Shown: positions 1 through 64,000 of the stretch, one piece after another
Layout: each line of letters opens with the position of its first letter
Position numbering within the stretch: position 1 is the stretch's first letter
From: an uncultured Planctomycetaceae bacterium
Lineage (GTDB): Bacteria; Planctomycetota; Phycisphaerae; SM23-33
Assembly (NCBI GenBank): GCA_964401385.1
Contig: CAYNYF010000009.1
Coordinates: 461-64,460 of the forward strand
Reading direction: 5' to 3'
Length of the DNA: 64,000 nt
Notes under the pieces: generated by a model
What the model was told of the DNA's origin: nothing
The model's input: only the letters and a program-made list of their open reading frames with translations
Database searches by the model: none
Translations under genes and position numbers: made by a program

Positions 1-178
1 TCCTCACGAACTGGGGCTGCTTCTCCGTCGACATCGCCCGGGCTCCTTCCCACTGTCGCTGGCACACGGCCCGGCGCTGCTCGGCGTCAGGGAACTCGCG
101 AACCATCACGTCATCGCCCATGCAGCGCTGCACGAAGTTGTCGCGGGTCTCGCCTTGACGCTTCTCAGGCAGCGGCAC
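1..178 (-). CDS. 5' part of a phage head gene (probably prohead protease/capsid), truncated by the window edge
   Basis: GTG at 178 with GAGG upstream, overlapping the portal stop; reads MPLPEKRQGETRDNFVQRCMGDDVMVREFPDAEQRRAVCQRQW... open to position 1; not in the ORF track; product inferred from position. Confidence 0.65.
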   Translation of the reverse strand, partial: MPLPEKRQGETRDNFVQRCMGDDVMVREFPDAEQRRAVCQRQWEGARAMSTEKQPQFVR

Positions 179-1622
179 GGTCCACCTCGCCTTCGGCCTC
201 CTCGTCGTCCTCGGCCTCGCCGGGGGGCGGGGCCGCTTGGGCCTCGGTCAGGCCGAGCTCGGCCATGAGCTGCTTTTCCTTTGCCCGCTGGCGGATCTGC
301 GCCTCCCAGTCCTTGCCCTGCTTGGCGTACTCATCCGCGAGGGTGGTCGTGTTGTTCTTGAGCCGCTTCTCCTGGGCGGTCGCCTCCTTCGCCGGGTCGA
401 CGTGCTCCATCCCGTCCCAGAACCACTGGTGGGGCAGCTCGCCCAGGCCGTGCAGGAACGCGAAGTCCCCCAGGAGCGCCGCCTCGGCCAGCCAGGCGGC
501 GAGGACGCGGTCCATCACCATCTCGGCGAGGTGGGACTGCTCGACGCGGATACTCTTGAAGTATGTCTGGTGGTCCAGGCGCCCCGAGGCGTAGTTGTAG
601 CCGCTGGAATTGCAGGCGGCGACGTTGAACGGCATGTTCAGACAGCGGGCGATCTCGTTGAGGATCTCCCGCTTGAACTCGCCGTACCCTGTCCCCGGCT
701 GTTCGGCCTTGATCTGCCCGAGCTTCCAGCCGTCGGGCAGGACTGTGGCCATGCGTTTTTCCAGCTCGACGACGTCCATCGGCTCGACGGCCGCCGCCTC
801 GCCGCTGGCCGGGGCGTCGGTGAACAGCACCGCCGCGAAGTCCGCGGCCGTCTCTGCAGCGCCCAGCACCGCCAGCGTGTAGCGGCGCAGCTGCGCGAAC
901 AGGGGCAGCGCCGGCGTGATCTCGGGGACGCCGCGATGCTGTCCCGGCCGGTCGGGGCGGAACCAGTGAACCATCGACTCGGCGGGGATCCGGTCGTACT
1001 TCAGGGCCGGCGCTCGCAGCCGGTCGCCGGGATGGGCCTTGAGCACGTGATAGGCCACGGGGTTGCCAAACGCGTCGAAGACGATGCCGTCCGCCTCGTT
1101 GGGCATCGGGGGGTAGGGGCGGGCGCTGGCGACCTGGTCGGCCTCGACCAGGCGTAGGTCCAGCTTGGCCGGGGTTTCGAGAGCGGGGTTGCTGGTCAGG
1201 ACGGCGAACGCCTCGCCGTCGGTCCCCTTGGCCATCCGCATCGTCCGCAGCTTCCCGGCCAGGTCGACCGCGCGGGCCCACTCGGCGAAGGCGGCCTCCA
1301 CGCGCCGGTTGGCCTCCGCGTCCTCGGTGAGCAACTGAAGCCGCGGGCCCGTGCCGATGCAGTCGTTGGCCAGCGTCAGGACGATCCCCTTGGCGTAGGA
1401 GTTGTTGGCGACCTCGTAGCGGGCCCGCTGTCGCAGCTTGCGCCGGACGTCGGGGGAATTGGCCGCGTCGGCCGACAGCGAATCCGCCATCGCCCAGTGG
1501 CGGGCGTTCTCCGTGGTGGTCTGGGCGGCGTCGTAGCGGGCCCGCAGGACCACACGCAGGGGCGGGCGGTGTCCGGCGTTGCCGCGGGAGGCGCGCCCCC
1601 TGGACTTGCCGAAGGGCCACAT
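165..1622 (-). CDS. Phage portal protein, lambda family
   Basis: 485 aa; RYDAA, LRQRARYEVANNSYAKG, RPGQHRGVP, YNYASGRLD, VDPAKEA motifs typical of lambda gpB-type portals. Confidence 0.92.
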   Translation of the reverse strand: MWPFGKSRGRASRGNAGHRPPLRVVLRARYDAAQTTTENARHWAMADSLSADAANSPDVRRKLRQRARYEVANNSYAKGIVLTLANDCIGTGPRLQLLTEDAEANRRVEAAFAEWARAVDLAGKLRTMRMAKGTDGEAFAVLTSNPALETPAKLDLRLVEADQVASARPYPPMPNEADGIVFDAFGNPVAYHVLKAHPGDRLRAPALKYDRIPAESMVHWFRPDRPGQHRGVPEITPALPLFAQLRRYTLAVLGAAETAADFAAVLFTDAPASGEAAAVEPMDVVELEKRMATVLPDGWKLGQIKAEQPGTGYGEFKREILNEIARCLNMPFNVAACNSSGYNYASGRLDHQTYFKSIRVEQSHLAEMVMDRVLAAWLAEAALLGDFAFLHGLGELPHQWFWDGMEHVDPAKEATAQEKRLKNNTTTLADEYAKQGKDWEAQIRQRAKEKQLMAELGLTEAQAAPPPGEAEDDEEAEGEVDRAAA

Positions 1623-1819
1623 CAGACCGTTCCCCCCGGCGAGATCTTCGCCAGCTTGACGCCCAGGCCCTTGCCGCGGGCGGCCTGCTTGGAAGCGAGG
1701 TACTTGTCGGCGGCGATCTGGTCGTTGACGGAGTGCTGCTCCACGCTGCCGGAATCGCCCGAGGCCCGCTTGGGCCCGGAGGCGTTGTCGCGGATCGTGT
1801 TGTCGAGGTCTTCGGCCAT
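1622..1819 (-). CDS. Small head protein (gpW-like position)
   Basis: 65 aa, TGATG coupling to the portal; lies between terminase and portal. Confidence 0.7.
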   Translation of the reverse strand: MAEDLDNTIRDNASGPKRASGDSGSVEQHSVNDQIAADKYLASKQAARGKGLGVKLAKISPGGTV

Positions 1820-1843
1820 GTCGCCTTCTGGGAGGGTGCCCTC

Positions 1844-1881
1844 CTATGGGTTACCTATGCCGTGGCGCGCGGAGCGGTCCG
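1844..1881 (-). promoter_or_regulatory. Conserved bipartite motif copy 1 (CGGACCGC-N11-CGGCATAGGTAACCCATAG on minus strand)
   Basis: Conserved blocks identical to the copies at 18167-18204 and 40335-40372; ends 24 nt before the gpW-like start. Confidence 0.75.
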
Positions 1882-2041
1882 GCAAAGGCCGGAGATCTGC
1901 TCAGGCCCCCAAGATCGTTCCGCATCTAGAACCTGCGCAGCTGCCAGCCCGCGCGGACAGCCGTCAAGGAGCGTTGATCAGCGTGCGTAGACCGAGGACA
2001 ATCCAGCGACCGGCGACCGTGCCGGGGGAGGAGGTGGCGAC

Positions 2042-2827
2042 ATGGCGGCGAAACGGTACACGGGACCCATCTTCATTCAGCCGGTCGAGTGGATCGACGC
2101 ACAAATGGCCATGGCCGGCCGGAAAAGCGGGCCCCCAACATATCGGTCGGCGGTCGAGTACCTGTGTACTCCGTGCCAGGGGCACAAGCCTGAGGATCTG
2201 CTCAGAAGGTACGAGGAGATCTCGGCTAACACGACGAGGATCTGCCACGCTCCGGGGAAGGGGGAGATCCTGCAATCCATCTTTTGGCCGCTTCGCCACG
2301 CTCGATCTGCGTACGTCCTGGCGGACTACCTGGCAACGATAGCTCTGTGTGGGGTTGTCTGTGAGGTACTCACATTGCTCTTGTTCGAGATGCGCCCGGT
2401 CACGATTGGGGGAAAACGGATGTCAAAGAGCCGCGAACGGCGGATCTTCGGCAAGAAGGTACGAGACCTGTCCCAGAGCCGGCGCATCGACCTACTGCAG
2501 GGACTGGGAGCGATAGGCGCTGATGCAGCCCGAAGCTTCGGCCGCGTCCGCGAGCTTCGGAACAAGCACATCCATGACTACCTCTCTTCCCACGAGGAAG
2601 CACAGCAGGACGCAGTAGAGGTTTACCGCTTGACCAATTCCCTGATCGTGGAGGCCCTGGGGTGTGGGTTCACTACCGGGGCTTTCACGTATAGTCCGGA
2701 TCTTTTCAACCTGCTGCTCCGCGAGGGTGTGCTGAAGGAATCTGACTTCGAGGACGTCGAGGAGGCTGATGCGGGGGCACAGAAGGACGATGGTCCAGAA
2801 GGGACTCGCCAGTCTCGTAGTCCCTGA
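2042..2827 (+). CDS. Counter-oriented moron, HEPN-like (DUF4145-like) protein
   Basis: 261 aa; YLATIALCGVVCE helix and RNKHIH (Rx4H) motif; inserted antisense in the late region. Confidence 0.6.
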   Translation: MAAKRYTGPIFIQPVEWIDAQMAMAGRKSGPPTYRSAVEYLCTPCQGHKPEDLLRRYEEISANTTRICHAPGKGEILQSIFWPLRHARSAYVLADYLATIALCGVVCEVLTLLLFEMRPVTIGGKRMSKSRERRIFGKKVRDLSQSRRIDLLQGLGAIGADAARSFGRVRELRNKHIHDYLSSHEEAQQDAVEVYRLTNSLIVEALGCGFTTGAFTYSPDLFNLLLREGVLKESDFEDVEEADAGAQKDDGPEGTRQSRSP

Positions 2828-2860
2828 TCGTCATCCTCCCAGCACCGGTACCCATCATCG

Positions 2861-3046
2861 TCAGCCGCCCGCCGGCCGCTCGTACGTCGTCATTCGCCGC
2901 CCGCAATGTCGGCACTCGCGACGGCGTAGCAGACGCCCGCCCGACGCTGGGCGGGTGTAGAGCACGCGGAAGTGGGCGCAGCCGCACCGGGGGCACTCCA
3001 GCCCGCGCTTCTTCGTCAGACTCTCGGCTCGGCCTGCCTTGGTCAT
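2861..3046 (-). CDS. Small Zn-ribbon protein (NrdR-N/Ogr-like)
   Basis: CPRCGC...RRRECRHCGRRMTTYE; ATGA overlap with the terminase stop. Confidence 0.8.
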   Translation of the reverse strand: MTKAGRAESLTKKRGLECPRCGCAHFRVLYTRPASGGRLLRRRECRHCGRRMTTYERPAGG

Positions 3047-5307
3047 CGCCTGGTCCTTTGCAGCTCCGAGAGCTTGACCCGCTGCCGCACCGGCGCCGCC
3101 TTGGCGTCGGTGCCCGGTAGGACCGCGCCCTGGATGGAGGCGGCCACGGCGCAGCCGACCAGGCAGTCCAGCCAGTGGTTATCGGGGCCGCCGGCGCGGA
3201 GCTTCCATTCGTCCACCACCCGCCCCCGGGCCTCGGTCCGCACGCGGTACTCGGCGGTGAGGTGGTCGGCCAGGAGCTGGTTCTCGGCGGGCTTGCGGCC
3301 AAACAGCGACAGGCACCCCGGATCGCCCATGGCCACGGCCAGGCGGGCCTGGATGAAGCTCTTCCAGTGGTTCGTGTCGATCAGCACGTGGCGGACTTGG
3401 CGGCGGCCGGCGATGTTGGGGATGCGCCAGTGATGGCCGACGCGCTCGCCGCGCTTCCGCTTGTACTCGCTGAAGGGCACGCTGGAAGCCCCGACGTAGC
3501 GCCCGTGGCTAGGCATGACGATGGCAGAATGCCCGCTCTGGCGGCAGAACTGGTACACCACGTCCGTGCTCTGGCCCCAGTTGGCGTCGATCAGGCAGCG
3601 CTCGATCTGCAGCTCCGCGCCGTCGTCGCGCCGCCAGCGGCGTGGCAGGTATTCGCCGGTCAGCTTCTCCAGCCCGGCGTAGATCGAACCTTCCAAGCCC
3701 GTCCCGGGCGCTGCCCGGCCGAGGGTCTTCTGGACGTCCCGCAGCGTGAAGTACGCCCGCCGCTGGTCGGGATACGTGCCGTAATCGACCACGTAGCCGG
3801 TGAATTCGTCCTCCCAGGCGACCACGACGTGGAAGAGCAGCTTGGCTTGGACGTCGATGAACATCGTCAAGTGGCTGGCCCCGATTGGTATCTCGCCACG
3901 GGCGTAGCCGTTGACCTTGGCGGCGATCTGATCGGCGGTGAGCTGGTCGGGGTCGCCTTCATCCTCCGGCAGCGGTTCGTTCTGGTATTCCGCCCAGAAG
4001 GCCCGCTCGTCCTGGAGTTTGAGGTCCATCGCGTGCTGGATGGCCGACAGCTCGTCGGCGTTGTGCCGCTGCGGCCAGGCGACGGCAGCGCCGGCGTCCA
4101 TCTCTTGGCGATGGGCGTGGTAGAACTCAGTGGCCTCGCGGCCGTCGCCGCCGTTGCGGAAGCTGTCGGCGCGGACCTGGGCGTAGCGCTGCCAAAGCTT
4201 CTCGTTGGTCGGGAACGCATACACGAGCTTCGTCCGCTCACCTTGCCAGGCGGGGTGTTTGTCGCGGTCGAGGATCTGGTCGGCCATGTCGCCGGGGCGG
4301 ATCACCGTGCAGGGCATGATCCCCGAGATCTTCTCGCCGGGGCCGGCGAGGTTCAGGATCGCGCCGTTGAGGGTTTCCATCCGGGACCGGACCTGCTGGT
4401 CGCTACGGGCGGACTCATCGGTCTGCGGGTCGTCCAGGACCACTAGCGAGGGCCGCACCGCCCGGCCGTCGGCGCGCTTGAACTTCATGCCGCGGATACG
4501 GCTCTCGATGCCGGCGACGCGGATGATGGCGCCGGAGGCCTTGGAGTCAGGGATCGTCGGCAGGACGATCTCGTCGGCCGTCCAGACGATCCGGGTGTGC
4601 CGGCCGTTGCAGAGCTGGCCCTTGGCGCGGTTGTGAATCCGCTCCAGGGCGTGGATGGGGTAGACGGCCTCGGGGTAGTCCTCCAGCAACCGGTCGTTGG
4701 TCTCAAACTCGACCTTGATGCTCTCCAGCATGCTGCGGGCGTGCCCGGCGTCCGAGCCGATCAGACAGACGAACTCGCGGGCGCCGGTCAGCATCGCCCA
4801 GATGCAGGCCGTCTCGGCCAGCGTGGTCTTGCCGCTGCCGCGCGGCATGGCCATGGCGAACAGCCCGCCCCGCAGCACGGCCTGCTCGATCCTGGCAATG
4901 ACCTTCAGGTGGTCGTCCGACCACGGCAGGCTGAAGGTCCGGGGGAAGTACGCCTCGCAGAAGAACCGGAAGCTCGTCTCCGCGCCGGCCTTCCGTTCGG
5001 GGTCGACCACCTCGGGGATCTCGCCGATGTCCCGGCCGATGGCCGACAGCTCCGCGTTGCGGGCCCGGGCGGCCTCCTTGACCGCCTCGTAGTCGGCAGG
5101 CTCCTTGGCGGGTGCGGGGTTGTGGCGCAGCCACGCCAGCCAGGCGGCGTAGCGCAGCAGGTCCACGCGCTTCTCGTCGCCGATGCGGTAGCCGGCGCGG
5201 TTGCGGTGCCGGCGGAGTTGGCGCTCGCTGATGACCTCGCCCAGCGGCGTGGAGTTGAGCATCCGCGTCAGCATCGACGGCCGCAAGCTGCGGGGGTCAA
5301 TCGCCAC
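3043..5307 (-). CDS. Terminase large subunit (gpA-like C-terminal nuclease, N-terminal extension)
   Basis: Walker A AMPRGSGKTT, Walker B VVLDDPQ, nuclease motifs FIDVQ, LIDANWG, NHWLDC; upstream of portal. Confidence 0.9.
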   Translation of the reverse strand: MAIDPRSLRPSMLTRMLNSTPLGEVISERQLRRHRNRAGYRIGDEKRVDLLRYAAWLAWLRHNPAPAKEPADYEAVKEAARARNAELSAIGRDIGEIPEVVDPERKAGAETSFRFFCEAYFPRTFSLPWSDDHLKVIARIEQAVLRGGLFAMAMPRGSGKTTLAETACIWAMLTGAREFVCLIGSDAGHARSMLESIKVEFETNDRLLEDYPEAVYPIHALERIHNRAKGQLCNGRHTRIVWTADEIVLPTIPDSKASGAIIRVAGIESRIRGMKFKRADGRAVRPSLVVLDDPQTDESARSDQQVRSRMETLNGAILNLAGPGEKISGIMPCTVIRPGDMADQILDRDKHPAWQGERTKLVYAFPTNEKLWQRYAQVRADSFRNGGDGREATEFYHAHRQEMDAGAAVAWPQRHNADELSAIQHAMDLKLQDERAFWAEYQNEPLPEDEGDPDQLTADQIAAKVNGYARGEIPIGASHLTMFIDVQAKLLFHVVVAWEDEFTGYVVDYGTYPDQRRAYFTLRDVQKTLGRAAPGTGLEGSIYAGLEKLTGEYLPRRWRRDDGAELQIERCLIDANWGQSTDVVYQFCRQSGHSAIVMPSHGRYVGASSVPFSEYKRKRGERVGHHWRIPNIAGRRQVRHVLIDTNHWKSFIQARLAVAMGDPGCLSLFGRKPAENQLLADHLTAEYRVRTEARGRVVDEWKLRAGGPDNHWLDCLVGCAVAASIQGAVLPGTDAKAAPVRQRVKLSELQRTRR

Positions 5308-5497
5308 CGGAGACCTCCCGAACGAGCCAGGCGGTGTAGTGGACGAGGTTGATCGTGCCGTCGGCGTTGGCCGGGGCGCCGGCGTCGATGTCCGCCCGGA
5401 GCATCGCCTCGGTGATCCGCCGGCCGCCGGCCGCCGAGAGCACCTTCGCGGCCTGGGCCACCGTCAGCGCCGTCAGGCTGGGCGCGGGGTCGCTCAC
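5297..5497 (-). CDS. Small HTH-like protein, candidate terminase small subunit
   Basis: GTG at 5497 with AAGGAG; LTVAQAAKVL...DGTINLVHYTAWL; overlaps the terminase start. Confidence 0.65.
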   Translation of the reverse strand: MSDPAPSLTALTVAQAAKVLSAAGGRRITEAMLRADIDAGAPANADGTINLVHYTAWLVREVSGGD

Positions 5498-5694
5498 GGG
5501 CAGCTCCTTCGGCCGCGGGGGCGTCGGATTCCGGCCAGAATCTTCGCCACATGCCGTAAGCATAGATGTGTGCGACAGTTACGGCCGAAAGATTCCGCCG
5601 CCGGGGGCCGGAATCCCCTTCCCATGTGCCGCCAGTCGAGCAAACATGTCACCAGAAGAATGGAATGCAAGCCATGAACCAGAAAGGACTTACG

Positions 5695-5907
5695 ATGAAG
5701 AAGGCCAAGAGCAACACCGAGACGCACGAGTGGCTGACGGCCCGCGGCCGCGACGGCCGGCGCCGTATCGAGAAGCTGGGCTGGAAGCGATTGGCCCGCA
5801 TCTACCTGGCCGCGAGGCCCGGCAGCGCCATCCGCAAGGCCATCAACGCCGAGGCCCGTCGGTGCGGCTACACGCCGCGGGTCATCCTCGCCCTCAACGC
5901 CGAATGA
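5695..5907 (+). CDS. Hypothetical basic protein, first gene of the plus-strand small-gene operon
   Basis: ATG with AAGGA upstream; codon usage like neighbouring genes. Confidence 0.7.
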   Translation: MKKAKSNTETHEWLTARGRDGRRRIEKLGWKRLARIYLAARPGSAIRKAINAEARRCGYTPRVILALNAE

Positions 5908-5919
5908 AAGGAGCGAACC

Positions 5920-6207
5920 GTGAGAATCACCAGCATCGAACTGGCGGGAAGCAGCAGGACCACGCTTCGTGACGGGACGCCGGGCCTGCCCCGGGCCTTC
6001 GCCAAGGTCAGCCGCACCACCGACGCCCAGTACATCGAGGTCACGATCCTCCGGCCTGGCGGCGAGCGGAAACACATGATCAGGACCGACTGCGAGGAAG
6101 ACATCCGGTCGATGGCCGAGTGCTTGCAGAACCAGCTCGACGGCTACGACGGGACCAACAGCGAGATCGAGGAGTACGTCCGCGTGCTCCAGTACTTCGC
6201 CGACTGA
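5920..6207 (+). CDS. Hypothetical protein
   Basis: GTG start with AAGGAG; 95 aa. Confidence 0.75.
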   Translation: MRITSIELAGSSRTTLRDGTPGLPRAFAKVSRTTDAQYIEVTILRPGGERKHMIRTDCEEDIRSMAECLQNQLDGYDGTNSEIEEYVRVLQYFAD

Positions 6208-6219
6208 AAGGAGACCATC

Positions 6220-6399
6220 GTGAACGAGATCGACATCGAAACCATGCTGTACGAGCTGCTCCAGGACGAGGAGGCCGCGCCGGAGGTCGCCAAGGTCAGA
6301 ACCTTCGAAGAGGCCGGCGTGCTGACCAGCAACCGCGGGGTGGTGGTTCGGACCGACGACGGCAGCGAGTTCCAGGTCGCCATCGTCCAGAGCCGCTGA
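6220..6399 (+). CDS. Hypothetical acidic protein (59 aa, below the ORF-track cutoff)
   Basis: GTG with AAGGAG; MNEIDIETMLYELLQDEEAAPEVAKVRTFEEAGVLTSNRGVVVRTDDGSEFQVAIVQSR. Confidence 0.75.
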   Translation: MNEIDIETMLYELLQDEEAAPEVAKVRTFEEAGVLTSNRGVVVRTDDGSEFQVAIVQSR

Positions 6400-6414
6400 A
6401 GAAGGAGACGGACC

Positions 6415-6693
6415 ATGAAGAGCAAGCGCAAGCGACCGGAGACGTACGAGGCCGAGCACGGCGGCAAGAAAGTCCGTGTGACGGTACCCGAGGCCATCGA
6501 CGAGGGGAACCTCGCCGCGGCCCTCAAGGACAACCTCAGCCCGCAGGCCGTAGCGGCCATCGCCGCCTACCTGACGGCCGCGCGGGTCAAGAACCGCCAG
6601 GTGCAGCGCCAGATCGAGTGGTTCGCCGGCATGCTCGTAGACATGCTCGGCGTGGACGAGTTCAACCGCCTCGTTGACGAGGTGGGACTGTAA
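6415..6693 (+). CDS. Hypothetical protein
   Basis: ATG with AAGGAG; 92 aa. Confidence 0.75.
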   Translation: MKSKRKRPETYEAEHGGKKVRVTVPEAIDEGNLAAALKDNLSPQAVAAIAAYLTAARVKNRQVQRQIEWFAGMLVDMLGVDEFNRLVDEVGL

Positions 6694-6732
6694 GGAACCG
6701 GCCCCATGGGCCCCAGAGCAAAGGAGCAAGTC

Positions 6733-7293
6733 ATGAAGAAGGCAGATGTGAAGGTCGGCACCGTGTATTCCGCCAAGGTGAGCGGCAACATCGCCCCGGT
6801 CAGGATCGACCGGGAGAACCCCCGCGGCGGCTGGGACGGCACGAACCTGAAGACCAAGAAGGCCGTCCGCATCAAGTCCGCCCAGCGGCTGCGGGGCAGG
6901 GCCGCGACCTGGCCGGGCAAGCCAGCGGCCAAGTCCGCAGCCAAGCCCGCCGACGGCGCGGCCAAGACGGCCCCGACCGCCAAGAAGAAGCGCGGCGGCA
7001 TCACCGAGGCCACGAAGGCCGACGCGGTCAACGCCGCCATGCAGGCCGTCGCCGCCGACAAGAAGAAGCGGGCCAGCGGGCTGGACGCCGCGGCGAAGGT
7101 CCTGGCCGAGGCCGGCAAGCCGATGAACACCAAGGAGATGGTCGAGCAGATGCTCGCCAAGGGTCTGTGGAAGACCAACGGCAAGACCCCGGCCGCCACG
7201 ATCTACGCCGCCATCATCCGCGAGATCGCCACGAAGGGCGACCAGGCCCGCTTCCGCAAGGTCGGGCGGGGCAAGTTCGAGTTGGCCCGCTGA
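6733..7293 (+). CDS. Winged-helix (HARE-HTH-like) protein with Lys/Ala-rich linker
   Basis: SGLDAAAKVLAEAGKPMNTKEMVEQMLAKGLWKTNGKTPAATIYAAIIREI...RFRKVGRGKF resembles HARE-HTH/RpoE-delta N-domain; AAGGAG RBS. Confidence 0.75.
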   Translation: MKKADVKVGTVYSAKVSGNIAPVRIDRENPRGGWDGTNLKTKKAVRIKSAQRLRGRAATWPGKPAAKSAAKPADGAAKTAPTAKKKRGGITEATKADAVNAAMQAVAADKKKRASGLDAAAKVLAEAGKPMNTKEMVEQMLAKGLWKTNGKTPAATIYAAIIREIATKGDQARFRKVGRGKFELAR

Positions 7294-7301
7294 GAGCGCC
7301 A

Positions 7302-8687
7302 TCAACCCGCCGCCTCCTCCACCCCGGTCGCCCCGGCCGGGGTGCTCTTCGGCAACTCCTCGGCCTCGGCCGCGATCCGCTCGGCCTTCTTGCCGGTGAA
7401 CTCTTCCCAACGCTGGACGATCACGTCGCAGTACAGCGGGTCCAGTTCCACCAGAAACGCCCGCCGCCCCGTCTGCTCGCAGCCGATCAGCGTGCTGCCG
7501 CTGCCGCCGAACAGGTCCAGGACGTTCTCGCCCGGCAGCGAGCTGAACTGAATCGATCGGACGGCCAGTTCGACGGGCTTCTCGGTCAGGTGGACCATCG
7601 CCTGTGGGTTGACCTTCTTGACGTGCCACAGGTCCGTGGCGTTGTTGGGGCCGTAGAAATTGTGGCCTGCACCCTCCTTCCAGCCGTAGAAGGCCAGTTC
7701 GAAGCATCCCATCATGTCCTTGCGGGTCAGCACCGGGTGCTGTTTGTCCCAGACGATGCCCTGGCTGAAGTACAGGCCGGCCGCCTTGAGCGGCGCGGGG
7801 TAGTTGCCGAGGTTCGCGTAGCCGCCCCAAATGTAGAACGACCCGCCCGGCTTCAGGACGCGTGAGGCGTTGGCGAACCACGCCAGCAGCATCTCGTCGA
7901 AGTCCTCGGCTGAGACGAAGTCATTCTCCAGCGGCCGGTCCTTGGGGCGCATCTTCTTGCGCGCCTTCTTCGGATCGGTCACGCCGCGGGCTACGTCGAA
8001 GCCCTGGTGGTGCATCTTGCCCGAGAGATCGGGGTAGGAGCTGTTGCCGGCCGCGATGGCCGTGCTGCTGCGCGGCTCGACCCTCACGTTGTACGGCGGA
8101 TCCATGTTGATCAGGTCGATGGTCGCCCCGGCCAGTAGCCGGTCGACGTCGGCCTGGCTGCCGCTGTCACCGCACATCAGCCGGTGCTCGCCCAGCAGCC
8201 AGATGTCGCCGCGCCGGGTGACCGCCTCGTCGGGCGGTTCGGGAACGGAATCCGGGTCGGTCAGGCCGGGGTTGACCTCGCCGTCGAGCAGCTTGGCCAG
8301 GGCCTTTTCGTCGAAGCCCAACAGGCTCAGGTCGTAATCGGCGCCCCGCAGGTCCTTCAGCTCGATCGGCAGCAGGTCGAAGTCCCACTCGGCCAGGCTG
8401 GCGGTCTGGTTGTCGGCGATCCGGTAGGCCTTGGTCTGCTCGGGCGACAGGTCGGTGGCCACGTGGACGGGCACCTTGGCCAGGCCCAGCTTTTTGGCCG
8501 CCTTCCAGCGGGTGTGGCCGACGATGATCACGCCGTCGCCATCAACCACGATGGGCTGGCGGAAGCCGAACTCCCTCAAGCTGGCCGCGACGGCGTCTAC
8601 GGCCTGATCGTTGACGCGCGGGTTGCCTTCGTACGGGCGGACGGCGTCGATGGGGCGAAGCTCCACGTCGAACGTCTTGGTGGTCAT
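7302..8687 (-). CDS. ParB N-terminal domain fused to N4/N6 DNA methyltransferase
   Basis: PYEGNPRVN, FGFRQPIVVD, GHTR (ParB); DPPYN, HLTEKPVEL, LDLFGGSGST (beta-class MTase). Confidence 0.92.
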   Translation of the reverse strand: MTTKTFDVELRPIDAVRPYEGNPRVNDQAVDAVAASLREFGFRQPIVVDGDGVIIVGHTRWKAAKKLGLAKVPVHVATDLSPEQTKAYRIADNQTASLAEWDFDLLPIELKDLRGADYDLSLLGFDEKALAKLLDGEVNPGLTDPDSVPEPPDEAVTRRGDIWLLGEHRLMCGDSGSQADVDRLLAGATIDLINMDPPYNVRVEPRSSTAIAAGNSSYPDLSGKMHHQGFDVARGVTDPKKARKKMRPKDRPLENDFVSAEDFDEMLLAWFANASRVLKPGGSFYIWGGYANLGNYPAPLKAAGLYFSQGIVWDKQHPVLTRKDMMGCFELAFYGWKEGAGHNFYGPNNATDLWHVKKVNPQAMVHLTEKPVELAVRSIQFSSLPGENVLDLFGGSGSTLIGCEQTGRRAFLVELDPLYCDVIVQRWEEFTGKKAERIAAEAEELPKSTPAGATGVEEAAG

Positions 8688-9031
8688 GGGTGCACCTCCG
8701 TGTGCGCTTTGGACCAGGCGACGACCTCATGGCAGAGGCCGATGAACTCCTGGCTGGTGAGAGATCCCTTGGCCCGATTCACATCCTTGTGCAGCACCTG
8801 GGTGTTCTCGATCACGTGTTCGCCGCCGAGGCGGACGGGCACGACGTGGTCAAGGGCGGCCGTCTCCGGCGTCAGCTCGCGGCCCGTCAGGGCGCAGCGG
8901 TACTGCTGGTGCTCCAGCAGGCACAGCACGTTCTCGGTGGAGACAGGGCCATGCGGAGCGGCGGCACCTACCAGCTGCGCTTGCGTTTGGGGACGTACCG
9001 GCTGCCGGCCGACACGCGCCGCGTGGCCCAC
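8684..9031 (-). CDS. HNH endonuclease (start uncertain; in-frame GTG at 9031, ORF open to 9319)
   Basis: CALTG...ALDHVVPVRLGGEHVIENTQVLHKDVNRAKG; ATGA coupling with the methylase. Confidence 0.75.
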   Translation of the reverse strand: MGHAARVGRQPVRPQTQAQLVGAAAPHGPVSTENVLCLLEHQQYRCALTGRELTPETAALDHVVPVRLGGEHVIENTQVLHKDVNRAKGSLTSQEFIGLCHEVVAWSKAHTEVHP

Positions 9032-9315
9032 AGGTGCCAGTCGCTTCGCCTCGCGTGATTCGCTCTTGTGGCGGCGATCCCTACCGCCAGGCGGGCGAAT
9101 ACCCGCCATGTCGGCCTGGGAGTGGCTCGGGCGTTTCCTTTCGCGGGCGGGCGGCTGAGACGGATACGCCAGCCCTGGACCATGCAGTGCGCGGCCCGGG
9201 ACCACGGGTCGCGAAGCATCAGGCCGTTGTGGTGGTCGGTTCGCAGCCGGCTGACGAGTTCCGACGCCCGCGCCTTCCATGCATCTGCCATCGCTCTCGG
9301 TTGTGTTGTGTCCAT
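8968..9315 (-). CDS. Hypothetical basic protein
   Basis: 115 aa Trp/Arg-rich ORF with AGGAG upstream; overlaps the HNH frame. Confidence 0.5.
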   Translation of the reverse strand: MDTTQPRAMADAWKARASELVSRLRTDHHNGLMLRDPWSRAAHCMVQGWRIRLSRPPAKGNARATPRPTWRVFARLAVGIAATRANHARRSDWHLWATRRVSAGSRYVPKRKRSW

Positions 9316-9427
9316 GCATTCTGATCTCCTGGAAAAAACCGGACAGCCGAAACCAACTCTGCTATTGGGCGCGGCTGTTCCCGCGGCCGTCTCCTGCCCC
9401 GTCCGGCGGGAAGTACCTAATCTCAGG

Positions 9428-9696
9428 TTTCACCTTTCACCCCCCTCGCGCATACACACGCATATTCGCGCGGGCGGGCGTCGCGCGAGGGGGTGGGGGT
9501 GAATGGGTGAAATAAGAAGAGAGAGTTGTTGTTTTCCTTTATATATTGGGCCTTTCCGCCGATCTCACGTTTCACCCTGTGGGGGTGAAACGTGGGTGAA
9601 ATGAGAGAAACCTGACCGGCCGTTCGTGCCATTTCTGTCGTCCGGAGGCTGTTCACGTTTCACCCCCGTCGCTGGTTTCACTGTCACGTTTCACCC
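9428..9696. repeat. Iteron-like TTTCACC / CACGTTTCACCC cluster with AT-rich tract; candidate phage replication origin
   Basis: CACGTTTCACCC at 9566, 9654 and 9685 and inverted at 9583; further TTTCACC/GGTGAAA at 9428, 9435, 9506, 9595; AT-rich 9511-9547. Confidence 0.7.
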
Positions 9697-12319
9697 CGCG
9701 CGCCAGGCGATACGACCGAGGCGGCGAACCCGCTCTGGGCACGGTGACGATCTCGATGTCGCCTTGCTGGGCCAGGGTCTCGATGAGCACGCTGAAGGTC
9801 TTGGCGTCCGTTTTCATGCGCTTGAGCAGGACGCTGTGGGGAAGCTCGTTGCCCGATGCGCCGCGCAGCTTCTCCAGCAGCTTGAGACACTCGGCATGGA
9901 ACGGGTTATCCGCGACGTGCGAGGCGGCCATGAACAGCATGCGCCGGGTCTGGTGCATGACGAACCGCGAGGCCCACTGCACGGCGGCCAGGCCGATGCG
10001 CGGGGCCTCGTGGTTCTCGCTGACCGCGTGCAGCAGCGCCAGTTTGCGGACCTGCTCGCTGACGCGGCCCCAGACGGTCGTGCCCACCGCATCGCAGGCC
10101 TGCTCGGCCTTGGCGTACTCGGCCTCTGCTTCCAGACGCGTCTCGACCAACAGCCGCTTGGCTTTGTCGCTGTGTTCGACAATGGCCGGGACCGGGTGCC
10201 AGTTCTCCAGATTGCCCGTACCGGCCCGGTAGTCCGCCCACCACTGCGCGATTGCGAGCACGCGAGCGGGCAGGTCGCGGATGCTCGGCTCCTGCCCCGG
10301 CGCTCGCGGCCCGGCTTCGAGGATGATCATGCGAGCGAAGAAGCCGTTGGTCAGCATCCGCTCGCTGAGGGCCTGGTAGTAGTGGTTCGGGATGGCGGTG
10401 CCGTAGATGACCAGGCACGGCTGGTCGATGACGCCGGGCGACTCCTTGCCCGCCTTGCGCCGCATGGGATAGACACTGTTGGCCGACGAGTACATCGTCA
10501 GCATTGTGCCCATGATCGCTTCGTGCCGGGCGTCCTTGGCCTTGTTGATCGACTGGAGCATGCCGTCGATCTCGTCAGTCTGGAACAGCATTGTCGGCGT
10601 CTGGAACAGCGCGTCCTGGATGCCCTCCCCGCTGGCGAAGTGCAGGCCGAGGCTCTCGCCCAGGCCGACCGCGTGGATGATCCGTGAGTTGACCTTGCGG
10701 GACTGGTCCTTGCCCGCCCCGGAATGCGCCAGCCCCAGCAGGTACAGGTTCGTGCGGTTGTCGCCGGCGTCGCGCACCTTGCGCCCGGCCAGAAACGCCT
10801 GCAGCGCCAGCGCGCCGCCGAACGCCATCATCTGGTTCGGGTACGGCGCGACGGTGAGGGTGTGGTCCATGACCTCGCCGATGAAGCCCGGCGCACGCAG
10901 CATCTCGGCAGGGAGCGGCCCGGGGTCGGCCATCTCTGGCGCTGGTGCGGCTTCTCCGTCGGACATTGCCATTGTCTCGCCGAGAGGGGCATTGTCCGAC
11001 GGACAATCGCCGGGTGCGGCGGACATTCGCACAATGGCCGAGATGTCCGGGCCGTCGGCGCTGTCCGCCAGAGAATCGGCCCCGAAGCCGCGTTCTCGCA
11101 GAGAGCGTGCGGCCTGTTCGAAATCCCCGCCGCAGGCCAACAGGGCGTAGACGGCGAAGGGCGAGTACGCCCGGTTCGGCTCGAAGGGCGCGGCGTTGGA
11201 GCTGAAGACGTAGAAGACGCCGTCCTTGAGCGTAGCCGACCATCCGGAGGCCTTGCCCGGCCGGCGCCAGTACTCGTTCTGGCCCGCCCGGGCCAGCGCC
11301 CAGCCGGCATTCTCCAGGACGGCTCGCACATCTCCGCGGGTATTGAAGTCATCGCCAGGACGGTCGGTATTCTCTGGTCGACAACCCGCCTGTCCGACAG
11401 ACAGCGACCCTGTCTGCCCCACAGCGGCATTGTTCGACGGACAACTGCCGGTGTGCGGATTGTCTGCCGCACATCCGCATTGTGCGGCCGATGATGGCGC
11501 TCTCTGGCCGAGAGCGGCGCTGTGCGACCGACAATCGCCATTGTGGGCGTTGTCCGCGGACAAGCCGCCCTTGTGGGCCGACAATGCCGTCCGCTGGCCG
11601 ACCTTCGCCGACAACGGCGGACAGTTTGCCGCAGGGCCGCGGGCGTGGGCGTCGCCCCCAGGGCCTTCCTGCCCGCCGGCTGGCCCACCAGGCGACCGCT
11701 CGGCCCCTTTGGCCACACGGGCCAACGTGGGGCCAACGGGGGCGTCCCCGGTGGGCCCGTCCACCACCGGCGGGACGTACTCGTTGAGCTCCCAGGCGGC
11801 CCGAAGCAGCATGTCCCGCTCGGCGGCGGTCAGGACGGGCGGGTCGCACAAGTCGCCCTGGATCAGCTCGTAGCCGGCGGTGGGCGCGCACAGGAACAGG
11901 CCGCCCTCGCCTCGGGTCTCGATGAGCGTGACGATCCGCCCGCCGGCCTCGCGCTGGGCCAGCTTGAGGTTGCCGCAACCTGAAGCCTCGTGGCGGTAGG
12001 CGGCGTGGCGGCCGTCGGATTGGGTCTTGGACAGGACCAGCCGCTCCAGCAGGCCCGGCGCGGCCGCGCGGACCTTCTCGCACCAGGCCTCGAACAGCTC
12101 CCCGCCGCCATCGAAGTCGATCAGCTCGACGTTGCTCGAGACGGCGCCGGCGATGATGCACAAGGCGTCGGGCCCGTTGGCGAACCACGCCTCGACCTCC
12201 GCCTGCGTCGGCAGCCGCGACTGAAAGCCCTTCCAGGCGATGGTCGGGCGCTTCTGGTCCCGCCGGGCAGGCAGGACGCACAGGCCGGCGTCGAGATATT
12301 GCCGGGCCGCGTCCTTCAT
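9653..12319 (-). CDS. Bifunctional primase/polymerase (Prim-Pol) fused to DUF3987-like helicase domain
   Basis: N-terminal YLDAGLCVLP..KRP..WK, LIDFD, ETRGEGG; C-terminal GLAHSGAGKD, QTDEIDG, GFFARM. Confidence 0.85.
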   Translation of the reverse strand: MKDAARQYLDAGLCVLPARRDQKRPTIAWKGFQSRLPTQAEVEAWFANGPDALCIIAGAVSSNVELIDFDGGGELFEAWCEKVRAAAPGLLERLVLSKTQSDGRHAAYRHEASGCGNLKLAQREAGGRIVTLIETRGEGGLFLCAPTAGYELIQGDLCDPPVLTAAERDMLLRAAWELNEYVPPVVDGPTGDAPVGPTLARVAKGAERSPGGPAGGQEGPGGDAHARGPAANCPPLSAKVGQRTALSAHKGGLSADNAHNGDCRSHSAALGQRAPSSAAQCGCAADNPHTGSCPSNNAAVGQTGSLSVGQAGCRPENTDRPGDDFNTRGDVRAVLENAGWALARAGQNEYWRRPGKASGWSATLKDGVFYVFSSNAAPFEPNRAYSPFAVYALLACGGDFEQAARSLRERGFGADSLADSADGPDISAIVRMSAAPGDCPSDNAPLGETMAMSDGEAAPAPEMADPGPLPAEMLRAPGFIGEVMDHTLTVAPYPNQMMAFGGALALQAFLAGRKVRDAGDNRTNLYLLGLAHSGAGKDQSRKVNSRIIHAVGLGESLGLHFASGEGIQDALFQTPTMLFQTDEIDGMLQSINKAKDARHEAIMGTMLTMYSSANSVYPMRRKAGKESPGVIDQPCLVIYGTAIPNHYYQALSERMLTNGFFARMIILEAGPRAPGQEPSIRDLPARVLAIAQWWADYRAGTGNLENWHPVPAIVEHSDKAKRLLVETRLEAEAEYAKAEQACDAVGTTVWGRVSEQVRKLALLHAVSENHEAPRIGLAAVQWASRFVMHQTRRMLFMAASHVADNPFHAECLKLLEKLRGASGNELPHSVLLKRMKTDAKTFSVLIETLAQQGDIEIVTVPRAGSPPRSYRLARGVKRDSETSDGGET
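11357..11626. repeat. Three degenerate 90-bp tandem units inside the primase gene
   Basis: 30-aa periodicity (CPPLSAKVGQR.. / CRSHSAALGQR.. / CPSNNAAVGQT..); (C/G)GACA cores at 11439, 11529 and 11619; boundaries approximate. Confidence 0.65.
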
Positions 12320-14046
12320 CAGAACGGTACCTCGCAGTCATCCGGCGGCCAATCCGAAGGCACTCCTTCGAGGTCGCTCTCGTCGCTGCTGTCCAGCCGC
12401 GTCGGGATCGGTCCCAACTGGTAGTCCGTGATCCGGTCGAACTTCTCGCCGGCAACGCTGCGGATGGTGATGGCCTTCGTCTCGGCGATCCCGCCGGCCT
12501 GGCAGATCTCGACGGCCTCTTCGGCCGTCTCGGGGACAGGTTCATTCGACCGCGCGCGCCACCACACCTCGGCCTTGGCCCGGGCGTAGCCGGTGTGCTC
12601 GAAGCACACCCACTCGCTGCGGTAGTCGCTGAAGCCGACGCGGTAGTCGACGCGCATGCTGCGCGGGTGATCTTCGGGGGCACCGCGCTTGACGTGGACG
12701 GTGTAGTAGACGTCGGTGACCTCGTACTCCGTCTCGGTGACTTCGCCGGAGAGGATGCTGTCGGTGGAGGCCTGGCGGTCGTGGCGCTGCCGCTCCGGCG
12801 GCGGGAACTCGTAGCCGCACTCCGGGCACGTGGCGTAGGCGGCGTGGATCACCGCTTGGCACTGCGGACACTCCTTGGCCGGGGCCTCGCCTCCGGCGCC
12901 ACTGCGGTCTTTGACCTGAAGATCATCCACCGGCCCGTGGCGCAGGATGTTGCCGCCGAAGTCCAGGACCAGGCAGTCGGCCTTGCCGGGGTGGAGCCGG
13001 AAGCCCCGACCGACCATCTGGTAGTACAGCCCCGGCGAGTTGGTCGGGCGCAGCAGGGCTACGCAGTCGATGTTCGGCGCGTCGAAGCCGGTGGTCAGGA
13101 CGTTGACGTTGACCAGATACTTCAAGCCGCCGTCGCGGAAGCGTTTCAGTGTCTGGGCCCGGTCAAAGGCCAGCGTCTCGCCGCAGACGAAGCCGCACTT
13201 CTGGCCGAGCTCGGCGAGCACGCGCTGAACGTGCTGGGCATGCTGAATGCCGGCGGCGAAGATCAGTACTGAGTGGCGGTTGGCGGTGTGCTCGACGATC
13301 TCCCGGCAGGCGTCCCGAACGAGCGAGTCATCGTCCATCAGGGCCTCGACCTCGCCGGCGATGAACTCCCCGCCCCGGATGTGCAGGCCTGAGGTGTCCA
13401 CCTTGCGGCGGCCGGCCTTGGTCTTGAGCGGGCACAGGTAGCCCTGGACGATCAGCTCGCGGACGCTGACCTCGTAGCAGACCTCGTTGAGCAGGTTGCC
13501 GGCCCCGCAGATCATCCCCGTGGTCATCCGGAACGGCGTGGCGGTCAGGCCGATCAGGCGGACGTTGGGATTGACCACCCGCGCTTCGGCCAGGAAGGTT
13601 CGATACATCCCGTCCCCGTCGGGCGGGATCATGTGCGCCTCGTCAATCAGGACCAGGTCGAAGCGGTCCAGCTCCGCCGCCCGGCGGTAGACGCTCTGGA
13701 CGCCGGCGACGATGATCAGGTGCTCGGTGTCGCGGCTCTTGAGGCCCGCCGAGTACACGCCGATCTGCCGCCACAGATCCGGGGCCATGGCGTGGAGTTT
13801 CTCGACGGCCTGTTCCAGCAGCTCCTTGACGTGGGCCAGGATCAGGACGCGCCCGTTCCACTGGCCGACCGCGTCGCGGCAGATCGTGGCCATCACGGGC
13901 GTCTTGCCCCCGGCGGTCGGGATCACCACGCAGGGGTTGTCGTCGCGGGTGCGAAGGTGCTCGTAGACGGCCCCGACCGCCTCCGTCTGGTACGGGCGCA
14001 GCGTGATGGTCGGTGCCGGTGGTGGTGACAGCAGCGATTCGGTCAT
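12319..14046 (-). CDS. SF2 DEAH helicase with Zn finger (RadD/YejH-like)
   Basis: LRPYQ, PTAGGKT, DEAH, GLTATP, LTTGFDAP, QMVGRGFR, CPQC/CPEC; ATGA-coupled start at 14046. Confidence 0.92.
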   Translation of the reverse strand: MTESLLSPPPAPTITLRPYQTEAVGAVYEHLRTRDDNPCVVIPTAGGKTPVMATICRDAVGQWNGRVLILAHVKELLEQAVEKLHAMAPDLWRQIGVYSAGLKSRDTEHLIIVAGVQSVYRRAAELDRFDLVLIDEAHMIPPDGDGMYRTFLAEARVVNPNVRLIGLTATPFRMTTGMICGAGNLLNEVCYEVSVRELIVQGYLCPLKTKAGRRKVDTSGLHIRGGEFIAGEVEALMDDDSLVRDACREIVEHTANRHSVLIFAAGIQHAQHVQRVLAELGQKCGFVCGETLAFDRAQTLKRFRDGGLKYLVNVNVLTTGFDAPNIDCVALLRPTNSPGLYYQMVGRGFRLHPGKADCLVLDFGGNILRHGPVDDLQVKDRSGAGGEAPAKECPQCQAVIHAAYATCPECGYEFPPPERQRHDRQASTDSILSGEVTETEYEVTDVYYTVHVKRGAPEDHPRSMRVDYRVGFSDYRSEWVCFEHTGYARAKAEVWWRARSNEPVPETAEEAVEICQAGGIAETKAITIRSVAGEKFDRITDYQLGPIPTRLDSSDESDLEGVPSDWPPDDCEVPF

Positions 14047-14813
14047 GCCGCCACCTCCACGCCGTCGGGCAGGATGCAGCGGTGGTCCATGATCGGGATG
14101 GTGTAGAGCGTGTCGCTGCGTCGGCCGAGATAGCCCAGGATGAAGGCGTTGACCCACTCGACGGGCCGGCCGGTCCCGTAGAGCGGGATGGGCTTGCACA
14201 GGCAGCCGGCGCTACGGGCCTGGATCACCCGGCCCGGCGACCAGATGTTCTGGATGATGCTCGCGTCCGCCCGGTGCGTGTGGCCGTGAACGACGGACTT
14301 GCCCTGGCTGATTTGCAGATGGTTCTTCGTCGCGTGCCTGGCGTACGACCAGCCGTGCACGGCGATGATCCGCGAGTTGACACGATAGTGCGGGTACGTG
14401 CCGCCGACCGAACCGTAGGGCACGTAGGTGAAACGGGCGCGGCCCTTGGTGAGCCGCGTGCGCGGGGCGAGCATGGAGTACGCACCGCGCCCTTCGGCCG
14501 TGGCCGCCGCCCACCGGTCGAGCCGGTACTCATGGTTGCCCTCGACCATCACCAGACGGCCGCAGGCGGCCTGGAGGCGGTCCAGCAGTCCGTTCGCCTG
14601 ACAGAGGTCGTCCTCGTAGTCCGTCTCCGGCATGCCGTGCGTGAGAGGGTGGGAGGAGAACTGCCCGCAGTCGAGGAGGTCGCCCAGGCAGATGATGATG
14701 TCCGGCCGGATCCGCTCGGCCGCGCGGCAGAAGACCTCCACGGCCCGCGGATTCTGGCGCGGGATGTGGGCATCGCCGAAGGCGAGCATGGTCTTGCTGG
14801 CGCCCCGGGCCAT
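14043..14813 (-). CDS. Calcineurin-like metallophosphoesterase
   Basis: GDAH, GDLLD, GNHE, HG and GHTH motifs. Confidence 0.88.
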   Translation of the reverse strand: MARGASKTMLAFGDAHIPRQNPRAVEVFCRAAERIRPDIIICLGDLLDCGQFSSHPLTHGMPETDYEDDLCQANGLLDRLQAACGRLVMVEGNHEYRLDRWAAATAEGRGAYSMLAPRTRLTKGRARFTYVPYGSVGGTYPHYRVNSRIIAVHGWSYARHATKNHLQISQGKSVVHGHTHRADASIIQNIWSPGRVIQARSAGCLCKPIPLYGTGRPVEWVNAFILGYLGRRSDTLYTIPIMDHRCILPDGVEVAA

Positions 14814-15476
14814 CTACTCCTCCCCGGCGACCATGGCCGCCGTGCAGGCGTAGCCGGCGATGTCCACCAGGTTGTCGCGCTTGTGGCGGTGGGCCTGGCG
14901 GGCCAGCTTCACGGCGATCATGCACAGCGGCACGTCCATCGCCGTGACGTGCTGGCCCTCGCGGAGCCGGTCTGCGAGCACGGCCGTCCACAGCAGCGCC
15001 GTGCGGGCGAAGTCCTGCGACGGGTGGCCGTAGTCGTGCTGGCGGTCCTGGGCGGTCAGCCGCTTGGCCTCATCCAGAAGGGACTCGGGCGCTTCGGCCG
15101 CCTCCTCCCGAACGACGGTCAGCCGGTGCAGGTTGACCGCCGGCAGGGGCGGGTTCGGGCCCACCGGCTCCAAGGTCGCGCCGTCGAAGACCGGCATGCC
15201 CAGCTCCCAGGCGATCAGGTACTCAAGCTTCGCGCCGCGGGACTCCTCCCAGCCCGGCAGCAAGGCTACGGCCTCGCACATGGCCAGCAGCTTGATGTCG
15301 GCGCGGAGATAGGTCTCGCGGGGCAGGTCGGTGCGGCCGTCGAAGTTCTCGGCCGGGTTGACCGCCTCCCAACCGGCCTGGCGCAGCCTCTCGGCGGCGG
15401 CGTGGAAGGCCGGGAAGTTGTGCTCGGGCAGGCCGGTCATTGGGCCGGCGATGTAGATGCGCCGGGGTCGGTCCAT
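14814..15476 (-). CDS. DUF4406 (nucleoside deoxyribosyltransferase-like) fused to DUF6378-like domain
   Basis: IYIAGPMTGLPEHNFPAF...LPGWEESRGAKLE, then RQHDYGHPSQDF...KLAR...DNLVDIAGY. Confidence 0.8.
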   Translation of the reverse strand: MDRPRRIYIAGPMTGLPEHNFPAFHAAAERLRQAGWEAVNPAENFDGRTDLPRETYLRADIKLLAMCEAVALLPGWEESRGAKLEYLIAWELGMPVFDGATLEPVGPNPPLPAVNLHRLTVVREEAAEAPESLLDEAKRLTAQDRQHDYGHPSQDFARTALLWTAVLADRLREGQHVTAMDVPLCMIAVKLARQAHRHKRDNLVDIAGYACTAAMVAGEE

Positions 15477-15478
15477 CC

Positions 15479-15877
15479 TCAGTTGTCCTCCGGATTCAGC
15501 GGCCCCCCACACAGTGGGCAGCGGTTCAGTGGAAACTCATCGAGCCGGATGTCGAGGCGGCCGGGCTTGGCTGGTTCCCGCCGGCGGGTGACCAGCAGGT
15601 CGATCTGGCCGTCGTCGGCGTACACGCCGGCGTGCTCCAGCGCATCGAGGGTCGGCTTGGCGATGTTGTCCAAGTCGCGCCGGCGCCGGTCGGGCGGGAA
15701 GGCGTCCATGCACAGGGCGATCCGGCCGCCGGCGGGCGGCTTGCGGGCGCCGCCCCCGGCCAGGAGGGCGCAGACGTCCCGGCGGAACGCCCGGCCCTCC
15801 CGGCTGATCAGCGTCCGCGGCCCCACCCGGCGCCAGTAGTGATTGATGCTCGGAGGGTATGGCAGCGTCAGCTCCAT
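15479..15877 (-). CDS. rusA: RusA-family Holliday junction resolvase
   Basis: MELTLPYPPSINHYWR; PPDRRRRDLDNIAKPTLDAL; DDGQID. Confidence 0.9.
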   Translation of the reverse strand: MELTLPYPPSINHYWRRVGPRTLISREGRAFRRDVCALLAGGGARKPPAGGRIALCMDAFPPDRRRRDLDNIAKPTLDALEHAGVYADDGQIDLLVTRRREPAKPGRLDIRLDEFPLNRCPLCGGPLNPEDN

Positions 15878-15888
15878 CGGCTCCTGCC

Positions 15889-16347
15889 TCAGCGCTTCCA
15901 GGGCGGGGTGGTGTCGGTGGCCGGGGCCTGCTGGCCCTGGCCGGCGGCGCCATCCTTCTTCGCGTAGCCCCGGACCTCGTTGCTCAGTTCCCCGGTGTCC
16001 TCGCGCTTCTTGCACTTGACAGTGATCACCAGGGGCAGGTTGTGCAGTTCGACCGAGTCCCGGGGTTGCATTACGCCCACGGCCCGGCAAATCGCCGACA
16101 GGTTGCCGCGGGCGATCTTCACCGTCTGGGCGTTGGGGTGGGTCAGGCACAGCCGGTCCCAGACCTTCCGGCCCTTGCAGGGGCCCTCCAAGACGGTGAA
16201 CTCCAACTGCAGGTAGCTGCCGTCGCCGGCCTTGGTGGGCTTCATCTCGCTGGCGGTGATGGCCGCCAGGTACTTGCCCGCCGGCAGCGGGTCGAGGGTC
16301 GTGGTCGGCTCGACGTCGTTGGCATTGAATCCGTTCAGGTTCGCCAT
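15889..16347 (-). CDS. DUF669-family (SSB-like) protein
   Basis: PLPAGKYLAAITASEMKPTKAGDGSYLQLEF...GRKVWDRL...NEVRGY...PPWKR. Confidence 0.85.
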   Translation of the reverse strand: MANLNGFNANDVEPTTTLDPLPAGKYLAAITASEMKPTKAGDGSYLQLEFTVLEGPCKGRKVWDRLCLTHPNAQTVKIARGNLSAICRAVGVMQPRDSVELHNLPLVITVKCKKREDTGELSNEVRGYAKKDGAAGQGQQAPATDTTPPWKR

Positions 16348-16351
16348 GGGG

Positions 16352-17086
16352 TCAGTTCTCCTTGGTGCGGGTGGTGCTCTCGGTGAGGGCCTGCATCAGT
16401 GCCGGCCACGACAGCTCCAGCTCGGCAGGCAGGGAGTAGCGGTTCTTGGCGAGGATGACGTTCGACCCCTCGGTCTTGAGGATGCGCCTCTCGCCGTCGC
16501 GGGCCGCGTACAGCACGGCGTCCGCCCATTCGATGAACGGCGGCGCGATCCAGTGGGGAAGGTCGGGCGCGGCCAGGCGCAGGTCGAATCCCTCCGGGGT
16601 GGTCATCTTGGTGTTGGCCGCGTGGGCCAGCAGGATGATCGCCACGCCCCGGCCGGCGATGGCGTTGAGCATGGGCAGCAGGTCGCGGTAGACGATGTTC
16701 TGGACGATCTCCCGCGCCTTGAAGTACCCACCGTGGGCGGTGCCCAGGGTGTTGGTGATGTCGCTGGGCGACTTGTCGTCGAGGTCCAGCACCACGTGCT
16801 CGACGATCCGCTGGACCATCCAGTCGATAGTGTCCACGGCCACGGCGGCGACGCCCTCGGGCGGCGTGTCCGCCAGCTCGGCCAGCCACTTGCGCATCTG
16901 CGGCCAGGCCTGCAGGTACGGCGTGCGGGTCAGGTTCGGCACCGCCCCGGCGCCGTTCTCGCAGTCCAGCAGGATCGCCCCGGCCGAGGCGGCGAAGCTC
17001 GTCTTGCCCACCCCCGGCTGGCCGTAGACGATCATCTTGGGCGGCGCCGGGGTGGTCTGTCTGATCAGTGTGTCCATGAGTGCCAT
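16352..17086 (-). CDS. AAA_24 / Sak4-like ATPase
   Basis: YGQPGVGKT, VDTIDW, LLAHA, EWAD, AKNRY. Confidence 0.85.
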   Translation of the reverse strand: MALMDTLIRQTTPAPPKMIVYGQPGVGKTSFAASAGAILLDCENGAGAVPNLTRTPYLQAWPQMRKWLAELADTPPEGVAAVAVDTIDWMVQRIVEHVVLDLDDKSPSDITNTLGTAHGGYFKAREIVQNIVYRDLLPMLNAIAGRGVAIILLAHAANTKMTTPEGFDLRLAAPDLPHWIAPPFIEWADAVLYAARDGERRILKTEGSNVILAKNRYSLPAELELSWPALMQALTESTTRTKEN

Positions 17087-17258
17087 CTGCGGTTCCTTGT
17101 TGCTGGTGGTTCTTGTCATGTCGTTCGGCCGGGCCGGGGTCCCAGGCCGCGCTCCCTCGCGGCCCGGAGGCCCCGGTCGCCGGTCACCTCACGATGCGCC
17201 CGGGCGGGCGGCCGTCGCGTTTGATGGACCCGCCGCAAGCCGCCCGGGCGCGGAATGC

Positions 17259-18092
17259 TCACGCCACGTCGAGCACGCGGATCTCCTCGTAGCCGGTCGG
17301 CCAGCGGTCCTCCCGGCGGCAGACGGCCAGCCGGCGGATGGCCGCCTCGTTCTCCCGCCGGGCGATGGTCAGGGTGTCGTCGCTGAGGCGCCAGACCCCG
17401 CAGCGGAAGGGCTCCTTCTTCTCCACGGCGACGAGGTAGACGGGCACGTACACACCGCCCAGCGCCTCAGCAAACACGGCCCGGTAGAAGGCCATCTGCC
17501 GGTGGTAGCCGTAGCGGCGGGCGTCGGCCTCGAACCAGGTCAGGTCGTCGCAGGTCTTGAAGTCCACGATCCCCCGGTGCGGATGGACCCAGTCGAGCCG
17601 CACCTGGCAAGGCACGCGGCAATAGTCGGCCCGCACCACGCCCTCGGCCCGGCCGTAGAGCAGCAGGTCCACCGCCGCGTCGTTCATGGCCACGCCCGAG
17701 GCCATCTGCTCGATGAGCTCGATCTGCTCGTGGGAGAGGACCGGCTTGCCCTGCTGGGCCGCCCACGCGGCGAAGGCCTTTGTGGCCGACCCGAACGGCT
17801 TGCCGGTCTTGGGATTGATCGGTCCGCCGAGGGCGAAGGCCGCCTCGTAGGCGTCGCGGCCCTCGAGGATGCGGACGTGCGCCGCTCGGCCCACGAGGTA
17901 GGCGGGCGAGTCCTTCTCTTCGATCATGCCCAGGGCCTTCTTGCGGTGAAGCCAGGGGCACTTGATGAAGTCCAGCAACTGGTGGCTGGAGAGGAACTCG
18001 CCCGCCTTGGCGTGGTACTCCTCGGCCGATTCGGCGGCCAGAATGCCAAGGTCGATGGCCAGGTCGTCCGTGCTGCAGTTTTGTTCGTCCAT
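17259..18092 (-). CDS. PD-(D/E)XK exonuclease (RecE/ExoVIII-like, DUF3799)
   Basis: EEYHA, GRAAH, CQVRLDW...VDFKT, YHRQMAFY, AVEKKEPF. Confidence 0.88.
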   Translation of the reverse strand: MDEQNCSTDDLAIDLGILAAESAEEYHAKAGEFLSSHQLLDFIKCPWLHRKKALGMIEEKDSPAYLVGRAAHVRILEGRDAYEAAFALGGPINPKTGKPFGSATKAFAAWAAQQGKPVLSHEQIELIEQMASGVAMNDAAVDLLLYGRAEGVVRADYCRVPCQVRLDWVHPHRGIVDFKTCDDLTWFEADARRYGYHRQMAFYRAVFAEALGGVYVPVYLVAVEKKEPFRCGVWRLSDDTLTIARRENEAAIRRLAVCRREDRWPTGYEEIRVLDVA

Positions 18093-18166
18093 GGTCTCGA
18101 TGTCCTCTGCCGGGCTCCCCGGAGACCGCGGCGTCCGTGCCGCGGCCCCCGGTAGCTTGCCGCCCT

Positions 18167-18204
18167 CTATGGGTTACCTATGCCGCCGGCGACGGCGCGG
18201 TCCG
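18167..18204 (-). promoter_or_regulatory. Conserved bipartite motif copy 2, overlapping the 3' end and stop codon of the sigma gene
   Basis: CTATGGGTTACCTATGCCG-N11-GCGGTCCG on plus strand; ends 74 nt before the exonuclease start. Confidence 0.75.
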
Positions 18205-18802
18205 CTCCCTCGGAGCCGAGGCCGGCTTTTTCGAAGGCGTGGCGGATGCGCGCCATGGCATTGCGGATCTGCCGGCGGGAGGTGCCGCGGGCCCGGGCGG
18301 CGCTGGTCATGCCATGCTCGGCGACGTGGGCCAGCAGGTCCCGCTCGTCCTGACTGAGCGCGGCCAGGACGTGCTGGACGTCTTCGCGCAGCTCGAACTG
18401 CTCGATGTCAGACCGGAACTCGGTCTGAAGCCGGCGATGGGCCTCCTCTTCGAGGATGGTCTCGCCCAAGGGGCGGACGTCACCGTTGCACTCGACGTGC
18501 GTGCGCTCCAGGGACGCCGCCTTGTGGGCGTCGCGGCGCTTCTCGCGATCCTGGCGCCGCAGGTAGATCGCCACCCAGGTGTTAATCGCGTTGGTGACGA
18601 AGGCCTCGACGTTGCCGCGCTCGGGGTCGAACAGGTGGGCCTTCTCCAGCAGGTACTGCCTCATCTCCTGTTGCAGGTCCTCCAGATCCGACCGCGACAC
18701 GTCCGTGCGGCGGCACAACTGCTTGGCCTTGATGCGGATGAAGGTGACAGTGAAAGGATCAGAAACGACTGACTGCGGGTTGATGCTTCGGTTGGTGTCC
18801 AC
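18167..18802 (-). CDS. Phage-encoded sigma-70 family (ECF-like) RNA polymerase sigma factor
   Basis: Region 2-like DLEDLQQEM...FDPERGNVEAFV; region 4-like VQHVLAALSQDERDLL...MTSAARARGTSRRQIRNAMARIR; GTG with GGAG. Confidence 0.78.
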   Translation of the reverse strand: MDTNRSINPQSVVSDPFTVTFIRIKAKQLCRRTDVSRSDLEDLQQEMRQYLLEKAHLFDPERGNVEAFVTNAINTWVAIYLRRQDREKRRDAHKAASLERTHVECNGDVRPLGETILEEEAHRRLQTEFRSDIEQFELREDVQHVLAALSQDERDLLAHVAEHGMTSAARARGTSRRQIRNAMARIRHAFEKAGLGSEGADRAVAGGIGNP

Positions 18803-18988
18803 TTGGGATCTCCCGTGGCCGGGAGGCGTGGCGTGGGTGCCAACCGAAGCTGCGACCACATGCGGAGGAGGCGTTGCAGGATTGCCGCTTCTGCGGCACC
18901 CACAACGCCTCCACTTCGTGGCCGGTTAGTTGTCAGGTACTCGATTCGTCTGATTCACATCACATGCGGGGAGCCGACCCCCGGATGC

Positions 18989-19339
18989 TCAGGCCGTCAC
19001 CTCCTCGACGGTCATTCTGAAAGGCAAGCCATGCTTGACCTCGATGCACTGCACGATGCCGTCGCCCATGGCCTCGAGTTGGGCGAACAGATCACGCACC
19101 GACGCCTTCAGGATGAAGTCTTCCTTGGCCGCCTCCGGGCGAGGACCGTTCTCGCCGCCGAACTTGATCTCGCGCACGATGCGCGGGGGCGGGTCGAAGG
19201 CCGGAGTACCGCCCTGGACGACCAAGCCCTCGATGCGCCCGAAGTTGATCCCCTGCAACATCTCCACGAGCCGTCGTCGTGCCGGGGACAAAGCACGTTT
19301 GCTGGGCTCGCCTGCGAATCCGACTGCTGTCTGAACCAT
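18989..19339 (-). CDS. Hypothetical protein
   Basis: ATG with GAGGAG; LSPARRRLVEMLQGINFGRIEGL...IEVKHGLPF. Confidence 0.75.
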   Translation of the reverse strand: MVQTAVGFAGEPSKRALSPARRRLVEMLQGINFGRIEGLVVQGGTPAFDPPPRIVREIKFGGENGPRPEAAKEDFILKASVRDLFAQLEAMGDGIVQCIEVKHGLPFRMTVEEVTA

Positions 19340-19567
19340 GGCGCATCTCCTCGAACCGGATGTCGTTTCGGCGGGACCATTGCCCGCCTCCACCGCCGAG
19401 GATCCGCGCGTTTGAGGACGGACAAATTCGAGGGGGTTTGCCCGAGGGCAGACATTGCCTGCGCACGTGCAAGGCAAGGCCTGCTCAGGAAATGCGCGCC
19501 CAAAAAAAGCCGCCAATTAGCGACTTTTGCTTGCGGCCGGCAGCCGCGACTGATTTGTCCGAGGTCG

Positions 19568-20428
19568 CTACCTCGCCTCTCGTGCCTGGCGTTGCTGAAT
19601 CAGCCTCCGGCAGTTGTCCAGAAACGTCGGGGTGATGCCCTTGTCCCCGCAGTATTCCGCCCTCGTCCTCCCTCCCTTGCCCCGGGCCTGTTCCCATCCC
19701 TCCCACAGCTTGCTGCGGCGAGCGACCTCTTTCGCCGGGAGCTTCTTCCGCCCCGAACGGCCTTTCTTGGCCTTGCGCGGATGCTGAATCAACTGCTCGA
19801 TGTCACACAACCTTGCCAGGCGACCTTTGCCATCGAGGCCAATCGCATCGGAGAGGGCGACGAACCAGGAACGGCGTTTCTCCAGGACGGTCTCCGACTG
19901 CCGGTTCAGTTGATTGGCTGTCGGAGCCAAGACGATGAACGCACCATCATCGAAGGCCGCGATGCGGTCCACGGCCCGGTACAGCTCCGGCGGGCTGCTG
20001 GCCAGCGCCAGGTACACCGCCACGTGATGCCCAGTTGGCCGAATGTGCGTCCCTATGCGGTGCCCAGTGACGGTGCCGTCCACTGGCGCGGTCGTTCCCT
20101 GTAACTGAAACGCAGAACGGATCGCCTTGATCAGAGACCCGACGTTCAATTCATGGACAACGATGTCGGCCTTCGACAGCGTCTCCTCCTCACAGCAATC
20201 GGGACACACGCCGGCGTACCGGTCGGGGGCGTCTTGGATGACATCGTGCCGGATGCCGAACTGACCGCGGATAGGACACGGATACGATGCGGCGAGCTCC
20301 TGCCGAGGCCGGAGGAACTTCTGGAGGAGATGGTTCTCGGCGCCCGCCAGCGCGCGCCACTCCAGCGCCGTCGCCGCCGGTCCACCGACGCCCTCAAGTG
20401 CGGGCCATAGCCACTTCAACCTCTTCAT
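19568..20428 (-). CDS. Hypothetical protein with basic, possibly HTH C-terminus
   Basis: 286 aa ORF overlapping the end of the upstream gene; Cys pairs and a basic tail. Confidence 0.7.
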   Translation of the reverse strand: MKRLKWLWPALEGVGGPAATALEWRALAGAENHLLQKFLRPRQELAASYPCPIRGQFGIRHDVIQDAPDRYAGVCPDCCEEETLSKADIVVHELNVGSLIKAIRSAFQLQGTTAPVDGTVTGHRIGTHIRPTGHHVAVYLALASSPPELYRAVDRIAAFDDGAFIVLAPTANQLNRQSETVLEKRRSWFVALSDAIGLDGKGRLARLCDIEQLIQHPRKAKKGRSGRKKLPAKEVARRSKLWEGWEQARGKGGRTRAEYCGDKGITPTFLDNCRRLIQQRQAREAR

Positions 20429-21590
20429 CGTCGTAGCGCTCCTCCGCGCCCGGTGCGAACCCGCGGAGCTCCAGCCACCTGTCCAACACGCCGCTATCCC
20501 CCTCCTTCTTGAACATGGCTCGATTCGGGGGCCGCAGGGTGGCCTTCCGCGTTGTCTTGATGTGCGTGAACTTCACCTCGAACTTCGCCTGGATGAGCCG
20601 GTCTTTCGCGCCGATCGTCCTGCCACGATCGGCGAAGGCCGCGAAGATGTCGTCGGCCTTGCGGATCTCGATCTCGCCATAAGCCCCGCCCCAGTAATAG
20701 TGCAACTCGACCAGCCTGATCCAGTCGATGCCTTCCACATCGCTGCACACGAGGCAGGCATCGCCGTCCTCCTTGATCGGGTCCAGCGTGTACTTCGCCG
20801 TGTCCGGAAAGAAGCCCTCATCGCCAAACAGATGCAGACCGATCGCCGACCGGTAGAGCTCCCGCTCACCCTTGGAGGCAGCATGCACGCGGATCTCGCC
20901 CATTCGGCAATCGTAGACGACGATGTCGTACTTCTCCGGACGGAAGAAGTGAACCGTGGACTTGTCACCTTCCCGCGCAGGGCTGCGCGTGAAGGGCTCG
21001 CCGTGCCCGATGGTGAACCAGATCTCTTCGCCCCGGGGGTAGGGCGTCACCTTTGAACCACGACCTCGACGGTGCTTGGCGAACCACTTATCCAGGTCTC
21101 TCTGCAGCGCACTCAGCGCCGCGGCAGGGATTCGGCGGAACTTCCGCGTGGGCATCGATTCAGCTTGGTAATACTCGAACGACTTCAGCCGCTCGATCCG
21201 CTGGCGAGCATGCCTGCGCTCCAAGAGCTCGGACTCCTGCAACCAGACCTGGATCGCTACATCCGCCGGCGTCGGGTCCGGGTTCCCATTGATGGTCAGA
21301 CCGGCTTCCTCCGCTTCGCGGAGCAGCTCGTCCATGGTCTCCGGGGTGGCCATATCATCGATAATGAAGAGTCCCTCGGCCAACTCCCGCGGCGTGTCGA
21401 AATCGGGCTCCATGAGCACGTCGCAGAGCCCGTCGTAATCGAAGCTGTCAGGTGTCGCCTGTGCGGGCACCTGGAACCCACGTCCTGCGAGGAACCTATC
21501 GAAGGGTCGAAGGAATGCCAAGAGGTGCTCAAGGCCGATAGACTTGATGATGTCGGGCCTCGAGAACCGTCGCAAGTTGAACGTCGCCAT
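20394..21590 (-). CDS. Hypothetical protein
   Basis: 398 aa, AAGGAG RBS, downstream of a sigma70-like promoter. Confidence 0.8.
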   Translation of the reverse strand: MATFNLRRFSRPDIIKSIGLEHLLAFLRPFDRFLAGRGFQVPAQATPDSFDYDGLCDVLMEPDFDTPRELAEGLFIIDDMATPETMDELLREAEEAGLTINGNPDPTPADVAIQVWLQESELLERRHARQRIERLKSFEYYQAESMPTRKFRRIPAAALSALQRDLDKWFAKHRRGRGSKVTPYPRGEEIWFTIGHGEPFTRSPAREGDKSTVHFFRPEKYDIVVYDCRMGEIRVHAASKGERELYRSAIGLHLFGDEGFFPDTAKYTLDPIKEDGDACLVCSDVEGIDWIRLVELHYYWGGAYGEIEIRKADDIFAAFADRGRTIGAKDRLIQAKFEVKFTHIKTTRKATLRPPNRAMFKKEGDSGVLDRWLELRGFAPGAEERYDDEEVEVAMART

Positions 21591-21661
21591 CGCAGTATCT
21601 CCTTCCGTGGACCGGCGACAGACGGTCCATCACGCAACTTGAACATATCCCAAACACCGCG

Positions 21662-21691
21662 AGTATACTGCACGGCGGCGGCGCGACGCAA
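21662..21691 (-). promoter_or_regulatory. Sigma70-like promoter
   Basis: TTGCGT-N18-TATACT about 70 nt upstream of the 21590 start. Confidence 0.5.
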
Positions 21692-21744
21692 GGGGCACTT
21701 AGCAGAAACGAGCTGCGGTTCTCAAGCACTGCACTAACAAGTCT

Positions 21745-22635
21745 TTATGTGCCGCCGGCATCCTCGCCGAAGCTGATTCCGTGCTCTCGGTAGGCCGCGT
21801 CGTAGAGCGTCAAGAAGCTCTCAACCGCGCGGATCATGCCCTGTAGGGCCAACGCGCCCTTGTCCAGCAACTCCTCCATGCGGAACTGCGGCTCGTCGTA
21901 CTGCACCATGTAGCAGACCCGGCCGTCCTGGGTCTCGCGCTTCATCATCCACGGCACATTTGGAGCCGGGTCGCCCACATCTTGCCAGATCTGCCTCCGT
22001 TGCTGCCGGACTTCGCCGGCTATTATCGGCAGTCCTCTGTGCACCCAGTGGTTCCGGTACTCAGACACTACCGTCCAAGCCGCATCGTTCAGTAGCTCGT
22101 CGAGAATTCCACACGATTGAGGTGGCGACGGCTTCCTGTCCTTCCAGGCACCGCTCGCACCGGCGGCCGTCTTGTAGCCTCGCCCCAGTGGTGCCCGCAC
22201 CTTCTCCTCGAGATGCCACATCGCTGAAGCCAAGTGGTTGGAGGCGGCAGACAGCGCGATGGCCGCGTAGTCAAAGTGAAAGCGCGAATAGTGGACTGCC
22301 CATTGTCGGTTCGGCTTCTCGCGGTGAACGGCCACCCATAGCCAGTCGTGCTTCGCCCACCACAGTGCCTTCGCCGCAGTCTGCAAAGTGTCCGCGAGGT
22401 CATGGAGACATACGGCCGCCAGATGCAGGTGCTCGGCCTCCTCCGGCAAGAGCGGGCCGTGGACCGTCCGGTGCACCAGTCGTTTCCACAGGGGGAGCAC
22501 GGCCGGAAGCCACGCGTCTATCTCATCAACAACCGATTTCGGAAGGCTTGGTTCCCGGGGCTTCACAAGCATCTCTTCTAACATGCCGGACGCGCGACGC
22601 GGCACAGAGTCAGCTACACGGGCCAGGGACCACAT
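21745..22635 (-). CDS. HEPN-domain protein (Cthe_2314-like)
   Basis: Helical protein with YRNHWVH (Rx4H); start uncertain. Confidence 0.6.
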   Translation of the reverse strand: MWSLARVADSVPRRASGMLEEMLVKPREPSLPKSVVDEIDAWLPAVLPLWKRLVHRTVHGPLLPEEAEHLHLAAVCLHDLADTLQTAAKALWWAKHDWLWVAVHREKPNRQWAVHYSRFHFDYAAIALSAASNHLASAMWHLEEKVRAPLGRGYKTAAGASGAWKDRKPSPPQSCGILDELLNDAAWTVVSEYRNHWVHRGLPIIAGEVRQQRRQIWQDVGDPAPNVPWMMKRETQDGRVCYMVQYDEPQFRMEELLDKGALALQGMIRAVESFLTLYDAAYREHGISFGEDAGGT

Positions 22636-22647
22636 CTCGTTCGTTCG

Positions 22648-24492
22648 TCACCCTGTTTCGGTCTCGGCCAAGCCGTTCGCCGACAGGAACGCGTCGACCG
22701 TGTTGAAAGCATTGAGAAACAGCGGCGTGCCCGCGAACGATAGCGGGCTGATTGGGCCAGTGGTCATGAACGAGTACTGCCGACTGCTGACGTCAAAGGA
22801 GGAGTGCGGATCGCGAAACAGTCCATACAAACGTAGGGCTGCATCGTCTCCGCCAACGTGCTGACGGAGGGCCTGGAACTCCTGCCCCATCGAGAGGCCG
22901 AAACCGAAGAACTGGATACGGAGCTGCTGAAGGATCTCGGTGTGAAGTGAGCTGAGTGTTTGACTGATGAAGAGCCACCCGAGGCCATACTTTCTCGTCG
23001 TCCGAACGGCGTCGATAAGCACGCTGCGAACGCCTGCGGCAGCGTCTCCGTTCTCCGGGAGATGCCGTGGTGCAAGGCGATGCGCTTCATCTATGAGCAC
23101 CAGGGTGTTCAGTCCCTTCTCTTCACCTTCCTGAAACCGCCTTTCGGCTGTCAGAGTGATGCCATCTAGCAAACGCTTGATCACAAGCGACTGGATCATG
23201 TCGTTCCACAGGAGCCCTTCGGCCTGCTCACGTGACAGGTCTATGACCAGCACTGGCCGCACGTCATTCGCGGAATCCACATCCAGCAGCCATTCCAGTG
23301 CACGCTCTACCGTCCGTGCACCACTACGCGATCTGTCGAAGAGAGCGGTGACAGGCTGCCAGAAGCGAGCATAGAATTCGTCGGGATCCGCGTCGGACCT
23401 GGCTGACTCGAAGCGGCTACGACTCAATGGTGTGCGGTAGAACACCTGCTGCACCTTCGGGTCGGCAAGGATAGACCAGGCAGCATCGAACGCGGTTCGA
23501 CTGTTCAAGGCATCCAGCCTGACTTTCTTCTTTCGCAGCTCGTCCGCCAGCTTAGCACATGCGTCGCGCCTATTGTCTCCCTTCGGCATGGTGAGTTGCT
23601 GGAAGAAATCACTCTCGAAGAGGATCTCCTGGAACAGTTCCCATCGGTCCAGCACAAGGTTGCGTACCGACAAGGTGACGACCTGCTTGCCGTACTGCTT
23701 GGCAATTGACGCAAGCGGCATTCTCATCTGCCCGCTGCCGCGACCCCGGAAGTCCTTTGCGTACTCGCCTTGTGGATCAAGGATCAGAAGCCCCATTTGC
23801 TTGTAGCGCATATATGCACATAAGGCCATCTTAGCAAGTACGCTTTTTCCGCTGCCCGTCTTGCCAAAGATGCCAAGGTGATATGCCTCTCCTGCGCCAT
23901 CGGGGCCGCTTCCGAACTGCTTGAACCACAAGGGCAACTTCGGAGTGGAGCCGTAAACATGACCCAGATAGAAGATCTGGTCTCTGTACCGATGGAGCAG
24001 CGTCTCCAGGATCTCATCGTTGACGAGGTGAATAGCAGTGCCCGTCGAGGGAACCGTTCCCATTATGCTCGGCTCGTAACTCGATCCATCCCTTTGTCCT
24101 GACGTGGATGACACGATCTCCGCCTGTTTGAAGACGGCACTGATCGTCATCTTGCCGAGATGAGTGTCCTGGCGTTCGCTGACGGCGTCGACACGCCCCC
24201 GTTGGCGAATCAGGGACCGCATCGTCGGATCCTCGTGCCAGACATTGCGCAGTTCGATTTCCGTGATTTGGCCAAGTGCGTAGTGCGGAACCCCGTCCTG
24301 CTGGAAGGCGAACATCGCCAGCTCGCCCACAAGTTTTCGGCCAACGGCGGTCCCGACAACGTCGACAGCAAGCTCGGAGGTCCGCGATGGCGAGCCCAGC
24401 ACGCCGAGGCGTTCCGTATCCGATACCACCTTGTCCAGGTTCCGCGTGCCCGCCTCTGTCGAGTCGCTATTGGCCATGGTATGCTCCTTCAT
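22648..24492 (-). CDS. herA: HerA/DUF87-family ATPase with N-terminal HAS-barrel-like region
   Basis: HLGIFGKTGSGKS, ILDPQGEY, LIDEAH, RKYGLG, ISQ. Confidence 0.88.
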   Translation of the reverse strand: MKEHTMANSDSTEAGTRNLDKVVSDTERLGVLGSPSRTSELAVDVVGTAVGRKLVGELAMFAFQQDGVPHYALGQITEIELRNVWHEDPTMRSLIRQRGRVDAVSERQDTHLGKMTISAVFKQAEIVSSTSGQRDGSSYEPSIMGTVPSTGTAIHLVNDEILETLLHRYRDQIFYLGHVYGSTPKLPLWFKQFGSGPDGAGEAYHLGIFGKTGSGKSVLAKMALCAYMRYKQMGLLILDPQGEYAKDFRGRGSGQMRMPLASIAKQYGKQVVTLSVRNLVLDRWELFQEILFESDFFQQLTMPKGDNRRDACAKLADELRKKKVRLDALNSRTAFDAAWSILADPKVQQVFYRTPLSRSRFESARSDADPDEFYARFWQPVTALFDRSRSGARTVERALEWLLDVDSANDVRPVLVIDLSREQAEGLLWNDMIQSLVIKRLLDGITLTAERRFQEGEEKGLNTLVLIDEAHRLAPRHLPENGDAAAGVRSVLIDAVRTTRKYGLGWLFISQTLSSLHTEILQQLRIQFFGFGLSMGQEFQALRQHVGGDDAALRLYGLFRDPHSSFDVSSRQYSFMTTGPISPLSFAGTPLFLNAFNTVDAFLSANGLAETETG

Positions 24493-25667
24493 CGGCCGCC
24501 TTCGCTACGGTATCCGTGCATTGCGAAGAACACTTCCCCAATGTCGCCCTCGTAGTCGGCGCTGATCCTCTGGGTTGCCACCTGCCGGAAGGCGGGAATG
24601 GCAGCGGCCAAGGACTTGGCCATCCGGTCGGCCATGTACAGGGGGTACGGCTCTAGCATGGACGAGACGACTGACTGTTCCTTCAGCCCTCTCAGCACAG
24701 TTGCGAGCCTGTGGACATTGTCCGCAACAGCTGCTGGCAGTTCCACCCGAAGTGCGGGGAGGAATCCATGGGGACGATAGTACACAACCTTCATCTCTCT
24801 CAGGGCTCCGACGATGTCCACGGCAACTGCCTTGGCAGCGTCAGTGGCAGCGCCACTGGGCATTGGCGTGCGCAGATGAAAGTCGCTGTCAGCCAGTGCT
24901 TGTGGCCGAACATACTCGCCGGGCCGCAAGAGAAGCGTGAGGAGCGACCGGTCATCGTGATGCGATGGCCACCCAGCGGTCTCACCGATCTCTCGTCGCG
25001 TCGAGTACTTGGGAAGGCCAACGAACGCCTTGTCAGACCTCTCGCACTTCAAGATTGCTCGGTAGTGCCGCACGAACTCAAGGGCATTCTGCTGGAACTC
25101 GGCAACACAGGCGACCTGGCCTAGTCCAAGTTCGCGATTGATCTCCTGCGCCTTGGCAAACGCCTGGTTGAAGTAGATCACGGGCAGCGTGAGCGTCATG
25201 TCGAGCAGAACTAGGTCATGCGGTGCAGACGCGGCAAGCTCTAGCTCACGACCGAGCATTACGGCCCGCAAGACGGTCCCCGTACCATCGTGGTGGACTT
25301 CAGCTCGAACGAAGGTCCGGTGGTGCGGTGCTTCCCAATGCCGGGTCTCGCTTGGGGGTGTCAGCCCCTCAACCGCAACGGCCGCCGCGGCAGCGAGGTC
25401 CGCCGCCAGCAGGCGCTCAATTGCGTATGACCCGTCAGCCGCACATGTCGTCGGAATCTGCGGGCTGGGCAGCTCAGACTCGTGTGCGATGAGCCTCGCG
25501 TCCTCAAGCTTCTGACGGAGTGCGGCCTTATCGCGCTTCATGTGGGTGAAATCGTCCAGAAGGTGACTGCCGACCTGAGTGGCTTTGGCCAGCACCTCCT
25601 CAACCAGTCCTGCCGGCAGGTCAGAGAATGGGCGATTGGCGGCATTGGGTTCGTTGGGGCCTGCCAT
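24489..25667 (-). CDS. nurA: NurA-family nuclease
   Basis: AADGS, E...VLLD, GLPK, EPYPLYMADRMAK; TAATG-coupled start at 25667 with GGAGG; ATGA overlap with herA. Confidence 0.82.
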   Translation of the reverse strand: MAGPNEPNAANRPFSDLPAGLVEEVLAKATQVGSHLLDDFTHMKRDKAALRQKLEDARLIAHESELPSPQIPTTCAADGSYAIERLLAADLAAAAAVAVEGLTPPSETRHWEAPHHRTFVRAEVHHDGTGTVLRAVMLGRELELAASAPHDLVLLDMTLTLPVIYFNQAFAKAQEINRELGLGQVACVAEFQQNALEFVRHYRAILKCERSDKAFVGLPKYSTRREIGETAGWPSHHDDRSLLTLLLRPGEYVRPQALADSDFHLRTPMPSGAATDAAKAVAVDIVGALREMKVVYYRPHGFLPALRVELPAAVADNVHRLATVLRGLKEQSVVSSMLEPYPLYMADRMAKSLAAAIPAFRQVATQRISADYEGDIGEVFFAMHGYRSEGGR

Positions 25668-26818
25668 TACCTTGACCTCCGGCTCTTCGGAGGCCATAGC
25701 CGGTATGACCCCCGCTCAAACGAGACGTAGTCCGGGCACCGCTCCGCGCGTTTCAAGAACCATCGTGCCCTGAACGCCTCCCACAGATCGCGTACCGTCC
25801 AATTGAAGAACAGCGGACGCTGGACCTCGTTGCGAAGGAACGGCAATGCGTCGCGCCCCAAAGGTGCGGCGTAGACTTCTCGCTGAATCCCATGATTTGC
25901 CAGATTAGTGGAAAGTCCGATCCTGGGCAGGACCTTTCTGATGACCTCCCTCTTGTTTCGGTAACCATCCCCCCAGGGCTCCCTCTTGGCAGTCGGTTTG
26001 CACCAGCGCTCTGCATAGGCGCGGATGTCACTGTAGACTCCGTTCGAGAAATGGAAGTCACCCCATCCTCCCGTCGCGCCGAGCCGATGCCAATAGGCAA
26101 CTCCGTCGATTCGAATCCGATTGTAGATCGAGGACCGCCCCAGAGCCGATGTTGTCGTCAGCATGGCGAGGTATGGCCGACGCACCTCGCCACTGATTAC
26201 TGTTTCGCGTCCACTGTATCGCGTGCGGAAAGCCTGCCGTACAGGATCAGACAGGGCCAGCATCGCAACGAGCTTTCCGCACATCAGGCGATTGTACGGT
26301 GGTACCGCTCCAAGGGCAAACGCGTCGAGCACATGGTAGAGTCGCTGCTTTTTCGTCTCCGTGTCCCAGCCAACCCAGTCGTCGCGCGAACCCAAGGAGA
26401 ACACTGGGTCTCCGAGGCCGAAGAGGCCGATCACCTTCCCGTTGCTCGCGTCCTCTACGATGAACCGGAGTCTCCGGCCGTACCCGGAGGACACCGGGAT
26501 GCTCCAGTGAAGGCAAATATAGCGGAAGAGAAGCTCCTCCTCGCTTCCGCGTTCGACGGGAATCAGCTTGGGCAGGACCGCAGCAGGATTCACTTCCGTG
26601 CCCGATGCGATACGCTGGAGCAGCCTGTCCTCATATCGGGCAAGGTGTGACCTTGCTTCGGTGCGCTTCTTCTTGCAGGCAAGCTCGTTGACGTGCCGGA
26701 GATCGTCTTTGGTCGGGTTGGCCGGTAGCTCGATTCTCCCGTCGCGCACGACATAGCCTTGCCTTCTGAGGCTTCGAAGTACCTTTCTTCGCAACGCTGT
26801 CTTGGACTTTGCTAGCAT
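25667..26818 (-). CDS. druA: Druantia DruA-like protein (DUF4338)
   Basis: WSIPVSSGYGRRLRF, GLGDPVF, LGAVPPYN...GKLVA, TTTSALGRSSIYNR as recalled for DruA. Confidence 0.85.
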   Translation of the reverse strand: MLAKSKTALRRKVLRSLRRQGYVVRDGRIELPANPTKDDLRHVNELACKKKRTEARSHLARYEDRLLQRIASGTEVNPAAVLPKLIPVERGSEEELLFRYICLHWSIPVSSGYGRRLRFIVEDASNGKVIGLFGLGDPVFSLGSRDDWVGWDTETKKQRLYHVLDAFALGAVPPYNRLMCGKLVAMLALSDPVRQAFRTRYSGRETVISGEVRRPYLAMLTTTSALGRSSIYNRIRIDGVAYWHRLGATGGWGDFHFSNGVYSDIRAYAERWCKPTAKREPWGDGYRNKREVIRKVLPRIGLSTNLANHGIQREVYAAPLGRDALPFLRNEVQRPLFFNWTVRDLWEAFRARWFLKRAERCPDYVSFERGSYRLWPPKSRRSR

Positions 26819-26890
26819 AACATGTATCTGCGCGCCGCTTGGGTTGCCGGCTATCTCATCGGATGCTGGCTCTGTGTCGGTGTCGCACTG

Positions 26891-29800
26891 TTACGGTTGC
26901 CTTGTGTCTTCAGCCCGGATCTGCTCGTAGACATCCTTCAGCAGGTGCTGGCTCACCGCCTCGCGGAACTGATCCTCGTTCATGAACTTGGCGGCGATCT
27001 CCTCGTTCTGATCCATGCGGTCGATGAACAGGCCCTCCAGCGCCTTGCGGAAGACGTAGCCGAAATTCTCCATCGTGTTCGCCAAGGCGGCCTGCCGGAG
27101 GCTGCCATCGGCCATGGCGTCTTCGCGGATCGAGTCGAAGAAGAGCTGGTCGCCAGGCTTGAACTCGGTACCGAAGCGTTCATTCAGGATGTCGATCAAC
27201 CGGGAGAGCTCGATCTCGTTGCCGCGGGCAACGCCTGTGCCCACTGCCGTCGGGCCGGACACCGGCTCCGCCCTGCCCGGCTCCAACTGGATCGATCCCT
27301 CGCCGATCTTCTGGAGGCGATAGTACTTCAACGCGACCTCGTCATCGAAGTGGTAAACGCGCCCCCGATCCCCCCTCGGCAACTTGGTCAGCAGGAAACG
27401 GACATAAGAATACAGCTTCTCCAGGTCGGTATCCTGGAACGGGATGACCTGCGACAAGAAGGAGTAGAGGTTCCGGTAGGCCACCAGCGTATTTCGGAAC
27501 TCCTCGCGGTCTTCCTCGCCGAGGGCGTTGTACCGCCTCACAGCCGGATCGATGCAGGCGTTCATCCGGGCATGGTCGGCCGGGGTCTGGTTGCGCCGCG
27601 GCTTGTAGAAGACCTTGGCGAATTCCTCTACCTCGGCCTTGTAGTAGACCTGTTGGGCGTCGAGCTTGGCCTGGAGCTCGTACAACTGCCTCGGGTCGGC
27701 CTGCTCGCCGACCAGCGTACGCTCGTAGTAGGGCTGGAACGCGGCCAGAATCTCGTCCGGCTCGTTGACGAAATCCAGGACGAAGGTGTCCTCCTTACCC
27801 GGGTGCGTGCGGTTCAGCCTGGAGAGCGTCTGGACCGCCTGGATGCCCGCCAGGCGCTTGTCGACGTACATCGTGTGCAGCAACGGCTGATCGAAGCCGG
27901 TCTGGTACTTCTCAGCGACCAGCAACACCTGGTATTCGTCTGTACCGAAGCGATCGGGCAGTTCCTTCTCGCCAATGTGCTTGCCCTTGGCGTCCACGTT
28001 CATACCGGGCTCGGTGTATTCGACGCCGGGCGCGTCCGGATCGATGACCGTGCCCGAGAAGGCCACGAGCGTCTTGATCCCCGTGTACCCATTCTCCGCA
28101 ATGTACCTATCGAACGCCTGCTTGTACCGCACAGCGTGCAGGCGGCTGGAGGTCACGACCATCGCCTTGGCCCTGCCGCCGATCCTGTGCATGGTGAAGT
28201 GGCGGAAGTGCTCGACCATGACCTCGGTCTTCTGGGCGATATTGTGCGGGTGCAGGCTCATGAATCGCGCCAGTGCCCGAGCGGCCTTGCGCTTGTCGAC
28301 CTTCGGGTCGTCCTCGATGGACTTGATCAGGCGGTAGTACGTCTTGTACGTCGTGTAGTGCTCCAGCACGTCGAGGATGAAGTTCTCCTCGATGGCCTGC
28401 CGCATGCCGTAGAGGTGGAAGGGCTGCGGCTTGCCGTCTGCGCCCGGCTGGCCGAATACCTCCAGCGTCTTGTACTTCGGCGTGGCGGTAAAGGCGAAGA
28501 AGCTGATGTTCGGCTGCCGGCCGCGTTTGGCCATGGTGCGGAGGATTTCCTCCTCGTAGTCGGCCAGCCCCTCTGCCTCGGCCTTGGCCCGCGCCTGCTG
28601 CTTGATGGCCGCCCCGGCCAGCACGCCCTTGAGTTCGGTCGCGGTCTCGCCGCTCTGGGAGCTATGGGCCTCGTCCACAATCACGGCGTACCGTCGCTCG
28701 GGCAGATCGCCGATCTTCTCCGTCACGAAGGGGAACTTCTGGAGCGTGGTGACGACGATGGGTACTCCCGCGCCGAGGGCCTCGGCCAACTGCGTCGAGT
28801 TGATGTCGATCTTCTGCACCACGCCCTGCCTGTGCTCGAACTGATAGATCGTGTTCTGAAGCTGCTGGTCGAGCACGACGCGGTCGGTCACCACGACGAT
28901 GGAGTCAAAGACCTTCTCGTCCTTCTCGTCGTACAGACTGGCCAGTCGGTGCGCGAGCCATGCGATGGAGTTGCTCTTGCCGCTGCCGGCCGAGTGCTGC
29001 ACGAGATAGTTCGTCCCGACCCCGTGCTGCCGCGCATCAGCCACCATTCGCCGCACGCAGTCGAGCTGGTGATAGCGTGGGAAGATCATGGCCTCGCGCT
29101 TCACCTTCTTGCTGCCGAGCCGCCTTTCCTCGACCTGAAGGTGGATGGACCTCGCCAGGATGTCCAGGAAGCTGTGCCGCTCGAGCACTTCCTCCCAAAG
29201 GTAGGCGGTCTTGTAGCCGGCCGGGTTCTCCGGGTTGCCCCCGCCACCGGCACAGCCCCTGTTGAAGGGCAGAAAGCGCGTCTTGCTGCCCGACAGCCGC
29301 GTGGTCATGTAGACCTCGTCCGTGTCCACGGCGAAATGCACAAGCGCTCGCTTCTTGAACTGAAAGACCAGGTCCGTCGGATCGCGGTCGCTCTTGTATT
29401 GCGTGACCGCGTGCCGCCAGGTCTGGGCGGTCATTGGATTCTTCAGCTCGGCCGTGGCCACCGGAATGCCGTTGAGTGCCAGCGTCACATCAAGTGTATT
29501 GCCGTGCTTCGGCGAGTACCGCAGTTGCCGCGTGATCGTCAGCCGGTTGGCCTCGTACCGTTTCTTCGTCTCCGGGTTCATCCCACTGGCCGGGGCGAAG
29601 TAGCCCGCGTGAAACAGCTTACCGAAGCACTTGAACCCGTGCCGCAACACTGACAGGCAACCCTCGTGCTCCGAATCCAGCGCCCGGCAGAGGTCGTCCA
29701 GCACCGTTTCGGCGGCCCTATCCTTCTGGATGCCCTCCAGGTAGGCCCACTCATCCGGCTGCGTCGCCTTGATGAACGCCAACACGTCGGCCGGGAAGAT

Positions 29801-29911
29801 CGCCCGATGCGGATCGAAGCCATCGCGGTCGCCCTTGACGTACCCACCCGCTGTCGTCAGGTGGTGCTCGATGGCCGTTTCGAAGGCTATCTCTTTGTGG
29901 TCTACTGGCAT
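26891..29911 (-). CDS. hsdR: Type I restriction endonuclease subunit R
   Basis: AELKNP nuclease motif, PRYHQ, HSAGSGKS, DEAHSSQ, FTATP, TGFDQP, QTLSRLNR. Confidence 0.95.
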   Translation of the reverse strand: MPVDHKEIAFETAIEHHLTTAGGYVKGDRDGFDPHRAIFPADVLAFIKATQPDEWAYLEGIQKDRAAETVLDDLCRALDSEHEGCLSVLRHGFKCFGKLFHAGYFAPASGMNPETKKRYEANRLTITRQLRYSPKHGNTLDVTLALNGIPVATAELKNPMTAQTWRHAVTQYKSDRDPTDLVFQFKKRALVHFAVDTDEVYMTTRLSGSKTRFLPFNRGCAGGGGNPENPAGYKTAYLWEEVLERHSFLDILARSIHLQVEERRLGSKKVKREAMIFPRYHQLDCVRRMVADARQHGVGTNYLVQHSAGSGKSNSIAWLAHRLASLYDEKDEKVFDSIVVVTDRVVLDQQLQNTIYQFEHRQGVVQKIDINSTQLAEALGAGVPIVVTTLQKFPFVTEKIGDLPERRYAVIVDEAHSSQSGETATELKGVLAGAAIKQQARAKAEAEGLADYEEEILRTMAKRGRQPNISFFAFTATPKYKTLEVFGQPGADGKPQPFHLYGMRQAIEENFILDVLEHYTTYKTYYRLIKSIEDDPKVDKRKAARALARFMSLHPHNIAQKTEVMVEHFRHFTMHRIGGRAKAMVVTSSRLHAVRYKQAFDRYIAENGYTGIKTLVAFSGTVIDPDAPGVEYTEPGMNVDAKGKHIGEKELPDRFGTDEYQVLLVAEKYQTGFDQPLLHTMYVDKRLAGIQAVQTLSRLNRTHPGKEDTFVLDFVNEPDEILAAFQPYYERTLVGEQADPRQLYELQAKLDAQQVYYKAEVEEFAKVFYKPRRNQTPADHARMNACIDPAVRRYNALGEEDREEFRNTLVAYRNLYSFLSQVIPFQDTDLEKLYSYVRFLLTKLPRGDRGRVYHFDDEVALKYYRLQKIGEGSIQLEPGRAEPVSGPTAVGTGVARGNEIELSRLIDILNERFGTEFKPGDQLFFDSIREDAMADGSLRQAALANTMENFGYVFRKALEGLFIDRMDQNEEIAAKFMNEDQFREAVSQHLLKDVYEQIRAEDTRQP

Positions 29912-29930
29912 CGCAGTTCTCCGGTCAATC

Positions 29931-30572
29931 TCACAGCTCTATGACCGCCGCCACGAGCTTGTAGCAGGTAGGGGGCTTCTCCTTGGGGTTGTGCGTCCAT
30001 GGCTTGGTCATGCTCACCGTTAGAAGGCATTTCTTGCCGATCTTCTCTCGGGCCTCTAGGCGACGGGTGATGATAGGGTCGGTGATCTTCAGCGAGTAAT
30101 GATTGCCGTCTCCGTCTCGGAAATGCGCTACCCAACGATGGGGGTCGTAGTAGTGTCGCCCAAACTCCAGCCACTTCGGCCTAACCAGCTGCAGCGACTT
30201 CCACTCGGAAGGTGGTTTGGCCTCCAGGACAGCCGTAGCGACACGGTCATTCGGTGAATGGAGGATTGGTGAAAGGTCCTCGACGAACTGATCCAGTGCA
30301 CTTGCTTTGAGGCGACGTTTGACCTGCCAGTCCCAGTTCCGGATGGTCTGGTTCTCGCGCTGGAATTCTGCAATGGTGCGTGGCTGGATCAGGTCGCATT
30401 CCAAGATATCTCTGATCGACAGCATCTTGCCGTTAACGATGCATCTCATCGTGGGGATGCCGTCACCCGTCTTTGTAACCGGGCGTACCCATTGCCTGGT
30501 GTCCAGATCAATGCCCGCAAGACACATTCCATCAGGACGCTTCGAATTGGCTAGTATTGCGATTCGCGCCAT
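29931..30572 (-). CDS. Dual OB-fold-containing protein
   Basis: ILANSKRPDGMCLAG..QWVRPV, EN, SLQLV, LKITDP, YKLVAAVI. Confidence 0.7.
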   Translation of the reverse strand: MARIAILANSKRPDGMCLAGIDLDTRQWVRPVTKTGDGIPTMRCIVNGKMLSIRDILECDLIQPRTIAEFQRENQTIRNWDWQVKRRLKASALDQFVEDLSPILHSPNDRVATAVLEAKPPSEWKSLQLVRPKWLEFGRHYYDPHRWVAHFRDGDGNHYSLKITDPIITRRLEAREKIGKKCLLTVSMTKPWTHNPKEKPPTCYKLVAAVIEL

Positions 30573-30584
30573 GGATCACCCCGT

Positions 30585-31055
30585 TCACAAATGCTTGATC
30601 TCTACGTTGCCCCATCTGCGGCGCAGGTGCTCGGCAACGAGTCGTCGATGGCAATTCTCAGGCGTGGCCTCGCTGCACAGCAGGCACGCGTGGTCAAACT
30701 CGTCTGGCAGGTGGTGCGTCTCCGGAGAACGCTGCTCCATCAGCGCGTTAAACTGCCGCTCGTAGTCGGCCCAGTCCATCTCCTTCTGCTTCTTGAAGCT
30801 GTCGAGGATGTCCTTCGTCGGGGCCAGGTCATCGAAGTGGGCGTAGTCGATGCCCGTGATCACACGCAGGAAGTACTCCAGGTCCTTCTTCTTCGTGAAC
30901 CCAGCCAACTGCGAGACGTTGTTCAGTCGCACATCGATCAGGCGCTTCACGCCGGCCGTCTGGAGCTTCTCGAAGAACTCCTGGGCCGTCTTGCCCGCGA
31001 AGCCGATCGTGAAGATCGTGATGGGCTTGGCGTCTGTGCTAGTGGGCTCGTTCAT
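30585..31055 (-). CDS. DUF488 family protein
   Basis: IFTIGF, LIDVRLNNVSQLAGF, LAPT, CLLCSE...CHRRLVAE. Confidence 0.88.
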   Translation of the reverse strand: MNEPTSTDAKPITIFTIGFAGKTAQEFFEKLQTAGVKRLIDVRLNNVSQLAGFTKKKDLEYFLRVITGIDYAHFDDLAPTKDILDSFKKQKEMDWADYERQFNALMEQRSPETHHLPDEFDHACLLCSEATPENCHRRLVAEHLRRRWGNVEIKHL

Positions 31056-31713
31056 TCGAGGCTCCCTCTGCATCCATGCGGTAAGCGATCTGCTTCCCGC
31101 GTTCCTCATATGCTCGTTCGATCAGGTCTTCTTCCTTCACATCCTGCTGGAACAGGTCGGGCCCGATCTCCATCATCCGCATGAGCCGCTTCTCGGTATC
31201 CGCGTGTTCTTCCAGCGTGCCATCTGCAAGGATGTGCCGAATGTGCAAGCCATGCGGCCGCAGGTGACGACAGATCAGAACTGTGCGGTGGCAGTCCAGG
31301 GGCTCCTTCTCCGCGCACATCAGCGCGATCGTGTATCGCTCAGCGCCCTTCAGTAGCCGATCAATCCCCTCGCGGAACAGCGGCAACTGGGCCACCCGCT
31401 CGTACACCGCCTGGCCGTCGACGTAGCACTCGGGCTCGTCCCGCCGGGCCCCGAGTTCACGGCCGAGGGGAACGTACTGAATGCCTTTTCGCTTAAGTGT
31501 TGCCGCCACAGCGTCCCGGTTGTACTCTGGCAAGCGGCTGAACGGCTGCGACCGCACATCCGCGACGGCGGTCACACCATGGCGGGCGAGCAATTCGAGG
31601 AAGGTCTCAATCTGATGCGTGGAGTAGCCTATCGTATAGATGGGCCGGCCCGCCACCGTCAGGTGGTGCTCGATGGTGGTTTCGACTGCCTTTTCCTGAT
31701 GGTCAACAGACAT
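31039..31713 (-). CDS. DUF488 family protein with HsdR-like N-terminal peptide
   Basis: IYTIGYSTH, VADVRSQPFSR, ELGAR, ALMCAEKEPLDCHR. Confidence 0.88.
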   Translation of the reverse strand: MSVDHQEKAVETTIEHHLTVAGRPIYTIGYSTHQIETFLELLARHGVTAVADVRSQPFSRLPEYNRDAVAATLKRKGIQYVPLGRELGARRDEPECYVDGQAVYERVAQLPLFREGIDRLLKGAERYTIALMCAEKEPLDCHRTVLICRHLRPHGLHIRHILADGTLEEHADTEKRLMRMMEIGPDLFQQDVKEEDLIERAYEERGKQIAYRMDAEGASNERAH

Positions 31714-31716
31714 ACG

Positions 31717-32511
31717 CTACCTCTTCTCCGGAAAGAGGCTGGCCAGCCGCCTGGCGATGGTCCAGACGGGTGTGAACACGATGTCGGGATCGCCGATGTC
31801 AGTCTTTGGGCCTTTGAGAATTCCTGCCAAGGCAACGCCGCCTCCGTTCACTGGAATCCAGAGGCCAGACCCACTCATCCCCTTGAGACTTCGCGACGCC
31901 CCTTTGGGTTTGATCTTGTTGGCTTTCTCCCGTTCGGCCTCGTGCCACACAACGACTTCGTGTTCCTCGAAACGGGCCGTGATTTCATGCTCTTCGACGG
32001 CAATGACTTCGCCCTTGGCCGTATAGGCGAACGGATCGAAGAGCATCGTATCACCGACCTGCTCATACTGAGACTCAGCGGCCCAAATCCCGGTGATGAT
32101 GCCTGAGGCCGACATCGGCAGTTGCTCGCGTGTCAGTACCGAGCCTGCCTTCAAATCCACAAACGCTCGTCGGTTGTCCCGTACCCGCTCAGGGTCGGCC
32201 TGGAAGAAAGCAAGGTCCGCAACCGTCCACACCGCGAGCGGCCAAGATGGACTTGAAGCAGGCATCGAAGCCAGCCCTTGGAGCGTTGCTGCTATCGCGG
32301 GAGAGTTGACGTACCAGAGGTCGCTCTTGGCCTCGACATGACGGCAGGTCACCGCGAAACAGTGATCGCCGAACTCCACGTACACTGAACTGGCTGCCCC
32401 GCAGTGCCACGATCCATCCAACGCCAATGATCGCGTAAGCACGAGGCCTGTGTGCCGGAGCGCCTGGTTCACGAGAGGGGCTATCTGTTGGCCGATCGAG
32501 CTCTTCACCAC
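31717..32511 (-). CDS. Trypsin-like serine protease domain protein
   Basis: Triad-like motifs VTCRHV, ADLA, GMSGSGLW; start overlaps the hsdS stop. Confidence 0.65.
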   Translation of the reverse strand: MVKSSIGQQIAPLVNQALRHTGLVLTRSLALDGSWHCGAASSVYVEFGDHCFAVTCRHVEAKSDLWYVNSPAIAATLQGLASMPASSPSWPLAVWTVADLAFFQADPERVRDNRRAFVDLKAGSVLTREQLPMSASGIITGIWAAESQYEQVGDTMLFDPFAYTAKGEVIAVEEHEITARFEEHEVVVWHEAEREKANKIKPKGASRSLKGMSGSGLWIPVNGGGVALAGILKGPKTDIGDPDIVFTPVWTIARRLASLFPEKR

Positions 32512-33827
32512 GCCACCTCCCCTCGAACGTCGATCTTGCCCGTCACCGCTGCGGCGATCAACGCTGTCCGGTGCTCCCGCAGCGTCTCGATGGAGTTGCT
32601 AATCTTGTTGGCCATCGCGTCCAGCGTGCCCGTCTCAGAAGTGAGCGCATCGGTAATCTGATGCTGCTCTTCGACCGGCGGATGTGGCAGCGCAATCGTG
32701 CCAAGGTCCTCCGCTGTCAGTTTCGGTTGAGCCGCCCCTGAAATCAGCGGAGTGTAGTCGAACGTCCGCAACACGCCTTCCCAGTACACAAGCGGCCCTT
32801 GCAGCGGCTTCAAGATGTGCGCATGGTTGTTCACCCAGTATCTTCCAGTTGCGATGAACGCTAGCGGTGTCGAGCGCGACAGGAGATTAGCCCCATCTTC
32901 AGCAACAAGGATCAAGGGCTCATCAAAGATGTAGTCCTCAACAGCATCAATGACGCCTGATGCACCGTAGTACGGATACGTCTTCTCCATATCCGCTCTG
33001 ACTTCAGACGAAAGTGGTACGCGTCGGTAATCGAAGTTACGGAAGAGATATTTGAGGCGGCAGACTCCCCAATGCGCCGGAATCTGGCCCAACCATTCGA
33101 CGCCGGAATCTTTCATGGGGGCGGAGGGGTCCAGGCCCTTGGTGACCGCGTGGCTGATCAGGGCGGAGCGCTTCTCCTGGAGCAACCCGATCTGCCGCTG
33201 CTTCTTTTCAATCAACGCGTCGATCCGCAGCGTCTCCCGATCCAGAAACGCCGCGATAGCCTTCTGCTCGTTAAGCGGGGGCACAGGGAAGAGGCCATTG
33301 TCCAGCCAGTACTTACCCAAGCCGAAGCGTGTGATGCCGTTGGTGGCAACACGAAACTGATCGTTGATGCCGCGCGAGCGGAACGCTCGGAACAGGTACT
33401 CCCCCAGCACTTTGCGCAGATCGGGGCGGATGTGGGCGAGGTGGTAACCACAGAGGACACCATCGACTTCTTCGGCGACATAGGCGGGGACCGCAATGTC
33501 GTCCCATGCCTCAGAGTCTTTGGTGATCAGCACGTCGCCCTGGCGGAGTTTGAACCGCTCGACCTCGCTCCGCGTGGCCGTAGCCGCCATGAAGTCGAGC
33601 CCCCCCTTGATCCAGTCATTGTAGTACACGTCCACGTAGTTGCAGAGGCGGACTGGTTGTTCATCGTCGACGGTGTGCTTGTCCACGCTACTGAACTGCA
33701 CGGAGGCGATGTGCTTGAGGCGGTGGACATCCCAGTGCTCGGGAATATCACCGACCCAGTCCATCCCGGACGGCTTATACGCCGGGTAGGTCGCTCGCTT
33801 GCCTGTCCGGACAGTCGGGCGGGTCAT
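32505..33827 (-). CDS. hsdS: Type I R-M specificity subunit
   Basis: YKPSGMDWVGDIPEHW / MKDSGVEWLGQIPAHW repeats, PPLNEQ, PPVEEQ, AAVTGKIDVR; two TRDs. Confidence 0.95.
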   Translation of the reverse strand: MTRPTVRTGKRATYPAYKPSGMDWVGDIPEHWDVHRLKHIASVQFSSVDKHTVDDEQPVRLCNYVDVYYNDWIKGGLDFMAATATRSEVERFKLRQGDVLITKDSEAWDDIAVPAYVAEEVDGVLCGYHLAHIRPDLRKVLGEYLFRAFRSRGINDQFRVATNGITRFGLGKYWLDNGLFPVPPLNEQKAIAAFLDRETLRIDALIEKKQRQIGLLQEKRSALISHAVTKGLDPSAPMKDSGVEWLGQIPAHWGVCRLKYLFRNFDYRRVPLSSEVRADMEKTYPYYGASGVIDAVEDYIFDEPLILVAEDGANLLSRSTPLAFIATGRYWVNNHAHILKPLQGPLVYWEGVLRTFDYTPLISGAAQPKLTAEDLGTIALPHPPVEEQHQITDALTSETGTLDAMANKISNSIETLREHRTALIAAAVTGKIDVRGEVAW

Positions 33828-35104
33828 GCGTTCCTCCCCGAGAGCTTCTTCTTGCCGCTCTGCCGGGACTTCCTTGCCATCTTCTTCTTGACCCTTTTGC
33901 GTGGCTTCCTGCCGCCGCTTTTCTTGAAGCGGTCAAGCATGGCCTTGATGTTCTCCAGAAGGTCATCGTAGAAGATGATGTCGATGTTCTTCAGACTGTC
34001 GTTGAGGACACGGAAGTCCTCCTGCATCTTCTCTGCCGTAAGCTGCGCCCGCATGCCCGCAATCACGAAGCCACGAGGGCGGACAATCTTGATCTGCTGG
34101 CCGAGTTCGCGTCGAATCTTGTCCGCCAAGTCAAGGCAATGGCGTGTTGTCATGTCGATGTAATTCTCAACTTGCGCAATTGCCTTGCAGACTTCGACCG
34201 TCCAGTAGTAGTTGTTTCGGCTCTTGTCGTGCTGCAGGATGGTGGTCTGGGGCTTCTTGATCTCATAGATGTCGAGATACCCGTACGGGTCCACCAGCAT
34301 GAAATCCGGGTACTTACCGTCGAGATCGACGCTTTGCTTTTCGATGACAGCCGCATAGCTGTGGAGGAGTATCAAGATGTGCTGCCGGAGGAGTCTCTGC
34401 CATGTGTTCTCGGTGCTCTTCGTCTTGAGCTTCCGTTCGTACTCCTCAACGACCTTGCCCAGGTAGATTGTCTGGGTCGCCCCAAGACCGTCCTTGGCAA
34501 AGGCGATGTTGGTGGTTGACCGAAGCGAGAAGTCCATGGCCTTGACAAACTCAGGGATGAACTCCTGAATCGCTCTGCGGTCGCTCGTCGACAGGTGCTC
34601 GATAATCTCTGGCGTGTTCAGGATGCGAGCCAGCGTTCCCGGCGCATAGCTCGTGAACTCTTTGCTAGACCCCTTGAAGACCTTTGGGAATGTCTTTTGA
34701 AGGAAGGCTTCGACAAGCTCACGAAGTTCCTGATTCCGCTCCTGCCGAAGCCCTCGATACCCGCTGTTGAGAGCTCGCAGGTCGTCATGGTTAAGCGTAA
34801 CTCTGACGCTCTTCTGGTTCTTACGGATCGATGAGTTCTGGTCTGCGGCAATGCATAGGCGAAGCTTGGCGCCGTACTTGTCGCTGAGTTGATCCAGCAA
34901 TCGCGACCCAGCTGCAGTAATCCCACGTCCATCCGTGTATAGGCCGGAGGGAAGAGATTCGACGCCCCGAAGTTCCACCTCTCTCAGCCACTTGCGCTGC
35001 CAGCTGTCGGGATTGATATGATAGATGCCACGCTTTCGCGTTCGGTCGATGCGGTAGATCGTGCTCCCGTCGTCTCGCTTCTTCTCGATGATCCGCTTTG
35101 TCAT
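33824..35104 (-). CDS. sduA: Shedu anti-phage nuclease (DUF4263)
   Basis: ENTWQRLL, YPDFML...IYEIKKP, AIAQVENY, IIFYDDLL; ATGA-coupled to both hsdM and hsdS. Confidence 0.85.
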   Translation of the reverse strand: MTKRIIEKKRDDGSTIYRIDRTRKRGIYHINPDSWQRKWLREVELRGVESLPSGLYTDGRGITAAGSRLLDQLSDKYGAKLRLCIAADQNSSIRKNQKSVRVTLNHDDLRALNSGYRGLRQERNQELRELVEAFLQKTFPKVFKGSSKEFTSYAPGTLARILNTPEIIEHLSTSDRRAIQEFIPEFVKAMDFSLRSTTNIAFAKDGLGATQTIYLGKVVEEYERKLKTKSTENTWQRLLRQHILILLHSYAAVIEKQSVDLDGKYPDFMLVDPYGYLDIYEIKKPQTTILQHDKSRNNYYWTVEVCKAIAQVENYIDMTTRHCLDLADKIRRELGQQIKIVRPRGFVIAGMRAQLTAEKMQEDFRVLNDSLKNIDIIFYDDLLENIKAMLDRFKKSGGRKPRKRVKKKMARKSRQSGKKKLSGRNA

Positions 35105-37113
35105 TCGGTCACCTCCGAAAGCATGTCGGCGATTTCGCCTTCGATCTGCTTCAGGTCAGCCTCGATCTCCTCAAGCCGCCTCGGCGGCGTGTACCGGTAG
35201 AAGTAGCGGTTGAAGTTGATCTCATAGCCGACCCGGGTCTTCGACCCGTCCAGCCAGGCGTCTGGCACATGCGGCAGGACCTCCCGCCGCATGTACTCGT
35301 CGATGTCCTCCTTGAGCGGCACGTTCTCGTAGTCCCGCAGTTCGGGATCGGGCTCGGGGTTGCCCTTGGCGTCAGTGCACACCTCGGCGGTCTCGTCGCG
35401 CTCGGCCAGGGCTATGAGGATCGTCTTTTGCAGCGCGGCGGGCACCTTCAGGTCGGCCTTCTTGAACGCGGCCTTCATTTGCTTCGTGAATGCTTCGCGT
35501 TCCTTGACTACGCCCTGCCCGGCGAGCATGCGGAGGGCGGCGAGAATGACCGCCTGCTGCTTACGGCCGGATTCAATCTCGGCCTGGGCGGCCTTGGTGT
35601 CCTTGCGCTTGCGGCTGGTCGCGAGCTTGGCGAACGGCGTGGCCTCGCGGAGGCGGGCCAATCGCGTGTCATCCACAGCGAAGTTAAGCCGCAACGGGCG
35701 TTCCACGGTGATGCGCTGATAGCCGAAATCGGTGTTATCTAAGACGCGGACATGGTCGCCATCGATAAGGCTGCCGTACAAGCGCGTGATCTCGTCGCGC
35801 TGGTCTTCGCAGACCTCGTTGCGCTTGTTGCCAAGGCTCTTGCGCATCTTCTTGAAGAAGCTGGTGGCGTCGACCAGTTGAATCTTGCCCTTTCGGCTGG
35901 GTTCCTTGCGGTTGGTGACGATCCACAGGTAGGTGAAGATGCCGGTGTTGTAGAAGAGCTGGTCAGGCAAGGCGACGATGGCCTCCAACCAGTCGTTCTC
36001 GATGATCCAGCGGCGGATTTCGCTCTCGCCCGAGCCGGCAGCGCCCGTGAACAGCGGGGAGCCGTTGAAGACGATGGCCAGGCGGGTGCCGCCGTCGGCG
36101 GGGTCCTTCATCTTGCTGATCATGTGCTGGAGGAACAGCAGCGACCCGTCGTTGATGCGCGGCAGCCCGGCGCCGAACCGCCCGCCGAAGCCCTGCTCCT
36201 CGTGCTCTCGCTTGATGAAGTCGGCCTCGGGCTTCCACTCCACGCCGAAAGGCGGGTTGGCGAGCATGTAGTCGAACCTATGATGCGGGAAGCGGTCGGC
36301 CGTGAAGCTGTCGCCGAAAGCGATGTGGTCGATGTTCTGGCCCTTGATCATCATGTCCGAGCCGCAGATGGCGTTGGCCTGGGCGTTGTAGTCCTGGCCG
36401 AAGACCTCGAGCTGGGCGTCGGGATTCAGTTCACGGACATAATCCTCGGCAACGGAAAGCATGCCGCCAGTGCCGCAGGCTGGGTCGTAGAGGGTCTTCA
36501 CGATACCCCGCGTGGTCAGCACGTCGCTGTCGGGCATGAACAGCAAGTTGACCATCAGGCGGATGACCTCGCGCGGCGTGAAGTGGTCACCGGCCTCCTC
36601 GTTCGATGCTTCATTGAACCGCCGGATGAGCTCCTCAAAGATGTAGCCCATCTCGATGTTGGGCACGACGTCCGGGTGGAGGTCGATCTGGCAGAAGCGG
36701 GAGACGACCAGGTACAGGCGGTCGGCCTTGTCCAGTCTGGCGATGTGCTCTTCGAAGCCGAACCGCTCGATGATCTCACGGGCGCGCGCGGAGAAGCCCT
36801 TGATGTAGTGGGTCAGGTTGGCCGCGATGTTGTTCGGGTCGCCCTTAAGCTTCTCGAAGGTGAAGCGGCTGGTGTTGTAGAAGGGCACGCCCGTGACGCG
36901 GCAGAGGATGGGCTCAACGTTCTTGACCTTGCCGCCCTGAAGCTTCTTCTGCCGTTCGAGGACCTTCTCTTTCGTGGGCTCCAGCACGCAGTCGAGGCGG
37001 CGCAAGATGGTCAGCGGCAGCATGACGTCCTTGTATTGGTTCGGCCGGTACGGCCCGCGCAGCAGATCGGCGACGGACCAGATGAAGCTGACCTTCTCGC
37101 CGAAATTGTTCAT
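35101..37113 (-). CDS. hsdM: Type I R-M methyltransferase subunit (m6A)
   Basis: FIWSVADLLRG, HFTPREVI, YDPACGTGGML, ANPPFG, GYEINFNRYFY. Confidence 0.95.
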   Translation of the reverse strand: MNNFGEKVSFIWSVADLLRGPYRPNQYKDVMLPLTILRRLDCVLEPTKEKVLERQKKLQGGKVKNVEPILCRVTGVPFYNTSRFTFEKLKGDPNNIAANLTHYIKGFSARAREIIERFGFEEHIARLDKADRLYLVVSRFCQIDLHPDVVPNIEMGYIFEELIRRFNEASNEEAGDHFTPREVIRLMVNLLFMPDSDVLTTRGIVKTLYDPACGTGGMLSVAEDYVRELNPDAQLEVFGQDYNAQANAICGSDMMIKGQNIDHIAFGDSFTADRFPHHRFDYMLANPPFGVEWKPEADFIKREHEEQGFGGRFGAGLPRINDGSLLFLQHMISKMKDPADGGTRLAIVFNGSPLFTGAAGSGESEIRRWIIENDWLEAIVALPDQLFYNTGIFTYLWIVTNRKEPSRKGKIQLVDATSFFKKMRKSLGNKRNEVCEDQRDEITRLYGSLIDGDHVRVLDNTDFGYQRITVERPLRLNFAVDDTRLARLREATPFAKLATSRKRKDTKAAQAEIESGRKQQAVILAALRMLAGQGVVKEREAFTKQMKAAFKKADLKVPAALQKTILIALAERDETAEVCTDAKGNPEPDPELRDYENVPLKEDIDEYMRREVLPHVPDAWLDGSKTRVGYEINFNRYFYRYTPPRRLEEIEADLKQIEGEIADMLSEVTE

Positions 37114-37304
37114 CGCCGTGCCCTCTTCTCCGGGTGCTGCTTCAGCCACTCGTCGATGGCCTCCTTGTGGAAGCGCCACCGTTTACCCACCTTCTGGCCG
37201 GGCAGCCTGCCGTCGTGGACCAGCTTGTACAGCGTCGAACGCGAAATCTTCAGATACTCCGCCAGGGCCTCGATGGTCATGATGTCGTCGGATGGTCCTG
37301 CCAT
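37110..37304 (-). CDS. Excisionase-like HTH_17 DNA-binding protein heading the R-M operon
   Basis: IMTIEALAEYLKISRSTLYKLV..LPGQKVGKRWRF; GAGGAG RBS; ATGA coupling to hsdM. Confidence 0.88.
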   Translation of the reverse strand: MAGPSDDIMTIEALAEYLKISRSTLYKLVHDGRLPGQKVGKRWRFHKEAIDEWLKQHPEKRARR

Positions 37305-37579
37305 GGACAACTCCTCGGCCACCCCGGATCGCCTTATAGAACGTCTGCGCGGTATTGTCCGTATTTGGCGAATTTTCGCAAGAGGAATCCACTCTGGCGC
37401 TTCCTGGCGGCAGCATGGTCAGCGCGCTGTACTACCCGCGCGGCCGAGCTTTCTGCCCGGCGGGGAGAGCATCCCCGTTCGAACGGGCCGCCCAAGGAAA
37501 GCCAGGACCCCCTGTCGCTAGACCCCCGGGAATGTGCTCAACAGCGGTGCTCGTGGCCCCTGCGAGGGGCAGACACGAG

Positions 37580-37978
37580 TCATCGTGCCCGGCCTAATGT
37601 CCGCTTCCAGGCCTCTCGCTGCTTACGCCAATCGACGATGGCCGTGACCGGCCGGAGATGGCGCTCCGTGACTGCGTCATGGCCCGATTCAACCGGCGGG
37701 AGGTGGAGCAGTTCCTCCTGGATGTCGGGGGCGAGGTGCAGCAGGTTCATGATCTGCGTCATGCGCGGCTGGGTGACGTGCGTCAGGCGGGCGAGTTCGG
37801 AAAGGTCGGAGACCTTGCCCTCCCGCAGCAGGCGGTCGAAGCGGATGGCCAGGGCCATGAGCTTGCTGACGCGGGGGACACGGCCTGCGGGCCCTGACGT
37901 ATCGGGCGGCGGGCCGGGCTTGGCGATCTTCCGGCCGGACTTCATGGCGAAATGTATCTGTTTCGTCACGGTTGGCAT
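37580..37978 (-). CDS. Recombinase-associated small HTH protein
   Basis: RVPRVSKLMALA...SELARLTHVTQPRMTQIMNLLHLAPDIQE; overlaps the recombinase end. Confidence 0.75.
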   Translation of the reverse strand: MPTVTKQIHFAMKSGRKIAKPGPPPDTSGPAGRVPRVSKLMALAIRFDRLLREGKVSDLSELARLTHVTQPRMTQIMNLLHLAPDIQEELLHLPPVESGHDAVTERHLRPVTAIVDWRKQREAWKRTLGRAR

Positions 37979-39549
37979 ACGGCGGCCTCCTCGGTGTACT
38001 TCATCAGGGCTCGGATGTTCGTTGGGTGGAAGGTGACGGACACAGTACCGGCCTCCCCGTCGTACTCAACGGCCGACAGGAGCAGATTCAACATGCGGGC
38101 CTGTTCGCGGGGAGCCAGGCTCTCCCACAGGCCGTCGAAGTCGGCGAAGGCCTCCTCAGCCTCAGCCTTCGAGATGGTCTGGCCCTCCAACTCAGCAATC
38201 CGCGCCTCCATCTCCGGCACACGCCGGTCGGCGTCCGACATGCGTTCGTGTAGGTCGGCCATCCGAGCGGTCGCATCGGAGCTCGTCTCGCCGGCGAGGG
38301 CCAGTTGCTGAAGCTCGTGGTGGTGGCGCTTCCTTTCTCGCTGGGTGTCCTTGAGATCGCGGCGGACGGCCGCCAGTTCGGCCTCGATGGCGGCGTCGGC
38401 CTCGCCGACGACCCGGGCCAGCAGGTCTGCGTCGCTGGCCAGGGCGCGTACCTCGTCGACCACCACACGCTCGATCTCGGCAGCGGGCAGCGTGCCCGCG
38501 GGGCAGGTGTCGTGGCCCTTCTTGATGGCGCTGGTGCAGCGGTAGTAGCGATAGAACCTGCCGCGGCCGTTACCGCTGAATGTGTGGGTCATCGCGGAAC
38601 CGCAGCACTTGCACCTCAGCAGGCCGCGCAGCAGCGCCCCGTACTTGTTGCGAGCCCCCGCGCCTCCGGCGCGCCCATTGAGCTTGAGCCGCTTCCGAAC
38701 CTGGTCGAACAGGTCCTGGTCGATGATCGCTTCGTGCTCGCCCTCATACAGCTCGCCCTTGTGACGCGTCTTCCCGGTGTAGACCGGGTTGGTCAGCAGG
38801 ACGTACAGCGATGACTTGTCGAACGGCCGGCCACCGAGCTTCTTGCCCTTCCTGGTGATGCGGCGCTTGTTCACCCAGCCCCGTCGGGCGAGCTCTTTCA
38901 CCACTGGCAGCAGCGACTCGCTCACGAGATACAGGCGGAACATCTCGCGGACGCGGGCCGCTTCCTTGGCGTTGACTACCAGCCGCGGGCTCGGGCCGGT
39001 TCGGTCGACGTCGTAGCCCAGCACGGGCATGCCGCCGATCCACTTGCCCTTGCGGGCCTGGGCGGCAAGCTTGTCCCGGATGCGTTCGCCGATGATCTCA
39101 CGCTCGAACTGGGCGAAGGACAGCAGGATGTTCAGCGTCAGGCGGCCCATCGAGTGGGTTGTGTTGAACTGCTGGGTGACGGACACGAACGACACGCCGT
39201 GCCGCTCGAACGTCTCCATGATCTTGGCGAAGTCCAGCAGCGACCGGCTAAGGCGGTCCACCTTGTAGACGACGACGCAGTCGACCTCGCCCCGCGCGAT
39301 GGCCCGCAGCAGCCGTTCCACGGCCGGGCGGTCCATGTTGCCCCCGGAGAAGCCGCCATCGTCGTAGCGGTCTGGGAGGGCCTCCCAGCCTTCGGCCTTC
39401 TGGCTGACGATGAAGGCCTCGGCGGCTTCCCGCTGGGCGTCGAGGGAGTTGAAGTCCTGGTCCAGGCCTTCCTCGGTGCTCTTGCGGGTGTAGATCGCAC
39501 AGCGGACGGCTGCCTTGCCCGGCTTGGCGTTCTTCGTGCCCCGTGTCAT
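37966..39549 (-). CDS. Large serine recombinase (integrase)
   Basis: AIYTRKS catalytic Ser, DGGFSG, DRLSR, recombinase domain NPVYTG, Zn ribbon CKCCG...YYRC, coiled coil. Confidence 0.95.
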   Translation of the reverse strand: MTRGTKNAKPGKAAVRCAIYTRKSTEEGLDQDFNSLDAQREAAEAFIVSQKAEGWEALPDRYDDGGFSGGNMDRPAVERLLRAIARGEVDCVVVYKVDRLSRSLLDFAKIMETFERHGVSFVSVTQQFNTTHSMGRLTLNILLSFAQFEREIIGERIRDKLAAQARKGKWIGGMPVLGYDVDRTGPSPRLVVNAKEAARVREMFRLYLVSESLLPVVKELARRGWVNKRRITRKGKKLGGRPFDKSSLYVLLTNPVYTGKTRHKGELYEGEHEAIIDQDLFDQVRKRLKLNGRAGGAGARNKYGALLRGLLRCKCCGSAMTHTFSGNGRGRFYRYYRCTSAIKKGHDTCPAGTLPAAEIERVVVDEVRALASDADLLARVVGEADAAIEAELAAVRRDLKDTQRERKRHHHELQQLALAGETSSDATARMADLHERMSDADRRVPEMEARIAELEGQTISKAEAEEAFADFDGLWESLAPREQARMLNLLLSAVEYDGEAGTVSVTFHPTNIRALMKYTEEAAVCQP

Positions 39550-40049
39550 CGCTGCGTCCCAAGCCTGAAGAAGCGGTAGCCGTTGATGTGGCTGCCTGTG
39601 ATGGTTTTGGCCACGGCCGTCAGCGTCCGGTAACGGTCGCCCTCGTACTCGAAGTCGTCATCGAGCACGACCACGCGGTGCTTGCGGCCTTTGTACTCGC
39701 GGACGATGGCCGAGCCGGGCGTGGGAAGGCGGGGGTCTCTGGGCTTGGCCTCGCCGGCAGCGATGGGCCTCGTGACCGTCACCTCGTTACCCGTCTGCGG
39801 CGGGCAGACCATCGTGGGCGGGGCCATGACCCGGACCTCGGCGTCGTTGGCCAGATCGGCGGCCCGCCTACGGGCTCGTTCGGACAGGTCGCCCTCGGCG
39901 TTCGCCTGGATGCGCCAGGCGATCTTGCGGACGAGGTAGGCCCGGTGGCGCGTGCGGCACGGCTGGCCGTGGAGCTGCTCGTACCGCTCGGCCAGCTCGC
40001 ACGTGGCCATGCCGTCCAGGGCGGCGATTTGCGTCGCGACGTTGTTCAT
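39546..40049 (-). CDS. DUF2924 domain protein
   Basis: YLVRKIAWRIQA..EGDLS; PGSAIVREYKG...YRTLTAVAKTITGSHINGYRFFRL. Confidence 0.88.
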   Translation of the reverse strand: MNNVATQIAALDGMATCELAERYEQLHGQPCRTRHRAYLVRKIAWRIQANAEGDLSERARRRAADLANDAEVRVMAPPTMVCPPQTGNEVTVTRPIAAGEAKPRDPRLPTPGSAIVREYKGRKHRVVVLDDDFEYEGDRYRTLTAVAKTITGSHINGYRFFRLGTQR

Positions 40050-40091
40050 TCGTGTGGCTCCTTTCGTCAAGGTTCACCGAGACGCGGCCCG

Positions 40092-40301
40092 TTAACGCGC
40101 GGGTCGCGGAGCCACACTGAGCCTCGACGCCGTGGGACGCTCAAGCTCGTTCCGGCAAGCTTCTGAAACTGTTTTGGCGGCCTCCGGAGGGCCTGTTTGG
40201 CCTGCCCGCAAGCGTCGGAGCAGCCCCTGGGCGAGGATGCTCGCGATCTCGTCGCGGCGCTCTTCGGTGGTCATGCTCTCGGGGTCGGCGATGGCAACCA
40301 T
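40092..40301 (-). CDS. Small hypothetical protein of the DUF2924/recombinase module
   Basis: PESMTTEERRDEIASILAQGLLRR; AGGAG RBS. Confidence 0.7.
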   Translation of the reverse strand: MVAIADPESMTTEERRDEIASILAQGLLRRLRAGQTGPPEAAKTVSEACRNELERPTASRLSVAPRPAR

Positions 40302-40334
40302 GCGTGTGCTCCTGATGGCGATTCCGTTAGTCCT

Positions 40335-40372
40335 CTATGGGTTACCTATGCCGTTGGCGGGTGGGCGGTCCG
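40335..40372 (-). promoter_or_regulatory. Conserved bipartite motif copy 3
   Basis: CTATGGGTTACCTATGCCG-N11-GCGGTCCG; ends 33 nt before the 40301 start. Confidence 0.75.
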
Positions 40373-40664
40373 CCTTCGTTCACCAGCCGAAGAGCGTTGG
40401 GCGATGCTTGCGAGCGCAATCCCCCCTTTGTTCATGGCCGGAGCGCAGAACGCGGCTATAACCGGAGCCTACGTCTCTGACGGGTGAAGAGAGACTTTCG
40501 GCCAAAAGGGGCCGAGAAGCTCGCCGGGATGGCGTCAGCGGTTATCGCTGGCGGTGGAAGAGAGACGAAGGCCGAGCGGGGCGTGGGCGGCAGAACCCTT
40601 GCAGACGGGGCCAAAAAGGCGAGAACGCCGTCGAGGTCTCTCGGCGGCGTTCTCCGTTAACAGC

Positions 40665-40691
40665 AGGGCCGCTGCGTTTTGCAGCGGCCCT
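40665..40691 (-). terminator. Hairpin directly downstream of the tRNA (terminator-like)
   Basis: AGGGCCGCTGC-GTTTT-GCAGCGGCCCT perfect 11-bp stem; no clear U-tract; a second hairpin lies at 40621-40654. Confidence 0.5.
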
Positions 40692-40696
40692 CGAAG

Positions 40697-40770
<74 letters not shown>

Positions 40771-40783
40771 GTCGTTACGCGCC

Positions 40784-40812
40784 ATAGTAGATCAGCCGGC
40801 AATGCCTGTCAA
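40784..40812 (-). promoter_or_regulatory. Sigma70 promoter of the tRNA
   Basis: TTGACA-N17-TACTAT followed by a GC-rich discriminator. Confidence 0.8.
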
Positions 40813-40968
40813 GGATTTTCTGAGAGGGGAAAAGCGCCGCAGCCTCGCCGCCACAATCCAGGTGGAATTCGGTTCCCGGCCGGAGATTATCGCAGCCCGG
40901 CCGGTCGTCCGCTCGGCGGCAAGGTGATTCGCACCGCACGGCCGGACCCAGGCTTCGGCCGAACGGTG

Positions 40969-40996
40969 TTGCCCGTGCCGCCCAAATCGGTATGAT
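40969..40996 (+). promoter_or_regulatory. Sigma70-like promoter upstream of the PFK gene
   Basis: TTGCCC-N16-TATGAT. Confidence 0.45.
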
Positions 40997-41063
40997 GGTG
41001 AAATTCTGCGGCCAAAGCAGTTGCCGACGGCCGGCCGCAAGAGCGGGCCGGAAGGAAGCTGAC

Positions 41064-42344
41064 ATGAGTGGAATCACAGGCAAGGCAGTGGTGGCTCAAT
41101 CGGGCGGGCCGACGGCGGTCATCAACGCCAGCGCCGGCGGCGTGATCGAAACCGCCCTGGCGAACAGCTCGACCTTCACCGCCGTGTACGGCGCCCACAA
41201 CGGCATCCTGGGCGTGCTGCGCGAGGAGCTGTTCGACCTGGGCAAGGAAGACCCTCGCCAGATCAAGCTGCTGAGCCGCTCGCCCAGCGCGGCGTTGGGC
41301 TCCTGCCGATACAAGCTCAAGAGCCTGGAGGCCAGCCGTGCCGATTACGAGCGGATTCTGGAGGTCTTCAGGGCCCACGACGTGCGCTTCTTCTTCTACA
41401 TCGGCGGGAACGATTCGATGGACACGGCGGACAAGCTCGTCACCCTGGCGGGCGAGACGGGCTACGAAATGGTCGTCGTGGGGGTGCCCAAGACAATCGA
41501 CAACGATCTGGCCTACACCGATCACTGCCCCGGGTATGGCTCGGTGGCCAAGTACACGGCGACGACGGCCATGGAGGCCGGCCGCGACACCGAGTCGCTG
41601 TACACGCACGACACGACCACGGTCATGGAAGTGATGGGGCGCAACGCCGGCTGGATCGCGGCCTCCGCGGGGCTGGCCAGGCGAAGCCCGGAAGACGCCC
41701 CGCACCTGATCTATCTGCCGGAGGTGCCGTTCTCGAAGGAGCAGTTCGTCGCGGACGTCAAGGGCTGCATGGCGGAGTTCGGCCGCTGCTTCATCGTGGC
41801 CGGCGAGGGCATTCGCGACGCCGACGGAAACAACATTGCCGAGGTCGGCGGCTCGTTCGCCAAGGACGCGTTCGGGCATACGCAGTTGGGCGGCGCCGGG
41901 CAGGCGCTTCGGATGGTGGTGGAGAGCGAGGTGGGCGTGAAGTGCCGCTATAACAACGCCGGCACGAGCCAGCGGAACGCGCGGCACTTTGCCTCCGGCG
42001 CGGACGTGGCCGAGGCGCACATGGCCGGCGCGGCGGCGGTGGAGGCGGCGCTGGCCGGCACCACCAGCAAAATGGTCTCGCTGGTTCGCCAGGACGACGG
42101 CGGGCGCTACCGCTGCACCACGGGACTGGTGGACCTGGCGGACGTGGCCAACGCGGAAAAGCCGGTGCCGCGCGAATACGTCAACGAAGCCGGCAACGGC
42201 GTGACCGAGGCCTTCCTGGAATACGCCCGGCCGCTGATCGCCGGCACCGCCGAGCTGGAGATGGGCGCCGACGGCCTGCCCATCTATGCCCGTCTTGCCA
42301 GGCACTGGGTGGAGAAGAAGACCGGCCGGGACTACCGCACCTGA
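41064..42344 (+). CDS. pfp: Phosphofructokinase, probably PPi-dependent
   Basis: QSGGPT, GGNDSMDT (Asp) with PKTIDND (Lys) signature of PPi-PFKs, EVMGRNAGW. Confidence 0.88.
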   Translation: MSGITGKAVVAQSGGPTAVINASAGGVIETALANSSTFTAVYGAHNGILGVLREELFDLGKEDPRQIKLLSRSPSAALGSCRYKLKSLEASRADYERILEVFRAHDVRFFFYIGGNDSMDTADKLVTLAGETGYEMVVVGVPKTIDNDLAYTDHCPGYGSVAKYTATTAMEAGRDTESLYTHDTTTVMEVMGRNAGWIAASAGLARRSPEDAPHLIYLPEVPFSKEQFVADVKGCMAEFGRCFIVAGEGIRDADGNNIAEVGGSFAKDAFGHTQLGGAGQALRMVVESEVGVKCRYNNAGTSQRNARHFASGADVAEAHMAGAAAVEAALAGTTSKMVSLVRQDDGGRYRCTTGLVDLADVANAEKPVPREYVNEAGNGVTEAFLEYARPLIAGTAELEMGADGLPIYARLARHWVEKKTGRDYRT

Positions 42345-42481
42345 CGTGTCGAGGTCCGGCCCCGGAGACGCCAAGGCCAGGCCGAAGGTTGGGCGTGGGC
42401 CGGTGGGCGCGGCCGTTAGACTGGAATGGAAGCCGGCATGGGCCGGCGGAACGAGCGAGAAGGACCTGACGGAAAAGGTAC

Positions 42482-43993
42482 ATGCTTCGCTTCGACGCGT
42501 ATCATAATGGAGCCCCGGCCGAGCGGATTGACCTGTCCGGCGCATACGTCTTCGCCCAGGACAACATCCCCGTGCAGGCGGACCTGGCCGCCGGGAAAGG
42601 GCAGATTTCGTGCATGAAGCGAACGGCCGGAGCGTGCGGGCTTGCGCTGCTGTGGGACGCGGGCGAGCCGGGCAGACTGCTGCTGCCGACGACGCGGCTG
42701 CCGGACCGGAAGACCTCCTATAACCTCAACGTGGAGCTGGCCCGCTCGCGGGTGATGCACCTGCTGCAAAAGCGGGAGGACTGGGGGCTGTTCGACTACG
42801 AGGAAGCCAGGCCGCTGAACGACGAGTTCGAGCAGGTTCGCCACCTGTTCGTGGAGTCGCTCAAGTGTGACGTTCCGGGCGAGGCCGCGAAGCTGGCGGA
42901 CACGGCCCTGGCCGCGGCTATCACCCTGGGCGAGAAGACGGCATTGTTTCACGCCGACGCATTTCTGCGGCGCCGGCGGCAGATGACCGCGGCCAACCGC
43001 GTGGGCTTCGGCTGCGTGGTTGACCTGCTCAACGGGCAGGACCGCTACCGCGGGCGGCTCTCGGAGGTGTGTGACTTCATCGCCGTTCCCACCGGCTGGA
43101 AGAGGCTGGCCCCCAGGGAGCGGGCGTACCAGTGGGAGCACGTCGACGACTGGGTCAACTGGGCCGTGACCCATCGCCGCGGCATCCACGCCGGGCCGCT
43201 GGTGAGTTTCGACCCGGACGAGGTGCCCGAGTGGCTGTACATCTGGGAGCACGACTACGACGCCCTGCGCGACCTGATCTACGAGCACCTGCGGCGGGTG
43301 GTGCGGCGGTACGAGCGGAAGGTCCGGCTGTGGAAGGTGGTCTCGGGCCTGAACGCCTACAACAGCTTCAACCTGAGTTTTGAGCAGATCATGGAGCTGA
43401 CGCGGATGAGCTGTTCGGTGGTCAAGCGGCTGGCCCCGCGCTCGACGGTGCTGATCGACCTGGTGTTGCCCTGGGGGGAGTACTACGCCCGCAACCAGCG
43501 GACCATTCCGCCGCTGCTGTTCGCGGACATGGCCGTGCAAAGCGGGATCAAGTTCGACGGCTTCGGCGTGCAGATTTGCCTGGGGGCGCCGCGCGACGGC
43601 ATGTTCGTTCGCGACCTGCTGCAAATCTCGGCGCTGCTGGACGAGTTCGTGGGCTTTGGCATGCCTCTGCACATCACCGGTGTGCAGGTGCCCTCCTCCT
43701 CCGCCGCCCCCGCCGGCCGGGCCGGGCACTGGCACGCAAACTGGAATCAGCGCCTCCAGGCCGAGTGGCTCCAGGCCTTCGCCCGGGTGGCCATTTCCAA
43801 ACCGTTCCTGGAAAGCCTCTGCTGGCGCGACCTGATCGACGACCGGGGCCACGCCCTGCCCAACGGGGGCCTGTGCAAGGAGAACCTGCAAGGCAAGCTG
43901 GCCTTTCGGGAGCTTCGGAATTTCCGGGCGCAACTGCTGGCGGGCGAGGACGGCGCGATCGGCCAGCCGCCGGGGAGCGGGCCCGAGGAATGA
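42482..43993 (+). CDS. GH10-like TIM-barrel protein, catalytic residues apparently altered
   Basis: WKRLAP...YQWEHVDDWVNWA..HAGPLV; WKVVSG and LHITGV where WDVVNE and ITELD are expected. Confidence 0.7.
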   Translation: MLRFDAYHNGAPAERIDLSGAYVFAQDNIPVQADLAAGKGQISCMKRTAGACGLALLWDAGEPGRLLLPTTRLPDRKTSYNLNVELARSRVMHLLQKREDWGLFDYEEARPLNDEFEQVRHLFVESLKCDVPGEAAKLADTALAAAITLGEKTALFHADAFLRRRRQMTAANRVGFGCVVDLLNGQDRYRGRLSEVCDFIAVPTGWKRLAPRERAYQWEHVDDWVNWAVTHRRGIHAGPLVSFDPDEVPEWLYIWEHDYDALRDLIYEHLRRVVRRYERKVRLWKVVSGLNAYNSFNLSFEQIMELTRMSCSVVKRLAPRSTVLIDLVLPWGEYYARNQRTIPPLLFADMAVQSGIKFDGFGVQICLGAPRDGMFVRDLLQISALLDEFVGFGMPLHITGVQVPSSSAAPAGRAGHWHANWNQRLQAEWLQAFARVAISKPFLESLCWRDLIDDRGHALPNGGLCKENLQGKLAFRELRNFRAQLLAGEDGAIGQPPGSGPEE

Positions 43994-44427
43994 CCTCTCC
44001 GGCGCGCCAACGCGTCTCGCTGCGGTGGCGGCGCGACGACTGCGTCGCCCTGGTGGTGCTCGTCGGCGCCTGGGGGGCCTACCTGGTCTGGGCGGGCGCC
44101 GCGGGCGGCGGGCTCCTGGGCGGGGCGGTCGCCACCGACCCGCACAAGATCGACCTCGTCCGCGAGCGGATCGACCCCAACACGGCGACGGCGGCGTCGC
44201 TGCGGCGGCTGTCCATGATCGGCCCGGAGAAGGCAAAGGCGATCGTCGATTACCGCCGGGCGGAGGCCCCGGCCGGCGGGCGGGCGTTTCATTTTGTCGA
44301 GGACCTCCAGGACGTTCCTGGTATCGGCCCCGGCATCGTCGCCCGGGTCCGCGATTTCGTGACCTTGCCCCGGCTCGACCCGGCCGCGCTTCCGGCCGGC
44401 GGGCGACCGGCAGGCACGGGCCGGTGA
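43990..44427 (+). CDS. ComEA-like helix-hairpin-helix protein
   Basis: TM segment, IDPNTATAASLRRLSMIGPEKAKAIVDYR, DLQDVPGIGP. Confidence 0.85.
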   Translation: MTSPARQRVSLRWRRDDCVALVVLVGAWGAYLVWAGAAGGGLLGGAVATDPHKIDLVRERIDPNTATAASLRRLSMIGPEKAKAIVDYRRAEAPAGGRAFHFVEDLQDVPGIGPGIVARVRDFVTLPRLDPAALPAGGRPAGTGR

Positions 44428-44428
44428 G

Positions 44429-45163
44429 GTGCGAGCCTTCAAGATGCCCGCGGTAAGAGCCAACTCCAGGAAGTCAGCGACGGGTTATCTGGAACGGACC
44501 CACCGCCCGCTCAACTGCCTCATCTTCATCCTGCCGCTGCTGACGGCGTATGAGGTCGGGTCGCTGTTCTACCGCGATCGCCTGCTCGCCCCCAGCCACC
44601 TGGCGTCCCTGCTGGAGCTGTTCGGGGCGACAGCGCACATTCTGCCGGCGCTGCTGGTGGTGACGGTGCTGCTGATCTGGCAGGGGCTCCGCCGTGAGGA
44701 GTGGCGCGCGGACGGCGACGCCCTGGCCGGCATGGTTGTCGAGAGCATGCTGGGAGTGCTGCCCCTGATCGGACTGGGCGCGGTGATGTACCGGCTGTTC
44801 GGCCCGGTGGCGCTGTCGGCCGGAACCGCCGCCGAGGCCGCGCTGGCGGCCAGGATCCTTTCCGGCATCGGGGCGGGCATCTACGAGGAGTTCCTCTTCC
44901 GCCTGGCGGCGATCGGGCTGATTCTGTTTATCGGCGTGGAGGTCCTGCACGGGCCCAAACGCCCCATGGTGGTGCTGGCCGTGGCCGCGGCGTCGGTGCT
45001 CTTTAGCTTGTATCACTTTCTCGGCCCGGATACGTTCAACTGGCAGCGGTTCGCGTTCCGCGCCATTGCCGGGGCGTATCTGGCCTTGCTGTACGTCGGC
45101 CGGGGCTTCGGCATCGCCGTCGGCGCCCACGCGTGCTACAACGTGATCGCCGAGTTGATGTAG
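44429..45163 (+). CDS. CPBP (CAAX) family intramembrane metalloprotease
   Basis: YEEFLFR, FSLYH, HACYN; multiple TM helices. Confidence 0.88.
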   Translation: MRAFKMPAVRANSRKSATGYLERTHRPLNCLIFILPLLTAYEVGSLFYRDRLLAPSHLASLLELFGATAHILPALLVVTVLLIWQGLRREEWRADGDALAGMVVESMLGVLPLIGLGAVMYRLFGPVALSAGTAAEAALAARILSGIGAGIYEEFLFRLAAIGLILFIGVEVLHGPKRPMVVLAVAAASVLFSLYHFLGPDTFNWQRFAFRAIAGAYLALLYVGRGFGIAVGAHACYNVIAELM

Positions 45164-45218
45164 CAGTGGCCTGCGAGGGCCCCGTCTGGACGGGCTGGCA
45201 AAGTAGGTGCACGCCGTG

Positions 45219-47030
45219 ATGGCAAGAGGCAAACTCTCCGGCAACGACGTCGAAGCCAAAGTGGCCGTCATGGCCGCGCTGCGCAAGGCCAAGGGCAGAC
45301 GGCCCATCCGGCAGTTCATCGCGGCCCTGCGCGACCCGGAGCTGCCGGTGGCCAAGACGGCCGCCATGGGCCTGTGCGATCGCAAGGCCATCGTCGCCCC
45401 GCTGCGGGAGCTGCTGGGCGATCCGGACCCGGCCATGCGCTGGCGGGCGTGCTCGCTGGCGTGGTTCTTCATGGTCAAGGACTTCGTGCCGGAGTTGATC
45501 GAGGTCCTGGCCGGGGACGGCGACGTGATGGTGCGGGCCGAGGCGGCGTGGGCGATGCGCTGCGCCGACAGCGACGCGGGCGCCCGCGCCCTGCTGAAGG
45601 CCACGAAGGACGCCGACCGCATGGTCGCTCATTACGCCGCCTGGACGCTCGGGCGGATCCTGAAGGTCAAGCACCCTCGCCTGCGGAGCTTGCGGGGCGC
45701 GAGGATTCCCCAACGGCCGCTGCTGCCGGAGCGCCGCGGCCGGAAAGTGCGCCCGGCGCCGCCCGCAATCGACGACGCCCGCGCGTTCGAGCAGCTTGCC
45801 TGCTGGGTGAGGCAGCCGGTCTATCGCGCCCCGCTTGCGGCGGCCGCGGCCAAGGTCGACGGCGATCGGGATCGCCGCTACGCCCGGGCCGCCGCCGCCT
45901 CTCTGGTGCACATCGACGGCTACCCGGAGCCGCCCCTGCGAAAGACCGACTTCCGCGTCGTCAGCTCGCCTCGCGGCCTGCACTTCCACGTCCGCTGTCA
46001 GTACCGCGGCAAGGCTGAGCTGGCGGCCAGGCACACTGCCTACGGCAGCCCCGTTCACGCCGACAACAGCATCGAGATCTTCCTCGACCCGAGCGGCACC
46101 GGCTCGGGGCGATATTTCCAGATCTGTCTGAACACGCGCAACGCCCGCTGCGACGTTCTGAGGGGCTTCCCGCCCGGGCATACCTGGCGCCCGGCCGGAG
46201 AGGGCGGCGAGGACCGCTGGCGCCCAAAGGGAATCCGCACGGCCGTGCGGGTTGGAAAGGGCTGCTGGAACGCCGAGCTGGCCGTGCCGTTTGCGGAGCT
46301 GGGGCTGTCCGCCGGCCGGATCAACAAGCTGTGGCGGATGAACGTCATCCGCAACGCCCACCTGCCGCAGCGAGGCGAGACCACCTCCTGGTGCGACCTG
46401 GGCGATTACGACGCCCACCGGCCGGAGAGGTTCGGCTACCTCTGGGTAGACGCCGGCAGCGTCGTCAACGCCGACGCAAGCATATTCCAGACGCTTCCGC
46501 TGCCGCTGAGGCCCGGCCTGAAAGGCTGGACCGTCCTTGGCGGCGACTGCCGCGTCCGCGACGGCGAGGCCGCCGCCCCTTCCGGCCGGGGGGTGCTCCG
46601 CTGGGACCGGCCGATCCCGTTCGAGGAGTTCGAGGTGGCCGCCCAGGCGCAGGTCCGCCACCAGATACGCTTCCTGTTCTCCCCGGACCGCCCCAACGCG
46701 GGCGTGGCCTTCATGGCCGCGTACATCAACCCGATCAACGAGATCAACATCGCCGGCATGCGGCGCTGGGAGCACTGGGCCCCGCCGTATCCGGGGCACC
46801 TGTCGATCTTCAAGGAAGTCTACCCCCGCCTGACGCACAGCCGCTGGTACGACGTGGCCGTGCGCGTGCGAAAGGACCGCCTCCAGTGCCTGCTGGACGG
46901 GGCCGTCCACATGGAACTGCCCAACCCCCGCCCGGAGGTCCGCTACTTCGGGCTGGCCCTTCTCGGCGGGGGCAAGGTCCGCAAGCTCCGCTTCCGCCCG
47001 CTGGGCCCGGGCGGCAAGGGGAGAACCTGA
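45219..47030 (+). CDS. HEAT-repeat protein with CBM9-like sugar-binding domain
   Basis: HEAT-like repeats (DPDPAMRWRA, DGDVMVRAEAAWA); DNSIEIFLDP, WNAELAVPFAELG, WRMNVIRN. Confidence 0.65.
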   Translation: MARGKLSGNDVEAKVAVMAALRKAKGRRPIRQFIAALRDPELPVAKTAAMGLCDRKAIVAPLRELLGDPDPAMRWRACSLAWFFMVKDFVPELIEVLAGDGDVMVRAEAAWAMRCADSDAGARALLKATKDADRMVAHYAAWTLGRILKVKHPRLRSLRGARIPQRPLLPERRGRKVRPAPPAIDDARAFEQLACWVRQPVYRAPLAAAAAKVDGDRDRRYARAAAASLVHIDGYPEPPLRKTDFRVVSSPRGLHFHVRCQYRGKAELAARHTAYGSPVHADNSIEIFLDPSGTGSGRYFQICLNTRNARCDVLRGFPPGHTWRPAGEGGEDRWRPKGIRTAVRVGKGCWNAELAVPFAELGLSAGRINKLWRMNVIRNAHLPQRGETTSWCDLGDYDAHRPERFGYLWVDAGSVVNADASIFQTLPLPLRPGLKGWTVLGGDCRVRDGEAAAPSGRGVLRWDRPIPFEEFEVAAQAQVRHQIRFLFSPDRPNAGVAFMAAYINPINEINIAGMRRWEHWAPPYPGHLSIFKEVYPRLTHSRWYDVAVRVRKDRLQCLLDGAVHMELPNPRPEVRYFGLALLGGGKVRKLRFRPLGPGGKGRT

Positions 47031-47133
47031 AATGAAACGGGCGCAGCAAGCATCACTCCCCGGGTAGCCTCCAGGCGGCCTGTCGGCGCCGGCCTCGACC
47101 GTTGCCGGGCGAAGCGGTGGGGGGGGTTTTCCT

Positions 47134-47163
47134 TTGACGCGGGTCAGCGTGCCAGCCTATAGT
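47134..47163 (+). promoter_or_regulatory. Sigma70-like promoter
   Basis: TTGACG-N18-TATAGT upstream of AAGGAG-ATG at 47211. Confidence 0.5.
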
Positions 47164-47210
47164 AACCAACGTGGACTACTGAGCCCCGATGCAAGCTGAC
47201 AAAGGAGAGA

Positions 47211-49091
47211 ATGATGGCCAGAAACCGCAATTGTCTCGGGATCGCGATCGCCGCTTCCTTGCTGCTGGCCGGTACGTTCGCCCCGGCCCAGGCGCCCGCG
47301 CCCGCCAAGCCCACCTCAACGGCGGCGGACGTTCTCAATCGCGTCCCCTCCGGCTGCATGGGCTTCTTGGTGGTCCGGAACGTCCAGGACCTGACCGGTA
47401 AGATCGACGGCTTCATCAAGCAGATCAGCCCCGAAGGCCGGCCGATGCTTCCCGGGAGCGTGCTCGACATGATCAAGAACGCGGCCGGGCTGGCGGAGGG
47501 ATTCGACGCCAACGGCAGCTTCGCCGTGGTCATGCTCGACCCGCAGCAGTACGGGCTGGACCTGGTCTCGGCGATCTCGGGGGCGACCACCAAGCCGGTC
47601 AAAGGCGAGAACGTGCCGGTGGTGTTCGTGATTCCGGGCACGGACCCGGCAAAGATGTTCCAGGCGCACCAGCCCGTCAAGGACGGGCAGGATTACAAGC
47701 TGGTCGGGCTGGGCGATCAGCCCGGCTGGGCGCGCCAAGTGGGCAAGCACGTGCTGCTCAGCCCCTGTCGCAAGGCCCTGGCCGCGGTGGCGACGACGCA
47801 GAAGTCCGTGGCGCCGGATCTCTCGGCCGCCGAGAAGGCCTCGATGGGGCGGAACCAGGTAATGGCGTGGGTGAATTTCAAGGTCGTCGCCCCGGTCCTG
47901 GACGCCGCCATCGCCCGGATGGAAAAAGAGACCGCCGAGATTCGCAAGGCCACGGAAGGGCAAGAGCCCGGCCCCGTCGTCCGCTCGGAGCCGTTCATGA
48001 TGCTCAACATGACGAACGCCCTGTCGCAGTATCGCATGCTGGTCAAGCAGATTAACAGCGCCTCGCTGGGGCTGCGATTCGTCGAGACCGGGATCTTCAT
48101 CGAGGCCCGCGGCTCCATGCGGCCGGACAGCCCGATGGGCCAAGCCCTGGCCGCGTACAAGCACGTCGCCTCGCCGCTGCTGAACAGGCTGCCCAACATG
48201 CCCTATATATTGGCGGTCGGGGCAAGGAACGCCGGCAAGCTGCCGCCGGCGGAGCAGGCCAAGCAGATCGACAAGATGCTGACGGGCGAGCCGTTCCGAA
48301 GCCTGTCGGATGAGTCCAAGGCGAAGCTGCGCAAGATGGCCCTCGCCGGCGACGAGCAGGTCGAGTGCATGCAGTTGTTCGCCGGCGCCAACACCGCCGG
48401 CGGCGGGCGGCTGGGCGTCGCCTGCGTGCTGGAGTGCAAATCGGCGGACAAGGTCAGGGAAATGCTCGCCGACGTCGCCGACGTGGTGGCCGATGTGATG
48501 AAGGTACACCCGATCACGGAGTTGAGGCAGCTCTCCGTCAAGTATCAGAGGGGCCTGGACTCCATGGGCGCGATGCAGCTCGACGTCATCAGCATCGAGC
48601 ATCCGGAACTGGAGGCGTTGCCGGAGGATGAGGCCGCCGCCCTGAAGGTCGTGCTGGGCGAGCCGAAGATCCGTCTGTACGTCGCCCAGCCCAATCCCAA
48701 GACGCTGGTGATCACGCTTGGCGGGCAGAAGCAATTCCTCGCCAGCGCGATTCAGGCCTCCGCCGGCACGGGCAAGCTGGAGCAGGATCCGGCCGTCGCC
48801 AAGGTGCTGGCGATGATGCCCAAAGAGCGGGTCGGTGTGGCGGTTTTCAGCCTGCGGAACATGATGAGCCTGGTGATGGACATCGTCAAGGACGTTGGCG
48901 CCGCTACCGGGAATGAGCCGCCGCCGATCGACATGAAGATCGAGTCGGCCACGCCCTTTGCCGGCGTGATGAGCATCGAGAAGACGGACTTGTCCCTGAC
49001 CGGATACGTGCCGACGGCGCCGATACGGGAGCTGGTCCGGGCCATCATGAGCGCCATGATGCCGGCTATGCCACCGCCGGACGATTTCTAG
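47211..49091 (+). CDS. Exported hypothetical protein
   Basis: Signal peptide, AAGGAG RBS, 626 aa. Confidence 0.8.
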   Translation: MMARNRNCLGIAIAASLLLAGTFAPAQAPAPAKPTSTAADVLNRVPSGCMGFLVVRNVQDLTGKIDGFIKQISPEGRPMLPGSVLDMIKNAAGLAEGFDANGSFAVVMLDPQQYGLDLVSAISGATTKPVKGENVPVVFVIPGTDPAKMFQAHQPVKDGQDYKLVGLGDQPGWARQVGKHVLLSPCRKALAAVATTQKSVAPDLSAAEKASMGRNQVMAWVNFKVVAPVLDAAIARMEKETAEIRKATEGQEPGPVVRSEPFMMLNMTNALSQYRMLVKQINSASLGLRFVETGIFIEARGSMRPDSPMGQALAAYKHVASPLLNRLPNMPYILAVGARNAGKLPPAEQAKQIDKMLTGEPFRSLSDESKAKLRKMALAGDEQVECMQLFAGANTAGGGRLGVACVLECKSADKVREMLADVADVVADVMKVHPITELRQLSVKYQRGLDSMGAMQLDVISIEHPELEALPEDEAAALKVVLGEPKIRLYVAQPNPKTLVITLGGQKQFLASAIQASAGTGKLEQDPAVAKVLAMMPKERVGVAVFSLRNMMSLVMDIVKDVGAATGNEPPPIDMKIESATPFAGVMSIEKTDLSLTGYVPTAPIRELVRAIMSAMMPAMPPPDDF

Positions 49092-49281
49092 CGGCCCGGG
49101 CGTCGTGCCGGGCGCGTGAGCGGAGGCGGCAGCGGGCCGCACAGTTAGCATGGACACATTGGAATCCAAGCATTCGAGGGCCCGGCCGTAAAAGTCGGGC
49201 CCTCGGTCGCGGTTCCGGCGGCGTAGTGGAGTGCGGCGAGGCCGGCGGCGGGAAGCGGCTTCGGCCGGCCGGAGCGAGAAC

Positions 49282-51354
49282 ATGTCGGGCACGTTGACGG
49301 AAAAGATCCTCGCGGCGCATCTGGCCGCCGGCGAGTTCACGGCCGGTGAGGAAATCGGAATCCGCATCGACCAGACCCTCACGCAGGACGCCACCGGAAC
49401 GACGGCGTTTCTGCTGTTGGAGGCGATGGGCCTGGAGCGGGTGCGGACCGAGCTTTCCGTCAGCTATGCCGATCACAACATGGTTCAGTTGGGGCCGGAG
49501 AACTTCAACGATCACGTGTACCTGCGATCCATCGCCGCCAGGGTCGGGGCGCATTTCAGTCGCCCCGGCAACGGCATCTGCCACCAGGTTCACCTGGAGC
49601 GGTTCGCCGCCCCCGGTAAGACGCTGCTGGGCAGCGACTCGCACACTCCCACGGCCGGCGGGGTCGCGTCCCTGGCGGTGGGGGCCGGCGGGCTTGACGT
49701 GGCCGTGGCGATGGGCGGCGGGCTCTTCTACATGAGCTGCCCGGCCGTGCTCGCCGTCGAGCTGAAAGGCCGCCTGCCGCAGTGGGTCGCGCCGAAGGAC
49801 GTCATCCTGAAGCTGCTGAGCATCCTCACCACCCGCGGCAACGTCGGCGCGGTGGTGGAGTACTTGGGCGAGGGTGTCGGCACCATTCCGGTTCCCGGGC
49901 GGGCCACCATCACCAACATGGGCGCCGAGCTGGGAGTGACCACCAGCATCTTCCCCGCCGATGAGATGACCCGGGCGTTCCTCGCCGCCCAGGGGCGGCC
50001 CGAGCAGTTCACGCCCCTGGCGGCGGACGCCGACGCCGCCTACGCCCGCATCAGGAAGCGCGTCCACCCCCAGCGGGAGGCGGCGGTGCTGGAGAACATC
50101 CGGCGGCACTGCCCGGACGCCGAACTCGGCCGGGCCGACGCCGAGGGGCTGGTGGCGGTGAGTTTCTCCCGCGTCGTGATCGACCTCTCCGAGCTGGAGC
50201 CCCTGGCGGCCGCGCCGGGCTCGCCCGAAAACATCGTGCCCCTGAAGGACCTGTCCGGCAGGAAGGTCGACCAGGTGGTGATCGGCTCCTGCACGAACTC
50301 CAGCTACCGCGACCTGATGCTGTGCGCGGCCGTGCTGAAAGGCCGGAAGCTTCCCGCCGGGGTGGAGCTGGGCATCGCCCCCGGCAGCCGCCAGGTGCTG
50401 GCGATGCTGGCGGGCAACGGGGCCCTGGCCGATCTGGTGGCGGCCGGGGCGCGGATCCTGGAGTGCGCCTGCGGGCCGTGCATCGGGCAGGGCTTCTCAC
50501 CCGGCCACGGGCGGGTGTCGGTGCGGACGTTCAACCGCAATTTCAGCGGGCGCTCGGGCACGGCCGGCGACCAGGTGTACCTGGTTTCCCCGGAGACGGC
50601 CGTCGCGGCGGCGATCGCCGGCGAGTTCGTCGACCCGCGGCGGCTCGGCGTCGACTATCCCCAGATCCCCGAGGCCGACCGGTTCCCCGCTGATGACAGC
50701 ATGATCGTCACCCCGCCGCCCGAGGGGGCCGGCGTCGAGGTGATCCGTCCGCCGACGATCGTCAAGCCGCCGGCGGGGACACCGCCGCCGGAGGCCATCG
50801 GCTGTGAGGTCCTGATCAAGGTGGGCGACAAGGTCACCACGGATGAGATCATGCCCGCCGGCGCGCTGCTCAAGCTGCGGTCCAACGTGCCGGAGTACGC
50901 CAAGCACGTCTTCGGCCCGCTGAACAAGCCGGGCGAGCCGACCTTCGCCGAGCGGGCGCTGGCGGCCGGGGACGCCGGCCGGGCCGGCGCCATCGTCGCC
51001 GGCGATTCCTACGGGCAGGGCTCTTCCCGCGAGCACGCCGCCTTGTGCCCGATGGCCCTGGGCGTGCGCGTGGTCATCGCCAAGGCCATCGAGCGGATCC
51101 ACCAGGTCAACCTGGTCAACTTCGCCATCCTGCCGCTGACGTTCCTCGACCCGGCCGACTACGGGCGGATCCAGCCGGGCGACGAGCTTCGCCTCGCCGG
51201 CGTCTCGGCGGCGGTGGCGTCGGCCGAGGAAATCAAAATCAGCAACGTCACCAAGGGCGTTGACCTGTCGTGCCGCATACAGTTGAGCGCGCGACAACGA
51301 AAAATCCTCGCCGCCGGGGGGCTGCTGAATTACACCCGCCGCGGCGGCCAATAG
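49282..51354 (+). CDS. Aconitate hydratase
   Basis: QDATG, DHN, GICHQV, DSHT, IGSCTN, CGPCIG, NRNF, GSSREHAA. Confidence 0.92.
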   Translation: MSGTLTEKILAAHLAAGEFTAGEEIGIRIDQTLTQDATGTTAFLLLEAMGLERVRTELSVSYADHNMVQLGPENFNDHVYLRSIAARVGAHFSRPGNGICHQVHLERFAAPGKTLLGSDSHTPTAGGVASLAVGAGGLDVAVAMGGGLFYMSCPAVLAVELKGRLPQWVAPKDVILKLLSILTTRGNVGAVVEYLGEGVGTIPVPGRATITNMGAELGVTTSIFPADEMTRAFLAAQGRPEQFTPLAADADAAYARIRKRVHPQREAAVLENIRRHCPDAELGRADAEGLVAVSFSRVVIDLSELEPLAAAPGSPENIVPLKDLSGRKVDQVVIGSCTNSSYRDLMLCAAVLKGRKLPAGVELGIAPGSRQVLAMLAGNGALADLVAAGARILECACGPCIGQGFSPGHGRVSVRTFNRNFSGRSGTAGDQVYLVSPETAVAAAIAGEFVDPRRLGVDYPQIPEADRFPADDSMIVTPPPEGAGVEVIRPPTIVKPPAGTPPPEAIGCEVLIKVGDKVTTDEIMPAGALLKLRSNVPEYAKHVFGPLNKPGEPTFAERALAAGDAGRAGAIVAGDSYGQGSSREHAALCPMALGVRVVIAKAIERIHQVNLVNFAILPLTFLDPADYGRIQPGDELRLAGVSAAVASAEEIKISNVTKGVDLSCRIQLSARQRKILAAGGLLNYTRRGGQ

Positions 51355-51366
51355 GGGAACCAGGCG

Positions 51367-52218
51367 ATGAAGGCCAGGCATGCAGGATCGGCCGGGACGT
51401 TGGCGGCCGGGCGAATTGTGGCGGTGCTGTTGCCGGCGTGCTGTGTGCTGCTGCTCGCCGCGGCCGGCTGCGCGTTCCAGAAGCCGACGGTCAAGCTGCA
51501 CGACATCGAAGTCGCCGGGCTGGACTTCCAGAAGCTCGACCTCGCCTTCGATTTCGCGATCACCAACCCCAACCCGTATCAGATCAGCATCTGGGGCTTC
51601 GACTACAGCCTGTCCGGCGCGGGCGAGAAGTTCGCCGAGGGGGCCCTGACGCAGCCCATCGCCTCCCTCGCCGCCAAGCAGACCACCCACCTCCGCGTGC
51701 CGGTGTCGCTGTTGTATCGCCGCCTGCTGCCGCTGGTGAAGAAGATCGGCAGCCGGGAGGCGGTTCCGTATGAAATGGCGGGCAAGGTCACGTTCAATTA
51801 CCTCGGGTTGAAGATCCCCGTGCCGGCGCGGCACGCCGGCGAAATTCCGCCGCTGCGGGCCCCCTCCTGGCACTTCCGCGACGTCCGGCTTGCCCAGGGG
51901 ACGCCAACGGTGCTCGAGGTGGTCTTCGAGGTGGATAATCCCAACCGCTTCGAGCTGCCGCTGCGCCGGCTGACCGGGGCGCTGAAGTCCGGCGATCAGG
52001 CGCTGGTCTCGGTGGACAGGCTGAGCCTTACGGCGATCGCGGCCGGGAAAAGCGCCAGCCTCACAATTCCGGTGAGCATCGACGGCCTGGCCGCGGCCAA
52101 GGCGGTCGCCAAGGCGCTGACCCGGCGTGAGTCGTTGTATTTCGAGGGCGAGATCAGCCTGGGCGCGCCGGTCGGCCTGCGCCGGATGCTGCTGGGAAAA
52201 GACGCCGCCGATGAGTGA
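51367..52218 (+). CDS. Lipoprotein with two LEA_2/WHy domains
   Basis: AAGC lipobox; ITNPNPY and VDNPNRF motifs. Confidence 0.8.
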   Translation: MKARHAGSAGTLAAGRIVAVLLPACCVLLLAAAGCAFQKPTVKLHDIEVAGLDFQKLDLAFDFAITNPNPYQISIWGFDYSLSGAGEKFAEGALTQPIASLAAKQTTHLRVPVSLLYRRLLPLVKKIGSREAVPYEMAGKVTFNYLGLKIPVPARHAGEIPPLRAPSWHFRDVRLAQGTPTVLEVVFEVDNPNRFELPLRRLTGALKSGDQALVSVDRLSLTAIAAGKSASLTIPVSIDGLAAAKAVAKALTRRESLYFEGEISLGAPVGLRRMLLGKDAADE

Positions 52219-52744
52219 CCGGCGCGTCATTTCTGTCTTCGGCTCCGGCGATGCCCGCCCGGAAAGTCCGGAATACGCCGCCGCCGAGCGCGCCGGGCAG
52301 GTCCTGGGCTCTCTGGGCTACGCCGTTGCCAACGGCGGCTACGGCGGGGTGATGGAGGCGGCCTCGCGCGGGGCCCGGTTGGCGGGGGCGACCGTCATCG
52401 GCGTCACCTGCCGCATCTGGCCCGGCCGGGCGAACGCCTTCGTCGATCGGGTCATCGAAACCGCCGACCTGTACGAGCGGCTGCGAACGCTCATCGACCT
52501 GGGAACCGCCGGCTACGTGGCGCTGCCGGGGGCGACCGGCACGCTGCTGGAGCTTGCCGCCGTGTGGGAGCTGGCCGGCAAGGGTATCACGGCGGCCCGG
52601 CCCGTCGTGTGCGTGGGCGAATACTGGCGCCCGCTGGTGGCGCTGATCGGGCAACGCAAGCCCCCCGCGGCGTCGCGAATCTCATTCGTCGACTCGCCGG
52701 AAGAGCTGAGGCGGCACTTCCAGCCGGTTCGACTTGAAGGTTGA
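52211..52744 (+). CDS. LOG/lysine-decarboxylase-like family protein
   Basis: ISVFGSG, NGGYGGVMEA, PGATGTLLE. Confidence 0.85.
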   Translation: MSDRRVISVFGSGDARPESPEYAAAERAGQVLGSLGYAVANGGYGGVMEAASRGARLAGATVIGVTCRIWPGRANAFVDRVIETADLYERLRTLIDLGTAGYVALPGATGTLLELAAVWELAGKGITAARPVVCVGEYWRPLVALIGQRKPPAASRISFVDSPEELRRHFQPVRLEG

Positions 52745-52786
52745 CGTGGCCGCGGCGTACAATCCATATACTTGGCGAGCCCTGCG

Positions 52787-53776
52787 ATGAAAACTTCGGA
52801 CCGAACATTCTGCCTGCTCGCGGCGTGCGCCCTGTCCTTTTCGGGATTGGCCGCGGCCGCCTGGGCGGCGGACCCTCCCGCGGCCGCGACTGAGGCATCA
52901 CCGGAGCGGCCGGAGCAGGAAAGCCGTCTGCTGGACGATGCCGCCCTGGACGAACCGTCCGTGCCCGTCACTCCGCCTGTTGTCTTGAAAGTGAGAGCCG
53001 GCAGGAAGCCCCTGCCCGCCCTGGCCGAAGGCGCGCCCATCCTGGACCGGGTCACGGGCGTGGAGAAGGACCCCACCGGGCGATGGTGGACCATCCGGGA
53101 TTCCCACGTCGGCCGGCTGCACCTTCTTCCCGGCGAGTGGCTGGAGGCCGTCGAGACCGAGCACGCCCGCACGCCGGGAGCGGTCTTTCGCCTCTCCGGG
53201 GAGGCCTATCGCTATCGCGGCAGCTACTACCTGATGCTGCGCAAGGCGCTGCTGGTGACCCCGCCGGCGACGGAGGGCGCCTTTCCCGAGGCGGGCGCCA
53301 CCCGCCCCGCCGCCGAAGACCGCCCGCCGCCGACCCCGCCCGCGGCCACCCGGCCCGCCGACACGCCGGCGACGGCCGACGACGTCGCCCGCGAGCTGAT
53401 GCGCGAGCGGCCCAGCAAGCCCATCGTCCCGGCCGGCGGTTCGGGCACCGGCGCGGTCGCCGCGGCCTCCCTGCCGCCCGCGGGCGAGTCGATCCGGCCC
53501 GGGCCGGGGCGGATGGTCGTCAGCCGCCTGGTGCGGCTGGTCCGCCCCGACCGATCGCACTGGTTCAAACTCGCCTTCGAGGCCGACAACACCCTCCGGG
53601 AGCCGCCCCTGCGAGCGCTGCCGAATCAGCAACTGGAAAAATTCGAAAACCTCTCCGGCGGTGCGACGGTTCCCGGGCTGCGCTGCTACGTTTCCGGCGA
53701 GGTCCACAGCTACCGCGGGCGGAACTATATCTTGTTGCGAACGGTCCGCCGCAAACGTGAAATGGGGCAGTTCTGA
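52787..53776 (+). CDS. Exported hypothetical protein with two repeated domains
   Basis: Signal peptide; LLP...SGEAYRYRGSYYL and ALP...SGEVHSYRGRNYI repeats. Confidence 0.7.
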   Translation: MKTSDRTFCLLAACALSFSGLAAAAWAADPPAAATEASPERPEQESRLLDDAALDEPSVPVTPPVVLKVRAGRKPLPALAEGAPILDRVTGVEKDPTGRWWTIRDSHVGRLHLLPGEWLEAVETEHARTPGAVFRLSGEAYRYRGSYYLMLRKALLVTPPATEGAFPEAGATRPAAEDRPPPTPPAATRPADTPATADDVARELMRERPSKPIVPAGGSGTGAVAAASLPPAGESIRPGPGRMVVSRLVRLVRPDRSHWFKLAFEADNTLREPPLRALPNQQLEKFENLSGGATVPGLRCYVSGEVHSYRGRNYILLRTVRRKREMGQF

Positions 53777-53847
53777 ATTGTCGAGTGACGATTCTCCCTC
53801 GCCGAGGTAGGCCGCGCCGCCGGTTGTGATCGCCCGAGGCAAAGGAC

Positions 53848-55542
53848 ATGAAGCCTCTCTGGCCATGGGCTCTGATCTCGCTGGTTCCCGTGGCGATCGC
53901 CGCGTTTTGGGCGCTGCGTCGGCCGTTGCATCAACTGGTGCCGGTGTCGTCTCTTCGCCTGTGGCGGCAGGCGCTGGCGGCGCTGGGTCCGGCCGCGGCG
54001 AAGAGGTCCGGCCGCGTTTCCCCGGCCTGGCTGCTGCTGGTGGCGGGGGCGGCCTGCGCGGGCGTTGGGCTGTCCCGCCCGGTCTATTGGTCCGAGGCGC
54101 CGGCGCGCGAGATCGCCGTGGCGATTTACCCCTCGGCCGAATTGGCGGGCTTACCCGGCGGGGTGGCCGAGCCGGTCGAGGCGCTGCTGGACAGGCTGGA
54201 CCGGCGTGACCGCGTGCGGCTGATCCTGCCGAGCGTCCTCGGCGGCACCGGCGAGGCGGTGCGACCGGACGAGGCGGCTAGACGCGTCGGGCAGATCCTT
54301 CTCCTGCCCGTGCCGGCCGCGGAGCTTTCGCTGCCGGTCGGCGGCGACGACGTGCAGCACCTCTACCGCTTCGCCCCGGCCACGCTTGAGCTGAAGGACG
54401 GTCCGAGAAGCACCACCATCGCCCTGCCCGCCCACCCCGGAGATGTTACCATCGACGCCTTCGCCGTCGCCTCCGCGGGCGGGGGCGGTTCGGTCGAGGC
54501 GCTCGTGGCCCTGCGGAATCACACCGCCGCCCGGCGCCAGGGCGAGCTGCTGCTGGCCCGCCAGGCCGATCCGCCGCTGAAGCGCACCTACGACCTTCAG
54601 CCCGGGCGGCGCGAGGTGCTCCTGCCGCTGCCGAAGCTTCCCGGCGGCGGGGAGTATTACCGGGTGACCGTCCTCGGGCCGCCCGGCTCGGGCGCCAGCG
54701 CGTACGTCATCCCCCGCAGCTCGGCCGTCCGGCGGATTGCCATGGTCGGGCGGGACGATCCACTGATTCGTCGGTTCGTGCGCGCTCACCGCGGCCTGCG
54801 CCTGGCGGGCAGCGTCGCCGAGGCCGATGCCGCGATCGCCGTGGGGGTCGCCGCCCCGCCCGGCAAGCCCGCCTTGATCGTGGATCCGCCCGCCCCGCCG
54901 CCGCCCTGGCGAGCGGCCGGGCCCGTGGGCCCGCTGGCGCTCCGCGACGCCGACGTGCTCGAGGGGCACCCCTTGTTGGCCAATGTCGACCTGGCCGCGG
55001 TGGCCATCCGCCGGGCCGCCGGCTGGCAGGCCGACGCCGCGCCCGCCCAGGAGCGGCTCGTCAGCGCCGGCGCCAACGCCCTGATGCTGGCGGAGGCCGG
55101 CCCTCCGCGGGTGTATCTGGCCTTCGACCTGACCGCCGAGAACACCAACTTCGCCGTGGGCGAGTCCGTCTCGTTCGTGATTTTCATGGCCAACGTGATG
55201 AAGTATCTGCTGCCGGAGGCCCGGCCGGAGCTGAGCTACGAATCGGTCACGCCGCTGGAGGCCGGGTCGCGTCCGGACTGGAGGCGGCTGCCCGGGGACG
55301 GGGGCGCCGGCGCCGGCCCACTGCCGCGGCCGGGAATCTACCGCGATGAGTCCGGCCGGCACCACGCCGTCAGCCTGGTCGGCCTGCGGTCGGCCGAGCC
55401 GAAAACGCCCCCCGCCGAACGCATCGCTTCGCTCGCCCTGCCCGCGCCCGTTGCCTCGGCCGAGGCCGTGCAATTGTGGCCCGTGCTGCTGCTGGCCGCC
55501 GCCTTGCTCTGGCTGGCCGGCTGGACGGCTCGAACCCGCTAG
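53848..55542 (+). CDS. BatA-domain membrane-anchored protein
   Basis: PWALISLVPV...LRR...VSSLRLW N-terminus; C-terminal LWPVLLLAA TM. Confidence 0.7.
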   Translation: MKPLWPWALISLVPVAIAAFWALRRPLHQLVPVSSLRLWRQALAALGPAAAKRSGRVSPAWLLLVAGAACAGVGLSRPVYWSEAPAREIAVAIYPSAELAGLPGGVAEPVEALLDRLDRRDRVRLILPSVLGGTGEAVRPDEAARRVGQILLLPVPAAELSLPVGGDDVQHLYRFAPATLELKDGPRSTTIALPAHPGDVTIDAFAVASAGGGGSVEALVALRNHTAARRQGELLLARQADPPLKRTYDLQPGRREVLLPLPKLPGGGEYYRVTVLGPPGSGASAYVIPRSSAVRRIAMVGRDDPLIRRFVRAHRGLRLAGSVAEADAAIAVGVAAPPGKPALIVDPPAPPPPWRAAGPVGPLALRDADVLEGHPLLANVDLAAVAIRRAAGWQADAAPAQERLVSAGANALMLAEAGPPRVYLAFDLTAENTNFAVGESVSFVIFMANVMKYLLPEARPELSYESVTPLEAGSRPDWRRLPGDGGAGAGPLPRPGIYRDESGRHHAVSLVGLRSAEPKTPPAERIASLALPAPVASAEAVQLWPVLLLAAALLWLAGWTARTR

Positions 55543-55644
55543 CCGGAGCGCAGCAATCTTTGCACGGGGAACCCGCCCATGCCTGCCCGACGTCCCTGCC
55601 CGCCTGCTCGTCAGCCGGTAGGCGGGTTTCACGCTGGAATTCTA

Positions 55645-55732
55645 ACGAATTGCACGGATCAGGCGGAAATCGCTCAACAAGTAGGATGCCATTCGTGAAA
55701 TTCGTCATAATTCGTGCAATTCGTGGACTCCC
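55645..55732. repeat. ATTCGT-unit intergenic repeat element with inverted arms
   Basis: ATTCGT at 55691, 55700, 55710 and 55719; inverted arm ACGAATTGCACGGAT at 55645; 15-bp match to 63554-63568. Confidence 0.6.
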
Positions 55733-55855
55733 TCCGGCCGCGCGGGCGCATCCTGGCATCGTGGCAATGTGAAACCATTCCCTTGACCGGCTTGGCGCTC
55801 ACCAGCGGCGTCGCCCGCTGGACAACCCCCGCCGCCGCGGGTAGTGTTTTCGGTC

Positions 55856-56866
55856 ATGGAAATGATCGCCATCATCGGCGACGGGGCCATGGGGACCGTC
55901 TGTAGCAAGCTGCTCGCGGAGAAGGGGTTCTCTGTCCGCATGTGGACGCCGTTCGCGGACAACGCCGCCGCCCTGGCGTCGGCGCGCGAGAACCGGCGCT
56001 TCCTGCCGGGCGTCAAGCTGCCGGCGGAGTTGCGGATCGTCACCGACCCGGCCGAGGCGTTCGTGGACGCGAAGCTGGCGCTGTCGGCCGTGCCCTGCCA
56101 GTTCATCCGCGCCTGGTGGCGGCATCTCAAGCCGCACTATCCGGGCGGCATCCCGATCTGCTCGGCGACGAAAGGCATCGAGAACAACACGCTGCTTCGG
56201 GCCACGCAGATCCTGGCCGAGGTCCTGACCGGCTCGGCCGACGGCGACGTGCCGCTGACCGTGCTGTCCGGGCCGTGCATCGCCCGCGAGGTGGCGGCCG
56301 GGCTTCCCGCCACCGTCGTCGCCGCCTCCAGCCGGCGCGACCTCGCCGCTTCCGTACAGCGGACCTTCACCACCGGCCGCTTCCGCGTTTACACGAACCC
56401 GGACCTGATCGGCGTCGAGCTGGCCGGCGCGACCAAGAACATCATCGCCATCGCCGCCGGCATCCTCGACGGGCTACGGGCGGGCGACAACGCCAAGGCC
56501 GCTCTGCTCACCCGCGGGCTGGCGGAGATCACCCGGCTGGGCGCCGCCCTCGGCGGGCGCCGCGAGACCTTCGCCGGGCTGGCCGGCCTGGGCGACCTGG
56601 TCACGACCTGCGTCAGCCCCCATGGGCGAAACCGCAGCTTCGGGGAATTCATCGGCGTCGGCAAGACCCGGCAGGAGGCCCTTGATTCCATCGCCGGTGA
56701 AGTCGAAGGCGTCGCCACGACGAAGAGCGTGCTCGACCTCGCCCGGCGGCACGGCGTTGAAATGCCGATCACGCAAGCGGTTCACGCCGTGGTTTTCGAC
56801 GGTCAGAAGCCGGACCAGGCGATCACCGAACTCATGTCCCGCTCGCTCAAGGGCGAAATTGACTGA
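55856..56866 (+). CDS. gpsA: NAD(P)H-dependent glycerol-3-phosphate dehydrogenase
   Basis: GDGAMG, TKGIE, LSGP, KNIIAIAAG, GLGDLVTTC, RNR. Confidence 0.95.
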   Translation: MEMIAIIGDGAMGTVCSKLLAEKGFSVRMWTPFADNAAALASARENRRFLPGVKLPAELRIVTDPAEAFVDAKLALSAVPCQFIRAWWRHLKPHYPGGIPICSATKGIENNTLLRATQILAEVLTGSADGDVPLTVLSGPCIAREVAAGLPATVVAASSRRDLAASVQRTFTTGRFRVYTNPDLIGVELAGATKNIIAIAAGILDGLRAGDNAKAALLTRGLAEITRLGAALGGRRETFAGLAGLGDLVTTCVSPHGRNRSFGEFIGVGKTRQEALDSIAGEVEGVATTKSVLDLARRHGVEMPITQAVHAVVFDGQKPDQAITELMSRSLKGEID

Positions 56867-56962
56867 CCCCAGCGGCCGCCCTGGCCAACAGACCATCTGA
56901 ACGCGCAAGGCCGAGCACGCGGTGGACCTTCAGACGGGTGCTGCCGGCTGTTGCGGGAGGGC

Positions 56963-59182
56963 TCAATCATCCATGGGCGGCTCGGGCAGTCCCGCCACCG
57001 GCAGGCCGGCGGCGGCGGCGTAGGAGCGGATCACCTCGCCCAAGGCGTCGCGCCAGGCGGGCAGGGCGATGCTCTCTTCCGGGGCGATCATGTAGGAAAG
57101 ATCCGCCCGGCGGTCGGCGAAGTGGTCCTTCACGTCGTCCATCACGTGGAAGAACTCCCTGCCGCCTGCGGGGGCGTTCTTGGGGAATTGCGACTTCTCC
57201 CAGACGGTTTTGAGCCGCTCGAACGTGGCGTACAGGTCGTCGATCGTCGCGCCGATAAGTTCGTGTGCCCGGACCATCAATCCGACGGCCTGGGCGGCCC
57301 GGCCGGCCTTGGCGGCGGCGGAGGCCTGCCCCAGCAGCCTCTCGGCGGCGGCCACGGCCGAGAGCATCTCCAGAAAGTGCCGCACGAAATACGCCAGCGA
57401 CAGCAGCACCTCCAGGTTGTAGCGGTTTCGCCGCGCCCGCGGCAGGTTGGCCTGAAGCCGCCCGATCAGCCGGTCGCTCTGGCCCAGCCGCCCGGGCAGC
57501 TCGGCCAGCATCCGCTCGTACCGCGAGGTAAAGGCCGGCGTGAAGCCCAGGTCCGGCGGAGCCCCCGAGTCGCGGTCCACCGGCCCCAGCCGCGGCAGCC
57601 CCGGCGGAAGCAGCGTCCAGTCGGTCCGGTTCACCGGTTGCTTGGCCGCCGAGTAGCCGTAGCCCGGCCCGCGGACCTTCGACGCCCGATGGTCCCAGCA
57701 GAACTCCCAGAAGCGCGCCTGCTGCTGGAGGTCGCGGTAGACCTCGACCATGTCGGCGAGCTCGCGCCCGTAGTAGACGTCCATGAAGTCGGCGACGTTC
57801 TGCTCGATGCTCGCCGCCCCGGGCGTCCAGCCGCCCTGGGCCATGGCCGCGAAGCCCAGCCAGAAGGTCTCGTTGTGCAGCCCGGCGTCGTCCCAGGCGG
57901 TCACCAGGGCGCCGATGGGATTGCCGCGTGCGGCCTTGCCGGTGGTGGTGGCCTCCAGCGCCGCCGCCAGCCGGCCGGAAGTCCGCCGCCCGTCGCGGTC
58001 CGGGTAGGCGAAGTAGTTGGGAAAGAGCTTCTCCTCGCCCTGGATGGGGCAGTAGGCGAACTGGCGGATGCCGAGGGCGTTTTCGTCCTCGACGAAGCCG
58101 GGGTCGCCGCCGTCGCCGATGATGCCGTCGAGGATGTCCGGCGGCAGCAGCTTGACGTGCTCCGGCAGCAGCGGGTACTCGGCCCAGATGATGACGCGCC
58201 GGCCCTTCTTGGACAGATGGGCGTGGGCGGCCTGGACGAAGTCCACCCAGGTCAGCGAGCGGTTGGTCGGGTTGTACGGCTTGCGGTACTTCCGGCAGAT
58301 GCCGGCGTAGTAGACCTCGTCGGTGGAGGCGTGGAAGTATTCCACGCCCTCGGTGGCCTCGCAGACGTCGTCGTACATGTCGAAGATGAGCTTGCGGACC
58401 TCGGGGGCGTCCATGCAGGACTGATAGTTGCTGCCGTCGCAGCGGAGGTGCGCGAATTCAGGGTGCTTGAGCACGTAGCACATGTGGGCGGGGGCCTGCA
58501 CGTTGGGGACGATCTGCACGTAGCGGGCCAGGCCGTAGGCGACCAGCTCCCGCATCTGAGCGGTGGTGAACGCACCGGGTGCGCCGATGACCGGGTGGGA
58601 GGGATATTGAAACTTATCCTCCAGCTCGAAGCAGATGGCGTTGCACTTGAACGCGGCCGTCCAGTCCAGGTATCGCTTGAGCGTTTCCACGCGGTCCCGG
58701 TGGTGCTTGGTGTCCCAGTGGATCATGCGGAGCTGGTATCGCGGCCAGTCGCGTATGACCCCTTCCGGCAGCACGCCCCGCCGGCGGCCGTCGCCGGCCA
58801 GCAGTTGCAGCAGCGTCTGGACGCCGTAGAAAAGCCCGGCCGGGGAGTTGCCGGCCACCTCGACGCGGTCCGGGGCGACCGTCAGCACGTACCCCTGGCG
58901 GTCGATCTCCGCTTCGGCGCCGGTCTGCACCGCGGCCGGCCGGACGGTGAGGTGAATCGTCCCGCCGCCGGCGCCGGCGAGGGTCAGCTCGTATTCAGCG
59001 CGGAGCCGGCCGGTCAGTGTCCGGACGGCGATGTCCTCGGCGTCGACGTCGTGCGTCACCCGCCAGCCGGCGTCGATTCGCACGGCCTCCTCGCCCAGCT
59101 CCACCTGCCGGGGGGCGGGCAGCACCGCGTATCCGCGGGCGCGCAGCTCGGTGACAAACTGGCCGCGATCGTCTGCACTCAT
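56963..59182 (-). CDS. GH20-family glycoside hydrolase (beta-N-acetylhexosaminidase-like)
   Basis: GLFYGVQTLLQL, IRDWPRYQLR, FHASTDEV (DE pair); AGGAG RBS. Confidence 0.8.
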   Translation of the reverse strand: MSADDRGQFVTELRARGYAVLPAPRQVELGEEAVRIDAGWRVTHDVDAEDIAVRTLTGRLRAEYELTLAGAGGGTIHLTVRPAAVQTGAEAEIDRQGYVLTVAPDRVEVAGNSPAGLFYGVQTLLQLLAGDGRRRGVLPEGVIRDWPRYQLRMIHWDTKHHRDRVETLKRYLDWTAAFKCNAICFELEDKFQYPSHPVIGAPGAFTTAQMRELVAYGLARYVQIVPNVQAPAHMCYVLKHPEFAHLRCDGSNYQSCMDAPEVRKLIFDMYDDVCEATEGVEYFHASTDEVYYAGICRKYRKPYNPTNRSLTWVDFVQAAHAHLSKKGRRVIIWAEYPLLPEHVKLLPPDILDGIIGDGGDPGFVEDENALGIRQFAYCPIQGEEKLFPNYFAYPDRDGRRTSGRLAAALEATTTGKAARGNPIGALVTAWDDAGLHNETFWLGFAAMAQGGWTPGAASIEQNVADFMDVYYGRELADMVEVYRDLQQQARFWEFCWDHRASKVRGPGYGYSAAKQPVNRTDWTLLPPGLPRLGPVDRDSGAPPDLGFTPAFTSRYERMLAELPGRLGQSDRLIGRLQANLPRARRNRYNLEVLLSLAYFVRHFLEMLSAVAAAERLLGQASAAAKAGRAAQAVGLMVRAHELIGATIDDLYATFERLKTVWEKSQFPKNAPAGGREFFHVMDDVKDHFADRRADLSYMIAPEESIALPAWRDALGEVIRSYAAAAGLPVAGLPEPPMDD

Positions 59183-59304
59183 GCGAACTCTCCTGTAGAA
59201 GTCGGCCAATCCCTACTGCGCAGCGCCGCCCGCCGCAACATTTTTGTGGAGGTGGGGCCCGGCGGCTCGCTCGCGCCGCCCGGCCGAGGGGCGAGTCGAG
59301 CGGC

Positions 59305-60987
59305 TCAGGCGAGCTGGGCGTCGGCGAGCTGCTGCCGGCGAAGCACCTCTCGCGACAGCAGCCGATCCACCGGGCCAAGCTCCAGCATGCCCACCAGCCG
59401 CCCGCCGTCCTCCTCCGAGACCACGGGCAGGTAGTCCAACCCCTGCTCGCGCATCTTCATGACCGCCTCGGCCAGGGGCGTGCCTTCGGTGACCGTCTCC
59501 GGCGGCGGCACCATCAGGTCGGAGGCCACCAGCCAGTCGGCGATCGCCTGTGCCCCCAGCCCGTCCTTCAGCTCCCGGACGGTGATGACCCCCGCCAGCC
59601 CGCGCCGCCCGTCCAGGACGGGGTAATGCATGGCGTCGGTCTCGGCGATGGTCCCGGCGATCTCGGCGAAGGTCGCCCCCTCGGCAAAGGAGGGGCAGTC
59701 GCGGTTGACGACCTGGGCAACGGAGTAGGTGCGCATGAGATCCTCTTTGGTGACGTTGAGCCCGACCTCCCCGGCCCGCTTGACGGCGAACCGGACGAAG
59801 GGCGGCCCGATCATCTCCAGCACGAGCGTGGTGACGGCGATCACGGTGACGATGGCGTTGCCGATCTGGCCGCCGAAACGCTCGCTGGCAACCAGCGACA
59901 GGCCCACCACCACGCCGGCCTGGCAAAACAGCGACAGCCCCAGGTACTTCCGCACCGCCCTGACGGCTCCGCCCAGACGCGCCCCCAGGTTGGCCCCGAG
60001 GACCTTGCCCGAGACAAAGCCGAGAAGGTACGGCACCACCAGCGCCAGCATCCACAACGGCATCCCCCGGACGTGGATGTGGGCCCCCACCATGACGAAG
60101 AACAGCACGTACACCGGCGGGGCGAAACGCCGCACCACCTCGAAGGCCGATTTGCTGCGGCGGGGGGCGAGGTTCGCCAGCGTCGCCCCCAGCGCCATCG
60201 GCGCCAGGATGGTGTCCACCTTCGCCACCACCCCCACCCCGATCGTCAACAGCAGCGTGGAGATGATAAAGGGGAAGACCTTTTCCGGGTCGCGGGCCCG
60301 GCGGAGGATGAAGTTCAGGGTAAATCCCGCCGCCACGCCCAAAACCACCGCCCCGCCCAGCTCCCACGCCGACCGGCCCAGGGCGAGCAAGGTTCCCCCG
60401 CCGCCGCCGGTCAGCCCGCTGACGACGCTGATGCCCACGCTGAACAGGGCGATTGCCAGGGCGTCGTCCAGGGCGACGATGGCGTAGATGGCCCGCGTCA
60501 GCGGGCCGCGCGTCTTGTACTCCCACAGCACGTTCACCGTCGCGGCCGGCGCCGTCGCCGAGGACAGCGTTCCGAATATGATCCCCAGCGCCACCGCCGT
60601 GATCGGATCCGTCACCAGCATGGCCGTCGCCCCCACCAGCACCGTGACGAACAAGAACGCGCCCATGCCCTCGGCGAACAGGATCTTCAGCAACTGCCCG
60701 CCGTGCTTTTTGAAGACCTCTCGCCGCAGCTCCCCGCCGATCATGAAGCCGATCACGCCCAGGGCAAAGGAGTTGAACGGCAGCAGATGCTGGATTGCCG
60801 TGTCCCCGACCAGCCCCAGACCCGAGCGGCCGATCAGCAGGCCGATGGCAATATAGGCAACAACCTGCGGGATTCGCAGCCGCTGGAACAGCCCCGCCCC
60901 GCTGGTGCCGGCGAAGATCGCAAAGCCGATCACCAACAGCATCGGCAGATGCAGAGAATCAAGAAATGCAATCGCTGACCAAGCCAT
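59305..60987 (-). CDS. Cation:proton antiporter (CPA2-like) with C-terminal CBS pair, copy 2
   Basis: Multi-TM, ATAPAAT, VALDDA, QAGV, CBS domains. Confidence 0.9.
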   Translation of the reverse strand: MAWSAIAFLDSLHLPMLLVIGFAIFAGTSGAGLFQRLRIPQVVAYIAIGLLIGRSGLGLVGDTAIQHLLPFNSFALGVIGFMIGGELRREVFKKHGGQLLKILFAEGMGAFLFVTVLVGATAMLVTDPITAVALGIIFGTLSSATAPAATVNVLWEYKTRGPLTRAIYAIVALDDALAIALFSVGISVVSGLTGGGGGTLLALGRSAWELGGAVVLGVAAGFTLNFILRRARDPEKVFPFIISTLLLTIGVGVVAKVDTILAPMALGATLANLAPRRSKSAFEVVRRFAPPVYVLFFVMVGAHIHVRGMPLWMLALVVPYLLGFVSGKVLGANLGARLGGAVRAVRKYLGLSLFCQAGVVVGLSLVASERFGGQIGNAIVTVIAVTTLVLEMIGPPFVRFAVKRAGEVGLNVTKEDLMRTYSVAQVVNRDCPSFAEGATFAEIAGTIAETDAMHYPVLDGRRGLAGVITVRELKDGLGAQAIADWLVASDLMVPPPETVTEGTPLAEAVMKMREQGLDYLPVVSEEDGGRLVGMLELGPVDRLLSREVLRRQQLADAQLA

Positions 60988-61168
60988 GGGTCGGTCTCGC
61001 CGGCCGCCCCTGCGCTCGCAGCCAATGCGTGTATCGGCACACGAGCGGCCGTATGTGACTGGAACGTCGGACATTGTACTGCGCTGGCGGGCAAAGGCCC
61101 ACCGCCGCGGACCGCCGGCGGCGACTTTTCCTGCGGATGCGCCGCCGCCGGGAAAGACCCCCACCGGC

Positions 61169-62854
61169 TCAGGCGAGCTGGGCGTCGGCCAGTTGCTGCC
61201 GGCGAAGCACCTCGCTGGAGAGCATGCGATCGACCGCGCGCAGCTCCAGCATGCCCACCAGCTTGGCGTCGCCGTCGCCGGCCACGACGGGCAGGTAGTC
61301 CAGCCCCTGCTCGCGCATCTTTATGACCGCCTCGGCCAGCGGCGAACCCTGGCTGACCGTGTCCGGCACCGGCCCCATCAGGTCGGACGCCACCAACCAG
61401 TCGGCCAGCCCCCGCGCCGCCAGCCCGTTTTTGAGTTCCTGAAGCGCAATCACGCCGGTGAGACCCCCGGCGGCGTCGACGACGGGATAGTGCATGGCGT
61501 CGGTCTCGGCGATGGTGCGCGTGATCTCGGGCAGGGTGACGGCCTCGAGGAACGACGGCGAGTCGCGGTCCATCGCCTCGCCGACGGTGTAGGAAGCCAT
61601 CAGCTCCTCCTTGGTGACGTTCAGCCCGACCTCCCCGGCCCGCTGGACGGCGAGCTTTACGAACGGCGGTCCGATGAGCTCCACGATCAAGGTGGTGACG
61701 GCGATGATCATGATAATGGCGCTGCCGATCTCGCCGGAGAACCGCTGGCTGGCCACCAGCGACAGGCCCACGGCCACGCCGGCCTGGCAGAACAGGCTCA
61801 TCCCCAGATACTTCTGCACCGTTTTCGCCGCCCGGGCCCGGCGGGCGCCGAAGTTGGCCCCGAGCATTTTTCCGGCGGAGCGCCCGACCACGTACGGCAG
61901 CGTCAGGGCCCACATCCAGGCCGGCATCGTCTGGAGGTGAAGGTGCGCCCCCACCAGGACGAAGAACAGCACGTACACCGGCGGGGCGAAACGCCGCACC
62001 GCCTCGAAGGCCGATTTGCTGCGGCGCGGGGCCAGGTTCGCCAGCGTAACCCCCAGCGCCATGGCCGCCAGGATCCCGTCCAGCTTTAGCAGGGCGGCGA
62101 TGCCGATGGTCAGCAGCACCATGGACAGGATGAAGGGGAAGGCCTTCTCCGCGTCGCGGGCGCGGCGGAGGGCGAAGTTGAGGGCTCCCCCCGTGGCCGC
62201 CCCCAGCGCCACCGCCCCGGCCAGCTCCCACGCCACCTGTGCCGCTGCCGTCAGCGCGCCGCCGGGCGCCTGCCCCATCAGCCGCGTGACCAGGCTGACG
62301 CACACGACGAACAGGATCAGCGCCAGGGCGTCGTCCAGGGCGACGATGGCGTAGATGGCCCGGGTCAGCGGGCCGCGGGTCTTGTACTCCCACAGCACGT
62401 TCACCGTCGCCGCCGGCGCCGTCGCCGAGGACAGCGCACCGAACATGAGGCCCAGGGCCACGGCGGTCATCGCGTCCGTCAGCAGCAGCGCCGTCGCCCC
62501 CACCAGCAGACCCACGACCAGGAACGCGCCCATGCCCTCGGCCAGGAGGATTTTGAAAAACTGCCTGCCGTGCTTTCTGAGGACGTCGCGCCGCAGCTCC
62601 CCGCCGATCATGAAGCCGATCACGCCCAGGGCAAAGGAGTTGAACGGTTCGAGGCTCTTGATGGCTTCTGCGTCGATGAATCCGAACCCCGAGCGGCCGA
62701 TCAGCAGGCCGATGACGATGTACCCGACCACCTGGGGAATGCGCAGCCGCTGAAAGAGTCTCGCCCCCACGGTGCCGGCGAAGATGGCAAAGCCTACCAC
62801 CAGCAGGATGGGAATGTGCGAGAAGCTCAGGAACGTGGCCAAAGCCGCGCTCAT
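61169..62854 (-). CDS. Cation:proton antiporter (CPA2-like) with C-terminal CBS pair, copy 1
   Basis: Close paralog of the downstream gene with the same motifs. Confidence 0.9.
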   Translation of the reverse strand: MSAALATFLSFSHIPILLVVGFAIFAGTVGARLFQRLRIPQVVGYIVIGLLIGRSGFGFIDAEAIKSLEPFNSFALGVIGFMIGGELRRDVLRKHGRQFFKILLAEGMGAFLVVGLLVGATALLLTDAMTAVALGLMFGALSSATAPAATVNVLWEYKTRGPLTRAIYAIVALDDALALILFVVCVSLVTRLMGQAPGGALTAAAQVAWELAGAVALGAATGGALNFALRRARDAEKAFPFILSMVLLTIGIAALLKLDGILAAMALGVTLANLAPRRSKSAFEAVRRFAPPVYVLFFVLVGAHLHLQTMPAWMWALTLPYVVGRSAGKMLGANFGARRARAAKTVQKYLGMSLFCQAGVAVGLSLVASQRFSGEIGSAIIMIIAVTTLIVELIGPPFVKLAVQRAGEVGLNVTKEELMASYTVGEAMDRDSPSFLEAVTLPEITRTIAETDAMHYPVVDAAGGLTGVIALQELKNGLAARGLADWLVASDLMGPVPDTVSQGSPLAEAVIKMREQGLDYLPVVAGDGDAKLVGMLELRAVDRMLSSEVLRRQQLADAQLA

Positions 62855-63049
62855 GCCCCGACCTCGGTGGAAGTCATTCTAGTCGCGGGCGATTCGTCCA
62901 CTCTGCGGCCGGAGCCGCACACCGTCTTATCCGTCACCACTGCAACCATTGTCATAAGCCACCGGGGTCGCCCGGCCTGCGGCAGCCGGCCGAGTCAACT
63001 CCGGCTCGGACATCCGCTGCCGCTCCATCGCGGGCACGACAAACCAACC

Positions 63050-63079
63050 ATTATAGGGCATCTGCGGCCGGCGGGGCAA
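63050..63079 (-). promoter_or_regulatory. Sigma70-like promoter for the antiporter pair
   Basis: TTGCCC-N18-TATAAT. Confidence 0.55.
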
Positions 63080-63098
63080 TGCCCGGCCGAGCGCCGCG

Positions 63099-63524
63099 CT
63101 ATCCCTGGTCCGCTTCCGGGCGGGCCTCGCGCAGGCGCTTGACCCGGCCGCGGCGCTTCTTGCTTTGCAGACGGCGCTGCCGGCTGGCGGGCGTGGGCCT
63201 GGTGGGGATGCGCTTCTTCGGGCGCCTGGCGGCCGAGCGGATCAGCCCCGCCAGCCGGGTCATGGCGTCGAGCCGGTTGGCCTTCTGGCTGCGGTGGCGG
63301 CGGGCGTCGATCACCAGCACGCCGTCGCTGCTGATCCGCTTTCCGGCCAGCCGCCTCAGCCGGCGCTTGACCTCATCCGGCAGCGAGGGCGAGCCGGCCA
63401 CGTCGAACCGCAACTGCACGGCCGTGGAAACCTTGTTGACCTTCTGCCCGCCCGGGCCCGAAGCCCGCACGAACACCAGCTCGACCTCGTCGGCCTCGAT
63501 CGAAATGCCGCCGCCGATGTCCAT
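63099..63524 (-). CDS. arfB: Alternative ribosome rescue factor ArfB
   Basis: RASGPGGQKVNKVSTAVQLRF; basic tail KKRIPTRPT...KKRRG. Confidence 0.92.
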   Translation of the reverse strand: MDIGGGISIEADEVELVFVRASGPGGQKVNKVSTAVQLRFDVAGSPSLPDEVKRRLRRLAGKRISSDGVLVIDARRHRSQKANRLDAMTRLAGLIRSAARRPKKRIPTRPTPASRQRRLQSKKRRGRVKRLREARPEADQG

Positions 63525-63553
63525 CACATAACCATTCTTCGGCATGCCGGCGG

Positions 63554-63584
63554 GGGAGTCCACGAATTACACCAATTACACGAA
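63554..63584. repeat. Partial second copy of the ATTCGT-unit element (inverted)
   Basis: GGGAGTCCACGAATTACACCAATTACACGAA. Confidence 0.55.
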
Positions 63585-63618
63585 ACGCCAACGGCCTCAT
63601 CGCCTTGAGCGAGTCCGC

Positions 63619-64000
63619 CTAGCTGTCGGGCTGATCCAGCCCGCCGTAGCGGCGGTGGCGCTCGGCATAGGCGTGGATCGCCTTGTGGAACTCCGCCTCG
63701 TCGAAGTCCGGCCAGAGCCTGTCGGTCACGTAGATCTCGGCGTAGGAAATCTGCCAGAGCAGGAAGTTGCTCAGTCGCATTTCCCCGGCCGTGCGGATCA
63801 GCAGGTCCGGGTCGGTGATGCCGGCCGTGCCGAGGGAATCGCTGATGAGCTGCTCGTCCACGGCCTCGGGGGCGATCTCGCCGGCGACGGCGCGGCGGAC
63901 GATGTCGGCGACGGCGCCGGCCATCTCCACCCGCCCGCCGTAGTTCAGCGCCAGGCACAACCACATGCCGGTGTTGCCGCTGGAGGCCGCTACCGAGACG
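63619..64000 (-). CDS. uppS: Undecaprenyl diphosphate synthase, 3' part
   Basis: ALNYGGR, DPDLLIRTAGEMRLSNFLLWQISYAE, LWPDF, RRYGG. Confidence 0.95.
   Translation of the reverse strand, partial: VSVAASSGNTGMWLCLALNYGGRVEMAGAVADIVRRAVAGEIAPEAVDEQLISDSLGTAGITDPDLLIRTAGEMRLSNFLLWQISYAEIYVTDRLWPDFDEAEFHKAIHAYAERHRRYGGLDQPDS

Follow-up and report, generated by a model that had tools for sequence, protein, structure and literature searches.

The window, as the whole 64,000-nt stretch of DNA analysed here is called, carries a prophage of Phycisphaerae (Planctomycetota) that adjoins a tRNA-Met gene, likely both the integration site and the prophage end (Table 1). Three gene groups of this element are considered. 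The E operon, next to the tRNA, comprises four genes around a large serine recombinase. The M operon leads from a PDDEXK exonuclease through AAA_24, RusA, DUF4406/DUF6378, helicase and PrimPol genes to an HNH gene, a ParB-methyltransferase gene, a 795-aa protein and the large terminase. The L operon starts with a 65-aa ORF at the position of gpW and a portal; the contig ends 460 nt past the window, so the remaining morphogenesis genes lie off this contig. An earlier, sequence-only reading of the DNA had named several of these genes. Pfam supports its labels for the portal, the exonuclease-to-primase stretch (with AAA_24, RusA and the helicase between), DUF2924, the recombinase and the sigma, but not “gpW”, since the 65-aa ORF has no match in Pfam or PHROG. 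A search of sequencing runs listed 24 of DNA type that contain the locus, and none of RNA.

Table 1. Coordinates of the prophage features in the window
Feature	Position	Strand	Remarks
L operon start	165..1819	-	gpW-position ORF and portal
Lambda-family portal	165-1622	-	Pfam
65-aa gpW-position ORF	1622-1819	-	Conserved, between TerL and the lambda-family portal
Short hairpin GGAGGGCACCCTCC	1831..1844	-	Begins at the last base of the L copy; sequence reading only
L copy, late promoter candidate	1844..1881	-	-35-like CGGACC 1881-1876; GCATAG 1860-1855
Conserved box GTTCTAGATGCGGAAC	1917..1932	-	~57 nt upstream of the GCATAG of the L copy
M operon	3043..18092	-	PDDEXK exonuclease (17259-18092; Pfam) to large terminase (3043-5307); PrimPol 9653-12319 (Pfam); synteny in relatives
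GC-rich hairpin	18117..18152	-	Predicted 5' leader of the M transcript
M copy, middle/replication promoter candidate	18167..18204	-	CGGACC 18204-18199; GCATAG 18183-18178
Phage sigma-70-family gene	18167..18802	-	211 aa from GTG at 18802; sigma-2 and putative sigma-4, ECF-like build
Leader before the sigma gene	18810..18914	-	Long near-perfect hairpin 18914-18867; small hairpin 18825-18810
E operon	37580..40301	-	Four genes; gene order kept in relatives
132-aa recombinase-associated protein	37580-37978	-	E operon
Large serine recombinase	37966-39549	-	E operon; Pfam
DUF2924 gene	39546-40070	-	E operon; Pfam
Small ORF	40092-40301	-	E operon
E copy, recombinase-operon promoter candidate	40335..40372	-	CGGACC 40372-40367; GCATAG 40351-40346
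tRNA-Met	40696..40770	-	Adjoins the E copy

A 38-bp bipartite motif, CGGACCGC-N11-CGGCATAGGTAACCCATAG, was matched exactly three times in the window by a pattern search tolerating up to three mismatches, once before each of the three operons (hereafter the L, M and E copies). As the sequence-only reading had stated, the copies are exact (zero mismatches in all three) and co-oriented, and their 11-nt spacers are free, reading TGGCGCGCGGA, CCGGCGACGGC and TTGGCGGGTGG on the plus strand; none of 100 dinucleotide-preserving shuffles contained a match. [quoted passage not shown] The E copy lies ~325 nt from tRNA-Met. The last three bases of the M copy are the TAG stop codon of the sigma ORF, an overlap that the window shares with its two closest relatives only, and no further copy occurs inside the M operon. 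CTATG, present twice at a distance of 11 bp, and a GGTTACC pseudo-palindrome can both be read directly in the window copies, as had been described. A sigma-54 promoter (GG-N10-GC) was considered and rejected, the spacing being absent; GGCAC occurs in some L copies but not generally.

Elsewhere in the 4.06-Mb host assembly, no site matches the 19-mer with up to two mismatches, and none of 91 other genomes of the family contains the 16-mer (up to one mismatch). A search of the host genome had been proposed with the sequence-only reading; it confines the 19-mer to the three window sites, but a matrix scan of the whole assembly adds a fourth, diverged copy at position 358 of contig C61 (CGGGCG-N15-GCATAGATAACCCAATAGG). 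This copy scores 30.5 bits and the next-best site 16.7 bits; the L copy scores 38.9 bits. Along with this different copy, the assembly contains fragments of a second related element. ORFs near the C61 copy resemble host genes, and the contig ends there.

The sigma-70-family protein and nearby RNA structures

That the element encodes its own sigma-70-family protein, another claim of the sequence-only reading, is supported by domain, family and structure searches. Pfam assigns a sigma-2 domain (Sigma70_r2, regions 2.1-2.4; E 7.1e-06, 26.2 bits vs. a cutoff of 24) and PHROG matches fall in sigma-factor families 1740 and 351. The window protein matches region 2 only, with no Pfam match for region 4; PF04542 is precomputed for many homologues and PF08281 for six of the 120 homologues listed. 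In the AF2 model (mean pLDDT 76), a C-terminal helical domain of residues 151-211 exceeds pLDDT 90. All top Foldseek matches are sigma factors, e.g., Mycobacterium tuberculosis SigH (probability 0.99), and consist of whole ECF sigmas at probabilities of 0.96-0.99 but with E ~1e-2 and TM ~0.25-0.35. A search of the PDB with the sigma profile gave Rhodobacter sphaeroides SigE, an ECF sigma, as its sole match (E 0.035). Homologues number 144, and those named are from Planctomycetota or Phycisphaerae. Neither tblastn against 50,697 phage records nor a single-sequence search of viral contigs found related loci; those described below come from alignment-based scans. Judged by the model and these matches, the protein is a divergent, probably two-domain (sigma-2/sigma-4) sigma, with putative core binding and promoter specificity. 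The longest form of its ORF extends to 18859 (230 aa). Of the regulators found beside the motif, it alone occurs in all elements; a second sigma-like gene, accompanied by an M78 peptidase, is confined to relatives G093, G104 and L040, and no anti-sigma gene was identified.

The window proteins encoded before the sigma (398, 286 and 175 aa) have no family matches, and tblastn found none of them in 11 extended elements related to the window. The sequence TTGCGT-N18-TATACT, seen by eye before the 398-aa gene, was rejected as a promoter with a score of just 8/12, and a scan of 17000-23000 for sigma-70-type promoters gave one site vs. 0.7 expected.

In the leader before the sigma gene, the small hairpin spans the Shine-Dalgarno site. 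The 189-nt stretch at 18797-18985, which includes the leader, has an MFE of -86.3 kcal/mol (z -3.5), and none of 200 shuffles is as stable. The leader is kept in three relatives with almost no covariation and is a candidate control point for sigma synthesis. A homologue of the M-leader hairpin is kept in 23 aligned relatives, where four of its 10 pairs show compensatory changes. At the corresponding place, other L copies carry a hairpin whose sequence is unlike that of the window. The M and L hairpins are without U-tracts, and Rfam 15 at gathering score matches only tRNA in the window and four relatives.

The motif in related prophages

The element belongs to a large syntenic family, of which 64 loci were seen, three complete chromosomes among them; those of loci L051 and L061 bear family members in which copies are detectable. 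In 62 of the 64 loci, a block of GCATAG type follows the sigma closely on its 3' side, counted from -60 to +90 nt of the end of the sigma match, and one of the two loci without it has no sequence after the sigma. The M copy is present in all 12 elements compared (the window and the 11 extended ones). Before the operon of small ORF, DUF2924 and serine recombinase, the E copy was found in each of the nine assessable elements, and in relative L016 the order of tRNA then E copy is also the same. The L copy precedes the gpW-position gene and portal in 9/11 assessable elements, being undetectable in G106 and G102C15. In the window, G092, G093 and G104, GCATAG stands 41-44 nt before the gpW-like start, and boxes similar to GTTCTAGATGCGGAAC occur at the same place in the latter three. 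The search of related prophages suggested at the outset thus found the same layout in dozens. Matrix hits of at least 10 bits in 601,201 bp number 23 on the sigma/coding strand and 0 on the opposite strand; scores of M copies are circular, as the matrix was trained on sites including the M copies of the scanned elements, while the orientation count for E and L copies is free of this circularity.

An information profile was obtained from 26 distinct E and L copies, none of which overlaps the sigma gene. It has two peaks, at -21 to -16 and at -3 to +15, reading [C/T]GnnC[A/C] and ACGGCATAGGTAACC, with G at -20 in 25 copies and A or C at -16 in all 26; the 12 positions between the peaks are flat and the length of the gap is fixed. 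The core shared by the family is [C/T]GnnC[A/C]-N15-GCATAG followed by ~5 variable bases and C, shorter than the blocks of the window, and the family consensus can be written [C/T]GnnC[A/C]-N15-GCATAGGTAAC. The five bases after GCATAG vary within single elements, as in G100/G101 (ATAAC, GGAAC, GTCAC), G102 and G105, and the full 19-bp identity in the window therefore exceeds what the family-wide signal needs. In the L copy of L007 and in the low-G+C relatives L023 and L031, GCATAGGTAAC is kept and the CGG block is missing. An 18-mer of the window type gave 15 matches in metagenomes; 12 look genuine, nine of them with CGGACC or CGGGCC at the same register. When a very degenerate pattern was applied to five records, control counts were at least as high as those observed in whole genomes.

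A candidate phage sigma regulon and other readings

What, then, reads these sites? Most probably, at a probability of roughly 0.6, the three copies are promoters of a small phage regulon that is read by the divergent ECF-like sigma of the prophage itself. Two blocks held apart by an uninformative gap of fixed length have the geometry of promoters. The sequence-only reading had proposed that promoter-like signals of one kind stand ahead of the recombinase, replication and head modules in a sigma-bearing element, and this is strongly supported by the recurrence of the three syntenic positions, the orientation count of 23 vs. 0, the bipartite fixed-gap profile and the host DNA being without the motif. 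Weighing against the regulon are the two elements with no L copy detected, the sites in which the CGG block is missing, the variation after GCATAG within single elements and the unlikeness of GCATAG to known -10 sequences. We infer the role of the sigma as reader, the points of initiation and the sequence of steps as follows. Upon induction or infection, host RNA polymerase would transcribe an operon ending in the sigma gene; sigma synthesis may be gated by the hairpin-rich leader just upstream. The sigma would bind the host core polymerase, its sigma-4 domain contacting the -35-like block (CGGACC in the window, [C/T]GnnC[A/C] family-wide) and its sigma-2 domain the extended -10-like block ACGGCATAGGTAAC, which starts 15 nt past the -35-like block and is the sole A+T-rich patch in DNA of 69% G+C. 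Transcription would start ~10-12 nt after GCATAG, within the CCATAG part, and such a start would explain conservation beyond the extent of a normal -10. The products would be three co-directional transcripts: E for the small ORF, DUF2924 and serine recombinase (excision/integration), M for recombination and replication genes through the large terminase, and L for the gpW-position gene, portal and onward.

Alternatively, the blocks could be sites of another phage or host regulator at promoters of the host sigma, leaving the phage sigma-like protein with some other role, which seems unlikely. The identity of 19 bp in the window is longer than a -10 and holds a direct CATAG repeat and a pseudo-palindrome, and element-specific conservation continues downstream of GCATAG. 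Late activators such as RinA/ArpU and Mu C are well known to bind just upstream of late operons (PMC3152322). However, neither the second CATAG nor GGTTACC is conserved across the family, in which GCATAG plus AC alone are kept; the two features are thus not an operator palindrome. No host-type -35/-10 is evident beside the blocks, host DNA lacks the motif, and the fixed gap, with about two helical turns between block centres, suits a sigma over a dimeric operator. Two conserved proteins of the sigma operon, p431 and p328, occur in 8/11 elements and could be counted in favour of a separate regulator, but both are missing from the window, G097, G106 and G102C1, all of which bear the motif.

A role after initiation, in which the sites load a Q-like antiterminator, with paused polymerase as the target of the sigma-like protein, or form put-like or processing RNA elements that allow read-through of hairpins, is less probable still. 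It draws on the hairpin after each copy, on the conservation of the M hairpin and the shared place of the unlike L hairpins, and on the co-directional genes from E to L, which make read-through control conceivable; the Q21 fold is moreover related to region 4 of ECF sigmas (bioRxiv 10.1101/651190). Yet a sigma-2 domain, too, scores above the Pfam cutoff in this protein and structure comparison of the whole chain matches it to sigma factors, while the hairpins lack U-tracts and have no Rfam family match. The blocks themselves are not mutually complementary, and their sequence is invariant rather than co-varying, a pattern of protein-DNA recognition. Recombination or packaging sites, as targets of the serine recombinase or the terminase, can hardly be what the copies are, although the E copy lies close to tRNA-Met at the prophage end and immediately ahead of the recombinase operon, and the L copy between the terminase and portal genes. 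Recombination between three internal direct repeats would delete replication and cargo genes. The same three internal positions are kept in diverged elements; every site is oriented with transcription and lies 24-74 nt ahead of a start codon, and the M copy is linked to neither enzyme. Sites of att type for the serine recombinase were rejected, the three copies being co-oriented and internal and only the E copy lying near the tRNA end.

If the copies are promoters of a phage sigma, one of the closest known counterparts is Xpf, the positive control factor of the defective Bacillus subtilis prophage PBSX, a small two-domain (sigma-2, sigma-4) group IV sigma tied to the expression of late functions (PMC10141391). 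Xpf belongs to a host of the Firmicutes instead of the Planctomycetota and has no detectable sequence relation to the sigma described here; it serves late genes, whereas the candidate regulon extends to the recombinase operon and replication module as well, and the promoter consensus is new and differs from that of Xpf. SPO1 gp28 and gp33/34 and T4 gp55 likewise are phage-encoded and steer the host core polymerase to phage-specific promoters, which the host sigma does not read (PMC3152322, PMC13401047). These phages are virulent and SPO1 and T4 use successive sigmas, in contrast to one conserved sigma in a temperate phage, and gp55 reads an 8-bp motif of -10 only, in contrast to a bipartite motif at three operon starts. 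In temperate phages of Gram-positive bacteria, RinA, ArpU and Ltr, small proteins resembling sigma region 4, activate the morphogenesis operon by way of a site ahead of its first gene, as is proposed here (PMC3152322). Their authors describe them as activators and not sigmas, whereas the present protein also has a sigma-2 domain; genes of the RinA type stand directly before the terminase small-subunit gene, the sigma gene before the replication module, and the sigma would have three or more cognate sites.

Promoters of ECF (group 4) sigmas have the geometry GGAAC-N16-17-CGT. Here, too, two short blocks are set at a rigid distance, with 16 nt, within that range, from the GGAC/GGGC core to CATAG, but the downstream block (GCATAG and ~6 nt) is longer than and unlike the ECF CGT. 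GCATAG resembles neither TATAAT nor the ECF CGT -10. To our knowledge, almost nothing is known of the transcription signals and phage biology of Planctomycetota, and titles and opening lines of abstracts in the collection searched named no sigma regulon of planctomycete phages. The recurrence of the layout in the sequences of dozens of relatives suggests a phage transcription circuit that is familiar in kind but has not been described before. Phage sigmas with their own promoters have long been known, and the advance is therefore one of breadth and utility, not of principle. It consists of a concrete promoter consensus paired with a compact sigma of 193-211 aa, a map of a widespread Phycisphaerae prophage family with conserved gene order, and a simple circuit whose single phage sigma may tie excision to replication and morphogenesis. 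If the regulon is real, temperate phages of planctomycetes would have their first regulatory model, and a phylum with few genetic tools would gain orthogonal parts for expression that are ready to use.

Lineage-specific sites and the sigma-4 helix

Copies within one element share letters specific to their lineage. CGGACC and CCATAG appear three times each in the window, CGGGAC and GGTAACTA three times each in G104, GGTGAC twice in each of G097, G098 and G099, and GCATAGCTCCCCC is common to the E and L copies of G103. Because the spacers are not alike from copy to copy, selection is favoured over recent copying. The -35 block appears to end in CA, GC/AC or CC in step with R/W changes and insertions in the sigma-4 recognition helix: none of the 10 sigmas with SWRQ has a -35 ending in CA, compared with 32/36 of the other sigmas, a contrast that comes from just two independent changes. 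These are two R-to-W changes in the sigma tree, one of them on well-supported branches, and with two events a sign test cannot reach 0.05. On these counts the -35 block covaries suggestively with sigma-4; CGGTGC, which L copies of some elements with SRRQ sigmas have as well, speaks against it.

A bolder extension of the regulon, tentative and with the odds against it, is that lineage-specific sigma/promoter “dialects” co-evolve and insulate co-resident prophages from each other, with sigma synthesis gated by the structured RNA leader. If dialects exist, the family would amount to a natural library of orthogonal sigma-promoter pairs. If the leader acts as proposed, a ribosome-binding site hidden by an undescribed RNA would provide a riboswitch-like or protein-sensed switch for the lysis decision. 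In most relatives the sigma leader stands behind a terminator.

Three motif copies in a tRNA-adjacent prophage

The sequence-only reading had reported three exact copies of a 38-bp pattern, two blocks around an 11-nt spacer, and this is confirmed. The copies, called here E, M and L, lie on one strand and match the pattern at all 27 specified positions, and their spacers have nothing in common; dinucleotide-preserving shuffles of the window gave no match (0/100). On the minus strand, which is coding throughout the region, the distance from the end of a copy to the next ATG is 24 nt (L), 74 nt (M) and 33 nt (E). The 19-mer (up to two mismatches) is confined to these three places in the 4.06-Mb host assembly, and the 16-mer (up to one mismatch) is absent from the other genomes of the same family (0/91).

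The region is that of a prophage inserted next to a tRNA gene. Only 460 nt separate the start of the window from the contig end, so the remaining structural genes lie elsewhere. Relatives carry different cargo at the position of the defence block; locus L040, for instance, has an M78 peptidase there together with a second sigma-like gene.

Features of the prophage, in minus-strand order
Feature	Position	Strand	Place or basis
tRNA-Met	40696-40770	minus	followed by E copy
E copy	40335-40372	minus	motif
69-aa ORF, DUF2924, large serine recombinase, 132-aa protein		minus	after E copy; Pfam
Lower-G+C defence cargo block	~21745-37179		between recombinase and sigma operons
Type I restriction-modification, hsdM	35101-37179		cargo block
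Shedu SduA	33824-35104		cargo block
Type I restriction-modification, hsdS	32505-33827		cargo block
Type I restriction-modification, hsdR	26891-29911		cargo block
DruA	25667-26818		cargo block
HerA/NurA	22648-25697		cargo block
DuOB and two DUF488 proteins			cargo block
Three proteins without known family		minus	between defence block and sigma
Sigma gene leader	18810-18914	minus	RNA structure or coding
Sigma70_r2 protein	18167-18859	minus	followed by M copy; Pfam
M copy	18167-18204	minus	motif
M-transcript leader hairpin	18117-18152	minus	alignment A2
PDDEXK exonuclease, AAA_24, RusA, helicase, PrimPol, HNH, ParB-methyltransferase, 795-aa protein, large terminase			after M copy; Pfam
1.1-kb gap			between terminase gene and L copy; contains reverse-strand ORF
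261-aa reverse-strand ORF	2042-2827	plus	weak DUF4145 and HEPN matches
Box GTTCTAGATGCGGAAC	1917-1932	minus	~57 nt upstream of GCATAG of L copy
L copy	1844-1881	minus	motif
65-aa ORF, lambda-family portal			after L copy; Pfam

The gap before the L copy measures only ~300 nt in relatives, and in genome G096 the corresponding region holds a motif copy (L077) in reverse orientation. Boxes similar to GTTCTAGATGCGGAAC stand at the same place in three related genomes (G092, G093, G104), and the box is possibly an extra regulator site or packaging-related.

A matrix scan of the whole host assembly (G000) found a fourth strong site around position 358 of contig C61 (minus strand; locus L131), which reads CGGGCG-N15-GCATAGATAACCCAATAGG and scores 30.5 bits, compared with 31.8-38.9 bits for the window copies and 16.7 for the next best site. 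It lies 358 nt from the end of C61, in front of an ORF cut off by the contig end, and the adjoining genes look host-like (methyltransferase, ABC ATPase, MoxR, TatD). Pieces resembling the portal, DUF2924, recombinase, 132-aa protein and ParB-methyltransferase on contigs C126, C16, C59, C90 and C83 are fragments of a second related element in this assembly, whose first promoter the fourth site may be.

A two-block signal across the prophage family

At E up to 1e-3 the sigma protein has 144 homologues with a typical length of 193 aa; those with names belong to Planctomycetota, mostly Phycisphaerae. Scans with a 26-sequence sigma alignment yielded 30 viral and 34 genome loci, the latter including three complete chromosomes. 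In 62 of the 64 loci a [GT]CATA[GA] block stands between -60 and +90 nt relative to the sigma match end, and in one of the other two the sequence ends at sigma; the M site has 47 distinct versions. The sigma ORF extends to the motif's TAG (C-terminus ..GIGNP) only in the window and the two relatives closest to it; the stop in all others falls 13 codons earlier, so the overlap is incidental.

Eleven elements, extended to 33-58 kb and compared by tblastn with the proteins of the window, have a single gene order: small ORF, DUF2924, recombinase and 132-aa protein, later sigma, and then exonuclease, AAA_24, RusA, helicase, PrimPol, ParB-methyltransferase, 795-aa protein, large terminase, an ORF at the gpW position and portal. 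With the window included, a GCATAG-type block follows sigma in 12/12 elements and precedes the small ORF in all nine with that region available, T replacing the first G in two of these (TCATAA in G105). It also precedes the gpW-position ORF in 9/11 elements (absent in G106 and G102C15).

A 46-nt matrix built from 50 distinct sites was run over both strands of 601,201 bp and gave 23 matches scoring 10 bits or more on the sigma strand vs none on the opposite strand. Scores of M copies are circular because M copies from the scanned elements were among the sites behind the matrix; the orientation result for E and L copies is free of this. To exclude effects of the sigma coding sequence, information was profiled on 26 distinct E and L copies only. 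Relative to the G of GCATAG, an upstream peak spans -21 to -16, with C at -21 (20/26), G at -20 (25/26), C at -17 (19/26) and A or C at -16 (26/26), and a downstream peak spans -3 to +15, reading ACGGCATAGGTAACC followed by T at +14 in 20/26 copies. The twelve positions between the peaks carry at most 0.4 bit. Across the family the signal therefore reads [C/T]GnnC[A/C]-N15-GCATAG-(5 variable)-C, and the window has CGGACC-N15-GCATAGGTAAC. Some two helical turns separate the centres of the two blocks, and ATAGGTAA is the sole A+T-rich patch locally.

Within one element copies are alike beyond this core while spacers differ. The window copies have 27 positions in common, and the three copies of G104 have CGGGAC and GGTAACTA; in G097, G098 and G099, GGTGAC stands in each of the two detected copies and at no other place in the genome, and GCATAGCTCCCCC is common to the E and L copies of G103. 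The window-type 18-mer matched 15 metagenome stretches, 12 of which look genuine, nine of these with CGGACC or CGGGCC at the same register. As exceptions, the five bases after GCATAG vary among copies in G100/G101, G102 and G105; loci L007, L023 and L031 are without the CGG block.

The sigma protein as candidate reader

Which protein would read these sites? The sigma scores above the Pfam Sigma70_r2 cutoff and matches PHROG sigma-factor families. Its predicted model has two helical domains (mean pLDDT 76), and the best structural matches are all sigma factors, ECF SigH and SigL complexes first (probability 0.96-0.99, weak E-values), its sequence being remote from solved sigmas. No other regulator was seen next to the motif in all elements. 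The most conserved stretch, DPxRGNxEAFVT in sigma-2, would go with the invariant GCATAG, and the sigma-4 helix with the upstream block, both of these being more variable. That block ends in AC or GC for 10/10 sigmas with SWRQ in the recognition helix and in CA for 32/36 others, an association that amounts to two independent changes on the sigma tree and leaves the test without power.

Comparison of these sequences suggests, at a probability of roughly 0.6, that the motif copies are promoters of the phage sigma. The sequencing runs in which a search located the locus were DNA-type; no RNA run contained it. If the TA of GCATAG is taken as -12/-11, transcription would start close to the second TAG in the block of the window, which would account for conservation running past a normal -10. 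In four elements GCATAG stands 41-44 nt upstream of the gpW-position start, far enough to accommodate a short leader carrying a Shine-Dalgarno site. The sites could instead belong to another regulator acting at promoters read by the host, which is unlikely. An element acting after initiation or in antitermination is less likely still, and recombination or packaging sites are highly improbable.

A second Sigma70_r2 protein is encoded beside an M78 (ImmA/IrrE-type) peptidase only in L040 (6762-7385, minus strand), G093 and G104. Its gene is on the opposite strand, just upstream of the operon of a 431-aa protein, a 328-aa protein and sigma, and the region looks like a lysogeny switch. The 431-aa/328-aa pair precedes sigma in 8/11 extended elements; pair and second sigma-like gene are both absent from the window.

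Phage sigmas with private promoters are classical, as in SPO1 and T4 (PMC3152322), and the PBSX prophage factor Xpf is tabulated as a sigma-2/sigma-4 group IV protein (PMC10141391). Q21 antiterminators have an ECF sigma-4-like fold (bioRxiv 10.1101/651190). RinA/ArpU-type activators, as far as their description in PMC3152322 goes, have only a region-4-like part in common with the window sigma. Compared with known phage sigmas, new here are the host phylum, the sigma lineage, which has no homologue in 50,697 phage records, and the consensus of the sites; inclusion of the recombinase and replication operons is apparently new. Titles and abstract openings in the literature searched yielded no description of such a sigma regulon in planctomycete phages.

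RNA leaders and hairpins

In 20 aligned relatives (L016:7707-7918 with its counterparts in 19 further loci; alignment A3), the stretch directly upstream of the sigma gene comprises an intrinsic terminator followed by a conserved ~135-nt structured leader, an arrangement that most relatives have, and the closing helix of the leader covers the Shine-Dalgarno site. Its 51 pairs are paired in 96% of cells, compared with 34-41% in slid controls, and 14 pairs changed on both sides, a value reached in 0/500 shuffles. The leader has no match in Rfam and is a candidate for a new cis-regulatory element through which sigma synthesis is controlled. This type is absent from the window, whose sigma leader is of a second type common to L038, L039 and L031, in which a long near-perfect hairpin is joined by a small one over the Shine-Dalgarno site. 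In the low-G+C L031 a T-run follows the long hairpin, terminator-like. A GTG-initiated N-terminal extension of the sigma ORF, alignable in relatives, overlaps the window leader, which may be either coding or RNA structure.

The hairpin in the leader of the M transcript (exonuclease operon) stands ~25-30 nt downstream of the M copy and has the consensus CCUCGGAGGCC...GGCCUCCGAGG. It is kept in 23 relatives, with 4/10 pairs compensatory and without a U-tract, and could be a 5'-end stabiliser or a protein target.
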